In this document: piece after piece, positions 1 to 64,000 of the stretch
How positions within the stretch are numbered: position 1 is the first letter of the stretch
Layout of the letters: every line of letters starts with the position of its first letter
Source: Minisyncoccota bacterium
Lineage (GTDB): Bacteria > Patescibacteriota > Minisyncoccia > Phycocordibacterales > SBAW01
Assembly (NCBI GenBank): GCA_035546615.1
Contig: DASZWM010000003.1
Location: forward strand, 32,001 to 96,000
DNA: 64,000 nt
Direction: 5' to 3'
The notes under the pieces: model-generated
Seen by the model: the letters and a program-made list of their open reading frames with translations, nothing else
What the model was told of the DNA's origin: nothing
Databases searched by the model: none
Position numbers and translations under genes: made by a program

Positions 1-438
1 AGCACATAGCGCACCGCAAGCGGCGGGTAAAATACCTGCGGGTACGTATCGGGAGATACGTTCTCGTTTATAGAAACCACGTTTCCCGTCTCGGAAATAA
101 AAAGTATGTCTATGGGGAACCGCATGTCCTTCATCCATATTCCCCAATCGCCGTTGTGCTCGAATGCCAAAAGCATTCCCCTGCCCTCAGGTAAAGAAGT
201 GCGGCCCGACAGCCCCTGCTCCTCCTGAGCTTGGTCGCTGGCTACTTCCACGACAATTGTGGTCGTGCCGACGGATATTTCTTTCGTTGGGAGCATAGTC
301 GGAACGGCAGGCATAGGATTGAAAGAATAATACAGCAAGAAAACTGCTACAGCAGCTGCGCCTATGCCGATGGCAACAAATGCCGATTTCATATCGATAC
401 TATAACCCTTCAAGTGTTGAGTTTTGCGTTAAGAGCTT

Positions 439-866
439 TTACCGCCACGCGGCGATAATCGCTCCCATCGCCGCCATCGAAGCAGCCGAGCACGCGCATT
501 CAAACAGCCACAGCTTTGCCGACCGTCCCATCCAAATGACTTCTATGGAAGAAGAGGTCACTAGGAATCCGAGCCAGACCAAGAGAGCGCAAGCGACGCC
601 GCCCCATATTCCGGCAATGCCGAAGATCGGAGATGAAGACACAAGCAGGTAGACCACCGCAAGAACGTATGCGGTAGCCAAATTCGCCGCAAGATTCCAC
701 GACATCTGCGGAACCATGTCGGAAAGCTTTTCCTTTCCGGTCGGATGGATATTGGCCAATTTCATCCACACCTTGCCGAAGAGGGGGCCGTGGAATAAAA
801 AGCCCAGAACGAAAGAAGCGACTGCCGCCGCGAGCACTGCCAGATAATTTATCGGGAGGTCCATAT
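439..866 (-). CDS. DUF1761-like small integral membrane protein
   Basis: The track ORF 439..951 starts at a GTG that overlaps tRNA-Ser. I trimmed it to the internal ATG (MDLPINYLAVLAAAV...). The product is hydrophobic throughout. Confidence 0.5.
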
Positions 867-911
867 ATAAAAGCCTAGTGATTAAGACTATACACTTAAG
901 TATACACTCGG

Positions 912-996
912 CGGAGGGTAGGAGATTCGAACTCCTGGTGGGTTGCCCCACACACGCTTTCCAAGCGTGCGCACTAGACCGCTATGCGAACCCTCC
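912..996 (-). tRNA. tRNA-Ser (anticodon GGA), type II with long variable arm
   Basis: Hand-folded cloverleaf. Acceptor GGAGGGT/ACCCTCC, anticodon stem ACGCT/AGCGT, loop TTGGAAA, a long extra arm, and T-loop TTCGAAT. Confidence 0.8.
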
Positions 997-1028
997 TATG
1001 CGAAGAAAATATAGCACAAAAAACGGTT

Positions 1029-1919
1029 TTATTCCCTCCCCACCAAGGCCGCGATGCGCTCCTCAATTGGTGGATGCGTCAGGAATAGTTTTGATACCGC
1101 GCTTGCAGCGGCGCGCGGGCCGAACGGATTCGATATGTACAAATGCGCAATCGCATTATTGGCGCGCTTCATGGGCGCCTGGTAGCTCCCAATCTTGCGC
1201 AGCGCGGACGCCAAGCCTTCTGGATAGCGTGTCAGCAAAGCGCCGGATGCGTCAGCGAGGAACTCGCGCTTGCGCGAGATCGCAAGCTGCAAAAGCGTTG
1301 CCATAATGGGCGCCAGCACGATAAGAGCGATGGCGACAACGGCAAGCAGCGGATTCTTGTTATCACGGTCGCCTCCCCCGCCGAGGATGCTGGAGCGCAG
1401 GAAGAAATCGGAAATAAGCGTGATGAATCCGACAAGCACCACCGCAACGGTTGAGACGAGCATGTCGCGATTGCCTACATGGGAAAGCTCGTGCGCTATA
1501 ACGCCCTCAAGCTCGGTTCGGCTCATCATGCCGAGCAACCCGGTCGTAACGGCGATGACCGCGTGCTTGGCATCGCGGCCGGTCGCGAAGGCGTTTGGCG
1601 CCGGGTCGTTGATGATGAAAATCCGCGGCTTCGGAAGCCCCGCGGTGATGGCGAGGTTCTCCACGACATTGTGGAGGTCCGGAAACTCCGCCTCGGCCGC
1701 CTCGCGCGCTCCTGCCATCGATACCACTATCTTGTCGGAGAACCAGTAGCTCGTGATATTCATGGCTACGGCAAAAATGACCGCGAATATGAGCAGTCCG
1801 GGGTTATTGAAATACCATGACACCGCCCAGCCTATCGCGATAACGACGCCGAAGAACAAAGTCATAAGGACCCAGGTTTTCGCGATGTTCTCGTCCTTAT
1901 GGGTGTAGAGAGTGGCCAT
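1029..1919 (-). CDS. htpX: Zinc metalloprotease HtpX (M48 family)
   Basis: HELSHV HExxH motif, four TM segments, typical HtpX length. Confidence 0.9.
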   Translation of the reverse strand: MATLYTHKDENIAKTWVLMTLFFGVVIAIGWAVSWYFNNPGLLIFAVIFAVAMNITSYWFSDKIVVSMAGAREAAEAEFPDLHNVVENLAITAGLPKPRIFIINDPAPNAFATGRDAKHAVIAVTTGLLGMMSRTELEGVIAHELSHVGNRDMLVSTVAVVLVGFITLISDFFLRSSILGGGGDRDNKNPLLAVVAIALIVLAPIMATLLQLAISRKREFLADASGALLTRYPEGLASALRKIGSYQAPMKRANNAIAHLYISNPFGPRAAASAVSKLFLTHPPIEERIAALVGRE

Positions 1920-1974
1920 ATGGGTACACTATACCAAACCGGCGGCCATATAAAGAGAAAGGGCAGCCCGCGGG

Positions 1975-2472
1975 CTACCCAGTTGAAATAAGCAGTATTT
2001 TCTTTTCGAATCCGCCGACCCGTAAGCGCTTTTCTTGCCGGGCGCTTTCTATCTGCGCGAAGGAAAGTCCTTCCGCTCTCGCCAGGCTGATAAGCGCCCA
2101 GTAGAAGCCCGTGAGAAGCTCCGCGTAGCGGGCTCGCTCGCTGCCCGCAATGCCGGTAGCGCGGACGAAGATACGCCGCCTGAGATGCGAGCTATCGGCA
2201 TCGTACAGCTCCGGCGTGTGGACGCTCGCGTCGGGATATATGACGCATCGGCGCTCAAGCTCACGCCAGACCTCAAGGACGTCCGCGCACTCCGAAAGAA
2301 CATCCTTAGGCTCCTGGGCTTTTTCCAGCTCCTCGCTTTCTTCGGCAAGCTTCTCAACAAGCCGGGGCAGGAATTCGTCGGCGGAAAGGGGCCTCCAATC
2401 CGCCGTTTCGCCGCCACGAAGGATCTTGTCGATTATTCCGTCGCGCACGAGTTTATTGTGGTACGTCGTCAT
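1975..2472 (-). CDS. MazG-like nucleoside triphosphate pyrophosphohydrolase (YpjD-like)
   Basis: N-terminal MTTYHNKLVRDGIIDKI and an acidic EE..E motif resemble the MazG/HisE-like all-alpha NTP-PPase fold. Assigned from memory. Confidence 0.5.
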   Translation of the reverse strand: MTTYHNKLVRDGIIDKILRGGETADWRPLSADEFLPRLVEKLAEESEELEKAQEPKDVLSECADVLEVWRELERRCVIYPDASVHTPELYDADSSHLRRRIFVRATGIAGSERARYAELLTGFYWALISLARAEGLSFAQIESARQEKRLRVGGFEKKILLISTG

Positions 2473-2516
2473 GACGATCCCCTTTCCTTTTCCGAAGGCA
2501 CTCTACCAGAAACGGC

Positions 2517-3077
2517 TTAGAACTGCACCTTCACCGGCTCGCGGGCGGCGGCCTCGTCGGCGCTCAGCTCGAAATATTCTTTTTGCTCGAAATGGAAGAC
2601 GCCGGCTATCACGTTGCCGGGGAACGACTGAAGGCCGGTGTTGAGGTCGCGCACGTTGCCGTTGTAGAAGCGGCGGGCCGCCTGGATCTTGTTCTCGGTG
2701 TCGGAAAGCTCTGTCTGGAGGCCGAGGAAATTCTGGTTCGCCTTGAGGTCCGGATACGCTTCCGCGACCGCAAAGAGCGACTTCAAAGCGCCGGACAGCA
2801 TATTCTCCGCCTGGCCCTTTTCCTCGGGCCCTTGCGCGCCCATCGCGGCAGCGCGCGCCTTCGTTACGTTCTCGAACGCCTCGCGCTCGTGCGTCGCGTA
2901 TCCTTTGACGGTCTCGACAAGATTCGGGATAAGGTCGTAGCGGCGCTTGAGCTGCACATCGATATCCGCCCATGCTTCCTTAACGCGCTGCACGAGCGTG
3001 ACGAAATGGTTGTACGAGACGATAACCCAGAACACGAGCACCGCAGCAGCTGCCAGCACTATATAGAGAGGTGTCAT
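2517..3077 (-). CDS. lemA: LemA family protein
   Basis: N-terminal TM helix followed by SYNHFVTLVQRVKEAWADIDVQLKRRYDLIPNLVETVKGYATHE, which is LemA-typical. The track start at 3095 is TTG; an ATG lies at 3077. Confidence 0.85.
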   Translation of the reverse strand: MTPLYIVLAAAAVLVFWVIVSYNHFVTLVQRVKEAWADIDVQLKRRYDLIPNLVETVKGYATHEREAFENVTKARAAAMGAQGPEEKGQAENMLSGALKSLFAVAEAYPDLKANQNFLGLQTELSDTENKIQAARRFYNGNVRDLNTGLQSFPGNVIAGVFHFEQKEYFELSADEAAAREPVKVQF

Positions 3078-3146
3078 ATGTATATGGTATCTCAAAAAGT
3101 ATGGATGTAAAGCATCAAAAAACCCCGCTGATGCGGGGTTTTTTGA

Positions 3147-4850
3147 TTAGTAGTCCATGTCGTCTCCGCCCATTCCTCCCATGCCTCCCTGCATGCCGGG
3201 GCTTCCCTTTTCTTCCTTCGGCTCCTCCGCTATCACCGCTTCGGTCGTCAACAGCATTGCCGCCGCGGATGCCGCGCGCTCCAGGCCCGTGCGCGCCACC
3301 TTGACCGGGTCAATGATGCCGGCCGCTATCATATCGGGCACCACTTCGTTCTTGACCGCGTCGTAGCCGGCGTTCCCGCTTGCCTCGCGCACCTTCTCCA
3401 CGACCACGCCCGGGTCCACGCCCGCGTTCATGGCTATCTGGCGGAGCGGCTGCTCAAGCGCCTTGATGATTATTTCGTAGCCCACGCGCTCTTCGTGGCT
3501 CATACTCGTGAGCGAAGACTCCACGACCGGCGCGATGGAGCCGCGGCGCGGCTTTATCTTGGCGAACCCTTCCACTACCTTTTGTGCCGCCTTCACGAGC
3601 GACGTGCCGCCGCCCGGAACGATACCCTCCTCAATGGCTGCCTTGGTCGCATTGACCGCGTCCTCGATCTTCAGCTTCAAATACTTCATTTCGGTCTCGG
3701 TCGCCGCGCCCACGCGGATGACAGCAACGCCGCCGGACAACTTTGCCAGGCGCTCGTTGAACTTCTCCTTGTCGAACTTGGAGTCGGTCGATTCTACCTG
3801 CGCGCGTATTTGCGCAATGCGCGCATCGATGTCTTTCTTGGCGCCCTTGCCGCCGACTATCACCGTCGAGTCCTTTGTTGCAATAACCTTGCCGGCCTTG
3901 CCAAGCATGCCAAGCGTCGCATTCTCGAACTTGACGCCGGTCTTCTCTGAAATCAGCTCGCCGCCGGTCATGATGGCGATGTCTTCGAGCATTTCCTGCT
4001 TGCGGTCGCCGTAGCCCGGCGCCTTTATCGCCAGCACGTTGAACGAGCCGCGCAGCTTGTTGAGGATAAATGTGGAGAGCGCTTCGCCGTCCACGTCGTC
4101 GGCCACGATGACCAAGTCCTTCTTGCCGGACTCCGCTACCTTCTGGAGTATCGGGAGCACTTCCTGCACGCTCGATATCTTTTTGTCGGTAATCAGTATC
4201 GGCGCGTCCTTATATACGGCTTCCATGCGGCTGGCGTCGGTCACCATGTAGGCGGACACGTAGCCGCGGTCGAACTCGAGGCCCTCTACGACCTCCTTTT
4301 CGATGCCGAGGCTCTGCGACTCTTCCACCGTCACTACGCCGTCCTTCCCCACTTCTTTAATAGTGTCGGCAATTATTGCGCCGATTTCCGCGGACTCCGC
4401 GGAAATGGTCGCGACCTGGCGTATCTCGTCGTCGTTTTGGATCTTCTTGGCAAGGCCGCGCAACGCGGCAACGGCATCGGCGGCAGCCTTCTCGATGCCG
4501 GCGCGCACGCCCATGGCATTCAGGCCCGCTTCCGTGTGCTTCATGCCTTCCTCGACTATCGCCTGAAGGAGCACGACGGAGGTCGTAGTGCCGTCGCCCG
4601 CGATGTCGTTGGTGCGGCTTGCCACTTCCTTCACTATCTCGGCGCCCATATTCTCGAACTTGTTGCTGAAAGATATCTCCTTGGCGATGGAAACGCCGTC
4701 GTTGGTGATGGTGGGGCTTCCGTAGCCCTTGTCCAGGGCGACGTTGCGGCCGCGGGGGCCGAGCGTTATCTTCACCGCGTTCGCGGCCTTGTCGATGCCT
4801 GCCTTCAGCGTCCGGCGCGCGCGCTCGTTAAAAAGGATTTGCTTTGCCAT
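3147..4850 (-). CDS. groL: Chaperonin GroEL (60 kDa)
   Basis: Full-length match to GroEL ([12 protein letters not shown], ...), C-terminal GGM repeats, and groES immediately upstream. Confidence 0.98.
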
Positions 4851-4881
4851 AGGTAAGGTAAAGAATTACGGGATAATCTGG

Positions 4882-5265
4882 TTATTTAAGTATTGCGAGG
4901 ATCTCGGATTCGGACACGAAGTAATATTCCACGCCGTTTATCTTCTCCGGCTCGCTCCACGGCTTCGTGAAGTACACGCGGTCGCCGACTTTTACGTCGA
5001 ACTGTAGCCGTTCGCCGTTCTCCCCCCGCTTGCCGGTACCGACCGCCACCACAATGCCGCGGTTGGGCTTGGTCTTGTCGACGGTCTCGGGAATAATGAT
5101 GCCGAAGGAGGTCGTGGTGCCCATTTCCTCCTCGGAGAGCGGCCGCACGAGCACTTTGTCGCCCAGCGGCATGATGCCGCTCTTGTTGACGGGCTCTGAA
5201 GCGCGCGCGGGCTTGGCTCCGGTTTTCTTAGCAGTCTTAGCCGCCTTTTTTGCCTTCTTTTTCAT
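4882..5265 (-). CDS. groS: Co-chaperonin GroES with N-terminal Lys/Ala-rich extension
   Basis: The core IMPLGDKVLVRP...GIIIPE...VVAVG is GroES. The ATG at 5265 adds a 30-aa KKAKKAAK tail. An alternative start is the internal ATG at about 5172. Confidence 0.9.
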   Translation of the reverse strand: MKKKAKKAAKTAKKTGAKPARASEPVNKSGIMPLGDKVLVRPLSEEEMGTTTSFGIIIPETVDKTKPNRGIVVAVGTGKRGENGERLQFDVKVGDRVYFTKPWSEPEKINGVEYYFVSESEILAILK

Positions 5266-5303
5266 ATGAAATAAGGTGGTTAAAAACGTATAAAGTCGGC
5301 AGA

Positions 5304-5333
5304 AGTATAGATAAAATCCGCCCTATTTGTCAA
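5304..5333 (-). promoter_or_regulatory. Sigma70-like promoter upstream of groES (TTGACA-N18-TATACT); no CIRCE seen
   Basis: The minus-strand sequence reads TTGACAAATAGGGCGGATTTTATCTATACT about 40 nt upstream of the groES ATG. Confidence 0.4.
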
Positions 5334-5364
5334 ACAGAAAACGTGTTGCGCTCTAGGGGAGCCC

Positions 5365-5616
5365 GTGATAACCTTGTGGGCAATGGCAGCAATAAGCGGG
5401 ATACTCCCGTACATACAGGTAGTGGTTTCCGTGCTTCTTATCGCATGCATCCTCTTGCAGCAGACGGGGGCAAGCATGGGCGGCGCGTTCGGCGGCGACA
5501 ATTTCAGCGCCGGATACCACACGCGCCGCGGTTCCGAAAAGACGTTCTTCTACGCGACGATGGTCCTCGCCGCGGTTCTTGCGGCGTTGTCATTGGCAAC
5601 CCTCTTGCTACAATAG
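5365..5616 (+). CDS. secG: Preprotein translocase subunit SecG
   Basis: Two TM helices separated by QQTGASMGGAFGGDNFSAGYHTRRGSEKT, which is the SecG signature Gly-rich loop. Confidence 0.75.
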   Translation: MITLWAMAAISGILPYIQVVVSVLLIACILLQQTGASMGGAFGGDNFSAGYHTRRGSEKTFFYATMVLAAVLAALSLATLLLQ

Positions 5617-5774
5617 AGGTTCATCGGGGCAGGCCCCGAAACTGAGTAGGACGAGCTTCGCTCGCACTCCATAATATTGAACCCATATTCACGTCGCTCG
5701 CTCGGAAATAAAAATGAGGACATTCTTATTTCTCTCACTCGCTAGCGAATAGTCAGCAAATCTAATTTATATCT

Positions 5775-7547
5775 ATGCGTTCACTTTGGCGTACTCTCTC
5801 GAGACCCGTATATATCCCGCTTGCCGACAGGGCGGAGGACACCTATCGCGCCCTTTCCCGCACCGGGCGGGCCCTTTTCATACTCCTGGCCGGCGTCATG
5901 ATAGCCAGCTGCGCGGGGCTCCTGTATCTCCTTAACGACTCGCTCATTAGGCCCGTGCCGGCGTACGGCGGCAGCGTATCGGAAGGCATCGTCGGCAGCC
6001 CGCGCTTCGTAAACCCCGTGCTCGCCGTGTCCGACGCCGACCGCGACCTTTCCATACTCATCTATTCCGGCCTCCTGCGCGCAACGCCCGAAGGCCGGTA
6101 CGTGCCCGACCTTGCCGAAAGCTATACGCTGTCCGACGACGGCCTCACGTACACGTTCGCGCTGCGCGGCAATGCCACCTTCCACGACCGCACGCCGGTC
6201 ACCGCCGACGATGTCGTATTTACCGTCGGGAAGGCGCAGAACGCGGCGATAAAAAGCCCGCTTCGCGCCAATTGGAACGGCGTCACGGTGGAGGCCGTGG
6301 ACCCGCGCACCGTGCGCTTCACCCTGCGCCAGCGCTACGCGCCGTTCATCCACAACCTCACGCTCGGCATCCTCCCGAAGCACTTGTGGCAGAACGTGAG
6401 CGACGAGGAATTCCCCTTCAGCGACCTCAATACCAGCCCCGTAGGCTCGGGGCCTTTCATGGTCGGGAACATCTCGCGCACGCCTTCCGGCATTCCCTCA
6501 AGCTACGAGCTTGACTCGTTCAGGGGCTACGCGCTCGGCGCCCCGTTCCTTTCCTCCATCGTGCTCTCTTTCTATCAAAGCGAAAGCGCGCTCGCCGACG
6601 CGCTCAAGCAGGGCGACGTGGAGGCCGGCAGCGGCCTCTCCCCCGCCATGCTCTCCGACATCCCGGGAGCCAACATAGAGCGCTCCGCGCTTAACCGCGT
6701 GTTCGGCGTCTTCTTCAACCAGAACCAGTCGGAGGTGCTGCGCGATATCGACGTCCGCCGCGCGCTTGCCGACTCCGTCGACCAGGACCGCCTGGTGAAA
6801 GAGGTGCTGGACGGCTACGGCACACCGCTCAAGGGCCCCATACCGCCCGACATTCTCCCCGGCTCGGCCCCCGCAGCTACGGAAAGCCCGGCGACCACGA
6901 GCGCCGACGCGCCGGTTATTGCGGCGCAAGACAGGCTCACGGCCAAAGGCTGGGTCAAGAACGACGCCGGAATACTCCAGAAAACCGTCGGCAAGGGAAA
7001 GGACGCCAAGACGACCGCGCTCGCCTTCTCGCTTTCGACCGGCAACGTGCCGGAACTGCGCGCCGCCGCCGAGTACCTGCGCCGCCAGTGGGGGGCTCTC
7101 GGCGCGGACGTAGACGTGAAAGTGTTCGACCAGGGCGACCTGTCGCAGAACGTCATCCGCCCCCGCAAGTACGACGCGCTCCTCTTCGGCGAGGTCGTCG
7201 GCCGCGAGCTCGACCTGTTCGCGTTCTGGCACTCGAGCCAGCGCAACGACCCGGGCCTCAACGTGGCGGCGTACGCCAACTCGACCGCGGACAAGATACT
7301 TGAGGACCTGCGCCAGACGAGCAATGACCAGGAGCGCGAAAGCCTGTACGAAAAGTTCCTGGCCGAGCTCAACCGCGACGTTCCGGCGGTATTTCTCTAT
7401 GCGCCCGATTTCGTGTATAGTATCCCTAAAGACGTGCAAGGCCTTGATCTCGGCTTTATCGAGACTCCAAGCGACCGTTTCCTCTCCGCGCCCTACTGGC
7501 ACCGGGAAGTAGACTACGTGTGGCCGCTATTCAGCCGGGGCAAATAG
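5775..7547 (+). CDS. ABC transporter substrate-binding protein, family 5 (peptide/nickel type), membrane-anchored
   Basis: N-terminal TM anchor followed by a roughly 520-aa domain with SBP_bac_5-like motifs (YTFALRGNATFHD, LLFGEVVGRELDLFAFWHSSQ). Confidence 0.75.
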   Translation: MRSLWRTLSRPVYIPLADRAEDTYRALSRTGRALFILLAGVMIASCAGLLYLLNDSLIRPVPAYGGSVSEGIVGSPRFVNPVLAVSDADRDLSILIYSGLLRATPEGRYVPDLAESYTLSDDGLTYTFALRGNATFHDRTPVTADDVVFTVGKAQNAAIKSPLRANWNGVTVEAVDPRTVRFTLRQRYAPFIHNLTLGILPKHLWQNVSDEEFPFSDLNTSPVGSGPFMVGNISRTPSGIPSSYELDSFRGYALGAPFLSSIVLSFYQSESALADALKQGDVEAGSGLSPAMLSDIPGANIERSALNRVFGVFFNQNQSEVLRDIDVRRALADSVDQDRLVKEVLDGYGTPLKGPIPPDILPGSAPAATESPATTSADAPVIAAQDRLTAKGWVKNDAGILQKTVGKGKDAKTTALAFSLSTGNVPELRAAAEYLRRQWGALGADVDVKVFDQGDLSQNVIRPRKYDALLFGEVVGRELDLFAFWHSSQRNDPGLNVAAYANSTADKILEDLRQTSNDQERESLYEKFLAELNRDVPAVFLYAPDFVYSIPKDVQGLDLGFIETPSDRFLSAPYWHREVDYVWPLFSRGK

Positions 7548-7575
7548 TTTTAATAACAGAGTTAACAGACAGTAT

Positions 7576-9459
7576 ATGGAAGAAAGAAAGAAATCGTTTC
7601 CCCCGCGAAGCGGCGCGGGTGCAGCAGGCGGCGGCAGGCGCTCCGGCGGAGGCCGCCGCGGCTTCGGCGGCAAAGGCGGGCGTCCCCGCCAGGGCGGCCC
7701 CCGCCCGCACCAGGTGCATCCCCCGCGCGAGATAAAAGAAAGCTTCGCGTCCGGCAATCCGGCCGACCCGGTCATTCCGCCGCTTGAAGCCGGAAATATC
7801 CGCATCATTCCCCTGGGCGGCGTGGAGGAAATCGGCAAGAACATGACGGCGGTCGAATTCGGCGACGATATCCTTATCATCGACGCCGGCTTCCAGTTCC
7901 GCGAGGCCGACACCCCGGGCATCGACTATATCCTTCCCAACACCAAGTACCTGGAGGAGCGCAAGGACAAGATCCGCGGGCTTTTCATCACGCACGGCCA
8001 CCTCGACCACATCGGCGCCATCCCCTACATCATCGACCGCATCGGCTATCCGGAGATCTACACCCGCCGGCTCACCGCCATCATGATAAAGAAGCGCCAG
8101 GAGGAATTCCCCAACCTGAAGCCGGTCACCATACACGAGGTTGAAAAGGACGACACCGTAAAGGTCGGCGGCCTGCGCGTGCGCTTCTTCTCCGTCTATC
8201 ACACCATCCCCGACTCGATGGGCATCATCGTCGAGACGCCGTACGGCGACCTGGTCTTCACCGGCGACCTGCGCCTGGACCACGTCGACGGCGTGCCGAC
8301 CGAGACCGAAGAGAAGGAGTTCTCCTGGTTCGCCGACCGCAAGGTCCTCTTCCTCGCCGCAGACTCGACCAACTGCGAGCGCCCCGGCTTCTCGCTCCCC
8401 GAGCGCATCGTCAAGAAGAACCTCGACGAGATAATAGCCACCACCCCCGGCCGCCTCATCATCGGCACGTTCTCCAGCCAGCTCGAGCGCCTCATGCGCA
8501 TGATAGAGCAGGCCGAGAAGGTGGGCCGCAAGATACTGGTCGAGGGCCGCTCCATGAAGGTCAACATCGAGATTGTGAAGCACCTCGGCCTTCTTAAGGT
8601 GAACGAAAAGACGTTCATCGACGCCGCCCAGCTCGAAAGCCTCCCCGACAGCAAGGTGGCCATTCTCGCCACGGGCGCCCAGGGCGACGAGTTCGCCGCG
8701 CTCATGCGCATCGCTATGAAGACGCACAAGTACGTCAAGATAAAGAAGGGCGACACTGTCGTGCTCTCCTCCTCCATCGTGCCGGGCAACGAGCGAAGCG
8801 TGCAGAAGCTCAAGGACAATCTTTCCCGCCAGGGCGCGCGCATCATCCATCGCGACACCATGGACGTTCACGCCTCGGGCCACGCCAACCGCGACGAGAC
8901 CTTCTGGATACATCAGAAGATAAACCCGCGCTTCTTCATGCCCATGCACGGCTACCACTACATGCTGCGCGTCCATGCCGACATCGCCAAGGCCTGCGGC
9001 CGCAGCGAGGACGAGGTGGTCATCCCCGACAACGGCTCCGTCATCGAGATCCGCGATGAAGGCCAGAGGATAGTCCGCCTCAAGGAGAGCGCGCCCAATT
9101 CCCTGCGCCTCGTGGACGGCTTCGCGATCGGCGACATCCAGGAAGTCGTTATCCGCGACCGCAACGTCTTGGCGGCCGAAGGCATGTTCGTCATCATCGC
9201 CACGGTCAACCCCAAGAACGGCCGCCTGCGCAAATCGCCCGACATCATCTCCCGCGGCTTCGTGTACCTGCGCGAATCGCAGGAACTGCTCCAGCAGGCG
9301 CGCATCATCGTTAAAAAGACGATCGAGGACACGGCAGCCGGCCAGCAGCCCGTCAACTTCGACATGGTCAAGAACAACGTTACCGACGCGGTAGCGAAGT
9401 TCCTCTTCGAAAAAACAAACAAGCGCCCCATCGTCATCCCCGTAGTGCTGGGAGTATAA
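7576..9459 (+). CDS. rnj: Ribonuclease J (metallo-beta-lactamase/beta-CASP) with RG-rich N-terminal extension
   Basis: HGHLDHIGA motif and beta-CASP region. Full-length similarity to RNase J, plus a 60-aa Arg/Gly-rich N-terminal extension. Confidence 0.95.
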   Translation: MEERKKSFPPRSGAGAAGGGRRSGGGRRGFGGKGGRPRQGGPRPHQVHPPREIKESFASGNPADPVIPPLEAGNIRIIPLGGVEEIGKNMTAVEFGDDILIIDAGFQFREADTPGIDYILPNTKYLEERKDKIRGLFITHGHLDHIGAIPYIIDRIGYPEIYTRRLTAIMIKKRQEEFPNLKPVTIHEVEKDDTVKVGGLRVRFFSVYHTIPDSMGIIVETPYGDLVFTGDLRLDHVDGVPTETEEKEFSWFADRKVLFLAADSTNCERPGFSLPERIVKKNLDEIIATTPGRLIIGTFSSQLERLMRMIEQAEKVGRKILVEGRSMKVNIEIVKHLGLLKVNEKTFIDAAQLESLPDSKVAILATGAQGDEFAALMRIAMKTHKYVKIKKGDTVVLSSSIVPGNERSVQKLKDNLSRQGARIIHRDTMDVHASGHANRDETFWIHQKINPRFFMPMHGYHYMLRVHADIAKACGRSEDEVVIPDNGSVIEIRDEGQRIVRLKESAPNSLRLVDGFAIGDIQEVVIRDRNVLAAEGMFVIIATVNPKNGRLRKSPDIISRGFVYLRESQELLQQARIIVKKTIEDTAAGQQPVNFDMVKNNVTDAVAKFLFEKTNKRPIVIPVVLGV

Positions 9460-9467
9460 AATCCTAC

Positions 9468-9496
9468 TTGACTTTTTAGTCGAATAGGTATATAAT
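9468..9496 (+). promoter_or_regulatory. Near-consensus sigma70 promoter (TTGACT-N17-TATAAT)
   Basis: Seen directly in sequence. No downstream plus-strand CDS. A structured ~100-nt region and a terminator follow. Confidence 0.5.
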
Positions 9497-9502
9497 AGAT
9501 TA

Positions 9503-9605
9503 AGTACGTGCGGGTGCCTGACAGCCCTGCACGAGGACTGGGGCCTTCCAGTGGCTCCTCCAGTCCGAAAAGGCGTACGCGGGTAACTCTGCGTACGTCT
9601 TTTTC
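9503..9605 (+). ncRNA. Candidate small RNA (promoter-to-terminator unit, two internal hairpins)
   Basis: Hairpins GUGCGGG..CCUGCAC and GGACUGG..CCAGUCC precede terminator stem GCGUACGC/GCGUACG plus a U-run. No match to known families could be tested. Confidence 0.3.
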
Positions 9606-9610
9606 TTTTC
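9572..9610. terminator. Bidirectional intrinsic terminator (also serves the minus-strand glycosylase gene)
   Basis: The palindromic GC stem is flanked by T-runs on both strands. Confidence 0.5.
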
Positions 9611-10398
9611 TAATCCAAAATCCTGAAGCGGCGGTTTTTCGCGGCTATCAGCCCTTCCTTCGCCAAGACCGCGACTATCGGAGCCAGGTCCTTGGAGCTG
9701 CGGCCGGTTGCGTCTATCAGCTCGTCGAATGTTTTGGGCATTTTGAGTAGCTCGCGCAGTATCAGGCCGCGTACCTGGCGGTAGGAGCCCTCGAATTTGC
9801 TCTGCTTCGTATAGTGCTTGCTTCTGCTGTTGAGCTTAATTCCCTTCTGCTTCAGGTACGAGCCGTAGTCCATGAGCGCGGCGTAGAAGTCGCGGGGCTC
9901 CATGCCCGACTTCGTGAGCGCCTCTTTCACTTTCGGGAGTATTTCGATATCGGGAATAAGAGAGTCGCTTCGGCGCCTGAAAAGATAGTGGATGAACACG
10001 GTGCGGATGTTCGTCTCTATAAATACGCTTGGCTTGTTATGGGCGAACGCCTCCACCGCGGCGGCGGTGTACGAACCGACGCCCGGAAGCTTGCCGCCGG
10101 TCCAGCCTTCCCGGGCGATTATCTTCGCGGCCTCGTGGAGATACTTCGCGCGGCGGTTGTAGCCCAGCCCCTGCCAAAGCGCCAGCACTTCGGAGAGCTT
10201 TGCTTTTGCGAGCCTCTGCGCGGTCGGGAACTTCCGTATGAACGTCTCGTACTTCGGCACTACCCTATCCACCTGCGTCTGCTGGAGCATCACTTCCGAC
10301 ACCAGTACTCCATACGGGTCATGCGTGTGGCGCCACGGCAGGTGTCCCCTTCCTCGGGTTTTATAAAAGCTTTTGAGGTCGCGCAGCAGCTTCGGCAT
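9610..10398 (-). CDS. HhH-GPD DNA glycosylase, MutY-like (A/G-specific adenine glycosylase-like) lacking Fe-S cysteines, C-terminal winged-helix
   Basis: VMLQQTQV...KLPGVGSYTAAAV HhH-GPD motifs, no Cys cluster, and a C-terminal ...LILRELLK...ELIDATG wHTH-like segment. Confidence 0.75.
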   Translation of the reverse strand: MPKLLRDLKSFYKTRGRGHLPWRHTHDPYGVLVSEVMLQQTQVDRVVPKYETFIRKFPTAQRLAKAKLSEVLALWQGLGYNRRAKYLHEAAKIIAREGWTGGKLPGVGSYTAAAVEAFAHNKPSVFIETNIRTVFIHYLFRRRSDSLIPDIEILPKVKEALTKSGMEPRDFYAALMDYGSYLKQKGIKLNSRSKHYTKQSKFEGSYRQVRGLILRELLKMPKTFDELIDATGRSSKDLAPIVAVLAKEGLIAAKNRRFRILD

Positions 10399-10458
10399 GC
10401 CTGCTATGGTAACAAAAAATCCCCCGAAGGGGATCTTTTGAGTGAGCCGTCGGAAGGC

Positions 10459-10710
10459 TTAGGCCTTCGGGCGGGCATCGGAGACCGTGAGCGTGCGGCC
10501 GTCGAAGTCCTTGCCATTCCACATGGAAATGGCGGCATCGGCGCCTGCATCATCGGCCATCTCCACGAAGCCGAAGCCACGAGAGCGACCGGTCTCACGA
10601 TCGGTGACGATGGACGCGGTGGCTACCTCTCCCGCCTTGGCGAACGCGTCTTTCAACTCGTCGCCCGTAGTGCGGTACGGAAGGCCTCCCACGAACAGTT
10701 TGCGTACCAT
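10459..10710 (-). CDS. RNA-binding protein with RRM domain
   Basis: RNP-2 KLFVGGLPY and RNP-1 RGFGFVEM motifs. The track start at 10725 is TTG; an ATG lies at 10710. Confidence 0.85.
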   Translation of the reverse strand: MVRKLFVGGLPYRTTGDELKDAFAKAGEVATASIVTDRETGRSRGFGFVEMADDAGADAAISMWNGKDFDGRTLTVSDARPKA

Positions 10711-10851
10711 ATTCGCGAAATACAATGAAGTTTACTAAGTTCCTTGTAAGACGACCCTCCGATACCGCAAAACGGCACACTGGAGAACTTACTGTAGAAC
10801 GCCCTCAAAGTAGCATAGGGCGGAGAGCGGCGCAATGCCGCCTGAAAGCCG

Positions 10852-11571
10852 CTAGATAAGCCTTGCCACGACCACCAAACGCTTGTCAAAAGAGTGCGCC
10901 ACGGAGTCCCAATCGCCGTCGCAGGTGATAAGGATTATCTGGGACGGGCCTTCGGTCGAAAATACCGCATCCGCAGGCGCGGCCTCGGCCGGATATTCCT
11001 CGATGCTTGTTACCTCATATGACAGGCTCCGGCCGTCTTTATCGAGAACCTGAATAGTCGCCCCCTCTTTGATCTGCGACAGGTGCGAAAAGACCCCCGC
11101 AGTCGTGAGCGCGTTATTGACATGCCCCGCGAAGACCGCGTTGCCCGGGCCGCCGGGCTTGGAGCCGGGCGCGTACCACGCCACGCTGCCGAAGGTACTC
11201 GGCGTGCCCATGGCGCCGTCGGCCTTCTTCCCCACATTCTCAACGGGCGCGTCTACGCCGAGCGAAGCTATCTTGAGCCGCGCGGGAGAAATCGGCTGCG
11301 TCGTGGTTGCGGCAGGTGCAGCGGGCGTTGCAAGCCTGTTGGCAACAGCAGGGTCCCCAAGCGCCGCGGCGGGCGCGAATGCAAGGAACGATGCCTTGGA
11401 GTCGAGCCCCGGAAGCTGCAGGCGCCTGAGCACGTCGACGCCGCCCACCAGTATAGCAAAGGCGCCGAGCGCGAGCGCGAGCTTGCGCAGCCAATGCGAA
11501 GGATGTCGGCGCTCTGTTGTCACGAGTACTCCCGACCTAGCGGACGATAGCAGCAAGGGTCTTTCTGACAT
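10852..11571 (-). CDS. Sortase family transpeptidase (class E/F-like)
   Basis: N-terminal TM anchor, a catalytic-like region with VFAGH and LITC (TLxTC) Cys motif. It overlaps the upstream FPNTG-protein gene by 35 nt. Confidence 0.65.
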   Translation of the reverse strand: MSERPLLLSSARSGVLVTTERRHPSHWLRKLALALGAFAILVGGVDVLRRLQLPGLDSKASFLAFAPAAALGDPAVANRLATPAAPAATTTQPISPARLKIASLGVDAPVENVGKKADGAMGTPSTFGSVAWYAPGSKPGGPGNAVFAGHVNNALTTAGVFSHLSQIKEGATIQVLDKDGRSLSYEVTSIEEYPAEAAPADAVFSTEGPSQIILITCDGDWDSVAHSFDKRLVVVARLI

Positions 11572-12190
11572 ACGGGATGGTAAGCGAAGCCAGAATCGCG
11601 AGCGCCGCGAGGACGAGCGACAGCAGAGCGACGTTCATGGGCTCGAAGCCGGTGTTCGGGAATGCGGGAACGTACTTGGAGACGACGGCCGGCTGTACCT
11701 GGCAGCCGCAGTTTTGGGCGCTGTAGGCATACGTCACCGGCTGCGCGTATTGGGAGCATCCGCAAGGCGTCTGGTAGGTGTAATTCTGGTACGGGTAGTA
11801 ATCGTTGTAGCCGCCGTAATAATCGTCGGTCTCGCGCATGGTAATGCGGCACGTTTCGGTGTCATTGCGGTCAAGATCGCCCCGGCAGCCGCTTGAGTAT
11901 GAAGGCGTGTAGCCGCTCCGGTTGCGGACGGAAACCGAGTACCAGCCGTCGACATACACCGTCGTGCCGTTGTCCGAACCCTTAAAGGATTCTTTTGAAA
12001 CATCGTCGCCGTCCACGCGCACGGTAAAGTCGGACGGGTCGTCGTTGCTGTAGCGGTCGTCCACGTCGACATAGACCTTGAGGCGGCCGTCGCTGCTGCT
12101 GGCGGCTGAGGAAACGGCGGGCGCGAGGGCGCCGGCCAAGAGAGCGACCGAGACAAGGGACAGCACGAGGGAGCGTTTAAAGTGGGTCAT
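11537..12190 (-). CDS. Secreted protein with C-terminal FPNTG sorting signal (putative sortase substrate)
   Basis: Signal peptide, and a Cys/Tyr/Asn-rich middle region. The C-terminus reads FPNTG, then a hydrophobic helix, then an RK tail. Confidence 0.6.
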   Translation of the reverse strand: MTHFKRSLVLSLVSVALLAGALAPAVSSAASSSDGRLKVYVDVDDRYSNDDPSDFTVRVDGDDVSKESFKGSDNGTTVYVDGWYSVSVRNRSGYTPSYSSGCRGDLDRNDTETCRITMRETDDYYGGYNDYYPYQNYTYQTPCGCSQYAQPVTYAYSAQNCGCQVQPAVVSKYVPAFPNTGFEPMNVALLSLVLAALAILASLTIPYVRKTLAAIVR

Positions 12191-12279
12191 ACGTTAGGAA
12201 ATTTAGTAGTAAAGCCGAGCGGGACCAGACCTGCTCCCATACTACGACATCGGCAATACCGCGCAAGGCGACCTGTTTT

Positions 12280-12486
12280 CTAGAACCCGGCCGGAAGGGC
12301 GAGGCTGCTTAGGAACGCCGGGATGACCAAAGGGAGCAAGACAAGCGGAACGGCGATAGCGCCCACCGTTATCCAAAAGCCCCAGAGCATGTACTTGCGC
12401 TGCTTTTCCGAGGAGGCGTACAGGGCGTCCACCTTCCCCTCAAGCTCGCGCAGCTTCATCTCCATCCGGTCGAGCTGTTCGTTCAT
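12280..12486 (-). CDS. Small membrane protein with N-terminal coiled-coil
   Basis: 68 aa. ELEGKVDALY helix followed by one TM segment. No family assignment. Confidence 0.35.
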   Translation of the reverse strand: MNEQLDRMEMKLRELEGKVDALYASSEKQRKYMLWGFWITVGAIAVPLVLLPLVIPAFLSSLALPAGF

Positions 12487-12493
12487 CAGCCTA

Positions 12494-13219
12494 TTATACC
12501 CCCGCCAAGCGGATGGCGATAAAGAGCACCGCCGCGCCCAGAACGGTCATCCCTGTGGTCCATAAGGTCGGGTGCTTGTGGTGGCTCTCCGGCACGAGGT
12601 CGCTTGCCCCGATGTAGAGGAAGAACCCGGCGAAGAGCGCCAGCAGAAGGCCCAAATGCTCGTCTGACACGCCGAAAAGAAGCGTCGCCAGGATGCCGAC
12701 GACCGGCGCCAGCGCGTCCACGGCAAGCCACTTCAGCGCCCGGCCGCGCGCTCCCCCGTTCTTAATGATCATGTTGACGGTATTGATGCCGTCGGAGAAA
12801 TCGTGCGTCAGGACGGCCGCGGCAACGACGATGCCGACCGCGGGCGATACCTGGAACGCCAGCCCGATGCCGATGCCGTCCAGAAAGCTGTGGAAGGAAA
12901 GCGACGAGGCCCCCACGATGCCGCGCTGCGCGTGATGATGCTCTTCGTCATGGTCGCCGTGGCCGTGAAGGATTATCAGGCGGTCGAGCCCGAGGTAGAC
13001 CAGAAACCCGAGCGCCGTCACGGCAAGCAGCGTGGATGCCTCGTAGGACGCGCTTCCCAATTCAAGCGCCTCCGGAAGCAGGTCGAAGAACGCGACGCCG
13101 ATGATGGCTCCGGCGCTGAAGCCGAGTATCAGGTGCAGGCGGTCGCGCAAGCGGAGCGCGAACAGGCCTCCGAGCATGGTAGAGACAAATGCGGCTATTG
13201 CGATAAGTGCGAGCGTCAT
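12494..13219 (-). CDS. zupT: ZIP family zinc transporter
   Basis: HGHGDHDEEHHH loop plus HSFLDGIGIG and HDFSDGI ZIP signatures. Confidence 0.9.
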   Translation of the reverse strand: MTLALIAIAAFVSTMLGGLFALRLRDRLHLILGFSAGAIIGVAFFDLLPEALELGSASYEASTLLAVTALGFLVYLGLDRLIILHGHGDHDEEHHHAQRGIVGASSLSFHSFLDGIGIGLAFQVSPAVGIVVAAAVLTHDFSDGINTVNMIIKNGGARGRALKWLAVDALAPVVGILATLLFGVSDEHLGLLLALFAGFFLYIGASDLVPESHHKHPTLWTTGMTVLGAAVLFIAIRLAGV

Positions 13220-13230
13220 GGTATGCGAAA

Positions 13231-13647
13231 TTAGCTAGTACACGTCTTGCACGTCCCGAAGAACTCCAGGTCGTGGCTCATAATGCTTGCGAACGTGCGG
13301 GAGCCGCGCAGGGCGACCTTCTCCATGGGCTCCACCGCGCAGGCGGCGACATCCTCCACCGCGCCGCAATTGGTGCAGACAAGATGGTGATGATGCGTCT
13401 TCTGAAGCTCATAGTGCGCGTGGCTGTGATGCAAGTCCACCCGGCGGACAATGCCCGCCTGCGCGAACGCTTCAAGCGCCCGGTAGAGCGTTGTCTCGTT
13501 AAGTTTGCCTTTCGTACCCTTCGCCACTTCCCCAACGGTCATGGGCTTCTCGCGTGCCCCAAGCGCTTCAATTATCCTGATGCGCCCGGGCGTGGCCTTG
13601 AATCCCGCTTCCCGGAGGCGCCGGGCGATGTCTGCATTTTTCTCCAT
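13231..13647 (-). CDS. zur: Fur family transcriptional regulator (likely Zur)
   Basis: Fur-like fold (RIRIIEAL...HHHHLVCTNCG...C..C), located directly upstream of zupT in the same orientation. Confidence 0.8.
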   Translation of the reverse strand: MEKNADIARRLREAGFKATPGRIRIIEALGAREKPMTVGEVAKGTKGKLNETTLYRALEAFAQAGIVRRVDLHHSHAHYELQKTHHHHLVCTNCGAVEDVAACAVEPMEKVALRGSRTFASIMSHDLEFFGTCKTCTS

Positions 13648-13682
13648 TGCCCCACCATATCATAAATGCAAAAAACTTGCAA

Positions 13683-14828
13683 TTACTTATGCACATGCCC
13701 GTGCGGGCGCTCTGAGGGCGGCAGTTCCCTGCCATGGAGCATCCAGACCGCCACGGCGGTGGTTATCGGAACCGTAAGGATGATGCCGATGGAGCCCAGC
13801 ATCGTGCGCAGTATCTCGGTGGCGAACAGTTCCTGGTTGAGCGTCACCTCAAGGCTCTGCGTGTAGGAGGCCTGGAAGAGCAGGAGAAGCGGCAATGCGG
13901 CGCCGACGTACGCTATCGCGAGCATATTCACGAGCGCGCCGATATGCTCGCGGCCGATGCGCAGCGCGCGGCGGTATATCTCGCGCGCGCTCAGGTGCCC
14001 GCCGGCGCTGATGAGCTCCTCGACCGCGATAGACTGCCCTATCGCCGCGTCATAGAGCACGCCGAGGATGCCTATCAGTATGCTGCCCAGAAGCAGGCCC
14101 ACGAGGTCTATGGAGCCGCGCGTGTCGAAATTAAGGTACACCGCCTCCTCGTTCGTGAAGCCGGTCAGATGCGACAGGTGTATGGCGGCGTACGCCAGCG
14201 CGCCGGTTATGGCGATGGTCGCGAGCATCCCGAGCACCGCGGTCGTCGTCGTGCGGTTGAACCCGTGCGTGACATAGGAGCCCAGCACGATGATAAGCGC
14301 CGACACCCCGAGCGCCACCAGGACCGGCGGATAGCCCGCCAGTATCCCGGGCAAAAGCAGGTACCCGATGAAGAAAAAGCTCATACAGAGCGCAACGAGC
14401 CCCCGCACGCCCTGGATGCCGCCGAAGAAGAAGAGGCACGCGAGGAAGAGCCCCACGAAGAACGCGATGACCGGCAGGCGGTACGGGGCCGAGACGCTGT
14501 ATGCGTCCACGCCGTCCAGCCGGTTTACGCGGTGCATGAGATACAGCACGTCCCCCGGCTTGGCCAGGAGAAAATCATTGTCTATGGTCAGGACGCTCCC
14601 CTCGCTCGGGCCGTCGAGCATCTTGACTTTTATCGTCTGAAAATTCGATTTGGTATCGGTGCCCGGCACCAGCTTTTCCTCGGAGCTCACCACCTCCGCT
14701 ACCCGCCCCTTTTCATACGTTACCGTATCGGGCACCACTTCCTGCGCGCGCGCAGGCGCGGCCGGCGCGAACGCCGCCGCTATAAGGAGCGCCGGAAGAA
14801 AGAGCCGCGCAAAAGCCGTACGTTTCAT
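13683..14828 (-). CDS. YibE/F-like multi-pass membrane protein with periplasmic N-terminal domain
   Basis: Signal peptide, a ~110-aa soluble region, then 7-8 TM helices with Gly-rich segments. The family call is from memory. Confidence 0.55.
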   Translation of the reverse strand: MKRTAFARLFLPALLIAAAFAPAAPARAQEVVPDTVTYEKGRVAEVVSSEEKLVPGTDTKSNFQTIKVKMLDGPSEGSVLTIDNDFLLAKPGDVLYLMHRVNRLDGVDAYSVSAPYRLPVIAFFVGLFLACLFFFGGIQGVRGLVALCMSFFFIGYLLLPGILAGYPPVLVALGVSALIIVLGSYVTHGFNRTTTTAVLGMLATIAITGALAYAAIHLSHLTGFTNEEAVYLNFDTRGSIDLVGLLLGSILIGILGVLYDAAIGQSIAVEELISAGGHLSAREIYRRALRIGREHIGALVNMLAIAYVGAALPLLLLFQASYTQSLEVTLNQELFATEILRTMLGSIGIILTVPITTAVAVWMLHGRELPPSERPHGHVHK

Positions 14829-15241
14829 TACTCGCGGTCGTGCTCGAAGATGTGCGTCAGGCGCAGGCGGCCGGCGCCGATGAGCGCGAGCCCGAAGGAA
14901 GTGGCGGCGAGCAGTATCTCGAACTCCCCGCCCGAGAATCCGCGCTTGGGGAGCACCGCAAGCGCAAGCGCCACCAGCATGGCAATGCCGGTCGCCACGG
15001 CCGCGGCGCGCACGGCTATGCCGAGCGCGAGCATCGCTCCGCCGACTATCTCAACGAAGGTGATGGCATACGCCATGAATCCCGGAAGCCCGATGGCCAT
15101 CATGAATCCGGCGGTGCCGCCCAGGTTCTCGAACTTCATCAGTCCGTGGTGGATGAATATGGCGCCCAGCGTGACGCGGATAAGCAGAAGTCCGAGCGAG
15201 GGGCGGTACCAGAAGCGGCTGACGCGATTAAGCAGTTCCAT
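14828..15241 (-). CDS. DoxX family membrane protein
   Basis: Four TM helices, with LIRVTLGAIFIHHGLMKF as the typical DoxX N-terminus. Confidence 0.8.
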   Translation of the reverse strand: MELLNRVSRFWYRPSLGLLLIRVTLGAIFIHHGLMKFENLGGTAGFMMAIGLPGFMAYAITFVEIVGGAMLALGIAVRAAAVATGIAMLVALALAVLPKRGFSGGEFEILLAATSFGLALIGAGRLRLTHIFEHDRE

Positions 15242-15269
15242 GATCCTTGGATTGGTTTAAGAATTGATA

Positions 15270-16037
15270 TTATTGCGCCTGTCCCGACGCCGACGCGGCC
15301 GCCGCGGGAGCCAGCGCGTGCAGGCTCTTGAGTATCGTGTCCACCGACTTCCGAGCCGCTGCAAGATCGGCATGCGCCGCGCCGACTTCCTTGCGCGCGC
15401 TTACGAGCGCGTCGGTGTTCGCCTTCATCTTGTCCTTGTCTCCCCCGTCCGGCACCAGCACCGCCGAAGAAGCCACGGCAGCCTGCGCGTGGGCCTGCGC
15501 GCTCCCGAGCGACTCTCCCATCCGGGTCAGCTCCGCGGTAACGTCCGTGACATTGCCGCCCGCGGCGCCTGCCGCCTGCACGCGCGCCTGGAGCTTGGCC
15601 CCGATGCCCGCGAGCATGTTGATTATCGTCGCCTCGCGGTCGGCGGCCGCGGCAATGCGCGCCTGCGGCACCACGAGCGCGAATATGCGGTAGGCCTGCG
15701 TGATGGAAGATATATCCGCGCGCAAGGTCGGGCCGTCCTGGTCGGCGGCAATCTTGGTCTTCAGCGCGGCAAGGCCGCTTATCTGCGTCTGCACGTTGGT
15801 GTTGAGATTGGCCTTGAAGTCGGCGGTTACCTTGGTCATCGCTCCCACGCGCACCGCCAGGTCCTGCAATACCTTAACGCGGCGGTCTATTTCCGTATTC
15901 GCCTTTTCCTTGGCGCGGGTCATGACCGCGGCGGAAACGGTAGTGGAAGCGGTCTGCGCGAGCGCGAAGGCCGGCGCCACAAGCGCCAGTCCGAGCGCTG
16001 CGGTGATAACTGCCTGCTTATAGATGGAGTGTGTCAT
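15270..16037 (-). CDS. Secreted Ala-rich coiled-coil protein
   Basis: Signal peptide MTHSIYKQAVITAALGLALVAPAFA at the ATG at 16037 (the track has GTG at 16097). Low-complexity, Ala-rich. Confidence 0.5.
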   Translation of the reverse strand: MTHSIYKQAVITAALGLALVAPAFALAQTASTTVSAAVMTRAKEKANTEIDRRVKVLQDLAVRVGAMTKVTADFKANLNTNVQTQISGLAALKTKIAADQDGPTLRADISSITQAYRIFALVVPQARIAAAADREATIINMLAGIGAKLQARVQAAGAAGGNVTDVTAELTRMGESLGSAQAHAQAAVASSAVLVPDGGDKDKMKANTDALVSARKEVGAAHADLAAARKSVDTILKSLHALAPAAAASASGQAQ

Positions 16038-16038
16038 A

Positions 16039-16359
16039 TTAGAATTCCTGCGCGGTTGGCTTGTCATTAATGCCCTGGTCGGCGCTCGTTTCGTCACTGC
16101 CGAGCCCCTGCAGCTGCAGGTCTACCGCCGCGCTGTCCTGCGCTATCGCCGCGTCCGAAACGTCGTCGCTTGCGGTCGGCAAGTCGGTAACGGGCGGCTG
16201 CGCCGCCGGCTGCTGCGGAGTCTCCGGCGTCGTGGTCGCCTGCTGAGCGGCCGTACCGCCCATAGTCGGCGGCAGGTAATCCTTAAGGAGCCCGCTCCAC
16301 CAGAGGCCTCCGGCGGCGACGGCGAGCAGCACGATACCGATAAGCGCTTTCATTATCAT
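16039..16359 (-). CDS. Membrane-anchored protein (GG-WW anchor, Thr/Pro/Gln-rich linker, acidic C-terminus)
   Basis: MIMKALIGIVLLAVAAGGLWWSG... The ATG is at 16359 (the track has TTG at 16365). Confidence 0.45.
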   Translation of the reverse strand: MIMKALIGIVLLAVAAGGLWWSGLLKDYLPPTMGGTAAQQATTTPETPQQPAAQPPVTDLPTASDDVSDAAIAQDSAAVDLQLQGLGSDETSADQGINDKPTAQEF

Positions 16360-16465
16360 AAGCAAGGGAAATTAACGTATAGTAGGACCTCGGTCCAGTA
16401 TACTCTCCCCGGCTTGGGTGTACACGATTTTATTCACCGCCCGGGCCGTCGCGCGGCTTGGGATG

Positions 16466-16966
16466 CTAGCGCTGGTTCTCCTCCAGCAGGCGCTTGTCCT
16501 CTTCGGTCGGCTCCAAATCCAGGCATACCGAGTTCAGGCAATAGCGCTTGCCGGTCGCGGTAGGGCCGTCGTCAAACACGTGGCCCAGATGGCTGCCGCA
16601 GTTGGCGCACAATACCTCCGTGCGGTGCATGCCGTAGGCGTTATCGGCCTTAAACTCCACCGCGCCCGGAAGCGCCTGGTCGAACGACGGCCAGCCGGTG
16701 CCGGAGTCGAATTTCGCGCTGGAGGCGAAAAGCGGATTGTTGCACGCCGCGCAGCGGTACACGCCGTCGCGATCTTCGTGCAGGAGCTTGCCGGAGAACG
16801 GCGCCTCCGTCCCGCGCTCGCGCAATATCGCGTACTGCTCGGGCGTGAGCTTCTGCTTCCAGCCCTCCTCGTCGCGCGGCATGTCGTCGTGGTCGTGATG
16901 TGTATTGGAATTAGTCATAGGTTTTCTGTCGAATCGATAGGTATAAGTATACAAACTCCTACTCAT
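16466..16966 (-). CDS. msrB: Peptide-methionine (R)-S-oxide reductase MsrB
   Basis: SelR domain with CxxC...CxxC zinc site and catalytic RYCLNSVCL. An alternative ATG lies at 16918. Confidence 0.9.
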
Positions 16967-17657
16967 AGACTACTTCTGTTATCTCCGCGTGCGGGTTCGG
17001 TATGACGCACAGGACCTTTCCGGCTATCTTAAAGTCCTCGCGGAGCACTATCGGGCGGTACTTGGGGTTCTTGGATTCCGGATACAGTATCGTGACGCCG
17101 TTCTTCTTTTCGTAGCGCTTCACCGTCACCATATCGCCCACTATCGCCGCCACCCGGTCGCCGTTCTGCGCCTCGTCGGTAAAGCGGATAAGCACGTAGT
17201 CGCCCGGATTGATGCCCGCGTCCTGCATGGAGTCGCCTACCGCGCGCACCGCCACGATGCCGCCCTCTTCCCCCGCGCCGCGCGGAGCAACCTCCTCGCC
17301 GCGGTACGGCCCGTCGGCTATGGTCTTGTCCACTTCAAGGAATTCGTCGTACTGCTCCTGCGCAAAAAGGCTCAGGTCGTCGCAGCCGACGTTCGCCACC
17401 ACCGGCACGCTGACCGTCCGGTTGGGCATGCCGTCGGAATCGGCATTGCGCAGCTCTATGTTGCGGCGCGCGTGCTTGCGGCGGTAGATGTAGCCTTTTT
17501 CCTCCAGCGCCTCCAGATACTGCGTCACGGTGCGCAGCGACTTGAGTTTGAGGCTCGCCTTGAGCTCCTCCAGGGTCGGCGGCTCCTTGTGCTTGAGCAT
17601 GTAGGCCTCAAGCGTATCGAGCACGTGCTGCTGTTTAATTGTGAGTGCGTGCTGCAT
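16959..17657 (-). CDS. lexA: LexA repressor (S24 peptidase)
   Basis: N-terminal wHTH, Ala-Gly cleavage region VANVGCDD, and a GDSM...K catalytic dyad region. Confidence 0.95.
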
Positions 17658-17760
17658 ACCTACATACTAAACCAGGTCTTTTTTGTGTGCAATACACAAC
17701 ATACACAAGTTGGGGATAACCGGCGCGACAAGCGTGCACACAAGTCTTTAGGCTACAGAG

Positions 17761-18381
17761 ATGGCTATCGCCCGCACCGCAGACCAGGGGAAACTATTTG
17801 ACTTGCCGCTGTCGCTCCCCAACGGATTGGTCTACCGGCCGGATTTCCTGACGCCCGAGGAAGAAGAACTGTTGCTGGCGTACGTAGAGAATCTGCCGAT
17901 GGTGCACCCCACATTCGAAGAGCACGAGGCAAAACGGCGGCTTGCCGCGTTCGGCTGGAGCTACGACTTTGAGCGCGAAAAGCTTATCGAGGGCCCGCCG
18001 CTTCCGAAATTCCTGCATCCGGCGCAAAGGAAGATCGCCAAATGGCTCGGTATCTCCCCCGCCCGGGTGGTTGAGGCGCTGGTGCAGGAGTACACGCCGG
18101 GCTCGGCCATAGGCTGGCACCGCGACAACGAAAAGTTCGAATCTATCATCGGCATTTCGCTCGCGGGCTGGTGCAGGATGCGTTTCAGGCCCTTGGGCCT
18201 GAAACAATCAAGAAGTAGGCCGCTCGCAGCGAAAGATGTTGTGGCTCTGGAGCTCGAACCCCGCTCCTGCTACATCATGCAGAAGGACGTGCGGTGGAAG
18301 TGGCAGCATTCGGTGGCGCCCGTCAAAACCCTGCGCTATTCGATAACGTTCCGGACCCTGCCGGAGGGGTTTCGGCCCTAA
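17761..18381 (+). CDS. alkB: AlkB-like 2OG-Fe(II) oxygenase (alkylated DNA repair dioxygenase)
   Basis: IGWHRDNE (HxD) ... H ... RYSITFR motifs. It is divergent from lexA. Confidence 0.85.
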   Translation: MAIARTADQGKLFDLPLSLPNGLVYRPDFLTPEEEELLLAYVENLPMVHPTFEEHEAKRRLAAFGWSYDFEREKLIEGPPLPKFLHPAQRKIAKWLGISPARVVEALVQEYTPGSAIGWHRDNEKFESIIGISLAGWCRMRFRPLGLKQSRSRPLAAKDVVALELEPRSCYIMQKDVRWKWQHSVAPVKTLRYSITFRTLPEGFRP

Positions 18382-18482
18382 GCCCGGTTCATGCAGATAT
18401 CAGGCGGCTCTGTATATAGTTGCATGTGTGCCCAGGGTTCGGCGGCGTGCGGCGGCTATTACAAAAGTATTTACACTTTTAT

Positions 18483-18686
18483 ATGAAAGTCATACTTTCC
18501 TGCAGCGAGTGCGACTTCCAGGCGTGGGGTTCGGCCGAAGGGCGGCTCATGAACAAGATAGTCATGTGGAACCATGCCAAGCGCGCGCACGCCGACCAAG
18601 CCGACCTCGTGATGCAGACCTACGAAGAGCAGGCGCAGCCCAGCGACATCTACGAAACGCGCCGGATAATCCCTATTACCGCGTAA
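18483..18686 (+). CDS. DUF1059-like small metal-binding protein
   Basis: MKVILSCSECDFQAW...AHA pattern, recalled as DUF1059. The ATG lies inside the track ORF 18420..18686. Confidence 0.45.
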   Translation: MKVILSCSECDFQAWGSAEGRLMNKIVMWNHAKRAHADQADLVMQTYEEQAQPSDIYETRRIIPITA

Positions 18687-18695
18687 TTTTTCCTG

Positions 18696-19403
18696 CTACT
18701 CGAGCGTTATCGAGTTTATGACCATCGGCTCGACCGGACGGTCGCCCGGGCCCGTCGGCGCGCTTTCTATGGCCTTAACCACGTCCATGCCCGCGGTCAC
18801 CTTGCCGAAGGTGGTGTGCTTGTCGTCCAGGAAGTTGTTGGCCGCGGTATTGATGAAGAATTGCGAGCCGTTTGTATTAGGGCCGGCGTTGGCCATGGAG
18901 ATGGTGCCGATGTCGTTATGGTTGTTCGCGCGTATCTCATCGGCAAACTGGTAACCCGGGCCGCCGGTGCCCCAGCGCGCCGCCTGGCTGTCGTCCTTGG
19001 AAAGCGGGTCGCCGCCCTGGATCATAAAGCCCGGAATGACGCGGTGGAACTTGGTGCCGTTGTAAAAGCCCTCCCCCGCGAGCTTCGTGAAGTTGGCGAC
19101 GGTGTTGGGCGCGTCGGCGCTGAAGAACTCTATCGTAATGTCCCCCTTATTGGTGTGGAGTAGCGCGTGCATGACTGTGTGTGGATTAGCGCTGCTGGTA
19201 ACGTCTTGTGTCTGCTGTATCGCCTCGGGCGAGAGCTCCTGCGGCACTCCGCCCTGTCCGGTAGGCGGGGCGCTCGGGGCGCCTGTTGTCGAGTACGCGT
19301 CGGCCGCGGATGCGGGGGGCGCGGGCGGCCGGTTCATAAAGTACCAGCCCCCGAGGGCCATGACTAGCAGGAGCGGAAAAATGGTCAGTACCGTCTTATC
19401 CAT
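18696..19403 (-). CDS. ppiB: Peptidyl-prolyl cis-trans isomerase, cyclophilin type, membrane-anchored
   Basis: Cyclophilin motifs (FHRVIPGFMIQGGD, SMANAGPNTNGSQFFI) follow an N-terminal GGWYF anchor. Confidence 0.9.
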   Translation of the reverse strand: MDKTVLTIFPLLLVMALGGWYFMNRPPAPPASAADAYSTTGAPSAPPTGQGGVPQELSPEAIQQTQDVTSSANPHTVMHALLHTNKGDITIEFFSADAPNTVANFTKLAGEGFYNGTKFHRVIPGFMIQGGDPLSKDDSQAARWGTGGPGYQFADEIRANNHNDIGTISMANAGPNTNGSQFFINTAANNFLDDKHTTFGKVTAGMDVVKAIESAPTGPGDRPVEPMVINSITLE

Positions 19404-19656
19404 GCTTCTTCTTTCCCTTCTTTACTAACGCGAGCTTCTCCGTGCGGGAAAGCTGCTTGAGCCGGTACTCCTCGCGGGAGGCCACTGAGCGGTCGGCGAA
19501 CGGCTCGCTGTAGGACAGCCTGACCGGCCGGCGCGTGCGCGTGTATTTTGCGCCGAGGTCCGAGGAGTTGTGCTCGCTCATGCGGCGCTCAAGATCGGTC
19601 GCGATGCCGGTGTAGAGCGTGCCGTCAGCGCAGGTGACTATATACACGTGGTACAT
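19396..19656 (-). CDS. GIY-YIG nuclease superfamily protein (YhbQ/UPF0213-like)
   Basis: YHVYIVTCADGTLYTGIATDLERRMSEHN is a GIY-YIG signature. Confidence 0.85.
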   Translation of the reverse strand: MYHVYIVTCADGTLYTGIATDLERRMSEHNSSDLGAKYTRTRRPVRLSYSEPFADRSVASREEYRLKQLSRTEKLALVKKGKKKHG

Positions 19657-19661
19657 GGCGC

Positions 19662-19988
19662 CTAGGCGTGGTGGTGGTCGTGGCCGTGATTATGGTCATG
19701 CCCGTGCCCTCCGGAATTCTTGGAGAACAGGTCGCGCCAGTGGAGTTTCGCCACGAAGAAGAGGTAGATAAGCTCGAGGATGCCGAGCGTGTTGATGACG
19801 AGAAGGATGATAAACCACCAGTACTCGCCGCGCCGCGCCGAATGCCACAAGGCGAGCCCCTTGCCGATAATAGACCAGACGACGAACAAAAGCGCGAACG
19901 GCGCGAGCACCAGGAGCACGGCCGGAACCCAAAACGGCATATTGATAAACCAAGCGTTGTCCATACCCGCCCAATGATTCATATACAT
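19662..19988 (-). CDS. Membrane protein with C-terminal His-rich tail
   Basis: Two or three TM helices, ending GGHGHDHNHGHDHHHA. Confidence 0.5.
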   Translation of the reverse strand: MYMNHWAGMDNAWFINMPFWVPAVLLVLAPFALLFVVWSIIGKGLALWHSARRGEYWWFIILLVINTLGILELIYLFFVAKLHWRDLFSKNSGGHGHDHNHGHDHHHA

Positions 19989-20054
19989 GCCCTAAGTATA
20001 CTCCAAACGGCTGTATACTTAATAGTGGGCGATATATCAGTAACCTAAGGCAAT

Positions 20055-20213
20055 ATGAACAATTCAAGCAACGTAAATACGATCCTCATAGTGGTGGTGC
20101 TGGTGCTCTTGGTGGGCGGCGGCGTGTGGTGGTACAAGACCTACGGCCCGGGTGCCGCGCCCAAGGACGGCGGAGGCCTTAACATCCAGATAGGCGGCGA
20201 CAGCAGCCAGTAA
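20055..20213 (+). CDS. Small membrane-anchored protein (52 aa, GGGVWWY anchor)
   Basis: Not in the ORF track (below its size cutoff). An ATG with a TM helix plus the GG-WWY motif, followed by a terminator. Confidence 0.4.
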   Translation: MNNSSNVNTILIVVVLVLLVGGGVWWYKTYGPGAAPKDGGGLNIQIGGDSSQ

Positions 20214-20227
20214 TTTTTTGGTACAGC

Positions 20228-20262
20228 GCAAAACCGCGCGGCCTTTGAGGCCGCGCGGTTTT
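20228..20262. terminator. Bidirectional rho-independent terminator
   Basis: AAAACCGCGCGGCC-TTTGA-GGCCGCGCGGTTTTTGC, a perfect 12-bp stem with flanking A- and T-runs. Confidence 0.65.
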
Positions 20263-20288
20263 TGCTTTGCTTTCCTGTGCCGCTTGGA

Positions 20289-20828
20289 TTACGGCTTGAT
20301 GACGAACCACACGCCTCCGTTGCCCTGGCCCGAAGCCTTTCCGGCTACGGTGTCCTTGGAGTAGAAGTACAAGGGCTTGCCATTGTACGTCACCTGGAGC
20401 GAGTTATCCGCGCGGCGGATAGTGCCTACGGTGCCGCTTACGTTGTCCGGAGCCTTGATGCTCGCGGAAGAGGAAACGGTGAACGGCGGCCACGTGTCTG
20501 CGCACGAGCCGGTGCAGTTGGAGACGCCGGTCGCGTCGCCGTCGTAGGTGTAGACGGCCATGCCGTTGTTGGCGGTCAGGAACTGGCCGAGCGTCGCGTC
20601 CGCGGTAATGGCCAGGACGTTCGTCTGGGTCGGGTTAGTGTTGCCCGCCGGAACGGTGCCGCCGGTATTCGGCTGGCCCGCTACGCCCTGATCATTGGTG
20701 CCGTTGTCGCCGGCCGTATCGGCAGCCGGAGTGCCCGGAAGCGCCATTTGTCCTGACGACCAGTACCAGTACGCTCCGCCGACCACGAGAAGCGCGGCGA
20801 CGACTGCGATAACAGTAGATGTTTTCAT
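20289..20828 (-). CDS. Exported protein, COG4315-like (YxWxxD-type secreted repeat)
   Basis: GG-YWYW anchor, then YTYDGD...CTGSCADTWPPF...TYNGKPLYFYSKD..GQG.GGVW motifs. Confidence 0.55.
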   Translation of the reverse strand: MKTSTVIAVVAALLVVGGAYWYWSSGQMALPGTPAADTAGDNGTNDQGVAGQPNTGGTVPAGNTNPTQTNVLAITADATLGQFLTANNGMAVYTYDGDATGVSNCTGSCADTWPPFTVSSSASIKAPDNVSGTVGTIRRADNSLQVTYNGKPLYFYSKDTVAGKASGQGNGGVWFVIKP

Positions 20829-20902
20829 AGAGTTAGTTATGAGTATGAAGCATTAATATTAATACTTCATTAGTATAGCAAATTAAGGCCTTTTTAGGGC
20901 GC

Positions 20903-21193
20903 CTACATCAGCTTCTTCACCTGGGACGCTATCTCGGACTCGATGCGGCCCTCGAATATCCGCCACATGAGCGGGAGCTTGGCGTCGAGCACGTAATCGG
21001 CATCGGTCACTTCCAGCTTGCCTGATATAGGTTTTCCCTGGAGCTCGACCCCGAAATGGAGCGTGTTCCCCTCCCACCGTTCTTCGGTTATTTTTGCCTG
21101 GCCGGCGATCTTCGAGCGGCCCTGCTCGATTCCGTCCTTCACCTTTTCTACAGCTTTGGACTGCGTCGTCTTGTGCGGAATGACTATATGCAT
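20903..21193 (-). CDS. Polyhydroxyalkanoate-system-like small protein (TIGR02610-like)
   Basis: 96 aa. The pattern resembles the PHA granule region family from memory. Low certainty. Confidence 0.35.
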   Translation of the reverse strand: MHIVIPHKTTQSKAVEKVKDGIEQGRSKIAGQAKITEERWEGNTLHFGVELQGKPISGKLEVTDADYVLDAKLPLMWRIFEGRIESEIASQVKKLM

Positions 21194-21242
21194 AGGCTCC
21201 TATTATACATATCCGGTACTTTCGAAACTAGAAGCCTGGCTC

Positions 21243-21524
21243 TTATTTTAGCTTTTTGCAAAAAGCTAAAATACTTTCGGCGCGGGGCGTGAGGGTATGG
21301 CGTACGTTCATCCCGTCGCTGCGCTTGTAGAGGAGCCCGGCGATAGCCATCTTGCGCAGATGGTCGGAAGCGTTCATATATCCCATCCCCAGCTTTTCCG
21401 CTATCCCCTCGATCGAGAGGCCCGGGGTCTGCTTGAGCAGATCCAATACCTGAAGGCGCCTATAGCTGGCAAAGCCTTTCACTATCCGCTCAAGCCGGCG
21501 ATATTCGCCCTGGTCTTTCGGCAT
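21243..21524 (-). CDS. ArsR/SmtB family transcriptional regulator
   Basis: HTH RLQVLDLLKQTPGLSIEGIAEKLGMGYMNASDHLRKM. The track start at 21560 is TTG; an ATG lies at 21524. Confidence 0.8.
   Translation of the reverse strand: MPKDQGEYRRLERIVKGFASYRRLQVLDLLKQTPGLSIEGIAEKLGMGYMNASDHLRKMAIAGLLYKRSDGMNVRHTLTPRAESILAFCKKLK
21246..21271. repeat. 26-bp perfect palindrome TTTTAGCTTTTTGCAAAAAGCTAAAA (copy 1 of 3) overlapping arsR stop
   Basis: Seen directly. Related copies lie at about 21551-21565 and 21609-21634. Confidence 0.8.
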
Positions 21525-21550
21525 GGCGAAGACTATATACGGTGTTTTAC

Positions 21551-21565
21551 GTTTTTGCAAAAAGC
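21551..21565. promoter_or_regulatory. Palindrome copy 2 (GTTTTTGCAAAAAGC) about 30 nt upstream of arsR ATG; candidate operator
   Basis: Seen directly. Confidence 0.5.
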
Positions 21566-21608
21566 TTTGATAAAAGGGCGGGGCGGGCGGGAACGAAAGG
21601 CTTTATCA

Positions 21609-21634
21609 CGGCTTTTTGCAAAAAGCTAAAATAA
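21609..21634. repeat. Palindrome copy 3 (GGCTTTTTGCAAAAAGCTAAAATA)
   Basis: Seen directly. Confidence 0.7.
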
Positions 21635-21647
21635 AAGAAATACATAA

Positions 21648-21671
21648 GGGAGGGAGGGAGGGAGGGAGGGA
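21648..21671 (+). repeat. (GGGA)x6 microsatellite / G-quadruplex-forming motif
   Basis: Seen directly. G3-N1 repeated six times. Confidence 0.9.
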
Positions 21672-21694
21672 GCCTTTACCTTTTTGCTTTTATT

Positions 21695-22105
21695 TTATCT
21701 GATGCGGATCCGGCGGAGGGCTTTGCGGGCTTTTTTGTAGTCCGGAATGGTCTCTTCGACCAGGGCCCAGAAGGCGGGGCTGTGGTTCATTTCCTTCAGG
21801 TGGCACAGCTCGTGGGTTACGACATATTCGGCCAGGCGCGGCGGCAAGAAAAGGAGGCGGTAGTTGAAGTTGAGGTTGCCGTGCTCCGAGCAGCTCCCCC
21901 ACCGCGAACGGCTGTTCTTTATGAATACCCGGCGCACGGCGTAGTCGTAGTGCGCGTTGAGGCGCGCGATGAGCGCATGGACAAGCGCGCGAGCCTCTTC
22001 CTTATACAGCTGGAACTTCCGCGAACTAGCCGCCGAAGCCGGGCGTCGTCTCCGTACCCGCCGCCGATATACGATTTTGTATCCAAACACCGAGGTATTG
22101 TACAA
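21695..22105 (-). CDS. YgjP-like metal-dependent hydrolase (DUF45/M48-like, HExxH)
   Basis: WGSCSEHGNLNFNYRLLFLPPRLAEYVVTHELCHLKEMNHSPAFW. TTG start, Arg-rich N-terminus. This is the last GC-rich gene before the island. Confidence 0.6.
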   Translation of the reverse strand: MYNTSVFGYKIVYRRRVRRRRPASAASSRKFQLYKEEARALVHALIARLNAHYDYAVRRVFIKNSRSRWGSCSEHGNLNFNYRLLFLPPRLAEYVVTHELCHLKEMNHSPAFWALVEETIPDYKKARKALRRIRIR

Positions 22106-22141
22106 CCTTACTTAATGGCAGGCTCAGATATAGATTTATAA

Positions 22142-22540
22142 CTACAAAATTGAGATAACTTTCTTAACGACGGAGTCTGAAGCACTCTTGAGTCGATGTT
22201 CCCATATTCTTAATACCTTCCAATTCATACTTTTTAATTGTTTATTAACCAATCTATCTCTTTTCTTATTTCTTTCTATTTTGTTAGTCCAATATGCGCG
22301 ATTTGTCTTTGGAACTCTACAGTGAGTCTTACATCCGTGCCAAAAACAAGAGTCAATGAAAATTGCTGTCTTAGAAACAGAAAAAACAATATCAGGTCTG
22401 CCTGGCAATTTTGCCACATGAGTTGTAAACTTTAGTTTACTTTTTTTCAGTTGCTTCTGAAAAGATTTTTCTATACCTGAATTTCTACTCTTAATGAGAC
22501 GCATTATTTCGCTGCGTCTTCCAGAAGATACATTGTCCAT
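22142..22540 (-). CDS. vsr: Very short patch repair endonuclease Vsr
   Basis: FIDSCFWHGC...P.TN..YW..KI..N..RD motifs. Confidence 0.9.
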   Translation of the reverse strand: MDNVSSGRRSEIMRLIKSRNSGIEKSFQKQLKKSKLKFTTHVAKLPGRPDIVFSVSKTAIFIDSCFWHGCKTHCRVPKTNRAYWTNKIERNKKRDRLVNKQLKSMNWKVLRIWEHRLKSASDSVVKKVISIL

Positions 22541-22544
22541 GCCT

Positions 22545-23612
22545 TTATTCTTCTATATCCCAACCTGTTGGAAGTGTGATTTTGGTATAGGCTCTTTCTT
22601 TGATAAAAGGGACAATCTCTGCGCTCGAAGGAAACTCTGCGTCAAATTCTCTCGTTAAATCACTTAACAAAGTGCCAGCAAGTCGTTCTCTATATTCTTT
22701 ACTGAGGCAAAGAGTATACCAGTCATGCAAATCTTTAAGAGTAATTATTCCTTGCACACGCTCAATAATCCCGAGCTGTTGTAGCAGGGCCTCAATAGGT
22801 TTCTTTTCTGCGTCTCGACAAACAATTACAATCCTGTCCGCTTCGATTCCCTCGACAATTCCTTCGGTTACTTCAGGAGTAAGTGTAAGGTGTTTTACCT
22901 GGATAGCTGTTCCAAAATTTGCCCACATATCTAATCCCCTATCCGCCGCATTCGTTACGCCAACTCTAAAAAGGGCTGCGGGCATAGCTACTTGAGTCTT
23001 TCTGGCATCTATGCCTAAAACCATTTTTATAAAACCTTCAAAATCAGTAAGTATTTCTTTGTCTTCATTTTTAATCGAAAGGGTGATTTCCGCTTTTAAT
23101 GCTCGTACAATAGCGGAAAAAAGAGCATGCACTGCTATTTCATATATTTTATCTGTGCTTCGTCTCAAGCCAGGACTTGATGTAAAAAGTTCCACTAATT
23201 CCATTATGGAAAAAGTGTCCACTGTTGACTGTTCGATATAGTCTCTTACCCGATGAACAGATAGTAACTTATTTTGTAAAGCTTTATAAATATAAGCCTC
23301 TACTCCGCCCTTACTTGTTGTATTTATTTTTCCTAACACTGCCAATAGTTGGGGCGGCATAGCATTAGGCTCAAAGATATTATCTTGGTACTTTGCGCTA
23401 GAAGTACTGCTCCTCCCAACAAGTAAGGTGGAGACTTCATCTCTCCAACGTTTAGAGACAGAGCGATAACTTTCTAGATCAGTTAGTTCTAGCTTTTTCT
23501 TAGTTCTATGATAGAAAAGTATCTCCGCTATCTGTATAGGTTTATAGAAGTGCACTCTGGCCTTCTTTATAACTGAATCCAGAGCCGCTTTTGCTTCTTC
23601 AGCCATTGACAT
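22545..23612 (-). CDS. Putative type II restriction endonuclease (family unassigned)
   Basis: The 355-aa ORF lies between the C5-MTase and vsr and overlaps the MTase stop by 14 nt. No family was identified by eye. Confidence 0.5.
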   Translation of the reverse strand: MSMAEEAKAALDSVIKKARVHFYKPIQIAEILFYHRTKKKLELTDLESYRSVSKRWRDEVSTLLVGRSSTSSAKYQDNIFEPNAMPPQLLAVLGKINTTSKGGVEAYIYKALQNKLLSVHRVRDYIEQSTVDTFSIMELVELFTSSPGLRRSTDKIYEIAVHALFSAIVRALKAEITLSIKNEDKEILTDFEGFIKMVLGIDARKTQVAMPAALFRVGVTNAADRGLDMWANFGTAIQVKHLTLTPEVTEGIVEGIEADRIVIVCRDAEKKPIEALLQQLGIIERVQGIITLKDLHDWYTLCLSKEYRERLAGTLLSDLTREFDAEFPSSAEIVPFIKERAYTKITLPTGWDIEE

Positions 23613-24621
23613 ACGCCCGTTCTACCATATTTATGTCTTTTCCGCTAAACAATTCAGTTTGTTCAATAAAAGGAACCGGGTCTTTCGACATTGCTTCAAC
23701 CATTGCGTGGGCCACTGCTTCCATCTGAGGAACCACTACAGCATTACCAGCTTGCTTCCGGATTTGCTGGTCAGCAACAACAAATTTATATGAATCGGGA
23801 AAACCCTGTAATCTAAACATCTCTCTAGGAGTCAGTCTTCTTTCTCCATTTACAATAAGATAGTTATATGAACCATTAGCCCTAAGAGCGCATGAATAAG
23901 CATTCACGCCTAGGTTTCCAGACTTATTTTCGTGCAAGATTAACGGACGAGAATGAAGTTCTTTGTGTTGTTCTTTTAATTGTCTCTGGACTTTCTGCAA
24001 CATATAATCGCTAAGAAAGTGTTTTTTATCGACCTCATTATCAGGCTCAAGGATGTCTTCAAGAGTTTTCTTTTTTCCCCTCCCTTTGGTAGGAAATTCA
24101 AAAGGGTAGTTTTCTCTAAAACCTACAATCATTATTCGCTCTCTCTTTTGCGGAACGCCAAAATCTAGACCATTTAAAACTTTAAAGTGCACAAAATAAC
24201 CTAGTTTTCTTAAACTATTTAGAATTACTGAAAACGTCCTTCCTTGATCATGATTGGTAAGTTGTTTTACATTTTCCAAAAATAGAGCTTTTGGTTTCTT
24301 TGCCTTTAGAATTCTCTCAACATCAAAAAACAACGTGCCTCTTGTTTCAGAGAAACCTTTCATATTCCCCATGATGCTAAAAGCTTGGCATGGAAAACCG
24401 CCTGTCAAAATATCATGGTCAGGCACATCTTTTGCAACTATTTTCGTTATATCTCCATCTGGCTGGTCGCCGAAATGATTCTTATACATCTTCTGCGCAG
24501 CTTCATCCCATTCTGATGTAAAAACACATTTACCTCCTGCCGCTTCAAAACCAAGTCTAATGCCTCCAATTCCTGCAAAGAGATCGATAAAAGTAAATTT
24601 ATTCTTATTCGTTGGAGCCAT
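23599..24621 (-). CDS. dcm: DNA (cytosine-5)-methyltransferase
   Basis: Motif I FIDLFAGIGG, motif IV GGFPCQAFS, motif VI ENV, motif VIII QRRERI-like. Confidence 0.95.
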   Translation of the reverse strand: MAPTNKNKFTFIDLFAGIGGIRLGFEAAGGKCVFTSEWDEAAQKMYKNHFGDQPDGDITKIVAKDVPDHDILTGGFPCQAFSIMGNMKGFSETRGTLFFDVERILKAKKPKALFLENVKQLTNHDQGRTFSVILNSLRKLGYFVHFKVLNGLDFGVPQKRERIMIVGFRENYPFEFPTKGRGKKKTLEDILEPDNEVDKKHFLSDYMLQKVQRQLKEQHKELHSRPLILHENKSGNLGVNAYSCALRANGSYNYLIVNGERRLTPREMFRLQGFPDSYKFVVADQQIRKQAGNAVVVPQMEAVAHAMVEAMSKDPVPFIEQTELFSGKDINMVERAYVNG

Positions 24622-24851
24622 AGAGCAATATATTTTAACACCTATTTTAAGCTTGCTATATTTTTAATAATAGCACTGAAATCTATATTTATACACAATA
24701 TACACAAGTCTTGGGGATAACTTTAGTGAGGGCCGTTTTTGGTCCAGGATAGCCGTATCCGCCAGCCGATAAAAATAGAGTAAGGGGGTAAAGATCAGCA
24801 ATCGTGGGATGAGCGTGTCTAATAGTCACCTAAGGATTTATAGCCATAAGG

Positions 24852-25193
24852 CTATTGTGGCAAACCCTTAATTTTGTTTCTGAAGAAATTAAATCGCATC
24901 TTAGCATAGTCCCAAAGAAAAGAGCAGAACGACTTATTTGGATGTCTTTTTATTTCACGCAAGTTCTCGAAAGCATAATTAAGTATATCTATAAATAATA
25001 ACCCTGGTACAACACCCAATGCGAATATATACCAATCAGAAAAACGTGTTTTTAACAAACTGTAAGTCGCATTTACTGCAATTCCAAGAACTACCGCAAG
25101 CGTCGCACCGAGTATCACAAATGCCCACTGTATTTGTAGACTTCTTTCCTCTTGTAAATCACCCTTGTTCATGGCGAATATATCTAATAACAA
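24852..25193 (-). CDS. Small two-TM membrane protein (candidate effector of the Ubl/E1 module)
   Basis: Two hydrophobic helices (WAFVILGATLAVVLGIAV; WYIFALGVVPGLLFIDIL). TTG at 25193 or ATG at 25172. It lies 8 nt after the upstream stop. Confidence 0.5.
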   Translation of the reverse strand: MLLDIFAMNKGDLQEERSLQIQWAFVILGATLAVVLGIAVNATYSLLKTRFSDWYIFALGVVPGLLFIDILNYAFENLREIKRHPNKSFCSFLWDYAKMRFNFFRNKIKGLPQ

Positions 25194-25201
25194 GTAAAAA
25201 A

Positions 25202-25612
25202 TTATTCGAAGAAGCTACGCAATTGGACTAATATCCAGTTTCCAAATCGTCGCCACCATGACAGGGAGGAATGAATAAAGTATGCATCCTTGATGGTATC
25301 GTCATATTCTCGCCCGTGGCGTATCTGTTCTCGAGTCATCTTCGACGCCCAAATCACTTGATTTTCAATAATCCAATAATGTGACTGACAAGGATGATTC
25401 CAGTTTCCTATTGAAGGACGTAGCGAGACCACCCCCTGCCAATCAACTAGCGTATATTCGGTCTTACGGAGAGGGGTAACGATTTTAGTGCCACAACTGC
25501 AACAGCACAAATGGCTCGCGGTTCCGAAACGTCGTGAGATATATAGAACACCACTCTCAAGCTCTCTTGGTATGAACTCAACATATTCAGGACGCACCAA
25601 CTCTGTCTTCAT
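25202..25612 (-). CDS. Cys-rich Zn-ribbon-like protein (DUF6527-like, recalled)
   Basis: HLCCCSCGTK...NHPCQSH cluster. The ATG at 25612 overlaps the E1-like gene stop (ATGA-type coupling). Confidence 0.5.
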   Translation of the reverse strand: MKTELVRPEYVEFIPRELESGVLYISRRFGTASHLCCCSCGTKIVTPLRKTEYTLVDWQGVVSLRPSIGNWNHPCQSHYWIIENQVIWASKMTREQIRHGREYDDTIKDAYFIHSSLSWWRRFGNWILVQLRSFFE

Positions 25613-26808
25613 ATACAATCCTCTTTTGTAAGGGCGTGGGTCGCAATCGTGTACAGCGAATGACGTTCTCGCACATCATCAGCATAAAAACCACACAATT
25701 GCTTCCATTTTCCCACAGCCATGGCAGCATTTAGCATATTTAGGTCCGCAACCTGCATATTACGGTACACCGCCTCGGCCGGCACTTTTGCAAATGAAAC
25801 AACTTCCGCAATATGTCCATGATGGTCGGGTGTTCCAACTGTAAAGCGACACTGTCCGCGCAGAGACGCCTGATTATCGAGTGCCAAGTCTATTCCAACG
25901 TCTATGAACGGCACACCAAGAGCAATAAGGCCATTAAGTATGTTCTTCCGGCTCTCTCCGTCGTCGATAGCAACAAACACGAAGTCGAACCCGGACAGCT
26001 CGTGGAGATGCGCGTCCTGGACATAGTAGGGATGACGCTTCAAGCCCTTGTGTATACGTTCGTATATACCACTGAACCAATCCACTTTTAGTGGATTGTT
26101 AAGCTCCTGCTTCATCGGAGCACCCGGTGCTCTAAACGCGTTGTGGAGTTCGAACGTATCCCCATCGAAAATGTGGATTTCTTTCACCGGCGTCTTAGCA
26201 ACAAGGTCGAGAATATACGAACCAGTACCACCTAGTCCTATAATCGCCACCCGACTTGCAAGGAGTTTCGCCGTGGCCGCTCCAATACCAGCACGGGTTG
26301 TTGCCATATCAGGATAATGGAATGCGAGTTCCTGAGCTTCGACTACCGCCGGTACTGGTTTTTCACTTCGTGGATCGCAAGTCCGATCAATTGCTTGAGC
26401 TTCGTGCCAAATCAGACGAACATATGTCCAGATTTTTTCGTAGTAGTCGGCATACTTGCGCTTATCAGCGTGCACACGCGAGAAGGCGACAGTCGTCTTA
26501 ATCCCATCGCCCTTATCCTCCTCAGCGTTGTTCGAAATCATCTCCGTCATTAGTTGACCATCCGCGTTGTGCGGGGGTTCTCCAATCCACCAACACTGAT
26601 GGTTGGAACATGGATTCACTGTCTTTCCGGCCGCATCAATTTCAAGTGGGCAATAGAGAATTCCAGGCACTATTTTGCCTTCAGAGGTAACAGCAGGAAT
26701 TCCCTCAATTAAAAGATGAGAGGCAGTCCCTTGAATGACCCGGAGACGAAAACCTTCCGCCTCCAACTTTGCCAAATCGGCATTATGACTTATCCGTATT
26801 TCTGACAT
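25609..26808 (-). CDS. E1-like ThiF/MoeB-fold enzyme with ~165-aa N-terminal domain of unknown fold
   Basis: VAIIGLGGTGSYILDLVAKTPVKEIHIFDGDTFELHNAFR is a ThiF nucleotide-binding motif. The N-terminal domain has conserved-looking C/H residues (YCPLE, NPCSNHQCWW, PPHN). Confidence 0.8.
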   Translation of the reverse strand: MSEIRISHNADLAKLEAEGFRLRVIQGTASHLLIEGIPAVTSEGKIVPGILYCPLEIDAAGKTVNPCSNHQCWWIGEPPHNADGQLMTEMISNNAEEDKGDGIKTTVAFSRVHADKRKYADYYEKIWTYVRLIWHEAQAIDRTCDPRSEKPVPAVVEAQELAFHYPDMATTRAGIGAATAKLLASRVAIIGLGGTGSYILDLVAKTPVKEIHIFDGDTFELHNAFRAPGAPMKQELNNPLKVDWFSGIYERIHKGLKRHPYYVQDAHLHELSGFDFVFVAIDDGESRKNILNGLIALGVPFIDVGIDLALDNQASLRGQCRFTVGTPDHHGHIAEVVSFAKVPAEAVYRNMQVADLNMLNAAMAVGKWKQLCGFYADDVRERHSLYTIATHALTKEDCI

Positions 26809-27040
26809 CGAAGTTCATATGATCGACCACATCTACACTTTGGCCCCGGCGAAGCGATCCTTCGTGTCCACCTGGCTTAGTCCATGAAACGCTGTAGCGA
26901 ACATCGCCTCCGAACGGACCAGTTGGGAATGCGAGCTTGATGACTTGCTCGTAGCTAATATCGTGTTCACCCCACTTCTCTTGAATACCGTTCACAACAA
27001 TGCTTATGGTGTGTCCATGCCCTTTATTATCGTCTGCCAT
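26783..27040 (-). CDS. Multiubiquitin-like beta-grasp protein (85 aa, no C-terminal GG)
   Basis: ISIVVNG...ISYEQVIKLAFP...RYSVSW...GQSVDVVDHMNFDVR matches, from memory, the multiubiquitin domain pattern of prokaryotic E1/E2 operons. It overlaps the E1-like gene start by 26 nt. Confidence 0.5.
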   Translation of the reverse strand: MADDNKGHGHTISIVVNGIQEKWGEHDISYEQVIKLAFPTGPFGGDVRYSVSWTKPGGHEGSLRRGQSVDVVDHMNFDVRNTDKS

Positions 27041-27224
27041 ATAATTTTAATTGTCGGCTTTTTAATTTAAGTGCGGCACCGGTCGACCGCACTTGTATCG
27101 TACACCCATTTCTGATACCCTTGCAAGGTAACTAGATGTATCAAATGTTACCTAAAGTACCATATTTGTTATATCTGATACCTGTTGTTACAACCTATAA
27201 CAAGTTACGCACAGATTTCAAATC

Positions 27225-27584
27225 ATGAGAAAATCATCCGCTACAATAAACAATGAAAGCAGATCCACAGAGCTTGAAATCCGGAAAGAGATTGGCAGAC
27301 GTATCGCTGAAATGCGTAGCAAACTGGGGCTTACAGCTCGCCTTGTTGCCAAAGAACTTCATGTCTCACGCGAAGCCATTACTCACATTGAAACAGGGCG
27401 AAACAATATATCTGCCGTATCGCTGTGGGAATTGGCGACTCTCTTCCATTGTGATATTGCTGATTTTTTCCCTGATATTCCTAATGGATATTCTTTAACT
27501 AGGGTCGATATTAATAAAGTAGCACAAATGAGTGGAAAGACAGGGGCGGCATGGGCTGAAAAGATTTTTGGGAAAAAGAAATAA
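27225..27584 (+). CDS. XRE-family HTH transcriptional regulator (CapH/ImmR-like)
   Basis: HTH_3 signature IGRRIAEMRSKLGLTARLVAKELHVSREAITHIETGRNNIS. Confidence 0.85.
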   Translation: MRKSSATINNESRSTELEIRKEIGRRIAEMRSKLGLTARLVAKELHVSREAITHIETGRNNISAVSLWELATLFHCDIADFFPDIPNGYSLTRVDINKVAQMSGKTGAAWAEKIFGKKK

Positions 27585-27588
27585 ATAT

Positions 27589-28083
27589 ATGATGTCAGAA
27601 AGAATTGAGAAAAAAGCGGAGGAAGTCTTAAGCGCACTGAATGTTAAGTCAATACCTATCTCTGTTGAAGAAATCGCGAATCAATTAAAGATCAAGATAG
27701 GAAGAGCACCTAGTAGTGAATTTTCTGGAATGTTGATTCGAAAAGATGGTCGAGCACTTATGGGTATAAATAACAGTGAAGGCACTGCGAGACAACGATT
27801 CACTATTGCGCATGAACTTGGGCATTATTTCTTACATCCACAAAATGATACTTTTGTAGACTATAGGCAGAACGAAAAAGAACCAAGAAATCATAGAGAA
27901 CGAGAGGCTGATATGTTTGCAGCAGCACTCTTAATGCCTAGGAAAGAAGTAACAAAAGACTTTCAGAAAATTGTTAGGAAAGGATTTTCAGAAATTGAAC
28001 TTCACAAACTGGCAGGAAAATATGAAGTGAGCGACAAAGCAATGAGATTTAGGTTAGTAAACTTAAATATGCTATTAGGTTAA
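27589..28083 (+). CDS. ImmA/IrrE family Zn-metallopeptidase (CapP/ImmA-like)
   Basis: HELGHYFLH HExxH motif in the COG2856 fold context. It lies immediately downstream of the XRE gene. Confidence 0.85.
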   Translation: MMSERIEKKAEEVLSALNVKSIPISVEEIANQLKIKIGRAPSSEFSGMLIRKDGRALMGINNSEGTARQRFTIAHELGHYFLHPQNDTFVDYRQNEKEPRNHREREADMFAAALLMPRKEVTKDFQKIVRKGFSEIELHKLAGKYEVSDKAMRFRLVNLNMLLG

Positions 28084-28087
28084 GATT

Positions 28088-28348
28088 TTATTGTCTACTC
28101 CCTTGTGATCCTAATCTATCCGTAAAAGGTCCCTCACGATGGGCCGCCGGATCTACATCCTTTTTTGTAATAACCTGGGGAAAGCGGGTATTTTCTTCAA
28201 TCTGCTCTAGTAACGTGACTATTCTGTTCAATTTCCAGTACCAGGTAAGGATTTCCCTGATCAGGAGGAATATCAGAGCGCCCACGCATAGGACAAAAAC
28301 GATATTTGGTAGCTGGGACCAGTAATATTGAAATAAGGGTTGAAGCAT
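28088..28348 (-). CDS. Small membrane protein (one TM helix), downstream partner of AbrB-like gene
   Basis: IVFVLCVGALIFLLI helix. Coordinates are from the track. Confidence 0.4.
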   Translation of the reverse strand: MLQPLFQYYWSQLPNIVFVLCVGALIFLLIREILTWYWKLNRIVTLLEQIEENTRFPQVITKKDVDPAAHREGPFTDRLGSQGSRQ

Positions 28349-28351
28349 ATA

Positions 28352-28540
28352 TTACTTCTTCCAGTCGCGGATTATCAGCTTCTTTCTCTTCAGATCCACC
28401 TCTACGGTGAGCTTTTGGCGCTCTTTCCACTTGAACTTGCGGATAGCCTCCACCGGAAGCGCGACCGTATAGGTACTTCCCCGCCCCGTCTTGGTGAGCT
28501 TGCGGACCTGCTTTTTCTGCCCCGCCTTCGGCCGTGCCAT
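28352..28540 (-). CDS. AbrB/MazE/SpoVT-like small DNA-binding protein (candidate antitoxin)
   Basis: VRKLTKTGRGSTYTVALPVEAIRKFKWKERQKLTVEV resembles the looped-hinge helix fold. Confidence 0.45.
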   Translation of the reverse strand: MARPKAGQKKQVRKLTKTGRGSTYTVALPVEAIRKFKWKERQKLTVEVDLKRKKLIIRDWKK

Positions 28541-28600
28541 GCGGATATGATACCACCGAACTCCTGAGCTAACTCAAGAGTTAGCTCAGGAGTTAATTAA

Positions 28601-28627
28601 AAACCGGCGCCTGGGGCGCCGGTTTGG
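28601..28627. terminator. Bidirectional intrinsic terminator at the island's right edge
   Basis: AAAAACCGGCGCC-TGGG-GCGCCGGTTT. Confidence 0.6.
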
Positions 28628-28642
28628 CCAAGGTTGGCCGGA

Positions 28643-28918
28643 TTACTGAAGCGTGGGGCTGGAGCGGGTCTCGCTTATAGCCCAGTTGCCGTACAGGGTA
28701 TCGAGCTCGAGCTTGAGCTGCACGACCCGCTCGACCATCCCGACGTCTACGACGCGGAGATTAATCATAAAGGCCTCGGCATTGCGTATCGCCGCTTTGA
28801 TCTCCTTCTTCTTCGCGATGATCTCGGGCGGGAGCCGCCGCTTCCCGCTGTGGAAATCTCCGGCAAGCCGGATCATTGTCCGCGCCTCGTCGGGAGTAAG
28901 TACCCGATACTGATCCAA
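28643..28918 (-). CDS. Hypothetical protein
   Basis: A 91-aa ORF with protein-like composition in a GC-rich context. Confidence 0.4.
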   Translation of the reverse strand: MDQYRVLTPDEARTMIRLAGDFHSGKRRLPPEIIAKKKEIKAAIRNAEAFMINLRVVDVGMVERVVQLKLELDTLYGNWAISETRSSPTLQ

Positions 28919-28983
28919 AGCCTCTCTCCTGTCTTATAAGCGGCCACCCGCTTTCGGGTACGATACTAGCATCGAAAAAAGAA

Positions 28984-29016
28984 ATAAAACAGGCCCGCGG
29001 CTTGCGCCGCGGGCCT
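28984..29016 (-). terminator. Intrinsic terminator downstream of 29040..29465
   Basis: GGCCCGCGGC-GCAA-GCCGCGGGCC followed by TTTTATTTCTTTTTT on the minus strand. Confidence 0.6.
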
Positions 29017-29039
29017 CTTGTCTGCCTAACTCCGTGGAG

Positions 29040-29465
29040 TTAGGACCTCTTCCCTGCCGGCTCCATGTAGAAGATCCAGAACTCCAGCGACGAATTGCCG
29101 ACATCCACCATCCAGCCGTGGGCGTACTCGTCGCCGTTATTCACCACGCCGTAGTCGATGTTTACTTTCCCGACCTGGACCGGACCGACCTGGTTGAGGC
29201 CGCAGCGGGGATAGCCGCGAGCGTCGACCTCCTGGTGATACACGGTGTATAGCGCCGTGCTTTCGGCCGGATCCCGATAGCGGGCGTCCAGGAGGGTCTT
29301 CAGATCTTCCTGAGATTTGCACCACAGGACCGGCTGGCGGAACCAACCGTAAAATTCCTCGCCCGGCGGCTGCGCCGAGACGGGAGCTACGAGGCACGCC
29401 ATGCACGCGAGAGCAATCAAAGAACGGTTGAACATCTTGGACCTCGTTGGTTGGTCCTTGGACAT
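29040..29465 (-). CDS. Secreted hypothetical protein
   Basis: Signal peptide MFNRSLIALACMACLVAPVSA from the internal ATG at 29435. Confidence 0.5.
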   Translation of the reverse strand: MSKDQPTRSKMFNRSLIALACMACLVAPVSAQPPGEEFYGWFRQPVLWCKSQEDLKTLLDARYRDPAESTALYTVYHQEVDARGYPRCGLNQVGPVQVGKVNIDYGVVNNGDEYAHGWMVDVGNSSLEFWIFYMEPAGKRS

Positions 29466-29530
29466 CCTCTCTGCCTACACCTTTTTTCGTCCTTGGGAGG
29501 ACATACCGATTGTATGACGTCTTGTGCCGA

Positions 29531-29559
29531 TGGCAAATAGTCCGCGCTTTTGCTAGAGT
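29531..29559 (+). promoter_or_regulatory. Promoter copy 1: TGGCAA-N17-TAGAGT
   Basis: Seen directly. Shares GCGCTTTTGCTA with copy 2. An AGGAGA SD and an ATG at 29590 follow. Confidence 0.5.
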
Positions 29560-29589
29560 ACTGGCTGGCACGAACAACAGGAGACGCGG

Positions 29590-29961
29590 ATGATCAATTG
29601 CCTTATGGTCCGGGGCACCGGCATCACGAACAGCATGTCGAGCCTTCTCTACCGGACCGCCATGCAGATGGTGCAGGAAAAGAAAAGCTCGAAGAAGTTC
29701 AAGGGCGGCGACTGCCAGGGCGTCCTTTCGACAGAATGGAAGTACGCCGGCATGGGCACGATATCGGGCCTGCAGTTCAGCGCGAAGGTGGAGAGCGCGG
29801 CGGGTACGACCGAGGTTACGTTCATCATCCGCTCGCTGGACCTGGACGAACCGGATGACGACTCGTGGGAAGCGGTACCCGACCAGGAGACGTTCGACCG
29901 CTACGCGGTTGCGGACGCGCTCGAAGAGCGGGACGCGATTCCCAGATCCAGGCTCAACTGA
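29590..29961 (+). CDS. Hypothetical protein
   Basis: ATG with a good SD (AGGAGA). 123 aa. Confidence 0.45.
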   Translation: MINCLMVRGTGITNSMSSLLYRTAMQMVQEKKSSKKFKGGDCQGVLSTEWKYAGMGTISGLQFSAKVESAAGTTEVTFIIRSLDLDEPDDDSWEAVPDQETFDRYAVADALEERDAIPRSRLN

Positions 29962-30020
29962 TGCGGATTGCTCCCGCCGAAAAAGCCCCGCGCGCCCCAC
30001 GGCGCGCGGGGCTTTCTGCA

Positions 30021-30049
30021 TGGCAAACGGCCCGCGCTTTTGCTACAGT
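30021..30049 (+). promoter_or_regulatory. Promoter copy 2: TGGCAA-N17-TACAGT
   Basis: A near-identical 35-nt element (ATGGCAAA..CCGCGCTTTTGCTA.AGTAC.GG) to copy 1. Confidence 0.5.
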
Positions 30050-30081
30050 ACGGGCGGATAGAAACTTGAGGAGTGCAGCTG

Positions 30082-30666
30082 ATGACACTAAAGAAGATGC
30101 AGATACTGCTTCCCAGGGGCTTTGTCGATCCGACGGGCCCCGGGATGAAAGACGTGCCGCTCTTCTTTTTGGGCGGGCCGGTGCGCGGCGGCGGAGACTG
30201 GCAGTCGAGAATGGCAATCATGCTGGCCGAGATGGTAGATGGCGACTGCCTGATAGCTATCCCTGCGCGGTGGAACGGAGACCATTGCCTGGCGCATCGC
30301 GTTACACCGACGGACAGGAAGTCAGACTTTCCGCGCCAGCTCAACTGGGAGCGATACTACCTGAACCATGCGGGATTCCATCCGCGCCCGGGATGCGTCG
30401 TTTTCTGGCTCGCAGTCCAGCGGGAATCCCGGCCGGCCGAAGACGGGCCGTACGCCCAGGACACCTACGGGGAGGTTGGCGAGTGGCGAGGGCGCATGAT
30501 GTACAACCCGTCGATACGCTTCGTCGCGGGAGCGGAAGCGACGTTCCCCGGCCTGGATGTCATCCAGCGCAACTTCAATATGGCGCTTAACCGCGAGTTC
30601 CCGATCTATAAGACGATGGAGGAAACCGCGGCGGCGGCCGTGAAAGCGGCGCTGGCGCAAGCGTAA
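30082..30666 (+). CDS. Nucleoside 2-deoxyribosyltransferase-like protein (tentative)
   Basis: The N-terminal VPLFFLGGPVRGGGDWQ resembles the Nuc_deoxyri_tr2-like Rossmann start. An ATG with a GAGGAG SD (the track uses GTG at 30073). Confidence 0.4.
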   Translation: MTLKKMQILLPRGFVDPTGPGMKDVPLFFLGGPVRGGGDWQSRMAIMLAEMVDGDCLIAIPARWNGDHCLAHRVTPTDRKSDFPRQLNWERYYLNHAGFHPRPGCVVFWLAVQRESRPAEDGPYAQDTYGEVGEWRGRMMYNPSIRFVAGAEATFPGLDVIQRNFNMALNREFPIYKTMEETAAAAVKAALAQA

Positions 30667-30676
30667 GGAGGAAACG

Positions 30677-30865
30677 ATGGAACAATGGATGGCGTACCTG
30701 CAAGAGCAAGAGGCGCAGGCCAAAGCGATGGTCGAGAACGCCGTTCCTGCGAACTGGGAAGATTTCCTGCTCCAGAATAAGCTTCTTATCGCGGCGGCGA
30801 TGTTTGCCGTAGCCTGGTTCCTACTGATGCCTGACTGGCTGAAGGACTGGTTCCGCGGGAAATAG
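30677..30865 (+). CDS. Small membrane protein
   Basis: AGGAGG SD, 62 aa, one TM helix. Confidence 0.45.
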   Translation: MEQWMAYLQEQEAQAKAMVENAVPANWEDFLLQNKLLIAAAMFAVAWFLLMPDWLKDWFRGK

Positions 30866-30882
30866 CGCTGTAGAAAAGGAAA

Positions 30883-30925
30883 TCGCCGCGGGCTTCCCAG
30901 CCCGCGGCGTTCTTTGTTTATTTAG
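30883..30925 (+). terminator. Intrinsic terminator
   Basis: GCCGCGGGC-TTCCCA-GCCCGCGGC followed by TTCTTTGTTTATTT. Confidence 0.55.
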
Positions 30926-31222
30926 TGCACCGTGCCGACGAGCGACTGCGCGAAATGGAGCACGAGCTCAAGCATCGAAATGAGGAAATTTATGAACAGC
31001 GTGAGCAGGCTGAGCAGGAAGCCCAGGATGAGATCAAGGATATGCGTTATGAAATCCATGGAACCAGTATACACCGCTCTTTTCCCTATATCAGGAATGA
31101 GTTTTGCAAAAATCGATGAGATGCAAGGCGCGGGCGAGGCTCGGACCGAGCAATAGGCCGCCTATTGTGAGGGAGACCCGCAGCCCGCAACGCGGCAGGT
31201 CGCGATTTTTGCGAAACGCAAG

Positions 31223-31882
31223 CTACTCCCAGGTGGTGGTACCGGTCCCGCCTATCGGAAACTGCGGCCCCAGATACTTGGGTACGCGATAGAACATGAT
31301 GTCGAGCTGGGCTTTGATGGTTGCAGGGGCTTCGCGCGCGTAGTTGTACAGCGACACGCCGTCGGCTCCCGCCTCAACGCCTATGGCCTGAAGACCCAGG
31401 CGCCGCGCAATGTAGACCGCGCGCGGCAGATGGAACGCCTGCGTCACTACGGTTACCGACGTGATCCCGAACACGTCGCGGGCGCGGTACATGCTCGAGT
31501 AGGTATCGAAGCCCGCATGGTCGAGGAATATGTCCTCCCCCGGCACGCCCGCGGCCAGGAGGTAGCGGCGCACGGGCTCGACCTCGTTGTGACTGAGCGT
31601 GCTGTTGTCGCCGGTCATGAGGATCTTGGCAATCTTCCCCGCCTGATAGAGCTCCACCGCCTTGTCCACGCGCTCGCGCAGGACCGGCGACAGCGTGCCG
31701 TCCCGCATGACCGATGCGCCCAGCACGAGGGCAGCCTGCGTCTGCGGCGCAGAGGAGACGCTCTTGTATATGTACTCGCGCGCGCTCAGCTGAACCGGAA
31801 GGTACAGGGACAGCGCAACGCAAAGCCCGGCAAGGACCGCTCCGGCTATGTAGTGCCACCATCGCATATATCCAGTATACAA
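31223..31882 (-). CDS. SanA/YdcF (DUF218) family protein
   Basis: Membrane anchor plus DUF218 core (ALVLGASV...ILMTGDNS...DHAGFDTY...TQAFHLPRA). Confidence 0.75.
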   Translation of the reverse strand: MYTGYMRWWHYIAGAVLAGLCVALSLYLPVQLSAREYIYKSVSSAPQTQAALVLGASVMRDGTLSPVLRERVDKAVELYQAGKIAKILMTGDNSTLSHNEVEPVRRYLLAAGVPGEDIFLDHAGFDTYSSMYRARDVFGITSVTVVTQAFHLPRAVYIARRLGLQAIGVEAGADGVSLYNYAREAPATIKAQLDIMFYRVPKYLGPQFPIGGTGTTTWE

Positions 31883-31986
31883 GGTCGGGGTATTTTTACT
31901 TTAAAGCGCGCGCGTGGTATAGAAGAAAGAGACTTGCGTTCGCCCTATATACCCCTACTCACACCGAAAGACGAGGAGGACTTATA

Positions 31987-32520
31987 TTGTTCACCCAAGG
32001 CATATACGTACCGCACCGGGAGTCCGGACCGGACAGGATATGGGCCGGCAAGCCCGTGCTCCTGTGCGGAGCGCTGGAGCTCTCCCGCACCGTGGAGGAA
32101 AATCTGGCCCAGATCCGCACCCAGGCTATCGACATGGAAGCCGTTCGCCCGTTCGCGGGCGGGAAGAAGCGCTACGCCGTCGAGTTCCTGATGCTCGGGC
32201 AGAAGGCGGCCTTCTACGGCGAAGACAGCCTGCGCAGGCAGATACACAAGAGCCGGCTGGCCCAGTGCAAGGGCAAGACGATAGCGCTGTCCCTCGGCTC
32301 CCCGGGCCGCGTGCGGGTCATCGCGCGAGGCGTGCTTGAATCAGTGGAGGGCGAGTACGTTACCGTCTCGAGAGGCATCCTCTCGCGGGTGAACGGGCAT
32401 CGCATCAGCAGGACCCCGAAGCCGGAGGAGCCGAAGCGCGGCCGCGGCGACCTGTTCTTCAAGCTCCGCAAGGTCGTGGACATTTACCTGCCGGAACCCC
32501 CCGCCGAAGCGCCGGCTTAG
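31987..32520 (+). CDS. Hypothetical protein (TTG start)
   Basis: A GAGGAGGA SD lies 8 nt before the TTG at 31987. The track ORF is extended upstream into the SanA gene. Confidence 0.4.
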   Translation: MFTQGIYVPHRESGPDRIWAGKPVLLCGALELSRTVEENLAQIRTQAIDMEAVRPFAGGKKRYAVEFLMLGQKAAFYGEDSLRRQIHKSRLAQCKGKTIALSLGSPGRVRVIARGVLESVEGEYVTVSRGILSRVNGHRISRTPKPEEPKRGRGDLFFKLRKVVDIYLPEPPAEAPA

Positions 32521-32585
32521 GCGCAGCGAGCACGAACGAAAGGCCGCCCTCCAGGAGGGCGGCCTTTTCCTTTACCTTCTTTAAT

Positions 32586-33455
32586 TTACCTGCCGAGCAC
32601 GAGGCTGCGGCGGATGAAGTCGAACTCGGTGACGAGCTTCGCCTTGTCAAACGCGGTTACCGTGCCCTCCGGATAGTTCCCTAGTTGCGTTGAGTGTATG
32701 TAGTAGCGCACCGCGGTGCACGGATTGGTCCCGGGTATGGAGAACACCGCTTCGTCGTAGAGGTTGCCCGCGCCCGCGCCGCTTGAAGTAGCGGCCGAGT
32801 AATCGACGCCCGAATCGCTGAAGGTTATCGCCTTGCCGCCGTCCAGGAAGGACGTTGCGAGACACGCGCTATTTCCCGGAAGCCACTCAACGCTGATGTA
32901 GGAATCTTTAGACAGGTTGGTGCCTTGCGCGCTCGAGGCGGGAATGGTGAACTTCACGCCCGAAATATTCTTGCCCGGGCCGAGCGCCTGGTACGTATAG
33001 GGCGCGGCCGTGTAGCCCGCCGGGAAGCGGAGGCTGAAGCCCGCGGTCGAGGTCGCGTATACCTGGTTGAGAAGCCCTGTGGCGTCCGGAGCGACCATGA
33101 CGCAGCCGCTGTAGGTCTCCTGCTGGGAGGCGCCCTCCTCTACGAAGGCGGTATTGCCTTTGCCCCAGAAGACGAAGCTCTCGTCCTGATTGGCATAGCG
33201 GATGCCCGAACCCGAAACGGCCTGCGGGAGCGCCATGGTGCGGCCGTCGCTGAGGCTGAGCGCCACGCTCCCCTCAAAAAATGCCGCGCTGATGGAGCGG
33301 CCCGCGTCGCACGCGAATGCGGCGGTCGCGACCGGCTGGGGGCCCGCGGCCGTGTCGGCGGGCGCAGCGGACTTCGTGCCCGCGAAATACCACCACCCTG
33401 CGCCGAGGACGGCGATGAGCGCGACGACGACTATTACTGCTGTTGATGTTTTCAT
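32586..33455 (-). CDS. Exported hypothetical protein (GAGWWYF anchor)
   Basis: N-terminus MKTSTAVIVVVALIAVLGAGWWYF, paralogous to the 20289 gene. Probably beta-rich. Confidence 0.55.
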   Translation of the reverse strand: MKTSTAVIVVVALIAVLGAGWWYFAGTKSAAPADTAAGPQPVATAAFACDAGRSISAAFFEGSVALSLSDGRTMALPQAVSGSGIRYANQDESFVFWGKGNTAFVEEGASQQETYSGCVMVAPDATGLLNQVYATSTAGFSLRFPAGYTAAPYTYQALGPGKNISGVKFTIPASSAQGTNLSKDSYISVEWLPGNSACLATSFLDGGKAITFSDSGVDYSAATSSGAGAGNLYDEAVFSIPGTNPCTAVRYYIHSTQLGNYPEGTVTAFDKAKLVTEFDFIRRSLVLGR

Positions 33456-33493
33456 GATGAGAAAATGATAAGTAAATAACTGCCGCCGAGGCG

Positions 33494-33865
33494 CTACCCT
33501 TCAGCCTGCGCCCCTGCGCGTGAAGCGCGCGTGAGCATCAGGGCGAGAGCGATGCCTGCTATAGATACGTCGCGGAAGAGCGTGTCGAAGCCGTGCAGGT
33601 GCGTGCCGACGATAGCGAGCAAGGTCAGCAGGGCCAGCGCGCACGGCCAGATTATCTTCCAGCCTGAGAGTATCCAGAGCGCGATGACGGCCTCGAACAA
33701 CCCGAACCCGTGGAGCAGTACCGCGTCGGGCACGATGCCGTGCATGAAGCCGGGAAAATAGCCGAGCCAGGTGTCCGGATCCCGCAGGGCATCCAGCGGC
33801 GGATACAGGAACGCGAAGGCCAGCGATGCGCGCAAGACCAGATCGCTCAAGCGGCCGAGGTTCAT
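33494..33865 (-). CDS. Integral membrane protein
   Basis: Four predicted TM helices. Confidence 0.45.
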   Translation of the reverse strand: MNLGRLSDLVLRASLAFAFLYPPLDALRDPDTWLGYFPGFMHGIVPDAVLLHGFGLFEAVIALWILSGWKIIWPCALALLTLLAIVGTHLHGFDTLFRDVSIAGIALALMLTRASRAGAQAEG

Positions 33866-33866
33866 A

Positions 33867-34358
33867 TTATTCTACGACCCTGATAGTCCCGTAATTCTCC
33901 TCGTCGCGGTGGTTGTGATAGTTGAACGAGCCCACCTTGTCGAAGGTGAAGGAGAACGTGTCGCCGGTCGAACACTGATCAAACGGCTTGGAGCCCGCAT
34001 AGTCCGCCGCGCAGTGCTCGGAACGGGTCGTGCCGTCGTAGCCGTCGTGGTCGGGGTGCGGGGCGCTGCCGATCCACATATCGGTACCGCTCCGGTTGAC
34101 CCAGGTAACGGTGCCGCCTTTCTTGATAGTTACGGTCTGGGGCTGGAAAGCGGCAGCGGCGGTATACGTGACGGTTGCTTCCATAGGAGCCTGCGAGACA
34201 TCGCCCAAGCCCTGATCTTCATTCGCGGAACCCGCCGCCGCCTGGGTATCTTCTGCCCCCGGAGCCGGAGTGCCGGTTTGCGACGTGACGTACCAGTATC
34301 CCCCGCCCACGACGATAATGAGGATGGCAAGCATTCCTACAGCTGTTTTTATATCCAT
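33867..34358 (-). CDS. Exported cupredoxin-like protein
   Basis: GGGYWY anchor, and TVTIKKGGTVTWVNRSG...H.DHDG...C...H.H resembles a plastocyanin-like fold. Confidence 0.45.
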   Translation of the reverse strand: MDIKTAVGMLAILIIVVGGGYWYVTSQTGTPAPGAEDTQAAAGSANEDQGLGDVSQAPMEATVTYTAAAAFQPQTVTIKKGGTVTWVNRSGTDMWIGSAPHPDHDGYDGTTRSEHCAADYAGSKPFDQCSTGDTFSFTFDKVGSFNYHNHRDEENYGTIRVVE

Positions 34359-34424
34359 ATAGTCAAGAGATTACGGGAAGTAATGGACAATGAACGCTAC
34401 ATACTCAAGTATAACACGCGAGCC

Positions 34425-35573
34425 TTATTGGATGAGATTCCAGGTATTCTGGTCTTCCCCGCCGTCGAATTTGAAGAATGCGACGCCCCTGATGCCGAGC
34501 TTTTTGGCGAGCGCTATCTTTTGTGCGATGGCGGTCGAGTCGCTCCACGAAAGGATATTGATGGTCTGAGCGCCTGCGGCGGCGGGACCCGCCGCCGCCG
34601 AGGACGTGCGCACGCCGGCAACGGTCGGCGTAGACGTGGCGAGGTAGGTCAGCTGTAGCTCGCCGGCGCTGTTGCGGATGGGCTTGAGGCCGAGGCTCAT
34701 CGCGAGGTCGGTGCCGTACTTGGGATTGAACGCCCAGAGCCTGCTATAGCTGTAGCCGGAGGTCGGAAGCGGCGTCACGGTGTATTCGTAGCCGTAGGTC
34801 GGGATGCCGAGCACAAGCTTTTTCTTGGAAATGGTCTGCGCGGCCAGAGTCATCACCTTCTCCACCCACGCAACGTCGGCCACGGGAATGTACGGACCTG
34901 CGGCGGTACCATTGAGCTTAACGTCGATGGCGCCCTGGTCGTACGCCATTATCTGCACGCGGTCGCAGTACTTGTTTATCTGCACGAAATCGTTGGCGTA
35001 AACGCCGGCGTCCTTGGGCGGCGTGCCGTCGTAGCGCGAGTCCAGCGGGGTGCGCGACTCGATAGTGCAGTAGACCCACTTCTGCCCCATCCGCTGGTAG
35101 AGGCCCTTGAGGAAGAGCGAGAAATAATCGCGCGTCTCGGCGTATTTGCTTTCGAAATCGATATCGATGCCGTCGAAGCCCTCGCGCACTACGAGCGCCG
35201 CCACGTCGTCCTCGAGCTTCTGGCGCGTCGTTGCGTTTGAAAGGATGCGGTGCATTGAGGCGCCGTCGCTCCACATGATGGTCGGAATATAGCGCACGCC
35301 GTTCTTCTTCGCGGCGGCGCGGAGGCTCTTCCACGGTTCGTCGGCAAAGCCGGTCGGGTCGGACAGGACGCCGGTGTTGGTAACGATGTAGCCGAACGGA
35401 TGCACGGCCGTGAGGCTTGCGATGCGCGGCAATACGTCGGCGGTGCCGGTTGCGGCGCGCCAGTACGGGATCCAGCCGGACACCTCAAGCGCGGACTTGA
35501 GAGGCGCGGCGTGCGCCGCGCCGGGGAGTGCCATGAGAAGGCCGAGTATGGAGAATAGGAAAAAACGCTTCAT
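34425..35573 (-). CDS. Glycoside hydrolase family 18-like (chitinase-like) secreted protein
   Basis: Signal peptide. GFDGIDIDFE matches the GH18 DxxDxDxE catalytic motif. Confidence 0.7.
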   Translation of the reverse strand: MKRFFLFSILGLLMALPGAAHAAPLKSALEVSGWIPYWRAATGTADVLPRIASLTAVHPFGYIVTNTGVLSDPTGFADEPWKSLRAAAKKNGVRYIPTIMWSDGASMHRILSNATTRQKLEDDVAALVVREGFDGIDIDFESKYAETRDYFSLFLKGLYQRMGQKWVYCTIESRTPLDSRYDGTPPKDAGVYANDFVQINKYCDRVQIMAYDQGAIDVKLNGTAAGPYIPVADVAWVEKVMTLAAQTISKKKLVLGIPTYGYEYTVTPLPTSGYSYSRLWAFNPKYGTDLAMSLGLKPIRNSAGELQLTYLATSTPTVAGVRTSSAAAGPAAAGAQTINILSWSDSTAIAQKIALAKKLGIRGVAFFKFDGGEDQNTWNLIQ

Positions 35574-35640
35574 ATATCCAGTATACGATATGACGCAGGA
35601 ATAAGGGTTTTATTACCCCTCCGGACCAGGAAGCCCGAAA

Positions 35641-36861
35641 CTATCCGACACGGGGACGGCGCCTGCCCAAGAAAAGAACCGCCCACGAAGCGCCTATCAG
35701 GAGAGCGCCGAATATGAATGAGGAGTTGAGACCCACCAGCGCGATAACGCCGCCGCCGAAAACCGGTATGACGCCCTGCGACAGCGCCATGAGCGAGCCG
35801 TTGATGCCGAGCGCCGCGCCCTGCTTTTCGGGCGAGACGCTCTTGCTCACGAGCGCGCCCAGGTTGGCGAAAGAAAGCCCCTGCGGCACCGCCAGTATCG
35901 GCAGGAGCACGTAGAGCCAGAAGGCGCTCGGCATGAAGGGGTACAGCGCGATGGCGCCGCCCACGAGCAGGATGGTGTAGCGGAGTATTGCGCGCTCGCT
36001 GTACTTCCCCGCCACCAGGCGCAGGAGGAAGAGCTGGGTCACGACCATCCAGGCGCCCACGACGCCGAAGAACGTGCCGATGGAGGCTTCGCTGAAGTGG
36101 AACTTGGCCACGAGAAGCACGCCTATAAAGGATACGAAGAACGAAAAGCCCGACATATAGAGGAAGTTCGTGAGGTACACCGGCCGCGCGTCGCGGTCGC
36201 GGAAGGCGTCGCGGATGTTATGAATGCCCTTGAGCCAGTGGAAATGATGCGCGCCGCTCATGGTCTTGTGCGTCTCCGGCAGCATGAGGGAGATGAACAG
36301 GACGTTGATTATGCCGAGGATGCCGGCGAACCAGAACGGGGCCGCCGCGTTATGCGTCGTCTCGGCGATGAAGCCGCCGAGCAAGGGCCCGAGGATGAAG
36401 CCGATGCCGAACGCGGCGCCGATGAGGCCGAAGTTCTTGGCGCGCTCGTTCGGAGCGCTAACATCGGCGATGGCCGCCTGCGCAATGGAGAAGTTGGCGC
36501 CCGCAAGCCCCGCGACCATGCGCGAGACCAGGAGCAGCCAAAGCGACGCTATCTCGATGCCGAAGCCGAAGATGAGCTGGGAGACCGCAAGCACTGCGAC
36601 ACCCAAAGTGAGGAGCTTCTTGCGGCCGTACGCGTCGGATAGCTCGCCCAAAATGGGAGAAGCGATGAACTGCATAAGCCCGAAGAGCGCGGTCAGAAGG
36701 CCCGCCATGAAATACTGAGCCTCTACCGAATAGCCGTGGAGTATAAATGAGGGCGAGGTCGGGTCGGTGAAGAGCACGGGCAATATCGGCACGAGCATGC
36801 CGACGCCTATCATGTCCAGCAGCAGCGTGCTGAACAGCACTATGAGCACTTTTTTCTGCAT
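35641..36861 (-). CDS. MFS transporter (drug:H+ antiporter-like)
   Basis: 12 TM helices, G.LSD..GRK motif. Confidence 0.9.
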   Translation of the reverse strand: MQKKVLIVLFSTLLLDMIGVGMLVPILPVLFTDPTSPSFILHGYSVEAQYFMAGLLTALFGLMQFIASPILGELSDAYGRKKLLTLGVAVLAVSQLIFGFGIEIASLWLLLVSRMVAGLAGANFSIAQAAIADVSAPNERAKNFGLIGAAFGIGFILGPLLGGFIAETTHNAAAPFWFAGILGIINVLFISLMLPETHKTMSGAHHFHWLKGIHNIRDAFRDRDARPVYLTNFLYMSGFSFFVSFIGVLLVAKFHFSEASIGTFFGVVGAWMVVTQLFLLRLVAGKYSERAILRYTILLVGGAIALYPFMPSAFWLYVLLPILAVPQGLSFANLGALVSKSVSPEKQGAALGINGSLMALSQGVIPVFGGGVIALVGLNSSFIFGALLIGASWAVLFLGRRRPRVG

Positions 36862-36876
36862 GATTGGATAGCTACA

Positions 36877-37326
36877 CTATACCCCTTGTTTCGTGATGGC
36901 TGCGAAGTCCGCGCCGCGGCCATCCGCGGCGGTAATGGCTCCGCGCTTGAGCACGAGCTTGTCGCTGTCTTTGAAGACGCCTATTTCCGTTCCCGAAGCG
37001 CCGTTGCGGCAGATGACGCCGGAGAGCTCGCCGGGAAGATACGCGACCGATCTGCCGTTTATCTCGTCGCACTCCCCCGGGTACGCGCCCGCGGGAAGGT
37101 CGACGCCCGCGACATGGAGCACGACGACGGTGGTAGTCGCCTGCGCGCCTGCGGCGGGCACTATCTCAAAATTCCACACGAACTGGCCGCGCAGGGTTTC
37201 GTCGACGAGCGGCTGGGTATGAAAGCTGTAATACGCGAACCATCCGGCAAGTATGACGACCGCCGCCACGGCGGCGATGACGGGCCACTTATACTGCTGG
37301 CCCTGCTCGTTTTGTTCTTCAGACAT
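36877..37326 (-). CDS. Membrane-anchored hypothetical protein (AGWFAYYSF anchor)
   Basis: N-terminal TM helix plus a soluble domain. Confidence 0.45.
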   Translation of the reverse strand: MSEEQNEQGQQYKWPVIAAVAAVVILAGWFAYYSFHTQPLVDETLRGQFVWNFEIVPAAGAQATTTVVVLHVAGVDLPAGAYPGECDEINGRSVAYLPGELSGVICRNGASGTEIGVFKDSDKLVLKRGAITAADGRGADFAAITKQGV

Positions 37327-37377
37327 ATAGTGTGAAAGTGTACGTTACCTAGCCTGTACGATTAATGAACGGTTCAA

Positions 37378-39147
37378 TTACGCGCGGCGCTTTTCCTGCG
37401 GCTTCTTGCGCAGGCGGGTGCTGACCGGCGTTATTTCAAGATACTCGTCTTCGGCCATAACCTCAAGCCCGCGCTCGATGGTAAGGGTGTACGGCGGCAC
37501 CAGATTGATAGCCTCGTCGGAGCCGGAAGCGCGCATGTTGGTAAGCTGCTTGCCCTTGGTCGGGTTCACTTCCATCTCCTCGCCCTTGGAGGTATTGCCG
37601 ATGACCTGGCCCTCATACACTTCGGTCGCGGGGGAAATATAGAGCACGCCGCGGTCCTGGAGGTTCCAGAGGCTGAAGCCAAGCGCCTTGCCTGAGGCCA
37701 TGGACACCATGGAGCCCACGACGCGCTTTTGGATCTCGCCGGCGTACGGGCGGAATTCGATGAAGCGGCTCGAAAGGATGCCTTCGCCCTTGGTGTCGAG
37801 CACGAATTGCGAGCGGTAGCCCAGCAGGCCGCGGGTGGGGCCCTCAAATATCATGCGCACCGTCTCGCTGTGCTGGCGCATATCCTTGAGGATGCACTTG
37901 CGCTGGCCCAGGCGCTCGATGATGGGGCCCTGGAAGTCCACCGGCGTGTCGATGACGATTTCCTCAAACGGCTCGTAGCGGACGCCGTCGCGCTCTTCAA
38001 AAATAACGTGCGGCTGGGAGACCTGGATCTCGTAGCCCTCGCGGCGCATATTCTCCAGGAGAATCGCGATATGGAGCTCGCCGCGGCCGGAGACATGGAA
38101 GGTTTCGGAAGTGCCGAAGTCCACCTGGAGGCCGACGTTGACCTCAAGCTCGTGCTCGAGGCGCTCGCGGATCTGGCGCGAGGTAACGAACTTGCCTTCG
38201 CGGCCCGCGAACGGCGAATTGTTGACGAGGAAGTCCAGCGTAATGGTCGGCTCGTCGATGGCGATGGCCGGAAGCGGCGTGGCCCCGGCGTCGCTGGTAA
38301 CGGTCTCGCCGATGTAGATGTCCGGAAGGCCCGCTACAAGCACGATGTCGCCGGCCTCGGCGCTCGGTATCTCTATCTTCTGGAGGCCCTTGAACGAAAA
38401 GAGTTTCGTTACCTTGCCCTGGCGCATGGCGCCGTCGGGTTTCTTGATGAAAACGCTGTCGCCTACCGACACGGAGCCCTGGTAGATGCGGGCGAACGCG
38501 AGGCGGCCGAGGAAGTTGTCGTAGCCGAGGTTGAACGGCTGCATCATGAGCGCGCCGCCCTGCACCACATCGGCGTTGGCGGGCTTCACGTGCTCCAATA
38601 TTACGTCCAGAAGCGGCATGAGGTCCTTCGAGTCGTCGGCGAGCTTGCGCTTGGCGATACCCTGGCGGCCGATGGCGTACACTACGGGGAAATTGCTCTG
38701 GTCATCGTTTGCGCCGAGCTCGAGGAAGAGCTCCAATACCGCTTCCTCGCACTTGGCGGGATCGGCGGCCGGCTTGTCTATCTTGTTGATGACGACGATA
38801 GGCTTGAGGCCGAGCTCGAGCGACTTCTTGAGCACGAAGCGCGTCTGCGGCATCGGGCCCTCCTGGGCGTCCACGACAAGGAGCACCGAGTCGATGGAGC
38901 GCAGCACGCGCTCGACCTCGGAGCCGAAGTCGGCGTGGCCGGGGGTGTCCACGATGTTTATCTTGGTGCCCTTGTACGGCACCGAGGCGTTCTTTGCGTA
39001 AATAGTGATACCGCGCTCGCGCTCGAGGGTGTTGGAGTCCATAGACACGCCTTCCTCCCCCACGCCGGTCTGCTTAAGCAAAGCGTCGGTTAAGGTGGTC
39101 TTGCCGTGGTCCACGTGCGCGATGATAGCTATATTGCGGATTTCCAT
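37378..39147 (-). CDS. typA: Translational GTPase TypA/BipA
   Basis: AHVDHGKTT, DTPGHADF, NKIDK G-motifs. The track ORF is extended; the ATG is at 39147 (MEIRNIAIIAHVDHGKTT). Confidence 0.95.
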   Translation of the reverse strand: MEIRNIAIIAHVDHGKTTLTDALLKQTGVGEEGVSMDSNTLERERGITIYAKNASVPYKGTKINIVDTPGHADFGSEVERVLRSIDSVLLVVDAQEGPMPQTRFVLKKSLELGLKPIVVINKIDKPAADPAKCEEAVLELFLELGANDDQSNFPVVYAIGRQGIAKRKLADDSKDLMPLLDVILEHVKPANADVVQGGALMMQPFNLGYDNFLGRLAFARIYQGSVSVGDSVFIKKPDGAMRQGKVTKLFSFKGLQKIEIPSAEAGDIVLVAGLPDIYIGETVTSDAGATPLPAIAIDEPTITLDFLVNNSPFAGREGKFVTSRQIRERLEHELEVNVGLQVDFGTSETFHVSGRGELHIAILLENMRREGYEIQVSQPHVIFEERDGVRYEPFEEIVIDTPVDFQGPIIERLGQRKCILKDMRQHSETVRMIFEGPTRGLLGYRSQFVLDTKGEGILSSRFIEFRPYAGEIQKRVVGSMVSMASGKALGFSLWNLQDRGVLYISPATEVYEGQVIGNTSKGEEMEVNPTKGKQLTNMRASGSDEAINLVPPYTLTIERGLEVMAEDEYLEITPVSTRLRKKPQEKRRA

Positions 39148-39469
39148 AGGATTCAATAAAAATCGCCCGCGAGGGGCATATATATAGTATACATCACTTT
39201 CCGCATACAGCAAAGAGCGCCCGGGAGGGCGCTCTTTGCTGTGTTCCCCACGTATGTATCTTAGGAGTTGCGGGACGAGGACGTGTCCGAGCCCGAAGAG
39301 CCGTTGTCGCGGCTGTTATTGGTGCTGCCGGCAGAAGAGCCCTGATCGCTGCCCGTGTTGCGCTTGTCGTCGTTCATATTGTTTGCCATATGATTGTATT
39401 TATTATTGCTTGAATAATTAATACTGTTCGACCTGCACTCAGTCTACAGAACCGACCCTGAAGAGCACA

Positions 39470-39928
39470 TTAAGGCCTCCCGCCCTGCATCTGCGTGGCC
39501 CCTGCGGGCCGTATCTGCACCGACTGCGCGGTAATGCTGCCGTCGCTGTTGCCTGAGCCCGTAACGACGACGCTTGTTCCCGGCGCCAGGTCGTCGAGCG
39601 TACCCGCGGCGCTCTTGGTAACCGCTGTCGAGGCGCTGAGGAGCACTATTTTCGTGCTGCCGTCCGCCATTTTCAGCGTTATGCCAGACGCGTCCCTGGA
39701 AAGGACTTCGCCGGCGGTAAAGCCGCCCCCCACGCGCGCATTCATGCCGCCCTGGAAGCCCGCTCCCCCGCCCGTACCCATGCCGCGGGTGAATGCGGCG
39801 CCCGCGAACTGTCCGCGGCCCTGGCTGCCGCTCTTTGCATACAGCGTGCCGGCCCAGAACGAGGCGCCGACAAGCACGACCGCTATGACGCCCGCGATGA
39901 TCTTCGTATTGTTGCTTATGGTGTTCAT
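39470..39928 (-). CDS. Membrane-anchored Gly-rich hypothetical protein
   Basis: TM anchor plus a Gly-rich soluble part. Confidence 0.45.
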   Translation of the reverse strand: MNTISNNTKIIAGVIAVVLVGASFWAGTLYAKSGSQGRGQFAGAAFTRGMGTGGGAGFQGGMNARVGGGFTAGEVLSRDASGITLKMADGSTKIVLLSASTAVTKSAAGTLDDLAPGTSVVVTGSGNSDGSITAQSVQIRPAGATQMQGGRP

Positions 39929-39979
39929 ATTTTTTAATTAGTCCTATTAATTGTCGAATAACATTTCTCTGCGAAAACG

Positions 39980-41215
39980 TTATTCGTACCGCAGCGCCTC
40001 GATTGGGTTAAGCGCTGCCGCGCGGCGCGCCGGGTAGTACCCGAACACGATGCCGATCAAGGCAGATACGCCGAACGCAAGAATGATGGATGTCGGCGAT
40101 ACCGCGGTCTTCACGATGCCGGTCAGATTGACGGCGAAGGATATGCCCCACCCCAGGGCGATGCCGATGACGCCGCCGATAAGCGTCAGCGCGATGGCCT
40201 CGATGAGAAACTGCTTGGTGATGTCGCTCTTTCTCGCGCCTATCGCCTTGCGCAGGCCTATCTCGCGCGTGCGCTCGGTTACCGTCGTGAGCATCATGTT
40301 CATGATGCCGATGCCGCCGACCAGCAAACTGATGCCGCCTATCGCGGCAAGAAGGTACGTCAGGGTGGCCGTGACGCTCGACGCCGACGCGAGGATGTCC
40401 GCCTGGTTAAGCACGCTGAAATCCGCAGCGGTCGCGTCGGAGATATGGTGCCGGTCCAGAAGCAGCGCGGTAATGTCGGCCGAGGCCTGCGTCATGACAT
40501 CGGCGCTTGCGGCCTGCACGTCGATGGATGTCAGGTACTGGTCGCCGGAGAAGTAGCGCTGCGCGCTTTTGACCGGGATGTAGACGATATCGTCGGCGTT
40601 GGTGAATCCGCTGCCGCCCTTGGCCGCGGTAACGCCGATAACCTTGAACTCCATGCCCTTGATGCGGATTATCTTTCCTATCGCGTCCGCCGCCGCCGTG
40701 TCCTCCCCGAACAAGTCGCTTACTACCGTCGGCCCCAGCACCGCCACTTTGGCGGCGGAATCGTTTTGCGTGTCGCTGATGAACGAGCCTTCAGCCACGG
40801 CAATGTTGCGGATAGCCGGATAGCTCGCCGTGGTGCCGTTGACGGTCGTATTGGTATTGGTGCCCTTGGCGGTTATCTGATAGCGGCCGGTTACTTCCTG
40901 CGCGACCGCCTCCACGCCCGAGACCTGCGCGAGTATTGCGTCGGCGTCGGCCGCGGTCAGCGACTTTGCTCCCCCGCGGCCGGCGGAAGCGGTAAAGCCA
41001 CCGGCCATGCGCTGTACCCCCGGCGTTATCTGCAAAAGATTGGAACCCAAGGCGCTGATGCTTGAAGAAATAGACGCCGAAGCGCCGCTGCCTATCGAGA
41101 CCATCGCGATGACGGACGAAATGCCGATAACGATGCCGAGTATAGTGAGCCCGGAGCGGACCTTGTTGGCCGAAAGGGCCGTATAGGTTTCGTGTAAGGT
41201 ATCTTTTAAAGTCAT
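39980..41215 (-). CDS. ABC transporter permease, MacB/FtsX family
   Basis: MacB periplasmic core plus a C-terminal FtsX four-helix domain. The ATG is at 41215 (MTLKDTLHETYTAL). Confidence 0.85.
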   Translation of the reverse strand: MTLKDTLHETYTALSANKVRSGLTILGIVIGISSVIAMVSIGSGASASISSSISALGSNLLQITPGVQRMAGGFTASAGRGGAKSLTAADADAILAQVSGVEAVAQEVTGRYQITAKGTNTNTTVNGTTASYPAIRNIAVAEGSFISDTQNDSAAKVAVLGPTVVSDLFGEDTAAADAIGKIIRIKGMEFKVIGVTAAKGGSGFTNADDIVYIPVKSAQRYFSGDQYLTSIDVQAASADVMTQASADITALLLDRHHISDATAADFSVLNQADILASASSVTATLTYLLAAIGGISLLVGGIGIMNMMLTTVTERTREIGLRKAIGARKSDITKQFLIEAIALTLIGGVIGIALGWGISFAVNLTGIVKTAVSPTSIILAFGVSALIGIVFGYYPARRAAALNPIEALRYE

Positions 41216-41373
41216 GTGTGTATCACTGCGAAAGATGGAAGTGAAATAGGATAGTCGCACCTATACGGTCCCAAGCCCCCGTGGAGGAAGGTTTGGGAAA
41301 CCGAGAGGTTTCCCAGACGGGGGTCGGGGGCTTGGGCGGTATATGTTTCATGGAGGGTGTCTTTTAAAGTCAT
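41177..41373. repeat. 39-nt imperfect direct repeat of the permease gene start (41177-41215 and about 41335-41373) flanking a nested GC-rich hairpin (about 41270-41336)
   Basis: Seen directly. 33 of 39 nt identical. The hairpin has a 12-bp outer stem (CCCAAGCCCCCG/CGGGGGCTTGGG) and an 8-bp inner stem. Confidence 0.6.
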
Positions 41374-41385
41374 ACGAAGAAATTT

Positions 41386-42099
41386 TTAAGCGTCATGATG
41401 TTTGGCGCGGCGGCGCGCGTGGGCTTTGGAGTCGGACACAATAAGCCCGTCGCGCAGGACGATGATGCGCTGCGCATGCTCGGCAACGTCGGGCTCGTGG
41501 GTGATGAGGATTATCGTGCGCCCCTGCTCCTCGTTGAGCTTCTGGAACGTGCCGAGCACGACTTCGCCGGTCTTGGTGTCGAGGTTGCCGGTCGGCTCGT
41601 CGGCCAAAATGAGCGACGGCTCGTTGACAAGCGCGCGGGCGATGGCGACGCGCTGTATCTGCCCGCCGGACAATTCATTGGAGCGGTGAAGAAAATGCGT
41701 TTCGGAAAGCCCCGCGTCCACCAATGACTTCTTCGCGCGCTTTTCGCGCGCCTCCTCGTCTACGCCGGCGTACACGAGCGGCAGCATCACGTTGCGCAGC
41801 ATGGTCGTGCGCGGAAGCAGGTTGAACGACTGGAACACGAAGCCCACTTTGCCTTTGCGGATATCGGCCAATTGCTCGTCGTCGAGCTTGGATACGTCTT
41901 TTTTGTCCAGCCGGTACGAGCCCGAAGTCGGCGTGTCGAGGCAGCCGAGAATATGCATGAGCGTCGACTTGCCCGATCCGGAGGGGCCCATGATTGCGAC
42001 GAACTCGCCGTCCTCTATCGTGAAGGACACTCCCTTGAGCGCCTGGAATGCGGTATCGCCCGAGCCGTACGTCTTCGTTATGTCTTTTATTTCGATCAT
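41386..42099 (-). CDS. ABC transporter ATP-binding protein (MacB/LolD type)
   Basis: Walker A GPSGSGKST, signature LSGGQ, Walker [12 protein letters not shown]. Confidence 0.95.
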   Translation of the reverse strand: MIEIKDITKTYGSGDTAFQALKGVSFTIEDGEFVAIMGPSGSGKSTLMHILGCLDTPTSGSYRLDKKDVSKLDDEQLADIRKGKVGFVFQSFNLLPRTTMLRNVMLPLVYAGVDEEAREKRAKKSLVDAGLSETHFLHRSNELSGGQIQRVAIARALVNEPSLILADEPTGNLDTKTGEVVLGTFQKLNEEQGRTIILITHEPDVAEHAQRIIVLRDGLIVSDSKAHARRRAKHHDA

Positions 42100-42104
42100 G
42101 AGGG

Positions 42105-43736
42105 CTAGAAAGCTCTGAGCGTCGCGCCGCCGAAGCCGCCCCTGTTGGCGCCTGTGGCAGCCGTAGCGGCAGTTGCCGCGGTGGCCGAAATAGTGCGCGT
42201 TACCACCTGCTCCCCTTCCGACAGGCCGGACACTATCTCGACGTTCGTATCGTCGGAAAGGCCCGTCTCTACCGCTACCTGCCGCGGCGCCGTCTTTGAC
42301 GCGACGCCGGCAGCGCCTCCGGTCTCCGCAAGCGGCGGATCGAATACCTGCACGTAGGAGGCGCCGCCCACGGTCTTCACGGCGCTCGACGGCACGATGA
42401 GCACGTCGGATTTGACGCTTGTCTGGATACTGGCGTTCACCGTCATGCCGGCCTTGATGCGCGGATCCTGCGCGTCGAAAGCGATCTCAAGCGCGTAGCT
42501 GACAACGCCCTGGCTCACGGTGCCCGCCGCGTCTATCGACGCCACGGTGCCCGTGAGCGTGAGGCCGTCTATCGCGTCGAACGTAAGCGTCGCCTTGTTG
42601 CCCACTTGCACTTTCGCCGCGTCGACCTCGTTGAGGCTGAGCGTCGCGACCTGCGTCTTGCTGATGACGGTCGCGATGGCGGTGCCGCTGCCGACCGTGT
42701 CGCCGACGGAGACGTTCACTTTGGAGACGATGCCGTCAAACGGCGCGCGGACGTAGGTGTCCGCAAGGGCATCCTTTTTCTGCTGGAGCGACAGCATCTC
42801 CGAGCGCAGGTCGAGCGCGTCGGGGCCGCTCTCAAGGTCGGCGAGCGCCTGCCGGCTTTTTATCGCGGAGCTTCTGGAGGAAGACGTGTTGGAGACGGCA
42901 TTGTTGGCCGTGCTTGCCAGGGACGTGACCGACGAATACGCGGCGTCCGCGTCGGCCGCAGTCGCGATGCTGTTATGGGTGCGCAGATACACGACCGCAT
43001 CCTGGGCGGACTTGGCGCTCTGCGCCGCCGAAAGGGCCGCATCATACGCCTGCGACAGCGCGTTCTCTATATCGGACTGGCTCGACGCCGTCGAGACGGA
43101 GCGCAGCGTCGCATCGTACGCCTTGAGAAGGTCGTCCGACGCGTAATAGCTCTTTTCGGCGGTAGATACGTATCCGCGGCCGGTCGCGCTGACGCCCGAG
43201 TTATTGGAAAGGCTGAGATAGCCGCTGAAAAGATCGTGCAGCCCGTCGAGTACGGTGTGCATGTCGCTTGAAGCCTTGGAAAGGGATGCGCGGGCGTCCG
43301 CGTACGCGCTTACGACCGAATCTTTGGCGTCTTGCAGGTCTTCCGGGTCGACGGTAACGAGCCTGTCGTACGAAAGCTGCGCGGTCCCAAGGTCGTACAA
43401 GGCGTCGGTCGGATCGACCTGCGCCAAGAGCGCGCCCGCCTTAACTTCCTGCCCGGCTTTCACGTTGACCGCGATGAGCTTGCCGGAGGAGGCGCCGGAA
43501 ACATCGACTTCGCTTGATGCCGCGACCTGCCCGCTGCCGGAAACCGAGGCAACGATGGTGCCCATCTGCGCGCTACCCAGCACGTACCGCGTCTCGGCGC
43601 TCGCGGATGTGGCGCGGCTATACGCCCACCAGCCGCCGCCCACAAGAACGACGATGGCTGCGGCGCTTATAACCTTGTGCGCGAGCGCGTATTTGGAGGC
43701 GCGCGCGTAGAGATTCTTAAATGCGGCTGTATTCAT
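42105..43736 (-). CDS. Periplasmic adaptor / membrane fusion protein (HlyD/MacA-like)
   Basis: N-terminal TM anchor, a long coiled-coil, and beta-barrel and lipoyl-like segments. Confidence 0.75.
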   Translation of the reverse strand: MNTAAFKNLYARASKYALAHKVISAAAIVVLVGGGWWAYSRATSASAETRYVLGSAQMGTIVASVSGSGQVAASSEVDVSGASSGKLIAVNVKAGQEVKAGALLAQVDPTDALYDLGTAQLSYDRLVTVDPEDLQDAKDSVVSAYADARASLSKASSDMHTVLDGLHDLFSGYLSLSNNSGVSATGRGYVSTAEKSYYASDDLLKAYDATLRSVSTASSQSDIENALSQAYDAALSAAQSAKSAQDAVVYLRTHNSIATAADADAAYSSVTSLASTANNAVSNTSSSRSSAIKSRQALADLESGPDALDLRSEMLSLQQKKDALADTYVRAPFDGIVSKVNVSVGDTVGSGTAIATVISKTQVATLSLNEVDAAKVQVGNKATLTFDAIDGLTLTGTVASIDAAGTVSQGVVSYALEIAFDAQDPRIKAGMTVNASIQTSVKSDVLIVPSSAVKTVGGASYVQVFDPPLAETGGAAGVASKTAPRQVAVETGLSDDTNVEIVSGLSEGEQVVTRTISATAATAATAATGANRGGFGGATLRAF

Positions 43737-43795
43737 GCAAAGAAGTGAATGGGTAAAAATGCCTTATACCCATTAGTACAAGCGGACAGGCGGCT

Positions 43796-44527
43796 TTATT
43801 TCATCGCGCCCTGCGGCAGTTTCCGCACGCCGAAAGCCCGTATGACCCCGCCTTCATCCGCGTCGCCCGCGATAAATACCACATCGCCGACCGCAAGGCC
43901 GGTCGTCGTAGCGCGGGGGGAGCCCGCGGGAATAAGGATTGAAAGCTGCCTCGTGGTAGTGCCCCGCGCATCCTCTACCGTCAGCATGCTGCCCGCTATG
44001 GCGGTAATGGTGCATTTGCACACGCCGCTTCCCGGCATCGGCCGGCGCGCGCCCTCGAAGAAATCGCCGAAGAAATACAGCTCGTGCCGGTCCGCGCGGT
44101 GAAGCAGGCGGTCGTTGAAGTCGGTGCCGCGGTCTATGAGGACCGCGGCCGCGGCCGTTGCCGCCAGGATGCCCAGCAAAAGGTACAGCACGGGCGTCTT
44201 GTATCCGAAGCGGAACCACCGGAGCATCCATTGCAGAAGGAGGACAAGGCCGACGTCTATGAGGAGCAGGTTCCACGGGAAAAAATACAGGAAAGCGCCG
44301 ATGCCCCGCGGCCCGAAGCCAAGCAGCGAGTCATGGCTGTTGATGCGGATGCCGAACAGGATGAAATTGAAAATAAAGACGGAGATCAGGAGGGCGGCGA
44401 GCGCCACCAGCATGATGGCGGCCATCTTGAGCGCGAAGTAGGCGCGCGGGCGCATGGAAAGCTCGTCCGCGCGGATGCGGCGAAGAACGGCTTCCTGCAT
44501 AGTGTCGTGCTTTTCGTTATTCTCCAT
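43796..44527 (-). CDS. Putative anti-sigma factor (membrane protein)
   Basis: It overlaps the ECF sigma gene by 11 nt and has multiple TM helices. Confidence 0.45.
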   Translation of the reverse strand: MENNEKHDTMQEAVLRRIRADELSMRPRAYFALKMAAIMLVALAALLISVFIFNFILFGIRINSHDSLLGFGPRGIGAFLYFFPWNLLLIDVGLVLLLQWMLRWFRFGYKTPVLYLLLGILAATAAAAVLIDRGTDFNDRLLHRADRHELYFFGDFFEGARRPMPGSGVCKCTITAIAGSMLTVEDARGTTTRQLSILIPAGSPRATTTGLAVGDVVFIAGDADEGGVIRAFGVRKLPQGAMK

Positions 44528-45122
44528 AGCGCATGTTCATCTTCTCATAGGCGGCCCTGAGCGCCTCCTTCCCCCGCTTGATGCGGATGCCGACCGTTCC
44601 GGCCGGGATCTGGAGGATGTCGGCTATTTCCTTGTACTGCATGTCCTCAAGATAGTGGAGGATGAGCACTTCGCGGTATTTCGGCTGCAGTTCCCCGAGC
44701 CCGCGATCGATCATCCGCCGGAGCTCTTTTTGCTCGCGCTCCCCCGGCGCCGGGTCCTCGTACGCGGTGTGCGACACCAGGGTATCGAAATCGACCAGCG
44801 TGAGCGGATTGTACGAGTTGCGCTTGAGGGCGTTGACGAAGGCGTTGTGGGCGATGCGGTACACCCAGGGCGAGAACCGCTGCGATACGTCGAAGTCCCG
44901 AATGTTCTGGTACGCGCTTACGAATACGTCCTGTACGATATCCTCTATGTCCTCGCTTCGGGCGAGGAACTTCCTGCCGTAGCGCAGGAGCTTTTCCTCG
45001 TACCGTTCCATCAGCGCGCCGAACACCTCCTTGTCGCCTTTTTGCACGCGCGCGGCCAGCTCCTCGTCGGTGAGTTGTTCGCGCGCGGAATCCACCTGCC
45101 TATAGTACACCGCGGCACCCAT
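44517..45122 (-). CDS. RNA polymerase ECF sigma factor
   Basis: Region 2 (FGALMERYEEKLLRYGRKF...DIVQDVFVSAY) and region 4 (KYREVLILHYLEDMQYKEIADIL). ATG at 45122 (the track has TTG at 45143). Confidence 0.85.
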   Translation of the reverse strand: MGAAVYYRQVDSAREQLTDEELAARVQKGDKEVFGALMERYEEKLLRYGRKFLARSEDIEDIVQDVFVSAYQNIRDFDVSQRFSPWVYRIAHNAFVNALKRNSYNPLTLVDFDTLVSHTAYEDPAPGEREQKELRRMIDRGLGELQPKYREVLILHYLEDMQYKEIADILQIPAGTVGIRIKRGKEALRAAYEKMNMRYGE

Positions 45123-45235
45123 ATTTATTTCATAACTCAACAAGCCCCCAAAGGGGGCTTGGAGAAGCGGCCGTTTCCGGCCTCCGCGTAGTAGTACACC
45201 CGGGCCGTGGAGATTATTTCACCCGGAGGAAGGAC

Positions 45236-46687
45236 CTATTTCTCCAGGTCGAGCGTCTCGTCGATGCGTATCTGCAATACGAAATCCGGCACGTGGCTCA
45301 CGAGTATCATGGCGCCTTCAAACTGGCTCAATGCGTGGGCGATGACCGGCAAGTGGCGGAAGTTTATATGGTTGGTGGGCTCGTCGAGTATGAGGAGTCC
45401 GGGCTTAAGCAACGTGAGGCGCGCGAATGCCACGAGGCCTTTCTGGCCTTCGGACAGCGTGCCTATTTTGGCGTGCACGAGATCGCCGGTTATCAAGAAT
45501 GCGGCGGCGACCGAACGCAGCGTCTCCTCCACCTGCTTTTCCATCACCGCGGCGAGCTCCTGGTACACGGTCTTGTCGAAATCGAGGTTCGAGAAATCCT
45601 GGCGGTAGTAGCCCACGCGCACGCCGGGCGCAATAACCGAGCCTTCCGCGTTCCCCGACGCGATCGATTCCAAAAGCGTGCTCTTGCCGATGCCGTTAGG
45701 GCCCTTGAGGAGCAGGTGCTGGTTGCGGCGCAGCGTTATCTTTGCCGTGCGCTTCACGGCCTTGTGGTTCTTGATGGTCAGATACGACGTGATGTTGATG
45801 ATGTCGCCGACTATCCCCTGCTGCGCGGGTATCGTGAACGCGCGGATAGTCTTGTCTTCGCGGCGGACATCCACCTTCTCCTCCTCCAGTTCTTCGGCCT
45901 TTTCGCGCATGCGCTTTGCCACCATGCGCATCTGGCCGCCCTTGTTTGCGAAAAAGTTCGCCTTGTCCTTGTTCTCCTGTATTTCCTTCGCCAAAAGCGC
46001 GTTCTTCCGGTTCTCCTTCTCGATGCGCGCGGTTATCTGCTCGGTTACGTCGAAATAGTCGCCCACATACTGCTCGACATGCTTCGTATGCACGTCCAGG
46101 TACAAGACGCCGTCGGTGAACGAATTGAGGAACTCCGCATCGTGCGAAATGACGATGCAGGTCTTGTTGTAGGCGACGAGGAACTTCGTCAGATGCTCAA
46201 TGCCCGCCTTGTCGAGGTTGTTGGTCGGCTCGTCCAAAAGCAGCAGGTCCGGGTCCTGAATGAGCGCAGATGCAAGGAGGAGCCGCGCCTGCTGCCCGCC
46301 GGAGAACTTCTCTATTACTTTGTCGTGCGGGGCGGCGAGATTCACCACTTCAAGCACGGCGTCTATCTTGGGGTCGATATCGTAGACCTTCTCCGGGAAT
46401 ACTCTTTCAAAAAATTCGCGCACCGTGAGCTTCATCTGCTCGCGCGGAATGACCTGGCGCGCGATGGCGATAGTGAGCCCGTGCGCAATGGTGATGCGGC
46501 CCTTCTCCGGCTTGTGCGCGCCCGTGATGAGCCCGAATATGGTGCTTTTGCCCGCGCCGTTCTGCCCCATAATGGTCAGCTTGCCGCCGCGGCGCACCGA
46601 AAAATCCACTTCTTCCAAAATGGGCTTCTTGACGCCAAAATCAAATGACACCTTCTCGAATTTGAGAATAGCTTCGCCTCGGGACAT
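45236..46687 (-). CDS. ABC-F family ATPase (tandem ABC domains)
   Basis: Two Walker A motifs (GQNGAGKST, GPNGIGKST) and two LSGGQ/LSEGQ signatures. No TM domain. Confidence 0.9.
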   Translation of the reverse strand: MSRGEAILKFEKVSFDFGVKKPILEEVDFSVRRGGKLTIMGQNGAGKSTIFGLITGAHKPEKGRITIAHGLTIAIARQVIPREQMKLTVREFFERVFPEKVYDIDPKIDAVLEVVNLAAPHDKVIEKFSGGQQARLLLASALIQDPDLLLLDEPTNNLDKAGIEHLTKFLVAYNKTCIVISHDAEFLNSFTDGVLYLDVHTKHVEQYVGDYFDVTEQITARIEKENRKNALLAKEIQENKDKANFFANKGGQMRMVAKRMREKAEELEEEKVDVRREDKTIRAFTIPAQQGIVGDIINITSYLTIKNHKAVKRTAKITLRRNQHLLLKGPNGIGKSTLLESIASGNAEGSVIAPGVRVGYYRQDFSNLDFDKTVYQELAAVMEKQVEETLRSVAAAFLITGDLVHAKIGTLSEGQKGLVAFARLTLLKPGLLILDEPTNHINFRHLPVIAHALSQFEGAMILVSHVPDFVLQIRIDETLDLEK

Positions 46688-47443
46688 TTATTTCTGAGTT
46701 AGCGCTTGCGGGTGCTTGCGGCTCCAGGCGTATAAAGCGACGGCGCCCGAGGTTGCGACGTTGAGCGACTCCGCCCGCGGGCTTATCGGCACCGACAGCA
46801 TCTGGTCGCACAAGGCTTTGGCGGACGCGGGGATGCCTTCGGACTCGTTGCCGAGCACGAAGAGCGCGGGCTCGTTGAAGTCTTCGCTGTCAATGCCCTT
46901 CTTTGCGTCCCCGGCAAGGCCGTGCACGCGGACGCCCTTTTTCTTGAGCTGTGCTATCGCCTGCTGGATGTTCTCCACGGTGACGAGCGGAATGCGGAAC
47001 GCCATGCCGGCGGACGCCTTGATAACTGCCCCGGTTATAGGCGACTGATTGTGCGTGGGCATAAGCACGGCCGCAGCGCCGAATGCAGCGGCAGAGCGGA
47101 TAGCTGAGCCGACATTGTGCGGGTCCTGCACTTCATTCAGAAAGAGAAGTGCGGTGTCCGGAGTCGGGTTGAACGTATCCATGAACTTCTCGAACGGCAG
47201 CGCGAAACTGCCGAGCGAAATGAGCGCGATAATGCCCTGATGCGGAGCGCCGCCTTCGGCCTGCGAGGTCGCCTTGCGCTCATCGAGCGGCTCGACGGGA
47301 ATGCCGGAATGCCTGATAAGCTCCTGGAGCTTGCGGTCTTCCATCCGCGGCGAAAGGTGTATCTTGCGCAAAACCTGCGGCGCGTGCCGCAGGGCTTCCT
47401 CGACGGCATGCTTGCCGTATATGTAGATCTTGCTTTGCTTCAC
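46688..47443 (-). CDS. TrmH/SpoU family RNA 2'-O-methyltransferase
   Basis: SpoU_sub_bind N-terminus plus a SpoU methylase domain (LVLGNESEGI...). Confidence 0.85.
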   Translation of the reverse strand: MKQSKIYIYGKHAVEEALRHAPQVLRKIHLSPRMEDRKLQELIRHSGIPVEPLDERKATSQAEGGAPHQGIIALISLGSFALPFEKFMDTFNPTPDTALLFLNEVQDPHNVGSAIRSAAAFGAAAVLMPTHNQSPITGAVIKASAGMAFRIPLVTVENIQQAIAQLKKKGVRVHGLAGDAKKGIDSEDFNEPALFVLGNESEGIPASAKALCDQMLSVPISPRAESLNVATSGAVALYAWSRKHPQALTQK

Positions 47444-47532
47444 GTTCTTATAATTATACTCCTTTTGGAGCTTTTTGTCAATTAGCCCTTCGGAAAAGGC
47501 TTACATAGGGGCTTATTTGAAATTAGGGAACA

Positions 47533-47883
47533 CTATGCAAAGCCGAACAGCGTGTCTCGGAAATTCTTAATTCTATTCTTGCTATCCACTTCTATCCCCT
47601 CTTTTTTGTAGAGCTTCATGCGCTTCTGGTGATACTGGGGGCTGGTCCAGATGCGGCCATCGGAATAGACGATGCGATGAAACGGAATATTCTTCTCGCC
47701 CTGGTCGTACGCCTTGTCCAAAATGGCGGAGACGCTGCGCGCCGCCTGTCCGCCGCCTCCGGCCGCGCGAGCAAGCGCGCCGTACGTCGTAACCCGGCCC
47801 GGAGGGACCGAAAGCGCGAGCTTCACAACACGCTTGCTGAACTCGCCGGGAGCGTTAAAAGCATTTTGCTGTATGCGCTTCAT
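47533..47883 (-). CDS. MGMT-family alkyltransferase-like protein (Atl-like, catalytic Cys replaced: PFHRIV)
   Basis: A DNA_binding_1 domain with PFHRIV in place of PCHRVV. Confidence 0.6.
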   Translation of the reverse strand: MKRIQQNAFNAPGEFSKRVVKLALSVPPGRVTTYGALARAAGGGGQAARSVSAILDKAYDQGEKNIPFHRIVYSDGRIWTSPQYHQKRMKLYKKEGIEVDSKNRIKNFRDTLFGFA

Positions 47884-48422
47884 ACCTTTAAAAATTCAGA
47901 TACCTTTTCTAAGGCTATCTTGCGCATCGACGTCTGATGTTTTTCTTCGTCGCTCATTTCCGCCCAGGTTTTATCATACCCCTTCGGTATAAATATGGGG
48001 TCCCAGCCGAATCCCATCTCTCCTTTTGGCGATTCTGCAATAGTTCCCTCTATTGAGCCGCCGAATGTGTGAACGCCAGTTTCGTCGCAAATAGCGAATT
48101 CCACTTCAGCAAGAGCACTCCTGTCATTCAAGCTATCGGCCAACCGGCACAAGCCTTCATTCCCGAGGGTTTCCAGAAACCATTTGATGAGCGGACCGGG
48201 CAACTGTTTCAAGCCAGCAAACACGAGCGAAACGTCTTCCACCAAAACCGGCGCTTTCACTATGTCATATGCGCGCCTTGCCTTGTCTTCAACCACTTCT
48301 CTCAGGCTAAGCGATTGGATCTCTTTCAAGTCGAGCTTGATATGATCGACAGGCATATGAAAATGCTCGCTCAGATACTTTGCTTTTCCTGCGTTCCCGG
48401 TGATGAAAGTAAGTTTTTCCAT
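47880..48422 (-). CDS. rdgB: Non-canonical purine NTP pyrophosphatase RdgB/HAM1
   Basis: FITGNAGK and GFGWDPIF motifs. Confidence 0.9.
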   Translation of the reverse strand: MEKLTFITGNAGKAKYLSEHFHMPVDHIKLDLKEIQSLSLREVVEDKARRAYDIVKAPVLVEDVSLVFAGLKQLPGPLIKWFLETLGNEGLCRLADSLNDRSALAEVEFAICDETGVHTFGGSIEGTIAESPKGEMGFGWDPIFIPKGYDKTWAEMSDEEKHQTSMRKIALEKVSEFLKV

Positions 48423-48423
48423 A

Positions 48424-48897
48424 TTATTCTTTCATCCTCGCTTCGAACGCATCGATGATGCCTTGCTGGTATTCGCTCATTTTTATCCTCGCCTCCTTGA
48501 TAGTAAAGAAATCGCCGCGGTCTATTTCTGGTATCTCCATCTTTTTCCCCGAGCGCGGCGGCCAGTCTATGACGACCGTGTTGCTCTTTATTTTTGCGGG
48601 ATCGCAATCGCCCTCGAACATCCACGCCGTCAGGACCTTGCCGTCGCGAGCGCGCGTGACGGAGATAAGGTATTGAAACTCCCCTTCCGGCTTGAATCCG
48701 GTCTCTTCCTCGAACTCGCGCAGGGCGACAGAAAGGAGTTCATCGCCCTCCTCGCCATCGTCAGCCTGGCCCTTCGGGATGCCCCACGCACCTTCGTCTT
48801 TATTCTGCCAGAACGGCCCGCCCGGATGCACCAAAAGTATCTGAGGGATTCCTTCCTTCAGGCGATACATGAGGAGCCCAGCGGACACCTGCTTCAT
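48424..48897 (-). CDS. NUDIX hydrolase
   Basis: Nudix box GIPKGQADDGEEGDELLSVALREFEEETG. Confidence 0.85.
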   Translation of the reverse strand: MKQVSAGLLMYRLKEGIPQILLVHPGGPFWQNKDEGAWGIPKGQADDGEEGDELLSVALREFEEETGFKPEGEFQYLISVTRARDGKVLTAWMFEGDCDPAKIKSNTVVIDWPPRSGKKMEIPEIDRGDFFTIKEARIKMSEYQQGIIDAFEARMKE

Positions 48898-48909
48898 CTA
48901 TATATAGTA

Positions 48910-49230
48910 CTACAGCGGCTGCTGGGTGACGCTTGCGACAGCCTCGGGAATGGCATTGACGGTCTTGCGCAATGAGGCGACTTCGTCCTCAAGCGCTTTC
49001 TTCTCGCGCTTTATCTGGCCCAGGTACATCAGATCGCGCATGAGGCTCGGAACAAGAATGAGGAGCGCGGTGATAAGGCCGACAAGCAGCGTCGTAAGAA
49101 GCACGAGCGCCAGCGAAGCGGCGAACTGGAAGCCCAAGAAGGTGACGGTGACGACCGCAACGTTCTGCAGGATGAATATGACGGCTACGGCGCCGAGGAT
49201 GATGCCCGCCAAAAGAGAAATAATGGTCAT
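48910..49230 (-). CDS. LapA-like / DUF1049 membrane protein
   Basis: Two TM helices plus a C-terminal coiled-coil. Confidence 0.5.
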   Translation of the reverse strand: MTIISLLAGIILGAVAVIFILQNVAVVTVTFLGFQFAASLALVLLTTLLVGLITALLILVPSLMRDLMYLGQIKREKKALEDEVASLRKTVNAIPEAVASVTQQPL

Positions 49231-49315
49231 GGAATATAAAAAGTTATTGGTAAGCGCACGCTCAGACTATACGATTTCTCCCCTGCCGGGTCAATGAACA
49301 GCGCATAGGGCATTA

Positions 49316-49567
49316 ATGCGATTTTCAGATACTGCCGCGCACACTATATGCATGAAAAAATACGGCGCAGCAGCAGGACGAAAGGTAGAAAAAGTGATGC
49401 ATGAGTATAAAAAAGGCACGCTGAAGTCCGGGCGCGGCGGCAAAGGAGGCCGCGTGAAAAGCCGCAAGCAGGCCATCGCCATCGGGCTTTCGGAAGCGCG
49501 CAAGCGCGGCGCGAAGGTACCGAAAAAGCGTGCGGCAAAAAAGAGGCGCCCCTCGCGCAAAAGCTAG
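49316..49567 (+). CDS. Small basic protein, DUF6496-like (tentative)
   Basis: HEYKKGTLKSGRGGKGGRVKSRKQAIAIGLSEARKRG. Family recall is uncertain. Confidence 0.4.
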   Translation: MRFSDTAAHTICMKKYGAAAGRKVEKVMHEYKKGTLKSGRGGKGGRVKSRKQAIAIGLSEARKRGAKVPKKRAAKKRRPSRKS

Positions 49568-50076
49568 ATCTTCCTGCTGTCGTAGGCCCAGTGGAGCACC
49601 GCCTGCCGCTGCTTGGCATGGCAGGAAAAGTCTCCCTTTTTGCAATGCTTTTTTATTTGCGCTATGTGCCGGCGGATGGCGACCCAGCGCTGTATCTGCC
49701 TGTCATCATCCGGTCCCCGACGGCCCATATAATAGCGGCAGTACCATTGGAACCAGCCGCGCGGGTCATCCTTGTAGATCCATCCTTTCTTGCGCCACAC
49801 GGAGAGCGGCTGGCTTGCGTTAACGCCGAACAAGTTGATGCGCGGGTCATGCGCGTATAAGCCCTTCTTCTGAAACTTCGCTTTGGCAAACCAGTCTTTC
49901 GGGAATTCCTTTATGCAGTCGCGCATGTATACGCCGCCGAAGACCCCCAGCGCGAGCATCTGCTTGGGCGTCAGCTCGGGCTTGAAGCGCGGGTCGAAGC
50001 GTTTGCCCATGGGCTCCGCGAGTTCGTAGCGGTAGCCCTTTTGCATCTTGTCGCTCACCCGTATTGTTCGGCTCAT
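49564..50076 (-). CDS. Conserved hypothetical protein (Trp-rich)
   Basis: 170 aa, WFQWYCRYYMGRRGPDDDRQIQRW. No family was assigned. Confidence 0.45.
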   Translation of the reverse strand: MSRTIRVSDKMQKGYRYELAEPMGKRFDPRFKPELTPKQMLALGVFGGVYMRDCIKEFPKDWFAKAKFQKKGLYAHDPRINLFGVNASQPLSVWRKKGWIYKDDPRGWFQWYCRYYMGRRGPDDDRQIQRWVAIRRHIAQIKKHCKKGDFSCHAKQRQAVLHWAYDSRKI

Positions 50077-50555
50077 GAGTTAAGCGTCCAGAGCATGAAG
50101 TTGAGATACGAGGCGAAGCTGACCCATACAAGATAGGGCGCCAGAAGCAGTGCAGCCGTGCCCGAAACTTTCGAGAACGACCATACGGTTGCGGCTATAG
50201 AAACCCAGAGGAGCGCGATCTCAGCGAGCGCGGCCCCCGGATTGTGCAGGCCGAAGAACACGAGCGACCATCCGACGTTGAGAAGAAGCTGGACAAAGAA
50301 CAGCTTGAGCGCCAGCGTCCGGCCCCGGCTTGCCGGCCTCTTCCATACCAAATACGCGGCAATGCCCATGAGCAGAAACAACGCTGTCCACACCGGCGCG
50401 AATATCCAGTTGGGCGGAGCGAGGTCGGGCCTGGCGAGCGTGGCATACCACCCGCCTACTGCCGGAGCGGTAAAAAGCGATCCCAGGAGGCCGGCCCCCT
50501 CCGCCAGCAGTATCCATGCCGCGAGCGGCGCGAGGTTTTTTCTGAAAGAGATCAT
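50073..50555 (-). CDS. tspO: TspO/MBR family tryptophan-rich sensory protein
   Basis: Five TM helices with the conserved PP.W.F..VW and LYL.W..FA motifs. The ATG at 50555 overlaps the upstream stop; the track ORF is over-extended. Confidence 0.85.
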   Translation of the reverse strand: MISFRKNLAPLAAWILLAEGAGLLGSLFTAPAVGGWYATLARPDLAPPNWIFAPVWTALFLLMGIAAYLVWKRPASRGRTLALKLFFVQLLLNVGWSLVFFGLHNPGAALAEIALLWVSIAATVWSFSKVSGTAALLLAPYLVWVSFASYLNFMLWTLNS

Positions 50556-50974
50556 TTGAAGATGATAAGCAGCGTGCCCGCAATGGTAAGTACCAGCCCC
50601 AGACCGCTGCGCATAGTGAACGCCTCGCCGAGGAACGCGGCGGCAAGCAGAAGCACCAGCACGACGCTCAGCTTGTCGATGACCGCCACGGCGCCGGCCG
50701 GGCCCTGTTGCAGCGCGATGAAGTAGAGGAGCCATGATGCCGCGCCCGCGAGACCCGATAGCGCTATAAATATCCACGCCCTGCCGCCCAGCGACGCCAC
50801 GCTGAATCCGGCGAACTTGCCGAACGCGATTCCCCCCAGCGCGAGAATGGCGGCCATAATGATGCCGCGGATGACGGTCGCCTGCGTCGGATCAACCTGC
50901 TGCAGGCCTATCTTGCCGAATATGGAAACGAGCGCGGCCGCTGCCGCCGAACCAAGCGCGTATGCCACCCACAT
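50552..50974 (-). CDS. EamA-like small DMT transporter (4 TM)
   Basis: Four hydrophobic helices, a Gly-rich protein of SMR/EamA size. Confidence 0.65.
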   Translation of the reverse strand: MWVAYALGSAAAAALVSIFGKIGLQQVDPTQATVIRGIIMAAILALGGIAFGKFAGFSVASLGGRAWIFIALSGLAGAASWLLYFIALQQGPAGAVAVIDKLSVVLVLLLAAAFLGEAFTMRSGLGLVLTIAGTLLIIFK

Positions 50975-51244
50975 GCAAAAAGTATAGCACCGAGTTTTGC
51001 ATTCGGGTTCCCTGCGAATAGTCCGGCTTCGTCACCCTGTTCCTCAGCTGCCAGACTTGAGATAGAACCGGTCGCGGGTACGGTGTCCAGATTTGCTGCG
51101 GGTGTAGGAATGTCACTTGTGTATTTTTTGTGGCTTAAAATATAGGGCTCGGTTTCTATTTTAGTTCGAATCTCAGGGGGGTCAAAGAAAAAGCCGCCCG
51201 ACGAACTGAGCCGTCGGGGGCTTTGTTCGCGGGCGGTCGCTGCT

Positions 51245-51724
51245 TCAGGGAACGAAGTCGACCTTCGCTTCCCTGAGGTCGGTGAAATATCGCTTTGCCT
51301 CGGCCTGAATCGCCGCAGCGAGCCAGTACGAAAACATCTCGTCGTAGAAGCCCTCGACGCCGGAACAGGCCACGACGATGCCATCAATGACCGCACTCCC
51401 GGAATTGACGGTATCGTCGTCGAGCAGATATTGCGGGGCCACCTTGGTCGTCGGGAGGCCCGTGCGAACCGAGATCTCTGCTTTCGACAGCGCGATCTTC
51501 TTGTATGGCCATTCGTACTTGGCCGGATCGCCGAACTCGTGCACGAGGTAACAGTTGTCCTCGAAGGATTTGCCCTCGGTCATCGGATTGATGATTTCGA
51601 CGGCATTTGCAACGACGACGAGATCTCTCCGCCTGGTGACGCCAGACCTCAGAGTCAACTCGATGCACGGACGCACGAACTCGAACGCGCGGGCTACCGT
51701 GTTGGCAGTCAGGATGCCTTGCAT
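51245..51724 (-). CDS. DUF336 (GlcG/HbpS-like) protein (tentative)
   Basis: The C-terminal SAVIDGIVVACSGVEGFYDEMFSYWLAAA resembles the GxxGVSG...DE motif. The region has lower GC. Confidence 0.35.
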   Translation of the reverse strand: MQGILTANTVARAFEFVRPCIELTLRSGVTRRRDLVVVANAVEIINPMTEGKSFEDNCYLVHEFGDPAKYEWPYKKIALSKAEISVRTGLPTTKVAPQYLLDDDTVNSGSAVIDGIVVACSGVEGFYDEMFSYWLAAAIQAEAKRYFTDLREAKVDFVP

Positions 51725-51756
51725 GTCAGTTACTCCTTCTGTCTATATTGTTGAAC

Positions 51757-52149
51757 TCAGCGGCAGAAAGCTTTGACGATTTCACCCGTCAGCTTCTGCC
51801 GGCAACCCATGACAAAGAGACGGTCACCTCTTTGGAAATCAGACGCAACCAGAGTGCCGGCCTTCGCGCCGCCTCCCATGTACAGGAGGGGCCCGTCCTG
51901 GTGCCCGCCCGCATACTGCGCAAAGAGGCACTCGTGATACTCCAAGGCCGACTCAGGCCTGCGAGCGGGGCCGCGAAAGACAACGATGGGAACCTGTGGA
52001 GACTCCCGATCAACACCGAATGCATCCAGGCTGATTGCAGTGAAGACCAGCGAGCCTCCCTTGTCGATCTGCTCGAGCCATCTGAACTGCAGTCTTTTTC
52101 GATCTCTTTCGACGGTCAGTACTTCCACGTTCAGACCTGCTAAACGCAT
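51757..52149 (-). CDS. Hypothetical protein
   Basis: 130-aa ORF co-directional with 51245..51724. Strand choice over the overlapping plus-strand ORF is uncertain. Confidence 0.3.
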   Translation of the reverse strand: MRLAGLNVEVLTVERDRKRLQFRWLEQIDKGGSLVFTAISLDAFGVDRESPQVPIVVFRGPARRPESALEYHECLFAQYAGGHQDGPLLYMGGGAKAGTLVASDFQRGDRLFVMGCRQKLTGEIVKAFCR

Positions 52150-52357
52150 GGCGTATCCTTTCGTGCTTAATCCGTCGCGTACTATGCCACAAATATCTAA
52201 TAAAAGGAAGTCACGATGTTTCTAGGATTCGAACCAATTTTGTGGCTCAAAATATAGAAACTAGTTTTTGACCCGTCTAGGTCATTTTTGAAACTTTTGG
52301 AAACGAGCCTTATGACACAACGATGTGCCTAGGTCTTTCGATACCGCGTCCATGACT

Positions 52358-52410
52358 GCTGCCAGACTTGGAACTTCGATACCCAAGATAAACGGATCCA
52401 GAGTCCCCTA
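52358..52410 (-). pseudogene. Degenerate partial copy of the tRNA-Gln 3' half
   Basis: gctgccagacttgga-acttcgata-cccaagataaacggatccagagtcc aligns with the 3' ~50 nt of the adjacent tRNA-Gln, with several substitutions. Confidence 0.5.
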
Positions 52411-52429
52411 TTGTCGCTTTATGCGCAAA

Positions 52430-52502
52430 GCTGCCAGACTTGGATTCGAACCAAGATAAACGGATTCAGAGTCCGTTGTCCTACCATTAGACGATCTGGC
52501 AG
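52430..52502 (-). tRNA. tRNA-Gln (anticodon CTG)
   Basis: Hand-folded. Acceptor TGCCAGA/TCTGGCA, anticodon stem ACGGA/TCCGT, loop CTCTGAA, T-arm CTTGG-TTCGAAT-CCAAG. Confidence 0.75.
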
Positions 52503-52857
52503 CTTTACTCACAAAGAACGACAATTTCCTAAAGGAACCGGATGCAAAGGCAAAGCAGTCTGCCTTTCATTCCCGCCACTAGAGGATCTGGCAATAGGTA
52601 TATGCCTGAGGCAAATACACACAAAAGATACCTGAAAACGCGCCAAATCTCAACCTATCTTCCGCTTCATCCTATCCTAAGGATGCCTTCAGTAAGCTTT
52701 AGGCATGATAGCCATACTGCTTATATTAGGCTTCAGCATATTCCTGCTCTTTCTCACGGGCATCATCAACATCGCTACCGACCCGATGAGCATCGACCAG
52801 GAGGAAGAAAGGAAGGAAAGGCATAAAGCCCGCTATGCCGCCTCGACGTACCAGTAG

Positions 52858-54489
52858 CTAGCGGACGCGTTCCCCTGCCGCGCGCACGAATGCCGTAAAA
52901 AGCGGGTGCGGCGTGAGCGGCCGTGAAAGGAATTCCGGGTGGAACTGCGTGCCGAGCATGAACGGATGCGCTTCCTTCGGGAGTTCCGCTATTTCCATGA
53001 GCACGCCGTCGGGCGAGCGGCCGGAAAATACGAGCCCGGCTTTTTCTATCTGCTCTATATATTGCGGGTTCACCTCGTAGCGGTGGCGGTGCCTTTCGCG
53101 CACTTCAGGCGCGCCGTAAGCCGCCGCGGCAATGCTGCCGTCGCGAAGCAGGGCCGGATAGCCGCCCAAGCGCATGGTGCCGCCGAGCTTATTGGTGGCG
53201 ACATTCTCTTTCTGGCTTTCCATAACGGCAATGACCGGGAATTTCGTATTCGGGTCAACTTCGGTCGTATGTGCGCCGGCGAGGCCCGCGACATTGCGCG
53301 CGTATTCGATGACCATGAGCTGCATGCCGTAGCACAGGCCGAAGTACGGTATCTTGTGCGTGCGCACGTACTCGATGACCTTTATTTTTCCTTCGATGCC
53401 GGTGGCCCCGAAGCCGCCCGGAATGAGCACGCCGTCGTATGTATCAAGCACACTCAGAGGCGTCTCGCCAGTTTCGAATTTCTGCGAGCCAAGGTAGGAA
53501 AGCTTCAATTTGAAGCCCTGATGATAGGAAGCGGTCTTCAGCGCTTCGAGCACTGAAATATACACATCGGAGAGCACGAAGTCGCCGGAGTCGAAGTACT
53601 TTCCTACGACGGCAATGTTCACTTCCTTACTGCTGCTCTTTGCCTTTTCAACGAACGCTTTCCACTCGGCCATATTGGTAGGCCGCTTCGGGAGGCCGAG
53701 AACCTCGCACAAAATATCTCCCAGGCCGTCAGCCTCGTAATTGAGGGGCACGTCGTAAATGCTGTCGACATCGGGGGCCGAGATGACGCGCTCCGGCTTC
53801 ACGTTGCAGAAGGTCGCTATCTTTTCTTTACGCTTGGCATCGAGCGCCACTTCCGCGCGGGCGAGAATGACATCGGCCTGGAGGCCCGCGGAGTTAAGCT
53901 CGCGCGAGGCGTACTGGGTCGGCTTAGTCTTCATTTCGCCGATGTTGTGCGGTATCGGCAGGTACGAGAGCATCACGATGGCCACATCGCCGGGGTGCTC
54001 ATGCTTCATCATGCGCGCCGCCTCGAGGAATATGATGTTCTGATATTCGCCGATGGTTCCGCCCACCTCGATAAGCGTTACATCCGCCTGCGCGAGCTTC
54101 TGCGCCTCGGTGATGCGGCGGATAACCTCCATAGGCACGTGCGGCACTACCTCAACGTTCTTGCCTTTGTACTCGAGATTGCGCTCGCGGCGGATTATCT
54201 CCATGTATACGCGCCCCGTGGTCATGTAATTGACCTCGCTCAGGGTCTCGCCCAAAAAACGCTCGTAGTTGCCCATGTCCTGGTCGGTCTCATAGCCGTC
54301 GTCCAGCACGAACACCTCGCCGTGCTCGGTCGGGTTCATCGTGCCCGCGTCAACGTTGATGTACGGGTCTATCTTGAGGGCGGTCACCTTGAGGCCCTTG
54401 TCCTTGAGGATGCGCGCAATGGCGGAGGAGGCGATGCCCTTGCCTATTCCCGACATCACCCCGCCAACGACAAAGATATATTTCGGCAT
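52858..54489 (-). CDS. pyrG: CTP synthase
   Basis: Full-length. N-terminal synthetase domain (KYIFVVGGVMSGIGKG) plus a C-terminal GATase (GLCYGMQ). Confidence 0.97.
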   Translation of the reverse strand: MPKYIFVVGGVMSGIGKGIASSAIARILKDKGLKVTALKIDPYINVDAGTMNPTEHGEVFVLDDGYETDQDMGNYERFLGETLSEVNYMTTGRVYMEIIRRERNLEYKGKNVEVVPHVPMEVIRRITEAQKLAQADVTLIEVGGTIGEYQNIIFLEAARMMKHEHPGDVAIVMLSYLPIPHNIGEMKTKPTQYASRELNSAGLQADVILARAEVALDAKRKEKIATFCNVKPERVISAPDVDSIYDVPLNYEADGLGDILCEVLGLPKRPTNMAEWKAFVEKAKSSSKEVNIAVVGKYFDSGDFVLSDVYISVLEALKTASYHQGFKLKLSYLGSQKFETGETPLSVLDTYDGVLIPGGFGATGIEGKIKVIEYVRTHKIPYFGLCYGMQLMVIEYARNVAGLAGAHTTEVDPNTKFPVIAVMESQKENVATNKLGGTMRLGGYPALLRDGSIAAAAYGAPEVRERHRHRYEVNPQYIEQIEKAGLVFSGRSPDGVLMEIAELPKEAHPFMLGTQFHPEFLSRPLTPHPLFTAFVRAAGERVR

Positions 54490-54496
54490 GCGTTAG

Positions 54497-55429
54497 TTAT
54501 ATCTGGAGGTACCGGCGCACCGCAAGGAAGCTTGCCGCGGCGCCAAGCACGATGCCCGAACCCGCGATGACGCCGAAGAACAGCGGGAAATGCGTGATGA
54601 AGTAGTTGAAGACGTTCACGCCGCCGAAGAAATTAACGGTGGCGCTCCCGAGCCACCACGTGAGCGGATACATAAGGAGGAGCGTGATGACCGCGGCTAC
54701 CAGGCCGTACAGCACGCCTTCCACCATGAACGGCGCGCGGATGTAGCTCTTGGTGGCGCCAACGAGCCGCATCACCTGTATCTCATCGCGGCTGGAGTAG
54801 ATGGCGAGCCTGAGCGTGTTAAAGGAAATGGCGATGGTCATGAGTATGAATATGACTATAACGACGAGCCCTATCCATTTGGCGGAGTCGGTTATCTGCG
54901 CGAGCCGGTCCACCGCCGCGCGGTGCTCCGCGTCGTAGTAGTTTATCTTCTCGATAATCGGCGTGGCGCCGCTCCCCAGCGCGTCCTGGTCGTTGAGGAA
55001 GCTCGCAAGACCCTCGTACTGCGTTATCTCATGCGCCTTGATGTTGAGGACCGCTCCCAGCGGATTGTCGCCGAGCTCTTCGAGGGCCTGAAGGGTCAGC
55101 TGGTCGTTCTGATGGCGCTCGCGGAAGGCGGCAAGCGCCGCTTCGCGGGTCGTGTAGGTCACCGTTTCCACTTCGGGAAGCGCCTCAAGCGAGCTCTTTA
55201 TCTCGAGTATGCGGTCCTCCGGCGCGTCGGTCGTGAAGTACACGTTCATATCGGCCTTGTCGCGGAATTCCTCGAGCGTGGAGCTCAGTATCACGCCGGT
55301 GAACATGGCCAGCCCTATGACGCACAGCGTAAAGACCATCATAAGGACGGACGCGAAGGACACGAAGCCGTTCCTCCAGAAATCGAGGAACCCCGCCCTA
55401 AACACGCGTTTTATGCTGAGCCAATTCAT
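54497..55429 (-). CDS. ftsX: Cell division permease-like protein FtsX
   Basis: FtsX topology: one TM, a periplasmic domain, then three TM. Confidence 0.9.
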   Translation of the reverse strand: MNWLSIKRVFRAGFLDFWRNGFVSFASVLMMVFTLCVIGLAMFTGVILSSTLEEFRDKADMNVYFTTDAPEDRILEIKSSLEALPEVETVTYTTREAALAAFRERHQNDQLTLQALEELGDNPLGAVLNIKAHEITQYEGLASFLNDQDALGSGATPIIEKINYYDAEHRAAVDRLAQITDSAKWIGLVVIVIFILMTIAISFNTLRLAIYSSRDEIQVMRLVGATKSYIRAPFMVEGVLYGLVAAVITLLLMYPLTWWLGSATVNFFGGVNVFNYFITHFPLFFGVIAGSGIVLGAAASFLAVRRYLQI

Positions 55430-55431
55430 AG

Positions 55432-56112
55432 TTACAGTATGTACTTCCCTTCCCGGTCGTCGCGCACGACCTTCCCGCGGTCAAGCGTTACGACGCGCTT
55501 CTTGAGGCTGTCGATGACGCCCTTGTTGTGGGTCGTGAGGATGATGGTGGTGCCGAGGTCGTTTATCTTCTTGAGTATCTGAACGACCTCGAACGTGTTG
55601 ACCGGGTCGAGGTTGCCGGTCGGCTCGTCGGCGATGATGACATCGGGCTGGTTCACTATGGCCCGCGCGATAGCGACGCGCTGCTGCTCGCCGCCGGAAA
55701 GCTCGTCGGGGAAATTGTTCATCTTCTCGCCCAGGTCTACGAGCTCGAGCACGTGCGGCACGTCGGACTGTATCTCGTCCTCGCTGCGGCCGGCCGCCTC
55801 CATGGCGAAGGCCACGTTCTCGTACGCGGTTTTCTGCGGCAGGAGGCGGAAATCCTGGAATACCGTCCCTATCTTGCGGCGCAGGTCGTTCATCCTGCGG
55901 CTGTGCACCTCGTGGACGTTGACCGACTCGAAGAATACCGAGCCGGAGGAGGGGCGCTCTTCGGCCAAGAGCATTTTGACCAGCGTGGTCTTGCCGGCGC
56001 CCGAGTGTCCGACGAGGGAGATGAATTCTCCCGGTTCGACCGAGAAACTGACGTCGTTGAGAGCAACGGAGTTATCTGCGTAGATTTTTGATACGCGGTC
56101 GTAGTAGATCAT
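55432..56112 (-). CDS. ftsE: Cell division ATP-binding protein FtsE
   Basis: Walker [18 protein letters not shown], and Walker B. Adjacent to ftsX. Confidence 0.95.
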
Positions 56113-56157
56113 GACAACCTATGTATTTTACCCCTTTAGGGGCCGATGTGCAAAAAA

Positions 56158-57015
56158 CTAGGCCAGGAAGGGGTCAAGCGCCCCTTCAAGCACGCCTTCG
56201 GCATCGCGGACCTCCACATTGGTGCGGTGGTCCTTCACTAATTTGTACGGATGAAGCACGTAGGAGCGTATCTGATTGCCCCATTCGATCTTGCCGACTG
56301 CGGTTGAAAGTTCGTCTATGCGCTCTTTGCGCTCCTCTGCCATAAAATGGAGCAGTTTCGCCTCTACTATCGCAAGCGCCTTCTCCTTGTTCGCTCCCTG
56401 CGTGCGCTCGCCGTCAACGTGCGCGGAAATGCCGGTAGGCTTATGCACGATGCGCACCGCCGTTTCGCGCTTGTTGACGTTCTGGCCGCCCGGGCCGCCG
56501 GAGCGCGCCACCGTTATTTCAAGGTCGTCTTCGGGAATATCGATATCGGACACTTTTTCCAAGACCGGCAGGACCTCCACGAGCACGAAGGACGTGTGCC
56601 GTTTGGCGGAGGCATTGAACGGCGAGATGCGCACGAGCCGATGCACGCCGTACTCGTTTTTGAGCGTGCCGTACGCGCGCTTCCCCGCTATTTCTATCGA
56701 AAGGTTGCGGTAGCCGCCGCGGTCGTTCCGGTTCTCGTGCAGCAGCTTGTAGCCCCAGCCGCGGTTTTCTATGAACTTGCGGTACATCTCAAAGAGCATG
56801 TGCGCGAAATCCTCGGCATCGTCCCCGCCCGCGCCCGCGACGATGGTGAGTATGGCGTTGCCGTTCTCGTATTTGCTGCCCCCCTCAAGCTCTGCCTTGA
56901 GGTCCTGGAGCTCTTTTATGAGATTCCGGGCCTCGGCAGGGTTGCTCCAAAAGTCCGGAGCCTGCATCGCTCCTTCTATCTCCCTGATGCGCTTTTCTAC
57001 CTCTTCTTTGGTCAT
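56158..57015 (-). CDS. prfB: Peptide chain release factor 2 (short form, 285 aa, single ORF)
   Basis: SPF and GGQ motifs. It starts at a position equivalent to just after the usual RF2 frameshift site. The ATG directly abuts the tRNA-Thr CCA end. Confidence 0.9.
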
Positions 57016-57091
57016 TGGAGCCGGAGGCCAGGATTGAACTGGCGACCCCGTCTTTACGAAAGACGTGCTCTACCAACTGAGCTACTCCGGC
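57016..57091 (-). tRNA. tRNA-Thr (anticodon CGT), CCA encoded
   Basis: GCCGGAGTAGCTCAGTTGGTAGAGCACGTCTTTCGTAAAGACGGGGTCGCCAGTTCAATCCTGGCCTCCGGCTCCA. Confidence 0.85.
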
Positions 57092-57113
57092 AAAGGAAGT
57101 CAAAGAAAATCTA

Positions 57114-57554
57114 TCATATAAGCAAACGGGCGGCAATCGCTCTTTTACTTATTGCGCGCCCTTTTCTGCCGTTTCCTTTATTGAGATTAGCATAAGTAGG
57201 ACTTAATGCGTCACAGTTCGGACAAACTAGTCTAAGATTTTCTTCTGTATTATTCTGCCAATTACCATCGATATGGTCCGCAACTAACGGCACAAGTCCG
57301 GTAACCGGATTAACTTCCGACCAACCGCACATACAACACTTATCGCCAAACTTTTCTCGCAGATAACGCTTGACCGGCCTTGAGACTATCCCCGTTACCT
57401 TTAGTCCTGTTATCTTTCCCTCTTTCCACTTTTTGATATAAGATTCGTGCTGCAATTGTGCCTGGCACTTGTTACTGCAATAGGTGTATCCAGCGCGAGC
57501 AGTCTCTGTACCACACAGAACACACGCGCTACGTGGTTTTTTAGGCATCGACAT
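57114..57554 (-). CDS. HNH endonuclease
   Basis: N-terminal Zn-ribbon (CVLCG...C..C) and an HNH core DHIDGNWQNNTEENLRLVCPNCD. ATG at 57554 or 57548 (the track has TTG at 57575). Confidence 0.8.
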   Translation of the reverse strand: MSMPKKPRSACVLCGTETARAGYTYCSNKCQAQLQHESYIKKWKEGKITGLKVTGIVSRPVKRYLREKFGDKCCMCGWSEVNPVTGLVPLVADHIDGNWQNNTEENLRLVCPNCDALSPTYANLNKGNGRKGRAISKRAIAARLLI

Positions 57555-57627
57555 ACCTACAAGAAGTATATGCAAACTGCTTATCGGTGTAAATAATTAC
57601 ATCGGAAGCAATTTACAGCATATTTTG

Positions 57628-57880
57628 AGCCGAAGGCCGGAATCGAACCGGCGACCTACTCCTTCGCTTACACCTCTTTTTTCTTTATAAGAGGGCTAGA
57701 CTGTATCTTTCTCCTGCGAACAGGAGACCCTTGTCAGTCGTTCGAGCGTCTAGGACGCTACGGTCTGGACCAGTCATGTGGCCTTTAACCGTTATTCGGG
57801 ATTCATTCCGACGTTACCGTCGGGATGGGCGGGGTCTGCGACCCACCATGGAGTTGCTCTACCATCTGAGCTACTTCGGC
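57628..57880 (-). tRNA. tRNA-Thr (anticodon GGT) interrupted by a ~180-nt intervening sequence in the anticodon loop
   Basis: The 5' half GCCGAAGTAGCTCAGATGGTAGAGCAACTCCATGGT lies at 57880..57845. The 3' half AAGGAGTAGGTCGCCGGTTCGATTCCGGCCTTCGGCT lies at 57664..57628. The acceptor, anticodon and T stems all pair across the insertion. Confidence 0.55.
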
Positions 57881-58017
57881 TTATTGTACTGAGTCCCGAC
57901 GCTTTGGTCGGGAGGCCGACTGACACGTCGGCCCTACTTCGGCTTATACAAGAACATCTATCAACTTACAATAAAAACGGCAAAATTGCCAAAAAATATA
58001 GGCGGTATACTGGTGGC

Positions 58018-58380
58018 ATGAACGAATTTTTCAGGAAGGTGGCGCACGGGGCAAGCAGGACCATGGGCTCGCCGTGGGCGTTCCTTATCGCGCTCAGCAT
58101 CGTGGCGCTGTGGGCCGGCACCGGATGGCTGTTCGACTTTTCCAACACCTGGCAGCTGGTCATCAATACCGGCACGACCATCGTGACGTTCCTTATGGTA
58201 TTCCTTATCCAGAACACGCAGAACCGCGACGCGCACGCAACACACCTGAAGCTGGACGAGCTTATTAAGGCGCTCGGCCCCGCAGACAATGAGCTTATCG
58301 ATGTGGAGGACGAGACGGACGAGCGGATAAGCGCGCTGGAGGCGGAACTGAAAAAATTCAAGGACGAGCACAAGCACTAA
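58018..58380 (+). CDS. Low-affinity iron permease (Fet4-like) family protein
   Basis: [33 protein letters not shown]...IQNTQNRD pattern. The track ORF is extended upstream across the tRNA. Confidence 0.55.
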
Positions 58381-58424
58381 GGGCGGCCGAAGCCGCCCTT
58401 AAGCGCATACGCCTCTTTTCTAAA

Positions 58425-58520
58425 CTACATCTCGCCGCTCGGGCATGCCTTGCCGCACGCGGCGCACGTCGCATCCCCTACTTTGCACGTACTGGCCGCA
58501 CCGCAGTCACATTTGTCCAT
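58425..58520 (-). CDS. Candidate 31-aa Cys-rich peptide (metallothionein-like or RiPP-like)
   Basis: MDKCDCGAASTCKVGDATCAACGKACPSGEM has 9 Cys in 31 aa. It is below the ORF-track cutoff. Confidence 0.25.
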   Translation of the reverse strand: MDKCDCGAASTCKVGDATCAACGKACPSGEM

Positions 58521-58576
58521 ATAAACATGGTTATTGCTAATGGCGCCCTGTCTTATCAGTATAGACCCTCTTTTTG

Positions 58577-58651
58577 CGCGAGAGACGGGACTTGAACCCG
58601 CAACCTCTTCCGTGACAGGGAAGCGCTCTAACCAAATTGAGCTACTCCCGC
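58577..58651 (-). tRNA. tRNA-Asp (anticodon GTC)
   Basis: GCGGGAGTAGCTCAATTTGGTTAGAGCGCTTCCCTGTCACGGAAGAGGTTGCGGGTTCAAGTCCCGTCTCTCGCG. Confidence 0.85.
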
Positions 58652-58795
58652 ATATACTATGCGGACACAGGCTATTCTAGCCGAAAAATGCTGATTTTCC
58701 AAGATAGCGAGGAAATCGGCTTCTAGGCGTGAGGCTTGCAAGTTCTTACGGTCCATCCTCAAGGAGGGACCTCGGCCGCACATGCTGCGCATTTG

Positions 58796-58869
58796 TGTCG
58801 GCGGAAGGACTTGCACCTTCGACCTTGGGTTTATGAGTCCCATGCTCTAACTACCTGAGCTACGCCGAC
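58796..58869 (-). tRNA. tRNA-Met (anticodon CAT; elongator or Ile2-type, G1-C72)
   Basis: GTCGGCGTAGCTCAGGTAGTTAGAGCATGGGACTCATAAACCCAAGGTCGAAGGTGCAAGTCCTTCCGCCGACA. Confidence 0.8.
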
Positions 58870-58930
58870 ATGCCCTGCCCTATCGGACAAAGTAGGCTCA
58901 AAATAGCATTTTTACGGCCTTACTTCAACG

Positions 58931-59551
58931 CTACGCGTGCGCGTGATGATGCGCGTGGAGTTTCCGGTATACGTGGGCGTAGGCGATCGTGCTGACCGGA
59001 ACGGTTACGAGAAGCCCCACCATCAGAAGTATCGCGCCCAGCATATTGACCAGGCCGCACAAGAGAAGGAATCCCAGCAGCTTCCATTTTACTCCCCGCG
59101 TCATCGCGCCGCTTTTCTTGAGGCTCTCTTTGACGCCCGCGCCTTCAAGCACCGCGAAGCGCACCATCGAGAAGCGCAGCGACAGGTAGATACCCGGGAT
59201 GATAAGAAGGACAAACCCAAGGAGGATGAGCAGGCCCGCAGCCAGCGAGGCGAGCAGGTACGTCCACACCAGCCGCACGGGCGGAAGTATGTCGGCGTAC
59301 TGCGCGCGCTCCCCTTTTGCTATCTTGAGCATGATAAGGACGAAGCCGACGCCGGCCACGCATTCGGCCGCGAGCACGGCTACAAGGGCGAGCACGCCGA
59401 TAAGCTGGTCCATAAGCGTCGCGGTAACCAGGGCCTGGGCAACCTGGAGCGCGAAGATCGTAAGCATCGCCCCGAAGAGGAGGCCGCTATGCTCCCTGGT
59501 CTTCTGCCAGCCGAACGCGAAGGACTCTTTGATCGAAAAAGCGGATTCCAT
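58931..59551 (-). CDS. Integral membrane protein with His-rich C-terminus
   Basis: Four or five TM helices, ending KLHAHHHAHA. Confidence 0.5.
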   Translation of the reverse strand: MESAFSIKESFAFGWQKTREHSGLLFGAMLTIFALQVAQALVTATLMDQLIGVLALVAVLAAECVAGVGFVLIMLKIAKGERAQYADILPPVRLVWTYLLASLAAGLLILLGFVLLIIPGIYLSLRFSMVRFAVLEGAGVKESLKKSGAMTRGVKWKLLGFLLLCGLVNMLGAILLMVGLLVTVPVSTIAYAHVYRKLHAHHHAHA

Positions 59552-59615
59552 AATGCAAATTTACTTATTAAATTACTTGTACTATAGCACTAATCTTGAT
59601 ATAATTGCATTTCAT

Positions 59616-59687
59616 CGCGGGGTGGAGCAGTAGTAGCTCGCAAGGCTCATAACCTTGAGGTCGCAGGTGCAAGTCCTGCCCCCGCAA
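59616..59687 (+). tRNA. Initiator tRNA-fMet (anticodon CAT, C1-A72 mismatch)
   Basis: CGCGGGGTGGAGCAGTAGTAGCTCGCAAGGCTCATAACCTTGAGGTCGCAGGTGCAAGTCCTGCCCCCGCAA. The unpaired 1-72 position is the initiator hallmark. Confidence 0.75.
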
Positions 59688-59688
59688 C

Positions 59689-59731
59689 AAGCCAAAAGTA
59701 AGACACCCCTTCGGGGGTGTCTTACTTTTGC
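59689..59731. terminator. Bidirectional intrinsic terminator
   Basis: AAAAGTAAGACACCCC-TTCG-GGGGTGTCTTACTTTTG, a 14-bp stem with a UUCG loop. Confidence 0.7.
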
Positions 59732-59934
59732 TGCTTTTGCGAGGGAAAGAAGCGAACTGCTTCGCTTCTGGCAGGACTTGCAGGCCGGAGCGCGACCTCA
59801 TTTTCTTAGAGGTATTCCTCTTAGAAAATGGAAGTACTCCTGTGGTGTTGTTTTGCACTTGCAAAACCGCGAGGCCGGGCTGCAGCCGAGCCGAGTGACG
59901 ACGAGGCGAGAGCGAAGGCCAAGCCTATTCTCCC

Positions 59935-60564
59935 CTACACAAAATCGAATTCCTCAAAAACCCGCCGATACAAATCGATAGTCGCGTTCGCTTCGCGCTG
60001 CGACAAATGGTAAGTCTCTCCCTGATGCGCGATGTCGTTGCGCACCTTGTGCGCCTTCCATGCCAAGTCGAGTGTCGAGAACTGGAGGGGGTTCGCATCG
60101 CGCAGCTTCTCCCCTATATCCTTGCCCCGATAGCCCTGGGTATTGAGCAGGTCGCCAAGCATGATATCGGCTTCGAGTATGGCACGACGCCAATCGCTCT
60201 CGCTGCCCGAGCTTGACCACTCCCGGATCTTCTCCCAATGCGGGTTCTTGTGCGGATCTTCCGGATGCTCGACCTTGTGTTCGTGCGCTTCCTTCCCGTG
60301 GAACCCTTCGTGCTCGACCGTTACAAGCCGGATGCGGACCCACACCGCCAGCGCAAAGAGGAATACGGTCGCAACCATGCCGATGACGGCGATAAGCCCG
60401 AGGGAGAAAGAGAATCCTGACGCCACATGCGACGCAGTGGCGGCCTGGTCTGCCGGCGTCGCGGAGCCGTCCAAAGGAAAGCCGAAGAACGCAAAGACGG
60501 CATTTACGATATCGAACCCGCGCAAAAGGATGTACTCAATGTTAAGGAAATGGACGTTCTCCAT
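59935..60564 (-). CDS. Membrane protein, hypothetical
   Basis: Two TM helices plus a charged, His-rich soluble domain. ATG at 60564 (the track has TTG at 60585). Confidence 0.45.
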   Translation of the reverse strand: MENVHFLNIEYILLRGFDIVNAVFAFFGFPLDGSATPADQAATASHVASGFSFSLGLIAVIGMVATVFLFALAVWVRIRLVTVEHEGFHGKEAHEHKVEHPEDPHKNPHWEKIREWSSSGSESDWRRAILEADIMLGDLLNTQGYRGKDIGEKLRDANPLQFSTLDLAWKAHKVRNDIAHQGETYHLSQREANATIDLYRRVFEEFDFV

Positions 60565-60568
60565 CCGG

Positions 60569-61990
60569 TTATTGTACCTCGCCAAGCAGCAGCTTGCCGA
60601 CGGCGAACAGCCCGGCTTCGTCGCCGTGCGCGCCGGTGAACTGGATGCCTACCGGAAGCTCCTTTCCTTCACGTGCTACCGTCCCCATGGGCAGAGAGAT
60701 GGCGGGATTGCCTGTGAGGTTGGCGGTTACCGTAAAGATATCGAGCAGATACATGGTCAGAGGGTCGGCGGTGTTCTCGCCGAGTTTCGGCGCGGGGGAA
60801 GGAGCCGACGGCGTAACAATGAAGTCAACGCGCTCAAGCGCGGAAGCTACTTCCTTTGAAAGCTGCGCGCGGGCCGCAGTCGCCTTGCCGTAGTACGCAT
60901 CATAATAGCCGGAGGAGAGCACGTACGTGCCGAGCATGATGCGGCGGCGGGCTTCCGGACCGAACCCTTCGCCGCGGGTTTTCGCATAATCCTCCCACAG
61001 GCTGTCGCCCTTGAGCGACAGCCCGTAGCGCACGCCGTCGAAGCGCGCGAGGTTGGTCGATACCTCGGCCGGCATGATCACATAGTAGATCGCGAGCGCC
61101 AGTCCGGCTGAAGGCAGATCGATATCGACGATTTCGTAGCCTTGCGCCCTCAGCTTGTCGAGCGACTCTTCAAAATGCCCGAGCACATCGGCATCCACGC
61201 CTCTTGCCAGAAGCGCGCGGGGCACGCCGATTTTTTTCTTGGATGCGCGCTTTGGGTAGAAATTTTCATCAATTGACGTGCTATCAAGCGGGTCCTTGCC
61301 GCGCATAGCGTTAAAAATGAGCTCGGCGTCGGCCACGCTGCGCGCGAGCGGGCCGGCCTGGTCGAGGCTGCTGCCCATCGCGATGAGTCCCGATCGGGAC
61401 ACGGCTCCGTACGTCGGCTTAAACCCAACCAGGCCGCAGAAGCTCGCGGGCTCGCGAATAGAGCCGCCTGTGTCGGTACCCAATGCGCCCAGCGCCATGT
61501 TCGCGGCGACGGCCGCCGCGGAGCCGCCGGAGGAGCCGCCGGGGACGCGCGAGGTATCGTGGGGATTTTTGGTCGGGCCGTAGGCCGAGTTCTCGGTAGA
61601 GCTGCCGTGAGCGAATTCATCCATGTTGGTGCGGCCCAGGAATACCGCGCCGGCTTCCTTAAGCTTGCGTATGAGCGTCGCGTCGTAGCTTGCGACGTAG
61701 TTCTCGAGAATTTTGGAGGCCGCCGATACGCGCCGCCCTTCTATCAAAATATTGTCCTTTAGCGCGAGCGGTATGCCGAGCAGGGGACCGCTCTCCCCCG
61801 CCCTTCGCCGCTCATCGGCTTTTGCGGCCTGCGCTTCAACATCGTCGAACACTTCCAGGTAGGCGTTAAGCTCGCCGTTGCGCGCCTTGACGTTATCGAG
61901 GCAGGCGCGGGCGAGATCGACCGCCGTTATGTCCCCGGCCGCCAGCTTTTTGCCCGCCTCAAGTATGGAAAGCTCCGCTAGATTATTCAT
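60569..61990 (-). CDS. gatA: Glutamyl-tRNA(Gln)/Aspartyl-tRNA(Asn) amidotransferase subunit A
   Basis: Amidase signature GGSSGGSAAAVAA. Full-length GatA. Confidence 0.97.
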   Translation of the reverse strand: MNNLAELSILEAGKKLAAGDITAVDLARACLDNVKARNGELNAYLEVFDDVEAQAAKADERRRAGESGPLLGIPLALKDNILIEGRRVSAASKILENYVASYDATLIRKLKEAGAVFLGRTNMDEFAHGSSTENSAYGPTKNPHDTSRVPGGSSGGSAAAVAANMALGALGTDTGGSIREPASFCGLVGFKPTYGAVSRSGLIAMGSSLDQAGPLARSVADAELIFNAMRGKDPLDSTSIDENFYPKRASKKKIGVPRALLARGVDADVLGHFEESLDKLRAQGYEIVDIDLPSAGLALAIYYVIMPAEVSTNLARFDGVRYGLSLKGDSLWEDYAKTRGEGFGPEARRRIMLGTYVLSSGYYDAYYGKATAARAQLSKEVASALERVDFIVTPSAPSPAPKLGENTADPLTMYLLDIFTVTANLTGNPAISLPMGTVAREGKELPVGIQFTGAHGDEAGLFAVGKLLLGEVQ

Positions 61991-62282
61991 CTTTCTGTAT
62001 TATCTTGCGGACGACGTTGTACTCGCCTTCGCGCCTGGGAAGGGCCGTCAGGAGCGCCTCGCGCTTTTCCGCCATAGGGTCGCCCCCTTCGCGCGGCATA
62101 TCCGCGCGCATACTATTGCGGTTCTGCGTTGACGCCTCTGCACCCTCGGCCGACACGGAGGCCACTTGCCCCACATAATCGAGGATAGAAGAGATATCCT
62201 TCTGCAAAACGGCGGCTTCACCCTCGCTGAGGGTTAGGCGCGCCAGCTGGGCCAAATTTTGCACCTCGTCCCTCGAAATCAT
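61983..62282 (-). CDS. gatC: Glu/Asp-tRNA amidotransferase subunit C
   Basis: A 99-aa protein directly upstream of gatA with a GatC-like N-terminus (ISRDEVQNLAQLARLTLSEGEA). Confidence 0.9.
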   Translation of the reverse strand: MISRDEVQNLAQLARLTLSEGEAAVLQKDISSILDYVGQVASVSAEGAEASTQNRNSMRADMPREGGDPMAEKREALLTALPRREGEYNVVRKIIQKDE

Positions 62283-62368
62283 GAGCTTATTGTCTAGCGG
62301 AGCGAGTGAAAAGTAAAGCTTGCTTTCTTTTACGAGCGGAGCGACGACAATATCCGGGCCTTGCCCGG

Positions 62369-64000
<1,632 letters not shown>

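What the first reader, a model, noticed from the sequence alone, without database searches (positions are those of the whole stretch)
9468..9610. Stand-alone consensus promoter driving a ~100-nt structured transcript that ends at a bidirectional terminator
TTGACT-N17-TATAAT, one of the best sigma70 matches in the window, lies 9 nt after the RNase J stop with no plus-strand ORF downstream. About 75 nt later there is a GC-rich palindromic terminator with U-runs; the same hairpin terminates the convergent MutY-like gene.

The transcribed region folds into two further hairpins (GUGCGGG/CCUGCAC and GGACUGG/CCAGUCC). This is a good candidate for an abundant small RNA. I could not match it to SRP, 6S or tmRNA by eye.
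Basis: seen in the sequence. Interest (0 to 1): 0.5.

Follow-up and report, generated by a model that had tools for sequence, protein, structure and literature searches.

The report
Orphan candidate small RNA after RNase J
Between the RNase J gene and a convergent DNA-glycosylase gene of an uncultured Patescibacteria (Adlerbacteria-like) genome lies a real-looking promoter, two RNA hairpins and a strong terminator that would make a ~105-nt non-coding RNA. It matches no known RNA family and is absent from about 87 related genomes, so it remains an unproven, lineage-specific small-RNA candidate.

Summary
TTGACT-17-TATAAT (9468-9496, +) is one of only three >=11/12 sigma-70 matches in 64 kb (0.39 expected). 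The other two sit in front of groES/groEL and a SpoU methylase gene. About 70 nt downstream is a 17-bp hairpin (-23 kcal/mol) plus a U-run, and between them two hairpins with no credible ORF. The fold is unusually stable: z -5.9 overall, and the body alone is in the top 0.3-0.7% of genomic windows. G.U pairs favour the + strand.

The interpretation as an abundant small RNA is only partly supported. No Rfam family matches. BLAST, nhmmer and a covariance model find no copy in 87 related loci. Exact-pattern scans of metagenome and viral collections and BLAST of phage and plasmid records gave only chance hits. The organism has been sampled essentially once, so covariation cannot be tested.

The site is a hypervariable slot. 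Relatives have either overlapping RNase J and glycosylase genes or unrelated orphan small ORFs with their own promoter and terminator.

Best reading (confidence about 0.4): a lineage-specific, independently transcribed ~105-nt RNA that is also the RNase J 3'UTR. The main rival is a leftover promoter/terminator cassette. Low-to-moderate interest.

The parts
7576..9459 (+). RNase J gene (627 aa). It has no terminator of its own before the unit, so its mRNA must run into 9460-9609.
   Evidence: ORF. Pfam RNase_J_b_CASP 3.6e-42, RNase_J_C and Lactamase_B. No hairpin or T-run between 9459 and 9567.
9468..9496 (+). Sigma-70-type promoter TTGACT-17-TATAAT (11/12). The predicted start is at A9502, A9503 or G9504.
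   Evidence: It is one of 3 sites >=11/12 in the window against 0.39 expected. The other two precede groES/groEL and a SpoU methylase ORF.
9503..9609 (+). Predicted non-coding transcript of about 102-107 nt (the candidate sRNA). It is also the RNase J 3'UTR.
   Evidence: MFE -58.3 kcal/mol, z -5.9. No ATG and no SD-preceded ORF. No Rfam match. The + strand is about 14 kcal/mol more stable than the - strand.
9507..9533 (+). Hairpin H1 (10 bp with one G.U pair, a bulged U and a 6-nt loop). It starts about 4 nt from the predicted 5' end.
   Evidence: -16.5 kcal/mol alone, z -3.1, 90% of the ensemble.
9535..9566 (+). Hairpin H2 (GGACUGG/CCAGUCC plus GGCC/GGCU, a 7-nt loop and a CCU internal bulge).
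   Evidence: I6; -18.0 kcal/mol, z -2.2.
9555..9561 (+). CUCCUCC, an anti-Shine-Dalgarno-like motif in the 3' side and bulge of H2. It is partly unpaired (probabilities 0.36-0.77 for the central bases). It is a possible seed, and this is speculative.
   Evidence: This 7-mer is expected 0.012 times per 68 nt in this genome. It was noticed post hoc.
9567..9609 (+). Intrinsic terminator: a 17-bp stem with 4 G.U pairs, loop UAAC, then UUUUUCUUUU. It also lies immediately 3' of the convergent glycosylase stop codon.
   Evidence: (-23.2 kcal/mol). The 3' half plus the following CTTTTCTAATCCAAAATC is homologous in relative L083.
9610..10398 (-). Convergent HhH-GPD (MutY/Nth-type) glycosylase gene. 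Its stop codon abuts the U-run.
   Evidence: (HhH-GPD 2.5e-18; annotated as A/G-specific adenine glycosylase).
9458..9465 (.). Left copy of the 8-nt direct repeat AAAATCCT that brackets the whole unit. The right copy is at 9617-9624, inside the glycosylase 3' end.
   Evidence: D5. About 1.5 such 8-mers are expected by chance in the region searched, so this is only a weak hint of an insertion.

Best explanation
I read this as a lineage-specific, independently transcribed short non-coding RNA gene. It sits in the variable slot between RNase J and the convergent glycosylase gene.

Inferred mechanism:
1. The housekeeping sigma factor fires from TTGACT-17-TATAAT and starts at about 9503.
2. The RNA folds co-transcriptionally into H1, H2 and the terminator hairpin, and is released at the U-run at about 9604-9609. 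The product is about 105 nt.
3. RNase J lacks its own terminator. The same 3' module is therefore also made as the RNase J 3'UTR and could be released by processing.
4. H1 begins about 4 nt from the 5' end and the terminator caps the 3' end. In an RNase J organism this arrangement is expected to block 5'-to-3' and 3'-to-5' exonucleolytic decay, giving a stable RNA.
5. If the RNA regulates anything, the most likely mode is base-pairing through the partly exposed CU-rich CUCCUCC stretch of H2 with Shine-Dalgarno regions (GGAGG) of target mRNAs.

What is shown: the promoter, the hairpins, the terminator, the lack of coding potential, the strand bias and the uniqueness of the unit.
What is inferred: transcription, stability and any regulatory role.
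For: - The promoter scores 11/12 and is among the 3 best in 64 kb (0.39 expected). The other two drive groES/groEL and a SpoU methylase gene.
- Several relatives (L001, L005, L013, L014, L018) also have a TTGAC-type promoter just after the RNase J stop. A promoter at this position is therefore normal for the clade.
- The + strand terminator is strong, at -23.2 kcal/mol with 9 U in 10 nt.
- The fold has z -5.9 overall and z -3.2 for the body, which is in the top 0.3-0.7% of genomic windows.
- G.U pairs make the + strand about 14 kcal/mol more stable than the - strand.
- There is no ATG, no SD-led ORF and no translated similarity to anything in relatives.
- The ORF-less cargo at the same position in relative L013 is unstructured (z -0.6). 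The structure here is therefore not a general property of the slot.
Against: - There is no expression data.
- No homolog was found anywhere. Rfam gave nothing. blastn, nhmmer and the covariance model gave nothing in 87 related loci. Metagenome, viral, phage and plasmid searches gave only chance matches.
- The nearest relatives with the same synteny have the two genes overlapping or carry unrelated small ORFs at this spot.
- About 50 other windows in this 64 kb fold as stably, mostly terminators.
- No target in the window stands out above shuffled controls.
- The CUCCUCC seed idea is post hoc.
Confidence: 0.4

Rival explanations
1. This is a decayed expression cassette. The slot normally carries a small protein gene with its own promoter and terminator. 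Here the ORF has been lost or replaced, leaving promoter plus a short spacer plus terminator. A short transcript may be made but has no function of its own.
For: - In about 20 relatives the same junction holds unrelated orphan ORFs of 56-150 aa, each with a strong SD, its own promoter and its own terminator.
- L013 shows just such a wreck: promoter, SD, a 3-codon ORF and a terminator.
- The window's terminator 3' half is homologous to the terminator that follows a 65-aa ORF in L083.
- The window's cargo is not conserved at all.
Against: - The 64-nt spacer is far more structured than chance or than the L013 remnant (z -3.2 against -0.6). Its G.U-based strand asymmetry also favours the + strand.
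- There is no trace of an SD or start codon, and no translated similarity to any relative's cargo.
- The promoter is not homologous to those of L083, L003, L006 or L007.
Confidence: 0.27
2. This is purely a 3'-end module for the two convergent genes. The hairpins stabilise the RNase J mRNA 3' end and the terminator insulates RNase J and glycosylase transcription from each other. The promoter match is incidental in an AT-rich spacer.
For: - RNase J has no other terminator.
- The terminator abuts the glycosylase stop codon and has an A-tract on one side and a U-tract on the other.
- Relatives L011, L018 and L022 carry a terminator directly after RNase J.
Against: - An 11/12 promoter match is expected only 0.39 times in the whole window, and the other such sites are functional-looking.
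- Several relatives do without any spacer, with the genes overlapping by 4 nt or more. The module is therefore not needed for the gene pair.
Confidence: 0.15
3. This is a cis-antisense or transcriptional-interference element. The promoter fires towards the 3' end of the glycosylase gene. Collision, read-through antisense RNA, or pairing of the complementary terminator regions then tunes glycosylase expression.
For: - The geometry is convergent.
- The candidate RNA and the glycosylase mRNA would share about 40 nt of perfectly complementary terminator sequence.
- The minus-strand terminator is weak, so glycosylase transcripts may extend across H2 and H1.
Against: - The + strand terminator is strong (17 bp, long U-run), so little read-through into the gene is expected.
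- Relatives regulate the same gene without it.
Confidence: 0.08
4. This is a small inserted mobile or foreign segment (MITE-like or a recombination scar) that happens to carry a promoter and a terminator.
For: - The 8-nt direct repeat AAAATCCT brackets the unit exactly.
- Removing one repeat copy and everything between the two copies would restore an overlapping convergent gene pair like those seen in relatives (inference).
- The promoter half (9460-9502) is AT-rich, in contrast to the ~60% GC of the surrounding genes.
Against: - There are no terminal inverted repeats.
- The unit is single-copy in the window and in all loci examined.
- An 8-mer repeat is at chance level.
- L083 shares the right-hand junction but not the repeat.
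- Phage, plasmid and viral searches gave no match.
Confidence: 0.05
5. It encodes a tiny or leaderless protein, either from GTG 9508 (80 codons) or from GTG 9550 (11 codons, preceded by GAGGA).
For: - This genome appears to use at least one leaderless GTG start, the SpoU methylase 9 nt after a 12/12 promoter.
- GAGGA lies 13 nt upstream of GTG 9550.
Against: - The 80-codon frame runs through the terminator with no in-transcript stop, and it is R/S/P-rich antisense-type sequence.
- GTG 9508 is 4-6 nt from the predicted start, so the mRNA would not be truly leaderless.
- The 11-codon frame has poor SD spacing, and its start is buried in H2.
- There are no homologs.
Confidence: 0.03

Closest known systems
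Type-I 3'UTR-associated sRNAs with their own promoter that share the terminator of the upstream mRNA (e.g. DapZ and MicL in enterobacteria; my own knowledge)
   Same: - A short RNA is transcribed from its own promoter at the 3' end of a protein gene.
- It ends at the same intrinsic terminator as that gene's mRNA.
- The upstream gene has no separate terminator.
   Different: - The promoter lies just after the stop codon, not inside the coding sequence.
- There is no Hfq-type context and no conservation.
- No target is known.
- The organism is a CPR/Patescibacteria bacterium.
C-rich or CU-rich seed sRNAs of Gram-positive bacteria that pair with Shine-Dalgarno sequences (RsaE/RoxS, RNAIII hairpins; my own knowledge)
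   Same: - It is a compact multi-hairpin RNA with an intrinsic terminator.
- It has a CU-rich stretch (CUCCUCC) complementary to GGAGG-type ribosome-binding sites.
   Different: - There is only one such motif, it is only partly unpaired, and it sits in a stem or bulge rather than an apical loop.
- The Rfam models, including RsaE, give no match.
- No target is enriched above shuffled controls.
Bidirectional intrinsic terminators between convergent genes
   Same: A GC-rich palindromic hairpin with an A-tract on one side and a U-tract on the other sits exactly between two convergent stop codons.
   Different: - The hairpin is asymmetric. It is strong on the + strand (17 bp with 4 G.U pairs and a long U-run) and weaker on the - strand (A.C mismatches and 4 U).
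- It is preceded by a promoter and two extra hairpins.
Rfam ctRNA_p42d (RF00489), the best sub-threshold Rfam hit
   Same: Both have a terminator-like hairpin followed by UUUUUCUUUU.
   Different: The score is 17.4 bits against a gathering threshold of 50, with E 0.36 and mismatched pairs. It is a generic terminator resemblance, not membership.

Membership tests
Any Rfam 15 family (includes bacterial SRP, 6S, tmRNA, RNase P, RsaE, ctRNAs, riboswitches) | Covariance-model score at or above the family's gathering threshold | tested here: not met
   The whole window at gathering thresholds gives only 6 tRNAs. Region 9400-9700 at E<=10 gives only three chance-level hits of 13-19 bits against thresholds of 35-50. 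ARAGORN finds no tRNA or tmRNA there.
Independently transcribed bacterial sRNA gene (generic class) | Own promoter | tested here: met
   In silico only. The site scores 11/12 and is one of 3 such sites against 0.39 expected. The others precede real genes.
Independently transcribed bacterial sRNA gene (generic class) | Intrinsic terminator 50-300 nt downstream and no coding potential between | tested here: met
   The terminator is at 9567-9609. There is no ATG or SD-led ORF. No translated similarity was found.
Independently transcribed bacterial sRNA gene (generic class) | Detectable discrete transcript | not testable with these tools
   No transcriptome data are available here.
Independently transcribed bacterial sRNA gene (generic class) | Conservation of sequence or structure (covariation) in related genomes | tested here: not met
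   The only other copy is an identical contig. blastn, nhmmer and the covariance model find nothing in 87 related loci. Pattern scans were negative. Caveat: no relative closer than about 90% (RNase J) or 79% (glycosylase) protein identity exists in the databases.
Type-I 3'UTR-derived sRNA | Shares the terminator with the upstream mRNA, with its promoter at the 3' end of that gene | tested here: inconclusive
   The shared terminator follows from the sequence, since there is no terminator between 9459 and 9567. The promoter lies 8 nt after the stop codon rather than inside the coding sequence. Processing and expression are untested.
RsaE/RoxS-type C-rich sRNAs | Two or more unpaired C-rich (UCCC/CCCC) motifs in loops, and a match to the family model | tested here: not met
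   There is one CUCCUCC, partly paired, and no Rfam match.
MITE / REP-type repeated element | Terminal inverted repeats, multiple genomic copies and a target-site duplication | tested here: not met
   There are no TIRs. The unit is single-copy in the window and loci. Only a chance-level 8-nt flanking direct repeat is present. The rest of the genome could not be searched.
Bidirectional intrinsic terminator | A stable hairpin followed by a U-run on both strands | tested here: inconclusive
   The + strand has 17 bp and 9 U in 10 nt. The - strand has a weaker stem and only 4 U, and the scan does not flag it.

The most novel reading that the evidence does not exclude
The RNase J/glycosylase junction of Adlerbacteria-like Patescibacteria may be an 'expression slot', a site equipped with a promoter and a terminator whose cargo turns over rapidly. 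The cargo is a set of mostly unrelated orphan small ORFs in most genomes, nothing in some, and a structured non-coding RNA here. Under this reading the window shows either de novo birth of an sRNA or proto-gene, or the product of an unrecognised cassette-exchange process. The RNA itself would be one of the first lineage-specific regulatory sRNAs proposed for an ultra-small CPR bacterium. It might work with the conserved neighbouring RRM-domain RNA-binding protein (10459-10725, -).
Probability: 0.12. Interest if true: 0.55.

Novelty: new member of a known kind. Interest (0 to 1): 0.27.

Why it matters
Regulatory small RNAs are essentially uncharted in Patescibacteria/CPR, which have tiny genomes and lack Hfq-type chaperones (my own knowledge). 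A validated sRNA would be a useful first example. The junction's rapid cargo turnover could also be a small natural case study of how new short genes or RNAs arise next to an essential ribonuclease gene. As it stands this is a single-genome prediction with no conservation or expression support, so its practical value is as a candidate for metatranscriptome mapping, not as a discovery.

Tried and rejected
1. Rfam at gathering thresholds on the window and on 15 related loci, and at E<=10 on 9400-9700, found nothing relevant.
2. ARAGORN found no tRNA or tmRNA at the site.
3. blastn (word size 7) and nhmmer of 9460-9612 against 80 RNase J loci gave only 13-21-nt chance matches.
4. A single-sequence covariance model of H1+H2 was run against the window plus 83 loci (805 kb), and with filters off against 4 more close loci. 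The only real hit was the query itself.
5. Exact-pattern scans were uninformative.
   - The H1+linker pattern in metagenomes gave 0 hits.
   - An H2 19-mer in metagenomes gave 13 hits, all unrelated in their flanks.
   - The H2 pattern in viral contigs gave 0 hits.
   - The H1 stem pattern in viral contigs gave 94 hits. By my own rough estimate from the collection's size, a pattern of 15 specified bases should give a count of that order by chance. The hits were not inspected individually.
6. blastn against phage and plasmid collections gave nothing apart from a 30-nt AT-rich promoter-region chance hit.
7. Exact-protein look-up recovered only one identical 1.3-kb Logan contig, with no variation to analyse.
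8. Protein searches for closer relatives found none above 90% (RNase J) or 79% (glycosylase) identity.
9. tblastx and blastx of the spacer against relatives' loci and glycosylases, a test for a pseudogene remnant, returned noise.
10. A duplex-energy target scan over the whole window was not convincing. The best non-self hit was -71.9 kcal/mol against shuffle minima of -62 to -66. That hit reflects a chance-level sequence similarity. A first attempt timed out.
11. A literature search for Patescibacteria sRNAs returned nothing relevant.
12. I considered and rejected SRP, 6S, tmRNA, a riboswitch (there is no downstream gene), a small-protein gene and a MITE.

Full report
**What is there**

- The window comes from an uncultured Patescibacteria/CPR genome. 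The closest RNase J relatives are MAGs labelled Candidatus Adlerbacteria or Paceibacterota. The identical glycosylase and RNase J proteins are on record from an NCBI 'MAG TPA: Candidatus Paceibacterota bacterium' contig of 156.9 kb.
- RNase J occupies 7576-9459 (+). An HhH-GPD glycosylase occupies 9610-10398 (-).
- The 150-nt spacer between them reads, in order:
  - TTGACT-17-TATAAT at 9468-9496
  - hairpin H1 at 9507-9533
  - hairpin H2 at 9535-9566
  - a 17-bp terminator hairpin at 9567-9604, with UUUUUCUUUU running to 9609
- The glycosylase stop codon (9610-9612) directly abuts the U-run.

**Is it more than chance?**

- Only three sites in the 64-kb window, both strands, reach >=11/12 of the sigma-70 consensus. 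Block-wise shuffles that keep local composition predict 0.39.
- The other two sites lie directly upstream of groES/groEL (5333-5304, -) and of a SpoU-type methyltransferase ORF that appears leaderless (47481-47453, -). Consensus promoters therefore mark genuine transcription starts in this organism.
- The predicted transcript 9503-9612 folds at -58.3 kcal/mol (z -5.9, 0 of 200 shuffles). The body without the terminator folds at -34.5 (z -3.2).
- Against the genome's own background, the body is more stable than 99.3% of all 68-nt windows and 99.7% of those with similar GC. About 50 other windows, mostly terminators, do as well.
- The fold is strand-specific. One G.U pair in each of H1 and H2, and four in the terminator stem, become A.C mismatches on the other strand. 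The minus strand folds about 14 kcal/mol less well.
- There is no ATG in 9497-9612. The only formal ORF is a GTG frame at 9508-9750. It lacks an SD, runs through the terminator and lies antisense to the glycosylase.
The one qualification is that the terminator is strong on the + strand and only moderate on the - strand (4 U).

**Is it a known RNA?**

No.
- Rfam 15 at gathering thresholds finds only six tRNAs in the window.
- A permissive scan of 9400-9700 yields three chance-level hits. The best relevant one, ctRNA_p42d (17 bits against a threshold of 50), merely recognises a terminator shape.
- ARAGORN finds nothing at the site.

**Is it conserved?**

No, as far as this can be tested.
- The only other copy is a 100% identical 1.3-kb Logan contig.
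- blastn and nhmmer against 80 RNase J loci find nothing.
- A covariance model of H1+H2 finds nothing beyond itself in the window plus 83 related loci (805 kb) or in four further close loci with filters off.
- Exact-pattern scans of the metagenome and viral collections and BLAST against phage and plasmid records gave only chance matches.
- Translated searches show that the spacer is not a recognisable pseudogene fragment.
- The databases contain no close relative. The next RNase J is <=90% identical and the next glycosylase 79%. Absence of conservation is therefore weak evidence against function, and it leaves the covariation test unavailable.

**Context: a hypervariable slot**

- In the Adlerbacteria-like clade the order groEL-groES-secG-SBP5-RNase J-[slot]-glycosylase-RRM protein-sortase is conserved.
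- The slot itself varies.
  - The two genes overlap or abut in L008, L012, L020, L036, L082, L084 and L192.
  - In about 20 other genomes the slot holds 180-680 nt with one or two orphan ORFs of 56-150 aa. Each has a strong SD, its own promoter and its own terminator.
- The ten of these ORFs that I scanned have no Pfam family, and sixteen compared with one another are mostly unrelated.
- Several relatives place a TTGAC-type promoter within a few bases of the RNase J stop, as the window does.
- L013 has a promoter, an SD, a 3-codon ORF and a terminator. It looks like a decayed cassette, and its RNA is unstructured (z -0.6).
- The 3' half of the window's terminator and the following glycosylase 3' end are homologous to L083, where the terminator follows a 65-aa ORF.
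- An 8-nt direct repeat (AAAATCCT) brackets the window's unit, but at chance frequency.

**How it most likely works**

- RNase J has no terminator of its own. H1, H2 and the terminator are therefore transcribed in any case, as the RNase J 3'UTR.
- The near-consensus promoter would add an independent transcript of about 105 nt.
- H1 starts about 4 nt from the predicted 5' end and the terminator hairpin closes the 3' end. In RNase J-containing bacteria such end structures are known to protect RNAs from exonucleolytic decay (established knowledge). The RNA should therefore be stable. This is inference.
- A possible seed is CUCCUCC (9555-9561). It is complementary to GGAGG-type ribosome-binding sites and is partly unpaired in the ensemble. 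This motif was noticed post hoc, and a duplex scan of the window found no target clearly above shuffled controls.
- I therefore commit, at about 0.4, to 'lineage-specific independently transcribed non-coding RNA that doubles as the RNase J 3'UTR'.
- The rivals, with my confidence in each:
  - leftover promoter/terminator cassette: about 0.27
  - pure 3'-end and insulation module with an incidental promoter: about 0.15
  - cis-antisense or interference element: about 0.08
  - small insertion: about 0.05
  - tiny protein: about 0.03

**Comparison with known systems and verdict**

- In function it most resembles sRNAs with their own promoter that share the terminator of an upstream gene (the DapZ/MicL type).
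- More loosely, it resembles the CU/C-rich SD-targeting sRNAs of Gram-positive bacteria.
- It is not a member of any curated family.
- It is best filed as an unvalidated new member of the generic class 'promoter-to-terminator sRNA gene'.
- Interest is low to moderate. The signals are clean and CPR sRNAs are unexplored. However, the unit is a single-genome orphan in a fast-turnover slot, with no expression, conservation or target evidence.

Noticed in passing
window 22000-28100: A low-GC island (0.40-0.44 against about 0.60 elsewhere) carries defence-type genes: HaeII restriction endonuclease (22545-23612, -), C5 cytosine methylase (23599-24621, -), Vsr mismatch endonuclease (22142-22540, -), a ThiF/DUF6791 protein (25609-26808, -) next to a DUF6527 protein (25202-25618, -), and an IrrE/M78 peptidase (27532-28083, +). 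It is probably horizontally acquired.
   Followed up: partly
window 47443-47481 (-): A perfect 12/12 promoter (TTGACA-17-TATAAT) is followed only 9 nt later by the GTG start of a SpoU/TrmH-type RNA methyltransferase ORF (46688-47443), with no Shine-Dalgarno sequence. This looks like a leaderless mRNA with a GTG start.
   Followed up: partly
L002-L022, L083, L193-L195: junction between RNase J and the glycosylase: The junction is a hypervariable slot. The genes overlap in some genomes. In others there are unrelated orphan ORFs of 56-150 aa, each with its own promoter, strong SD and terminator. The ten ORFs scanned have no Pfam hit. A few recur: the L010 first ORF resembles the L193 ORF by eye, and L002 and L083 match weakly.
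   Followed up: partly
L003:5783-5870, L006:5882-5965, L007:5861-5950, L015:4075-4185: Four relatives share a conserved promoter and leader after RNase J: GTTGTTAAA...GATGCGCTATAGT..GTGCGCAGA...GGGAGG. A TGCGC-N9-GCGCA palindrome spans the -10 box and looks operator-like. Yet the ORFs behind this leader are unrelated.
   Followed up: partly
L013:5888-6075: A promoter (TTGACA...TATACT), a strong SD, a 3-codon ORF (MEV*) and a terminator look like a decayed small-gene cassette. The RNA is unstructured, with z -0.6.
   Followed up: partly
window 10459-10725 (-): An 88-aa RRM_1-domain RNA-binding protein lies immediately upstream of the glycosylase. It is conserved as a neighbour in relatives whatever the slot contains. 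It is a conceivable RNA chaperone in a lineage without Hfq, which is speculation.
   Followed up: no
window 28539-28645 and 28981-29053: These are the most stable local folds in the window (GC-corrected z down to -6.5). Perfect palindromes (ACTCCTGAGCTAACTC/GAGTTAGCTCAGGAGT, then CCGGCGCC/GGCGCCGG) sit between convergent ORFs at the edge of the low-GC island. They are probably stacked bidirectional terminators.
   Followed up: partly
window 59666-59755, 20197-20281, 39181-39270, 29950-30051, 56883-56950: Further unusually stable 68-nt folds (z below -4). The first adjoins tRNA-Met (59616-59688). None matches Rfam at gathering thresholds. They were not examined.
   Followed up: no
window 9458-9465 and 9617-9624: The exact 8-nt direct repeat AAAATCCT brackets the promoter-hairpin-terminator unit. 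Deleting one copy plus the insert would recreate an overlapping convergent gene pair like those in relatives. Its frequency is at chance level.
   Followed up: partly
L001:5845-6442 and L195:4998-5586: In the closest RNase J relatives (90-91% identity) the glycosylase gene is missing from this position. RNase J is followed by a 63-66-aa ORF and then directly by the RRM gene. In L001 that ORF is Cys-rich (its translation was read; the L195 ORF's was not).
   Followed up: no

What the first reader, a model, noticed from the sequence alone, without database searches (positions are those of the whole stretch)
10852..12190. Overlapping sortase and cognate FPNTG-motif substrate gene pair
The 217-aa secreted protein ends with FPNTG, a hydrophobic helix and an RK tail. 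This is the tripartite cell-wall sorting signal with a non-canonical motif (FPNTG rather than LPxTG or LAxTG).

Its gene overlaps by 35 nt with a downstream sortase-family gene (TLxTC-type LITC motif). Such dedicated sortase-substrate pairs often build pili or anchor a single adhesin. The substrate has a Cys/Tyr/Asn-rich repetitive middle (YYGGYNDYYPYQNYTYQTPCGCSQY).
Basis: partly seen in the sequence, partly recalled or inferred. Interest (0 to 1): 0.5.

Follow-up and report, generated by a model that had tools for sequence, protein, structure and literature searches.

The report
Conserved sortase–substrate gene pair in Paceibacterota
Two overlapping genes in an uncultured ultra-small (CPR/Paceibacterota) bacterium encode a sortase enzyme and the small surface protein it most likely attaches to the cell wall; the pair is real and conserved in many related genomes, but it is an ordinary example of a well-known anchoring system.

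Summary
A 217-aa secreted protein is encoded at 11537..12190(-). It ends in FPNTG, a hydrophobic helix and a PYVRK tail. Its gene overlaps by 35 nt a 239-aa sortase gene at 10852..11571(-) with invariant His150/Cys217/Arg231.

The window comes from a Candidatus Paceibacterota MAG. GenBank already names the enzyme "class F sortase" and the substrate "hypothetical protein".

The pair is conserved. In 80 species-representative genomes holding a related sortase, 67 have this substrate family directly upstream. In 64 of those the sortase ATG sits inside the substrate's Tyr-Val/Ala (or His-Val/Ala) codons, giving a 35-, 32- or 29-nt overlap. Both reading frames are constrained there.

FPNTG is a minority spelling: the family motif is canonical LPNTG (88 of 114 members; FPNTG 13).

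The substrate has one disulfide-containing CnaB/SpaA_2-like beta-sandwich, then a disordered Tyr/Thr/Pro/Gln-rich linker. It has no conserved lysine, so cell-wall anchoring of a single surface protein is far more likely than pilus building.

The sortase is class-F-like: it is the best HMM match but scores below the curated cutoff.

Verdict: a new member of a known kind, with modest interest. A conserved 68-aa membrane protein lies just upstream and may belong to the module.

The parts
11537..12190 (-). Substrate gene: a 217-aa secreted surface protein with a C-terminal sorting signal. GenBank calls it hypothetical protein VHD55_01285.
   Evidence: ORF. It is 100% identical to P0001. The family has 116 members at E<=1e-3, none with a functional name and only one (P0229, PF19403) with a precomputed Pfam domain. 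The query itself has no Pfam or NCBIfam hit.
12101..12190 (-). N-terminal Sec-type signal peptide, about residues 1-30 (MTHFKRSLVLSLVSVALLAGALAPAVSSAA). It has no lipobox Cys.
   Evidence: Read from the sequence. The hydrophobic N-terminus is conserved in homologs. AF2 models a helix at residues 3-30. The cleavage site is inferred, not tested.
11831..12088 (-). Folded beta-sandwich domain, residues 35-120. It is CnaB/SpaA_2 (prealbumin-like) and carries invariant Cys102 and Cys114.
   Evidence: pLDDT is 85-96 with eight strands. Foldseek PDB top hits are Spy0125/Cpa, PitA, T-antigen pilins and GBS52. The family profile hits tandem repeats, at profile positions about 35-122, in giant proteins. 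Pfam calls those repeats SpaA_2 PF19403. The Cys pair is invariant in 52 sequences.
11681..11824 (-). Low-complexity Tyr/Gln/Pro/Asn-rich linker, residues 123-170, with two CGC motifs. It is probably the wall-spanning spacer.
   Evidence: pLDDT is below 50 at residues 127-158. Family-wide composition is Y 18%, T 14%, P 13%, Q 10%. Length ranges from 19 to 125 residues. The CGC motifs occur only in the closest relatives.
11648..11662 (-). FPNTG sorting motif, residues 177-181. Cleavage is predicted between Thr180 and Gly181.
   Evidence: Sequence. P178, T180 and G181 are invariant and N179 is at least 90% conserved. Family counts are LPNTG 88, FPNTG 13 and WPNTG 5 of 114. The cleavage position is inferred from sortase biochemistry.
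11582..11632 (-). Hydrophobic membrane-retention helix of the sorting signal, residues 187-203.
   Evidence: AF2 helix at residues 187-203. The distance from TG to PYVRK is 24 residues in 101 of 114 members.
11561..11575 (-). PYVRK, the charged tail of the sorting signal (residues 206-210). The sortase ATG lies inside its Tyr-Val codons (taTGtc).
   Evidence: PYVRK occurs in 97 of 114 members, and 7 residues follow it in 110 of 114. The ATG is embedded in the Tyr/His-Val/Ala codons in 64 of 67 loci. The Tyr codon there is TAT in 56 of 59 loci.
11537..11571 (-). 35-nt dual-coding overlap. It encodes the last 11 substrate codons plus the stop, and sortase codons 1-12.
   Evidence: The overlap is 35 nt in 52 loci, 32 nt in 9 and 29 nt in 3, out of 67 related loci. 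Both frames are constrained.
10852..11571 (-). Sortase gene, 239 aa, class-F-like. GenBank calls it 'class F sortase', 223 aa, from a downstream GTG.
   Evidence: Pfam PF04203 at 3.9e-21. NCBIfam class_F_sortase scores 125.8 bits over the whole profile against a cutoff of 166; every other class scores 34 bits or less. Foldseek matches solved sortases at 1e-9.
11419..11496 (-). Sortase N-terminal membrane anchor, residues 26-51. It is preceded by a short basic cytoplasmic segment.
   Evidence: AF2 helix at residues 26-51. The segment is conserved and hydrophobic in alignment A3.
10855..11286 (-). Sortase catalytic beta-barrel, residues 96-239. Catalytic residues: His150 (11122..11124), Cys217 in ILITC (10921..10923) and Arg231 (10879..10881).
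   Evidence: H150, C217 and R231 are invariant in 32 sequences. pLDDT is 84-96 in most 10-residue blocks (two dip to 69 and 78). Arg231 aligns with the catalytic Arg of a class A sortase.
12280..12486 (-). Conserved 68-aa coiled-coil plus transmembrane protein directly upstream on the same strand. It is a possible third member of the module; its function is unknown.
   Evidence: tblastn finds it upstream of the substrate gene in 39 loci of the local set (which includes four duplicate loci), at 46-81% identity. It is present even where the other upstream neighbour differs. It matches no Pfam or NCBIfam family.

Best explanation
This is a dedicated, vertically inherited sortase-substrate cassette of Paceibacterota (CPR).

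Proposed mechanism:
1. The 217-aa protein is exported by Sec, and its signal peptide is removed.
2. Its single CnaB/SpaA_2-like beta-sandwich folds outside the cell, probably with a Cys102-Cys114 disulfide.
3. The protein is held in the membrane by the C-terminal helix and the PYVRK tail.
4. The membrane-anchored class-F-like sortase encoded by the overlapping downstream gene recognises (F/L)PNTG and cleaves between Thr180 and Gly181 through Cys217.
5. The sortase transfers the protein to an amine of a peptidoglycan precursor.

The result is one small surface protein displayed on a Tyr/Pro/Gln-rich wall-spanning stalk. The conserved 35-nt overlap places the sortase start codon inside the substrate's PYV codons. 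It probably couples sortase translation to substrate translation, and at a lower level.

Shown here: gene structure, the sorting-signal anatomy, the sortase fold and catalytic triad, conserved adjacency, dual-frame constraint, the domain fold, and the absence of a conserved Lys.

Inferred: export, the disulfide, the cleavage site, the peptidoglycan acceptor, translational coupling, and the biological role (adhesin or wall-structural protein).
For: - Anatomy.
- Catalytic triad H150/C217/R231 is invariant. The sortase fold matches solved sortases at E 1e-9.
- Sorting signal is conserved with fixed geometry: the motif, 24 residues to PYVRK, then 7 residues to the stop.
- Gene order is the same in distant relatives (substrate identity down to about 35%, sortase about 50%), always with the overlap.
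- 67 of 80 GTDB species representatives with a related sortase carry the substrate upstream. 64 of those 67 have the embedded ATG.
- Both frames are constrained in the overlap, and the Tyr codon is biased to TAT.
- More distant Parcubacteria sortases also sit next to xPNTG substrates, without an overlap. Two MAGs carry one cassette of each type, which argues for one sortase per substrate.
- The substrate domain is CnaB/SpaA_2-like, the usual building block of sortase-anchored proteins.
- There is only one sortase and one sorting-signal protein in the 64 kb.
- Sortases are known to be common in CPR (PMC6744442).
Against: - Nothing here is biochemical. Cleavage, the acceptor and even expression are untested.
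- The sortase scores below the curated class F cutoff (125.8 against 166 bits). No close solved structure exists by sequence (best 30.7 bits).
- Pfam and NCBIfam report no LPXTG-anchor model among their matches to the substrate at E<=1.
- Only 64 kb of the genome was visible. Other substrates or sortases elsewhere cannot be excluded, so 'dedicated' rests on adjacency alone.
- No mur genes are in the window.
- No Shine-Dalgarno-like conservation was seen upstream of the embedded ATG, so how the sortase is translated is unknown.
- The structure of the CPR envelope is unresolved (PMC5220378).
Confidence: 0.75

Rival explanations
1. This is a sortase-assembled pilus. The sortase polymerises copies of the CnaB-like protein into a covalent fibre, as class C sortases do with pilins.
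For: The best structural matches of the substrate domain are pilus adhesins and pilins: Spy0125/Cpa, PitA, T-antigens and GBS52. The best Foldseek matches of the sortase model are class C enzymes such as A. oris SrtC-1, C. diphtheriae SrtA and SrtC2. The sortase has a conserved juxtamembrane segment, F65 and P67 within FxAFAPAAA, where class C enzymes carry their lid.
Against: No Lys is conserved anywhere in the mature protein. Only K5 (signal peptide), K172 (35%) and K210 (tail) reach 30% or more, so there is no pilin-motif nucleophile. The class C HMM scores 20.5 bits against a cutoff of 160, while class F scores 125.8. The lid motif DP(W/F/Y) is absent: 'DP' is present in only about half of the homologs and is followed by a small residue. 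The Foldseek E-values for classes C, A, D and E all lie within 1e-9 to 1e-7, so the fold search does not discriminate between classes. The cassette has a single substrate gene and a single sortase, with no tip or base pilin.
Confidence: 0.1
2. The protein is processed but not joined to peptidoglycan. The sortase would release it, or transfer it to another acceptor such as a glycan, a lipid, an S-layer component, or the N-terminal amine of another copy. Alternatively the protein simply stays membrane-anchored by its C-terminal helix.
For: The CPR envelope is uncharacterised (PMC5220378). The tail after the RK is unusually long and hydrophobic: 7 conserved residues. The extended motif LPNTGF-x-P is family-specific. 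No mur genes are in the window.
Against: The long tail is explained by the dual-coding overlap. All characterised sortases with a His-Cys-Arg triad and LPXTG-type signals act as transpeptidases onto cell-wall precursors or pilins (PMC8225981). Wall-related genes are present in the window and in a syntenic relative. Peptidoglycan synthesis is reported in Parcubacteria.
Confidence: 0.12
3. The adjacency is accidental. The two genes are functionally unrelated, and the FPNTG tail is a chance match.
For: None beyond the fact that short motifs do occur by chance.
Against: It is the only credible sorting-signal ORF in the six frames of the 64 kb, and it lies next to the only sortase. The pair with its overlap is conserved in 64 of 67 related loci. 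P178, T180, G181, P184, Y207, R209 and K210 are invariant.
Confidence: 0.01

Closest known systems
Class F sortases (NCBIfam NF033748). The only characterised member is the housekeeping SrtF of Cutibacterium (Propionibacterium) acnes (Di Girolamo et al. 2019, cited in PMC8225981).
   Same: Class F is by far the best HMM match: 125.8 bits over profile positions 3-154 of 155, while other classes score 34 bits or less. The enzyme has an N-terminal membrane anchor, a His-Cys-Arg triad and a TLxTC-type motif. The family-level substrate motif is LPXTG-type (LPNTG), matching the LPXTG preference reported for P. acnes SrtF. GenBank already labels it a class F sortase.
   Different: It scores below the curated cutoff of 166 bits. 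It comes from Paceibacterota, not Actinobacteria. It retains the catalytic Arg, whereas actinobacterial class F enzymes are said to have a conserved Asn there (PMC8703055). It is genomically paired with one substrate through a conserved dual-coding overlap, rather than serving scattered substrates. It has a clade-specific conserved juxtamembrane segment.
Class C (pilin-specific) sortase plus pilin operons of Gram-positive bacteria, for example C. diphtheriae SpaA/SrtA and A. oris FimA/SrtC.
   Same: The sortase is encoded next to its substrate. The substrate is built from a CnaB/SpaA-type beta-sandwich. The top structural hits for both proteins come from these systems.
   Different: There is no pilin-motif lysine and no conserved Lys for an isopeptide bond. 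There is no lid motif. The substrate has a single domain and the cassette a single substrate gene. The class C HMM scores only 20.5 bits.
Canonical LPXTG cell-wall sorting signals of Firmicutes class A sortase substrates, for example LPNTG in S. thermophilus PrtS (PMC8623714).
   Same: It has the tripartite signal of motif, hydrophobic helix and basic tail. The pentapeptide LPNTG is identical in most family members.
   Different: This particular gene has F in the first position. The signal is extended and rigid: (L/F)PNTGF-x-P, then 24 residues, then PYVRK, then exactly 7 more residues. The final residues are shared with the sortase reading frame. Pfam and NCBIfam anchor models do not detect it.
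SpaA_2 prealbumin-like fold domain (Pfam PF19403), a relative of Cna-B domains.
   Same: The family profile hits tandem SpaA_2 repeats in giant proteins at E values down to 1e-162, over residues 35-122. The predicted fold matches CnaB-type pilin and adhesin domains.
   Different: The window protein itself does not reach Pfam significance. It has a single copy of the domain. It has a conserved Cys pair rather than a Lys-Asn/Asp isopeptide.

Membership tests
Sortase superfamily (Pfam PF04203, MEROPS C60) | Significant match to the sortase domain model | tested here: met
   PF04203 at 3.9e-21, 75.5 bits against a cutoff of 26.6, covering residues 99-238 and the whole profile.
Sortase superfamily (Pfam PF04203, MEROPS C60) | Catalytic His-Cys-Arg triad with a TLxTC-type Cys motif | tested here: met
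   H150 (GHVNN), C217 (ILITC) and R231 (KRLVV) are invariant in 32 homologs. Arg231 aligns with the catalytic Arg of a class A sortase.
Sortase superfamily (Pfam PF04203, MEROPS C60) | Eight-stranded sortase beta-barrel fold with an N-terminal membrane anchor | tested here: met
   The AF2 model has mean pLDDT 78.6, with most core blocks at 84-96 and a helix at residues 26-51. Foldseek gives 108 PDB matches at E<=1e-3; the 50 listed are all sortases, the best at 1e-9.
Sortase superfamily (Pfam PF04203, MEROPS C60) | Transpeptidase activity on a sorting signal | not testable with these tools
   This needs enzyme assays.
Class F sortase (NCBIfam NF033748) | Score at or above the curated cutoff of the class F model | tested here: not met
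   It scores 125.8 bits against a cutoff of 166, although it is the best class by more than 90 bits and covers the full profile. It is best described as class-F-like.
Class F sortase (NCBIfam NF033748) | LPXTG-type substrate preference, as for P. acnes SrtF | tested here: inconclusive
   The adjacent substrates carry LPNTG in 88 of 114 members and FPNTG in 13, which is consistent. Preference itself is a biochemical property and was not tested.
Class C pilin-polymerising sortase | Match to the class C model, and a lid with DP(W/F/Y) | tested here: not met
   NF033745 scores 20.5 bits against a cutoff of 160. No DP-aromatic motif is present; 'DP' plus a small residue occurs in only about half of the homologs.
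Class C pilin-polymerising sortase | Substrate with a pilin-motif lysine nucleophile | tested here: not met
   No alignment column of the mature protein reaches 30% Lys except K172, at 35%. No Lys is among the invariant or nearly invariant columns.
LPXTG-type cell-wall sorting signal | N-terminal signal peptide plus a C-terminal pentapeptide, a hydrophobic stretch and a basic tail | tested here: met
   The sequence shows it directly. AF2 predicts helices at residues 3-30 and 187-203. P178, T180, G181, R209 and K210 are invariant.
LPXTG-type cell-wall sorting signal | Leu in the first position of the motif | tested here: not met
   This gene has Phe. Family-wide, Leu occurs in 94 of 114 members, Phe in 13, Trp in 5, and Tyr and Val in one each.
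LPXTG-type cell-wall sorting signal | Match to curated anchor HMMs (the Pfam and NCBIfam LPXTG-anchor models; their names are recalled from memory) | tested here: not met
   No anchor model appears among Pfam or NCBIfam hits at E<=1. As far as I recall, these short models are built mainly on Firmicutes sequences.
SpaA_2 / Cna-B prealbumin-like domain (PF19403) | Significant match to the Pfam model | tested here: inconclusive
   There is no direct hit for the window protein. One family member, P0229, hits PF19403 at 3.3e-18. The family profile hits multi-repeat SpaA_2 proteins at E values down to 1e-162.
SpaA_2 / Cna-B prealbumin-like domain (PF19403) | CnaB-like beta-sandwich fold | tested here: met
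   pLDDT is 85-96 for residues 31-120. Foldseek probability is 1.00 to the CnaB-containing pilus proteins 2xid, 7w6b, 6n0a and 3phs, though TM-scores are low because only about 85 of 217 residues are folded.
SpaA_2 / Cna-B prealbumin-like domain (PF19403) | Intramolecular Lys-Asn/Asp isopeptide bond (present in many but not all members) | tested here: not met
   There is no conserved Lys. The invariant pair Cys102/Cys114 stands in its place.

The most novel reading that the evidence does not exclude
The cassette may be a three-gene envelope module specific to Paceibacteria: the 68-aa coiled-coil membrane protein, the CnaB-like LPNTG protein, and the class-F-like sortase with its dual-coding start. 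It would make the main, perhaps the only, covalently wall-anchored surface protein of these ultra-small episymbiont-like cells. That protein would serve as their host-attachment or wall-organising stalk. A more radical version is that the sortase joins copies head-to-tail through the mature N-terminal amine, into a lysine-independent fibre.
Probability: 0.2. Interest if true: 0.5.

Novelty: new member of a known kind. Interest (0 to 1): 0.3.

Why it matters
CPR/Patescibacteria make up a large share of bacterial diversity, yet their envelope and the way they attach to hosts are poorly known. A near-universal sortase plus single-substrate cassette in one large CPR class gives three things:

- a concrete, testable prediction that these cells covalently decorate peptidoglycan;
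- a conserved surface protein that could serve as a handle for labelling or enriching uncultured Paceibacterota;
- a clean natural case of a 35-nt dual-coding overlap, in which a sorting signal's charged tail and its enzyme's N-terminus share DNA.

It also corrects a likely mis-called start codon and gives a function to a family annotated only as 'hypothetical protein'. None of this changes what is understood about sortases.

Tried and rejected
- **Direct family assignment of the substrate.** Pfam and NCBIfam gave only sub-threshold noise (Gp34_trimer, Euplotes pheromone). Assignment came only through the family profile and the predicted fold.
- **Sequence search of the sortase against the PDB.** The matches were weak: best 30.7 bits, to a class A chimera. 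No solved structure turned up as a close relative, so class could not be settled structurally. Foldseek ranks classes C, A, D and E within two orders of magnitude.
- **Pilus hypothesis.** Considered because of the fold hits, and rejected for lack of any conserved Lys or lid motif.
- **Metal-binding idea.** The CGC motifs sit next to ZIP transporter and Fur genes. Rejected: the CGC motifs occur only in some of the closest relatives. ZIP is replaced by a MarR/efflux neighbourhood in L006 and L007, while the cassette stays.
- **Pam pili of CPR (bioRxiv 10.64898/2026.03.03.709456).** These are a different system. They use donor-strand exchange, occur in Saccharimonadia and Microgenomatia, and involve no sortase.
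- **Promoter and terminator scan.** Promoter-like sites were at chance level. Terminator-like sites were nominally above shuffles (8 against 2.9), but most lie inside coding sequence. The one clean hairpin with a T-run follows the RRM gene at 10433..10421(-). Operon limits remain unknown.
- **Peptidoglycan synthesis genes in the window.** None were found among about 40 ORFs scanned. Only indirect wall markers turned up.
- **First automated start-calling.** Taking the first Met after a stop gave spurious long overlaps in several loci. It was replaced by a direct test for the embedded ATG.
Full report
**What is in the sequence.** The upstream gene, 11537..12190 on the minus strand, encodes 217 aa. 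Its parts, in order, are:
- a hydrophobic Sec-type N-terminus (MTHFKRSLVLSLVSVALLAGALAPAVSSAA);
- a region that folds;
- a Tyr/Gln/Pro/Asn-rich stretch with two CGC motifs;
- the C-terminus ...YVPAFPNTGFEPMNVALLSLVLAALAILASLTIPYVRKTLAAIVR.

The downstream gene, 10852..11571(-), encodes 239 aa from its ATG and shares 35 nt with the first gene. It matches the Pfam sortase domain at 3.9e-21. A six-frame scan of the whole 64 kb for sorting-signal-like C-termini found no other credible candidate. HMMs built from the two protein families hit only these two ORFs.

**Source.** Both proteins are 100% identical to entries from a Candidatus Paceibacterota MAG on a 156,901-bp contig. The substrate is 'hypothetical protein VHD55_01285' and the enzyme is 'class F sortase'. 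The neighbours are ordinary core genes: GroEL, a family-5 solute-binding protein, RNase J, an HhH-GPD glycosylase, an RRM protein, a ZIP transporter, Fur, YibE/F, MsrB and LexA.

**The sortase.**
- NCBIfam's class F model is the best match by a wide margin: 125.8 bits, E 1e-36, profile positions 3-154 of 155. It is below the curated cutoff of 166.
- Other classes score far lower: class GN 34, generic 29, E 22, C 20.5 and D 14 bits.
- In an alignment of 32 homologs, His150 (GHVNN), Cys217 (LITC) and Arg231 (KRLVV) are invariant.
- AlphaFold2 gives a confident beta-barrel behind a transmembrane helix at residues 26-51.
- Foldseek finds solved sortases of classes C, A, D and E at 1e-9 to 1e-7. 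This confirms the fold but cannot choose a class.
- By sequence the nearest solved structure scores only 30.7 bits.
- Actinobacterial class F enzymes are reported to carry Asn at the catalytic Arg position (PMC8703055). This enzyme keeps Arg.

I therefore call it class-F-like rather than a certified member.

**The substrate.** It has no Pfam or NCBIfam family. A first search found eight homologs with invariant PNTGF-x-P and PYVRK. A profile search raised this to 116 proteins, all from Parcubacteria/Paceibacterota where a source name is given, apart from one entry labelled Acetobacteraceae. None has a functional name.

The C-terminus is strikingly regular across 114 members:

| Feature | Count |
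|---|---|
| LPNTG | 88 |
| FPNTG | 13 |
| WPNTG | 5 |
| LPRTG | 3 |
| single cases of other motifs | 5 |
| Phe directly after the motif | 97 |
| 24 residues from TG to PYVRK | 101 |
| exactly 7 residues after PYVRK | 110 |

FPNTG is thus a minority variant of a canonical LPXTG-type signal. LPNTG itself is a normal class A sortase motif in streptococci (PMC8623714).

- AlphaFold2 (52-sequence alignment, mean pLDDT 76.6) predicts a well-defined beta-sandwich at residues 35-120 (pLDDT 85-96), a disordered linker (below 50 at 127-158) and a C-terminal helix at 187-203.
- The closest solved folds are CnaB-type domains of sortase-assembled pilus proteins: Spy0125/Cpa, PitA, T-antigens and GBS52.
- An exhaustive HMMER search with the family profile found 1,845 proteins. 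The top hits are giant proteins containing up to 16 copies of the residue 35-122 domain. Pfam calls those repeats SpaA_2, a prealbumin-like fold.
- Cys102 and Cys114 are invariant.
- No lysine is conserved in the mature protein.

**Conservation of the pair.**
- In five distinct related loci retrieved by exact protein look-up (seven locus records, two of them duplicates), the order is: small 67-78-aa protein (absent in L003), substrate, sortase, RRM protein, HhH-GPD, RNase J, solute-binding protein. The substrate and sortase always overlap by 35 nt, even where the sortase is about 50% and the substrate about 35% identical to the window's.
- A scan of one genome per GTDB species returned 80 loci. 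Nearly all are labelled Paceibacterota, Adlerbacteria, Kaiserbacteria, Nomurabacteria or generic Patescibacteria.
- 67 of the 80 have this substrate family directly upstream. In 64 of those the sortase ATG is embedded in the Tyr/His-Val/Ala codons of the PYVRK tail, giving overlaps of 35 nt (52 loci), 32 nt (9) or 29 nt (3).
- A few relatives have LPNAG or WPHAG in place of LPNTG.
- More distant Parcubacteria sortases also have an upstream xPNTG substrate, with a different tail (xPNTG-[A/T]GG...) and no overlap. Two MAGs carry one cassette of each kind (L032 with L077, and L044 with L083). This argues that each sortase serves its own neighbour.

**Is the overlap real?** The GenBank record starts the sortase at a GTG 48 nt downstream (223 aa), which removes the overlap. 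Three observations favour the ATG.
- The N-terminus MSEKPLLLSSAKSGV is conserved in 32 of 32 homologs.
- In 45 loci, third-codon positions of the substrate frame carry 0.0-0.3 bits upstream of the ATG but about 1.0-1.6 bits inside the overlap, where they are second positions of the sortase frame. Codon periodicity in the sortase frame continues past the substrate's stop.
- The Tyr codon supplying the AT of the ATG is TAT in 56 of 59 loci, against 42% TAT at other Tyr codons of the same ORFs. The binomial p is 7e-18, but the sequences are related, so this number overstates the evidence.

No Shine-Dalgarno-like conservation precedes the ATG. Translational coupling to the substrate ORF is a reasonable inference but is not shown.

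**Mechanism.** The best-supported reading is the classical sorting pathway:
1. Sec export and folding of the CnaB-like domain, probably with a disulfide.
2. Retention in the membrane by the helix and the PYVRK tail.
3. Cleavage of (F/L)PNT|G by Cys217.
4. Transfer to a peptidoglycan precursor.

This would display a single small domain on a Tyr/Pro/Gln-rich spacer. Anchoring is favoured over pilus assembly for four reasons: there is no conserved lysine, no lid motif, only one substrate gene, and a class C HMM score of only 20.5 bits.

I found no mur genes in the 64 kb. The window does hold FtsE/FtsX and an MliC lysozyme-inhibitor-domain protein. A syntenic relative has a YkuD L,D-transpeptidase. 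The literature reports complete peptidoglycan pathways in Parcubacteria (PMC5220378) and sortases in more than half of CPR genomes (PMC6744442).

**Comparison with what is known, and novelty.** This is a sortase next to its LPXTG-type substrate, which is a textbook arrangement, and the enzyme is already annotated. Four things are new at a modest level:
- recognition of the 'hypothetical' neighbour as the cognate substrate family;
- the family's rigid extended signal;
- the conserved dual-coding overlap that places the sortase start inside the signal's charged tail;
- the breadth of conservation in Paceibacterota.

The recently described Pam pili of CPR are unrelated: they use donor-strand exchange, involve no sortase, and occur in other CPR classes. 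I rate the finding a new member of a known kind, with interest 0.3.

**Open points.** The 68-aa coiled-coil plus transmembrane protein immediately upstream (12280..12486, minus strand) is better conserved than the substrate itself: up to 81% identity, found in 39 loci of the local set, which includes four duplicate loci. It matches no known family. It may be a third component of the module. The acceptor molecule, the number of substrates per genome and the biological role are untested.

Noticed in passing
window 12280..12486 (-): A 68-aa protein with an N-terminal coiled coil and a C-terminal transmembrane helix lies directly upstream of the substrate gene. It is conserved at 46-81% identity in 39 related loci of the local set (four of them duplicates), which is better than the substrate itself. 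It matches no Pfam or NCBIfam family. It may be a third member of the cassette.
   Followed up: partly
window 22000..28000: This is a low-GC island (0.40-0.44, against about 0.60 elsewhere). It carries a HaeII-type restriction endonuclease (22545..23612), a C5 cytosine methylase (23599..24621) and a DUF6791+ThiF protein (25609..26808). It is probably a horizontally acquired defence island.
   Followed up: partly
window 11523 vs 11571 (-): The GenBank record starts the sortase at a GTG (223 aa). Dual-frame conservation and the conserved MSEKPLLL N-terminus indicate that the upstream ATG (239 aa) is the real start. The same mis-call may affect other annotated homologs.
   Followed up: yes
L079 about 2700..3430 (CAZOZG010000004.1): A substrate-like ORF (...SAPNTGAGG plus a hydrophobic stretch) reads in frame straight into the sortase catalytic domain. 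There is no stop, no basic tail and no separate sortase anchor. This could be a gene fusion, a deletion or an assembly artefact.
   Followed up: no
L019, L029, L030, L031, L078 (upstream of position about 3000, or about 900 in L031): Some family members have LPNAG or WPHAG in place of LPNTG, that is, Ala in place of the Thr that normally forms the acyl-enzyme. The tail and the overlap are otherwise identical.
   Followed up: partly
L073, L077, L081, L082, L083, L086: A second type of Parcubacteria cassette exists: more distant sortases preceded, without overlap, by short Ser/Thr-rich or larger proteins ending in xPNTG-[A/T]GG, a TM helix and a basic tail. Two MAGs carry both cassette types.
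   Followed up: partly
window 32586..33455 (-), 34425..35573 (-), 54497..56112 (-): These ORFs are an MliC lysozyme-inhibitor-domain protein, a GH18 glycosyl hydrolase and FtsE/FtsX. They are indirect signs of a peptidoglycan wall and of interaction with muramidases or chitin-like glycans.
   Followed up: no
window 10421..10433 (-): A clean intrinsic-terminator-like hairpin (TCCCCTTCGGGGG followed by a T-run) follows the RRM gene. None was found between the sortase and the RRM gene, so the RRM protein may be co-transcribed with the cassette.
   Followed up: no

Follow-up and report, generated by a model that had tools for sequence, protein, structure and literature searches.

In a 64,000-nucleotide stretch of DNA (the window) from a Paceibacteria (Parcubacteria) MAG, a bacterium of the candidate phyla radiation, nine proteins share an N-terminal hydrophobic helix that ends in Gly-Gly, or a similar pair of small residues, followed by a cluster of aromatic residues. 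This GG-aromatic motif is real, lies far above chance and is confined to N-terminal single helices, and the shared N-terminus is probably a Sec signal-anchor of type II (N-in/C-out) that is not cleaved and whose outer end is stereotyped. A sequence-only reading of the same DNA had proposed that at least eight proteins carry this feature; all eight open reading frames were recovered with the N-termini that it quoted, and a ninth case, an HlyD/MacA-type adaptor, lies outside the span that it covered.

The motif was defined by the regular expression (?!AA)[GA][GA].?[WFY]{2}, scored at the C-terminal end of a hydrophobic segment. It matches 9 of the 21 N-terminal single-segment proteins of the window (binomial p = 8e-11), where shuffles of local composition expect 0.4 cases, a count that is descriptive, the expression having been built from the window's own examples, and for which the Paceibacteria loci and the homologue families serve as unbiased tests. 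Among the internal hydrophobic segments of the window, 1 of 47 has the motif, and a mirror motif at the N-terminal end of the window's hydrophobic segments gave no matches. In a six-frame translation of the whole window, 11 strongly hydrophobic residues followed by a G[G/A]-x0-1-aromatic pair occur exactly nine times, always 20-41 residues past an in-frame stop and at the start of a real gene, with none of the nine in a non-coding frame or an internal helix. Across 80 Paceibacteria loci (1.3 Mb), the motif was found in 16 of 245 N-terminal anchors versus 9 of 816 internal segments (Fisher p = 1e-5), the shuffle expectation for the former being 2.6. The Pro/Ala/Thr/Gly-rich linker described earlier is also real, since the motif is present in 8 of 9 window anchors that have a P/A/T/S/G/Q/N-rich linker and in 1 of 9 that lack one.

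With regard to the individual genes, the leaders precede folded domains that are mutually unrelated in Pfam (cyclophilin, Lipoprotein_15, MliC, HlyD and, as weak matches, cupredoxin and DUF5666), in agreement with the earlier description of otherwise unrelated proteins; three of the proteins (16039-16359, 20055-20213 and 36877-37326) have no family. The first of these, without a Pfam domain, bears the leader MIMKALIGIVLLAVAAGGLWW (16297-16359, minus strand) and then a P/T/Q/A-rich linker; its start is ambiguous, a TTG at 16365 being also possible, and its leader is identical in the sister species (locus L081) and kept in L084. The cyclophilin PPIase at 18696-19403 (Pfam) begins with MDKTVLTIFPLLLVMALGGWYF (19338-19403, minus strand) followed by a Pro/Ala-rich linker, and its orthologues read 'ILILGGWYFMN' in L081, 'AAALGGWYFL' in L084 and 'VLGGYYYAT' in L021. 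The 52-residue small membrane protein at 20055-20213 has the leader MNNSSNVNTILIVVVLVLLVGGGVWWY (20055-20135, plus strand). On the minus strand, the Lipoprotein_15/COG4315 protein at 20289-20828 (Pfam), which also matches the 'SCO0930 family lipoprotein' model, has the leader MKTSTVIAVVAALLVVGGAYWYW (20760-20828), and the MliC-domain protein at 32586-33455 (Pfam) has MKTSTAVIVVVALIAVLGAGWWYF (33384-33455), with 'AVIGAGWWFY' in its L082 orthologue; MliC is, as its Pfam name says, a membrane-bound lysozyme inhibitor. The cupredoxin-like protein at 33867-34358, identified by a weak Pfam match, starts with MDIKTAVGMLAILIIVVGGGYWY (34290-34358, minus strand). In the protein at 36877-37326, which has no Pfam domain, an acidic 13-residue tail precedes WPVIAAVAAVVILAGWFAYYSF (37222-37326, minus strand), and the leader of the L082 orthologue is IILAGWFMYYSF. 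The Gly-rich DUF5666-like protein at 39470-39928 (weak Pfam match) has the leader MNTISNNTKIIAGVIAVVLVGASFWAGTLY (39839-39928, minus strand), read as 'VVVGGVSFYAG' in L001 and 'ILMGASFWGG' in L082. Finally, the HlyD/MacA-type adaptor at 42105-43736 (Pfam), which adjoins the MacB-type ABC genes at 39980-41260 and 41386-42099, has a basic 21-residue tail and then VISAAAIVVLVGGGWWAY (43620-43736, minus strand), its leader segment reading '...KVISAAAIVVLVGGGWWAYS'. A Lys precedes the helix in 8 of the 9 leaders; the tail of 36877-37326 is net-acidic and ends in K13. The leaders co-occur with domains of exported type (PPIase, MliC, cupredoxin, Lipoprotein_15 and HlyD). A weak tenth candidate, the DUF192 protein at 3-413, reads 'AVAVFLLYYSF', without Gly.

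The geometry of the leaders was compared in three families, in which the last charge and the end of the aromatic cluster lie 18-21 residues apart, within the range of about 18-23 uncharged residues of a single N-terminal bilayer-crossing helix, and the GG sits 11-15 residues past the last charged residue. The positive-inside tail and the extracytoplasmic type of the C-terminal domain are those of a type II signal-anchor. Directly before the aromatic cluster, the nine leaders have AGG, LGG, GGG, GGA, GAG, LAG or GAS; all of them lack Pro and a polar c-region, and the GG runs straight into aromatics that are predicted to be helical. An AlphaFold2 model of the Lipoprotein_15 protein (54-sequence alignment) has a single helix of 22 residues (3-24) that passes through G17-G18 and AYWYW, at a confidence of only about 73-76 and with no membrane in the model, then a disordered linker (25-66, mostly pLDDT below 50) and, between about residue 67 and residue 178, a domain predicted with confidence (pLDDT above 90).

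Conservation in relatives points in the same direction. A syntenic relative, whose MacA is 69% identical, keeps the motif in all nine orthologous leaders, as the check on orthologues proposed in the sequence-only reading had called for, and identity between the two genomes is 80% at the motif positions, 51% in the transmembrane core and 48% in the 20 residues that follow. When 1.84 billion representatives were searched with a profile made only from the nine leaders of the window, also among the proposed checks, 90 proteins were retrieved at E <= 1e-3. Most of them match at the very start, and nearly all match no further than about 75 residues into the protein; the top matches were dozens of homologues of 20055-20213, of 42-70 residues, with the same leader. 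Within families, the leader was found in 74 of 120 Lipoprotein_15 homologues and in 99 of 120 cupredoxin homologues of 33867-34358, while in 57 of 120 HlyD/MacA adaptor homologues a basic tail of roughly 20-33 residues precedes the motif. In 72 Lipoprotein_15 homologues that had been pre-selected with a loose leader expression, the leader columns (M K T S T, W8, G17 G18 and W/Y at 19-22) carry 2-4.6 bits, like the folded domain, versus 0.4-1 bit for the linker columns. Longer Lipoprotein_15 homologues (240-310 residues, presumed to come from outside the CPR) have AxA or lipobox signals in place of the leader. The leader is widespread across Paceibacteria/Patescibacteria families and richest in the window genome and its closest relatives; the motif is graded and degenerate, and fades with phylogenetic distance. 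Several of the window's type II anchors (sortase, SBP_bac_5) do without the full motif, as does roughly every second adaptor homologue, so that it is a preference and not a requirement. The 'lineage-specific' signal proposed earlier stands as a lineage-enriched one.

The leaders were also compared with the other export signals of the genome and with known signal classes. Classical Pro...AxA signal peptides with a polar c-region are present in five other exported proteins of the window, and the three of these that were compared in the syntenic relative keep their AxA; the GG-aromatic leaders form a class apart from such AxA signals in this genome. A lipobox ([LVI][ASTVI][GAS]C) was rejected, as none of the nine leaders contains Cys, and convincing lipoboxes were found in 2 of 266 N-terminal hydrophobic segments of the Paceibacteria sample. 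The G-F-T-L-x-E of type IV pilin or class III signals (G|(F/M)TLxE) is likewise absent, and the genuine pilin of locus L047 ('KKQSGFTLIETLVAV') is quite different, in line with the previous claim that the pattern is unlike pilin leaders. No leader contains the RR of a Tat signal (S/T-R-R-x-F-L-K). No Pfam or NCBIfam model matched any leader even at E <= 1 and a consensus leader peptide gave noise only, so that YSIRK, KxYKxGKxW and other curated sorting signals were rejected as well. A GlyGly-CTERM/rhombosortase signal was discarded because the motif is N-terminal and in reversed order (helix, then GG), and no rhomboid-family gene was seen among the subset of window proteins scanned. The genes of the window include a sortase and a substrate with a C-terminal FPNTG motif, which indicates a Gram-positive-like envelope.

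N-terminally anchored proteins are known to be hard to tell apart from signal peptidase I substrates (PMC2375117), and the leaders could be read as cleavable Sec signal peptides with an unusual Gly-rich signal peptidase I site, with the cut behind GG[G/A] or a few residues further on and the domain then released or held loosely via its new aromatic N-terminus. The sequence-only reading had set the pattern apart from cleavable signals for want of an AxA site, which goes too far; AxA is indeed absent, but the small Gly, Ala and Ser residues formally satisfy the -3/-1 rule, with G/A/S at the putative -1 and G/A/L at -3 in all nine leaders. Moreover, the aliphatic core of 11-15 residues is within the length of a signal-peptide h-region, a short tail with one Lys is usual, and the attached domains belong to families that are secreted or periplasmic elsewhere. 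Cleavage is nonetheless unlikely on indirect grounds, since the motif also follows the long cytoplasmic tails of MacA-type adaptors, which in a single-membrane cell are necessarily attached to the membrane, and the clear signal peptides of the window are all of the AxA type, unchanged in the orthologues compared. Furthermore, no part of the leader is better conserved than the aromatic cluster past the supposed site, and this cluster is predicted to extend the helix, which would place the GG one turn inside the bilayer without a polar c-region, and a long disordered tether is sensible only if the N-terminus is still anchored. Periplasmic adaptors are anchored by an N-terminal transmembrane helix or by lipidation (PMC4446572), and 'h-GGGWWAY' in the MacA-type adaptor of the window and in the 57 of 120 homologues, which must stay membrane-bound, favours the anchor.

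The same leader, common to unrelated families across Patescibacteria and conserved in its exact sequence beyond the needs of hydrophobic anchoring, might instead be a dedicated sorting or processing tag, a sorting tag being also an option of the sequence-only reading. Lineage-specific machinery would then recognise it, much as with signal peptides of the YSIRK type; an ectodomain-shedding intramembrane protease, a specialised insertase or a factor that brings the protein to a host-contact site would be candidate readers. Substrates of intramembrane proteases typically carry helix-destabilising Gly pairs, as the leaders do. Such a tag is quite improbable, given that within the window no candidate enzyme is linked to the leader genes except the sortase, which has its own FPNTG substrate, that curated models of such a signal are lacking in Pfam and NCBIfam, and that the motif is degenerate, fades with distance and is missing from half of the adaptor homologues; the biophysics of anchoring also accounts for everything observed. 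An origin by chance, by GC-rich codon bias (Gly, Ala, Trp) or by recent copying of a single 5' gene segment, through duplication or gene conversion, has a negligible probability. The window genome has about 57-60% GC, with GC3 near 0.8, and MKTST is encoded by almost identical codons in two leaders, but the shuffles and the six-frame scan already refute composition, and relatives of 36-47% GC retain the motif. Recent paralogy is refuted by leader DNA that is only 30-62% identical, by upstream regions that do not align, by identical residues that often differ in codon (about 4 in 10 share a codon overall) and by the separate conservation of the motif in the orthologues of each family, including those of the syntenic relative.

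Several known systems resemble the leaders in part. The N-terminally anchored (type II) proteins of monoderms, a LocateP class (PMC2375117), similarly have a short positive tail and a single hydrophobic helix; both groups are Sec-dependent and signal-peptide-like in appearance, lack a lipobox or LPXTG, and tether an extracytoplasmic enzyme or binding domain. Unlike them, the leaders have a stereotyped outer end (G-G/A, then 2-4 W/Y/F) that is conserved across unrelated families and a large lineage, and no comparable consensus for Firmicutes or Actinobacteria anchors is described in the literature and libraries searched. As in the aromatic belt of transmembrane helices and WALP peptides (PMC5525207, PMC2841270), Trp and Tyr would lie at the lipid-water interface, often at both ends, as in 'MKNVWIW...GGGYWYW'. 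However, the belt as usually known consists of single residues that are statistically enriched, whereas the leaders have 2-4 contiguous aromatics, always after the Gly pair, and in these N-in anchors the cluster would be restricted to the outer side. The signal peptides of lipoproteins (lipobox, Lgt/LspA) are equivalent in function, as they tether domains of the same types (Lipoprotein_15/SCO0930, MliC, solute-binding, PPIase, adaptor-type) to the outer face of the cytoplasmic membrane via a flexible linker; the leaders, without Cys or lipobox, use the peptide helix itself as the anchor. The YSIRK-G/S and KxYKxGKxW motifs of Gram-positive cocci are likewise lineage-restricted motifs in a generic Sec signal, common to unrelated surface proteins, but they influence the site or route of secretion and belong to cleaved signal peptides, in which they occupy the n-region or the early h-region, while the leader motif is C-terminal in an anchor that apparently escapes cleavage and has no sequence resemblance to them. 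Gly-Gly beside a transmembrane helix in exported proteins is also found in GlyGly-CTERM/rhombosortase and Gly-containing intramembrane-protease substrates; GlyGly-CTERM signals are C-terminal, with GG, helix and basic tail in that order and a dedicated enzyme gene, and no such enzyme was seen for the N-terminal leaders among the window proteins scanned.

The uncleaved signal-anchor with an aromatic belt at the interface, as first suggested in the sequence-only reading, is well supported computationally by the 18-21-residue span, the AlphaFold2 helix, the adaptors, the conservation in orthologues and the separate AxA class. In such an anchor, which appears to be N-in/C-out and to escape cleavage, the short tail, usually with one Lys, would remain cytoplasmic and the 11-15 aliphatic residues would span the bilayer core, with Gly-Gly (or Gly-Ala, Ala-Gly) about one helical turn beneath the outer surface. 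The final helical turn would consist of the 2-4 Trp, Tyr or Phe residues, placed among the outer lipid head groups and often matched by a Trp close to the inner end, and these residues may fix the helix at the membrane interface; W/Y belts are stronger in helices with an anchoring role only (PMC5525207). The Gly pair may act as a hinge or provide room for packing the bulky Trp side chains, and the disordered Pro/Ala/Thr/Ser/Gly-rich tether would keep the globular domain outside the cytoplasm and close to the cell surface. It is not obvious why a plain anchor should need the exact conservation of 'MKTST' and 'GG', and the motif may therefore have an additional function. Most likely, the leader is an ordinary signal-anchor in a variant form that is conserved throughout the lineage, and not a system of a new kind, and nine unrelated surface proteins are tethered to the membrane by a common N-terminal helix, which in this single-membrane, sortase-bearing lineage would replace the lipoprotein lipid anchors or periplasmic retention used by the same domain families elsewhere.

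The eight reading frames in which the sequence-only reading had recognised a hydrophobic N-terminal helix ending in Gly-Gly (or Gly-Ala, Ala-Gly) and followed by a W/Y/F cluster, here called the leader, are all present in the window with the N-termini quoted. Their description as otherwise unrelated proteins agrees with Pfam, in which the globular parts differ: cyclophilin (18696-19403), Lipoprotein_15/COG4315 (20289-20828), MliC (32586-33455) and, as weak matches, cupredoxin (33867-34358) and DUF5666 (39470-39928), while 16039-16359, 20055-20213 and 36877-37326 had no match to a Pfam family. Beyond the span first described, the leader clearly recurs a ninth time, in a HlyD/MacA-type adaptor (42105-43736, 'KVISAAAIVVLVGGGWWAYS') that adjoins MacB-type ABC genes, and a DUF192 protein (3-413, 'FLLYYSF') provides a weak tenth. 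The same window encodes proteins with classical Pro...AxA signal peptides (15270-16037, 13683-14828, 11537-12190, 34425-35573 and 29040-29465). Real genes in the window have a GC3 of about 0.8, a signature strong enough to make a simple codon-based gene call feasible.

The GC content of the window is 57-63% outside an island of low GC at about 22.1-28.6 kb. This island (22142-28556; GC 0.42-0.48 against 0.57-0.63 around it) encodes a HaeII-type restriction endonuclease, a C-5 cytosine methylase and Vsr, together with an operon of prokaryotic Multiubiquitin, DUF6791/ThiF (E1-like) and DUF6527, and a pair formed by HTH_3 and Peptidase_M78 (ImmA/IrrE-like) proteins. Since the island is absent from the loci of a syntenic relative (L083/L084), it has probably been inserted, as a mobile or defence island.

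For counting, the motif was written as (?!AA)[GA][GA].?[WFY]{2} at the C-terminal end of a hydrophobic segment, with a search region at the segment end that takes in cases such as 'LLGGWFWF'. This expression was built from the window's own leaders, and the independent tests therefore weigh more than the window figure; the samples beyond the window were 80 related loci, two close relatives and three homologue families. Within the window, the motif is found in 9 of the 21 N-terminal single-segment proteins, where shuffles predict 0.4 (p = 8e-11), and in only one of 47 internal segments; it occurs in none of the 15 first helices of multi-pass proteins, and its mirror image at the N-terminal end of segments was not found in the window. 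Furthermore, in the whole six-frame translation of the window, a string of 11 strongly hydrophobic residues followed by the motif appears nine times, each at a real gene start, with none in the non-coding frames. Across the 80 loci, which are the best genome matches, all from Patescibacteria/Paceibacteria (Parcubacteria) and comprising about 1,270 proteins, the motif is present in 16 of 245 N-terminal single-segment proteins (shuffle expectation 2.6) and in 9 of 816 internal segments, an N-terminal excess with a Fisher p of 1e-5, and it is richest in the closest relatives. Contrary to the refuting result that the sequence-only reading had named, a motif no more frequent than composition predicts, its frequency is hence far above composition in both samples (9 vs 0.4 and 16 vs 2.6). 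The leader accounts for 43% of the N-terminal single-helix proteins in the window, compared with about 6% across the Paceibacteria loci. When residues were profiled by position from the last aliphatic one, the outcome was too blurred to help. With regard to the Pro/Ala/Thr/Gly-rich linker that had been described after the helix, the motif was found in eight of nine window proteins with a P/A/T/S/G/Q/N-rich linker, versus one of nine without, which bears out that description. The motif is position-specific, marking the outer end of single N-terminal helices, above all of those followed by a linker.

The leader is also retained among relatives. In the sister species L081 (88% identity), four orthologue leaders are identical or nearly so, and in the syntenic relative JGI Ga0501082_0000001, whose MacA is 69% identical, the motif is kept in all nine orthologues, and AxA in all three AxA proteins compared. 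Between the window and this relative, identity reaches 80% at the six motif positions, compared with 51% in the helix core and 48% in the next 20 residues. The TypA proteins of the window and of a Candidatus Adlerbacteria MAG share 80% identity, and two window proteins match NCBI proteins of a 'Candidatus Paceibacterota bacterium' MAG (locus tag VHD55_01365) with 100% identity. A 42-aa Ser/Asn/Asp/Gly-rich reading frame (39261-39389) is located between the genes for TypA and the Gly-rich protein, and gene calling gives a 42-aa gene in the corresponding place of the syntenic relative (L082 14352-14480). The sister-species contig (GCA_037975565.1; L081 11439-12365 and 12462-13065) shows apparent frameshifts, in which the cyclophilin frame runs on to 308 aa and both the AlkB-like and the LexA gene are broken up; faulty assembly, rather than biology, is the probable cause.

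At the level of protein families, the leader was found in 74 of 120 Lipoprotein_15 homologues, typically as 'MKTSTxxWxxxxxxxxxGG(A/G)WYWW(S/T)', in 99 of 120 cupredoxin homologues and in 57 of 120 adaptor homologues. Longer Lipoprotein_15 homologues, taken to be non-CPR, have AxA or lipobox signals in its place; lineage-specificity was judged by this within-family contrast and by the gradient among relatives, the genomic loci scanned being all from CPR. In an alignment of 72 leader-bearing Lipoprotein_15 members, pre-selected by a loose leader expression, the leader columns carry 2-4.6 bits, about as much as the folded domain, and the linker 0.4-1 bit. Additionally, when 1.84 billion cluster representatives were searched with a 34-position profile made from the nine window leaders alone, 90 proteins matched at E <= 1e-3. 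In nearly all of them the match falls in the first 75 or so residues, and in most it sits right at the N-terminus. Relatives of the 52-aa protein 20055-20213, themselves 42-70 aa long, are numerous among these; together they form a widespread family of small membrane proteins ('MNNSSNVNTILIVVVLLILVGGGVWWYKTYGPGA...GLxINIGG') that supplies most of the top matches of the profile. Pfam and NCBIfam models gave no match to the leader.

These observations refute the notion that the leaders stem from chance, composition or recent duplication. The shuffles, the six-frame scan and the conserved orthologue leaders all speak against it, as does a comparison of the genes themselves: leader DNA identity between window genes is 30-62%, identical leader residues are often encoded by different codons, and the upstream regions do not align between genes. 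Recent duplication or gene conversion was rejected on these grounds, and the likeness is therefore upheld at the protein level.

The leader is most likely an uncleaved N-in/C-out signal-anchor, a prediction in keeping with its geometry. In three families, 18-21 residues separate the last charged residue from the end of the aromatic cluster, which corresponds to one bilayer crossing, and the Gly pair lies 11-15 residues past the last charge, about one turn below the outer interface. AlphaFold2, run on a 54-sequence alignment, predicts a single helix at residues 3-24 that continues through GG and AYWYW, followed by a low-confidence linker (25-66) and a confidently modelled domain. The Gly pair could serve as a hinge or leave space into which bulky Trp side chains fit. 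A Trp towards the inner end is a further feature of many leaders, for instance 'MKNVWIW...GGGYWYW', and aromatic belts are stronger in helices that serve anchoring alone (PMC5525207). The adaptors also argue for the anchor, because they need membrane attachment: such adaptors are fixed either through lipidation or through a TM helix at the N-terminus (PMC4446572), and in a single-membrane cell released adaptors would be lost. In this family the motif is preceded by basic tails of roughly 20-33 residues, taken as cytoplasmic.

Cleavage by signal peptidase I is a rival reading, and N-terminally anchored and cleaved classes are hard to tell apart (PMC2375117). In size, the residues just ahead of the aromatic cluster comply with the -3/-1 rule, and in length the aliphatic core matches that of a signal peptide; nonetheless, cleavage appears unlikely, and less likely than an uncleaved anchor, given the adaptors, the absence of a polar c-region, the conservation of the aromatic cluster after the supposed site and the separate AxA class. 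Judging by their sequences, Pro...AxA and GG-aromatic N-termini are two distinct and evolutionarily stable classes in this genome. The unusually exact conservation would also fit a dedicated sorting or processing tag, a reading that is more doubtful still. A Patescibacteria-specific functional signal beyond the anchor is improbable as well, and could take two forms: a lineage-specific intramembrane protease, insertase or localisation factor might read the leader and control the display or shedding of the surface proteome in episymbiosis, or single-pass anchors might float at the interface of membranes of variable thickness made from scavenged host lipids, with the Gly pair as hinge.

The envelope to which such an anchor would belong seems to be Gram-positive-like, with a single membrane, as suggested by a sortase (10852-11571), which has its own N-terminal anchor 'ILVGGVDVL', and the adjoining 217-aa protein (11537-12190). 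The latter combines an AxA signal peptide with a C-terminal FPNTG, hydrophobic helix and basic tail, and is for this reason likely to be a substrate of sortase in which the LPXTG motif takes a variant form; the pair is kept in the syntenic relative (L084 19124-20486). The domains attached to leaders belong elsewhere to lipoprotein or periplasmic families (SCO0930-family lipoprotein model, MliC), and convincing lipoboxes number 2 of 266 in the Paceibacteria sample. The sole lipobox-like string in the window, 'IASC', lies in the helix of an SBP_bac_5 solute-binding protein (5775-7547) with a 30-aa N-tail, which may be either a lipoprotein or helix-anchored.

Among known systems, the leader's putative function corresponds to the class of monoderm surface proteins termed 'N-terminally anchored', to which it adds an aromatic belt in exaggerated form, and the Trp-flanked helix resembles WALP model peptides. 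Lipoprotein (lipobox), Tat, YSIRK-type and GlyGly-CTERM signals were rejected on their defining motifs, as were type IV pilin leaders, from which the leader had already been set apart. What appears to be new is the stereotyped form, a Gly pair with a contiguous W/Y cluster and often an MKTST start, along with its conservation over unrelated families and its high frequency in the clade; in the curated libraries and the literature searched, no description specific to such a Patescibacteria signal-anchor motif was found, an absence that does not make it undescribed. The MKTST starts at 20814-20828 and 33441-33455 use A/T-ending codons (ATG AAA ACA TCT/TCA ACT/ACA) despite the GC3 of the window, which may stem from selection to keep the mRNA weakly structured around the start codon, rather than from anchor function.

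A large part of bacterial diversity belongs to Patescibacteria/CPR, whose cultivated members live on host cells, so that surface proteins have a central place in their biology. A signature as simple and conserved as this one, which marks membrane-tethered exoproteins, including a widespread small-protein family of 45-60 aa, would allow the surface proteome of uncultivated organisms to be catalogued from sequence and would point out proteins of a kind that generic predictors may wrongly label as either secreted or membrane proteins. In addition, with its 'Trp-flanked helix' design, natural and under strong selection, the leader lends itself to the testing of ideas on interfacial anchoring. Were the motif read by dedicated machinery, it would constitute a new bacterial sorting signal. 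Finally, the signature suggests how a lineage with very few lipobox signals substitutes for lipoprotein anchoring.
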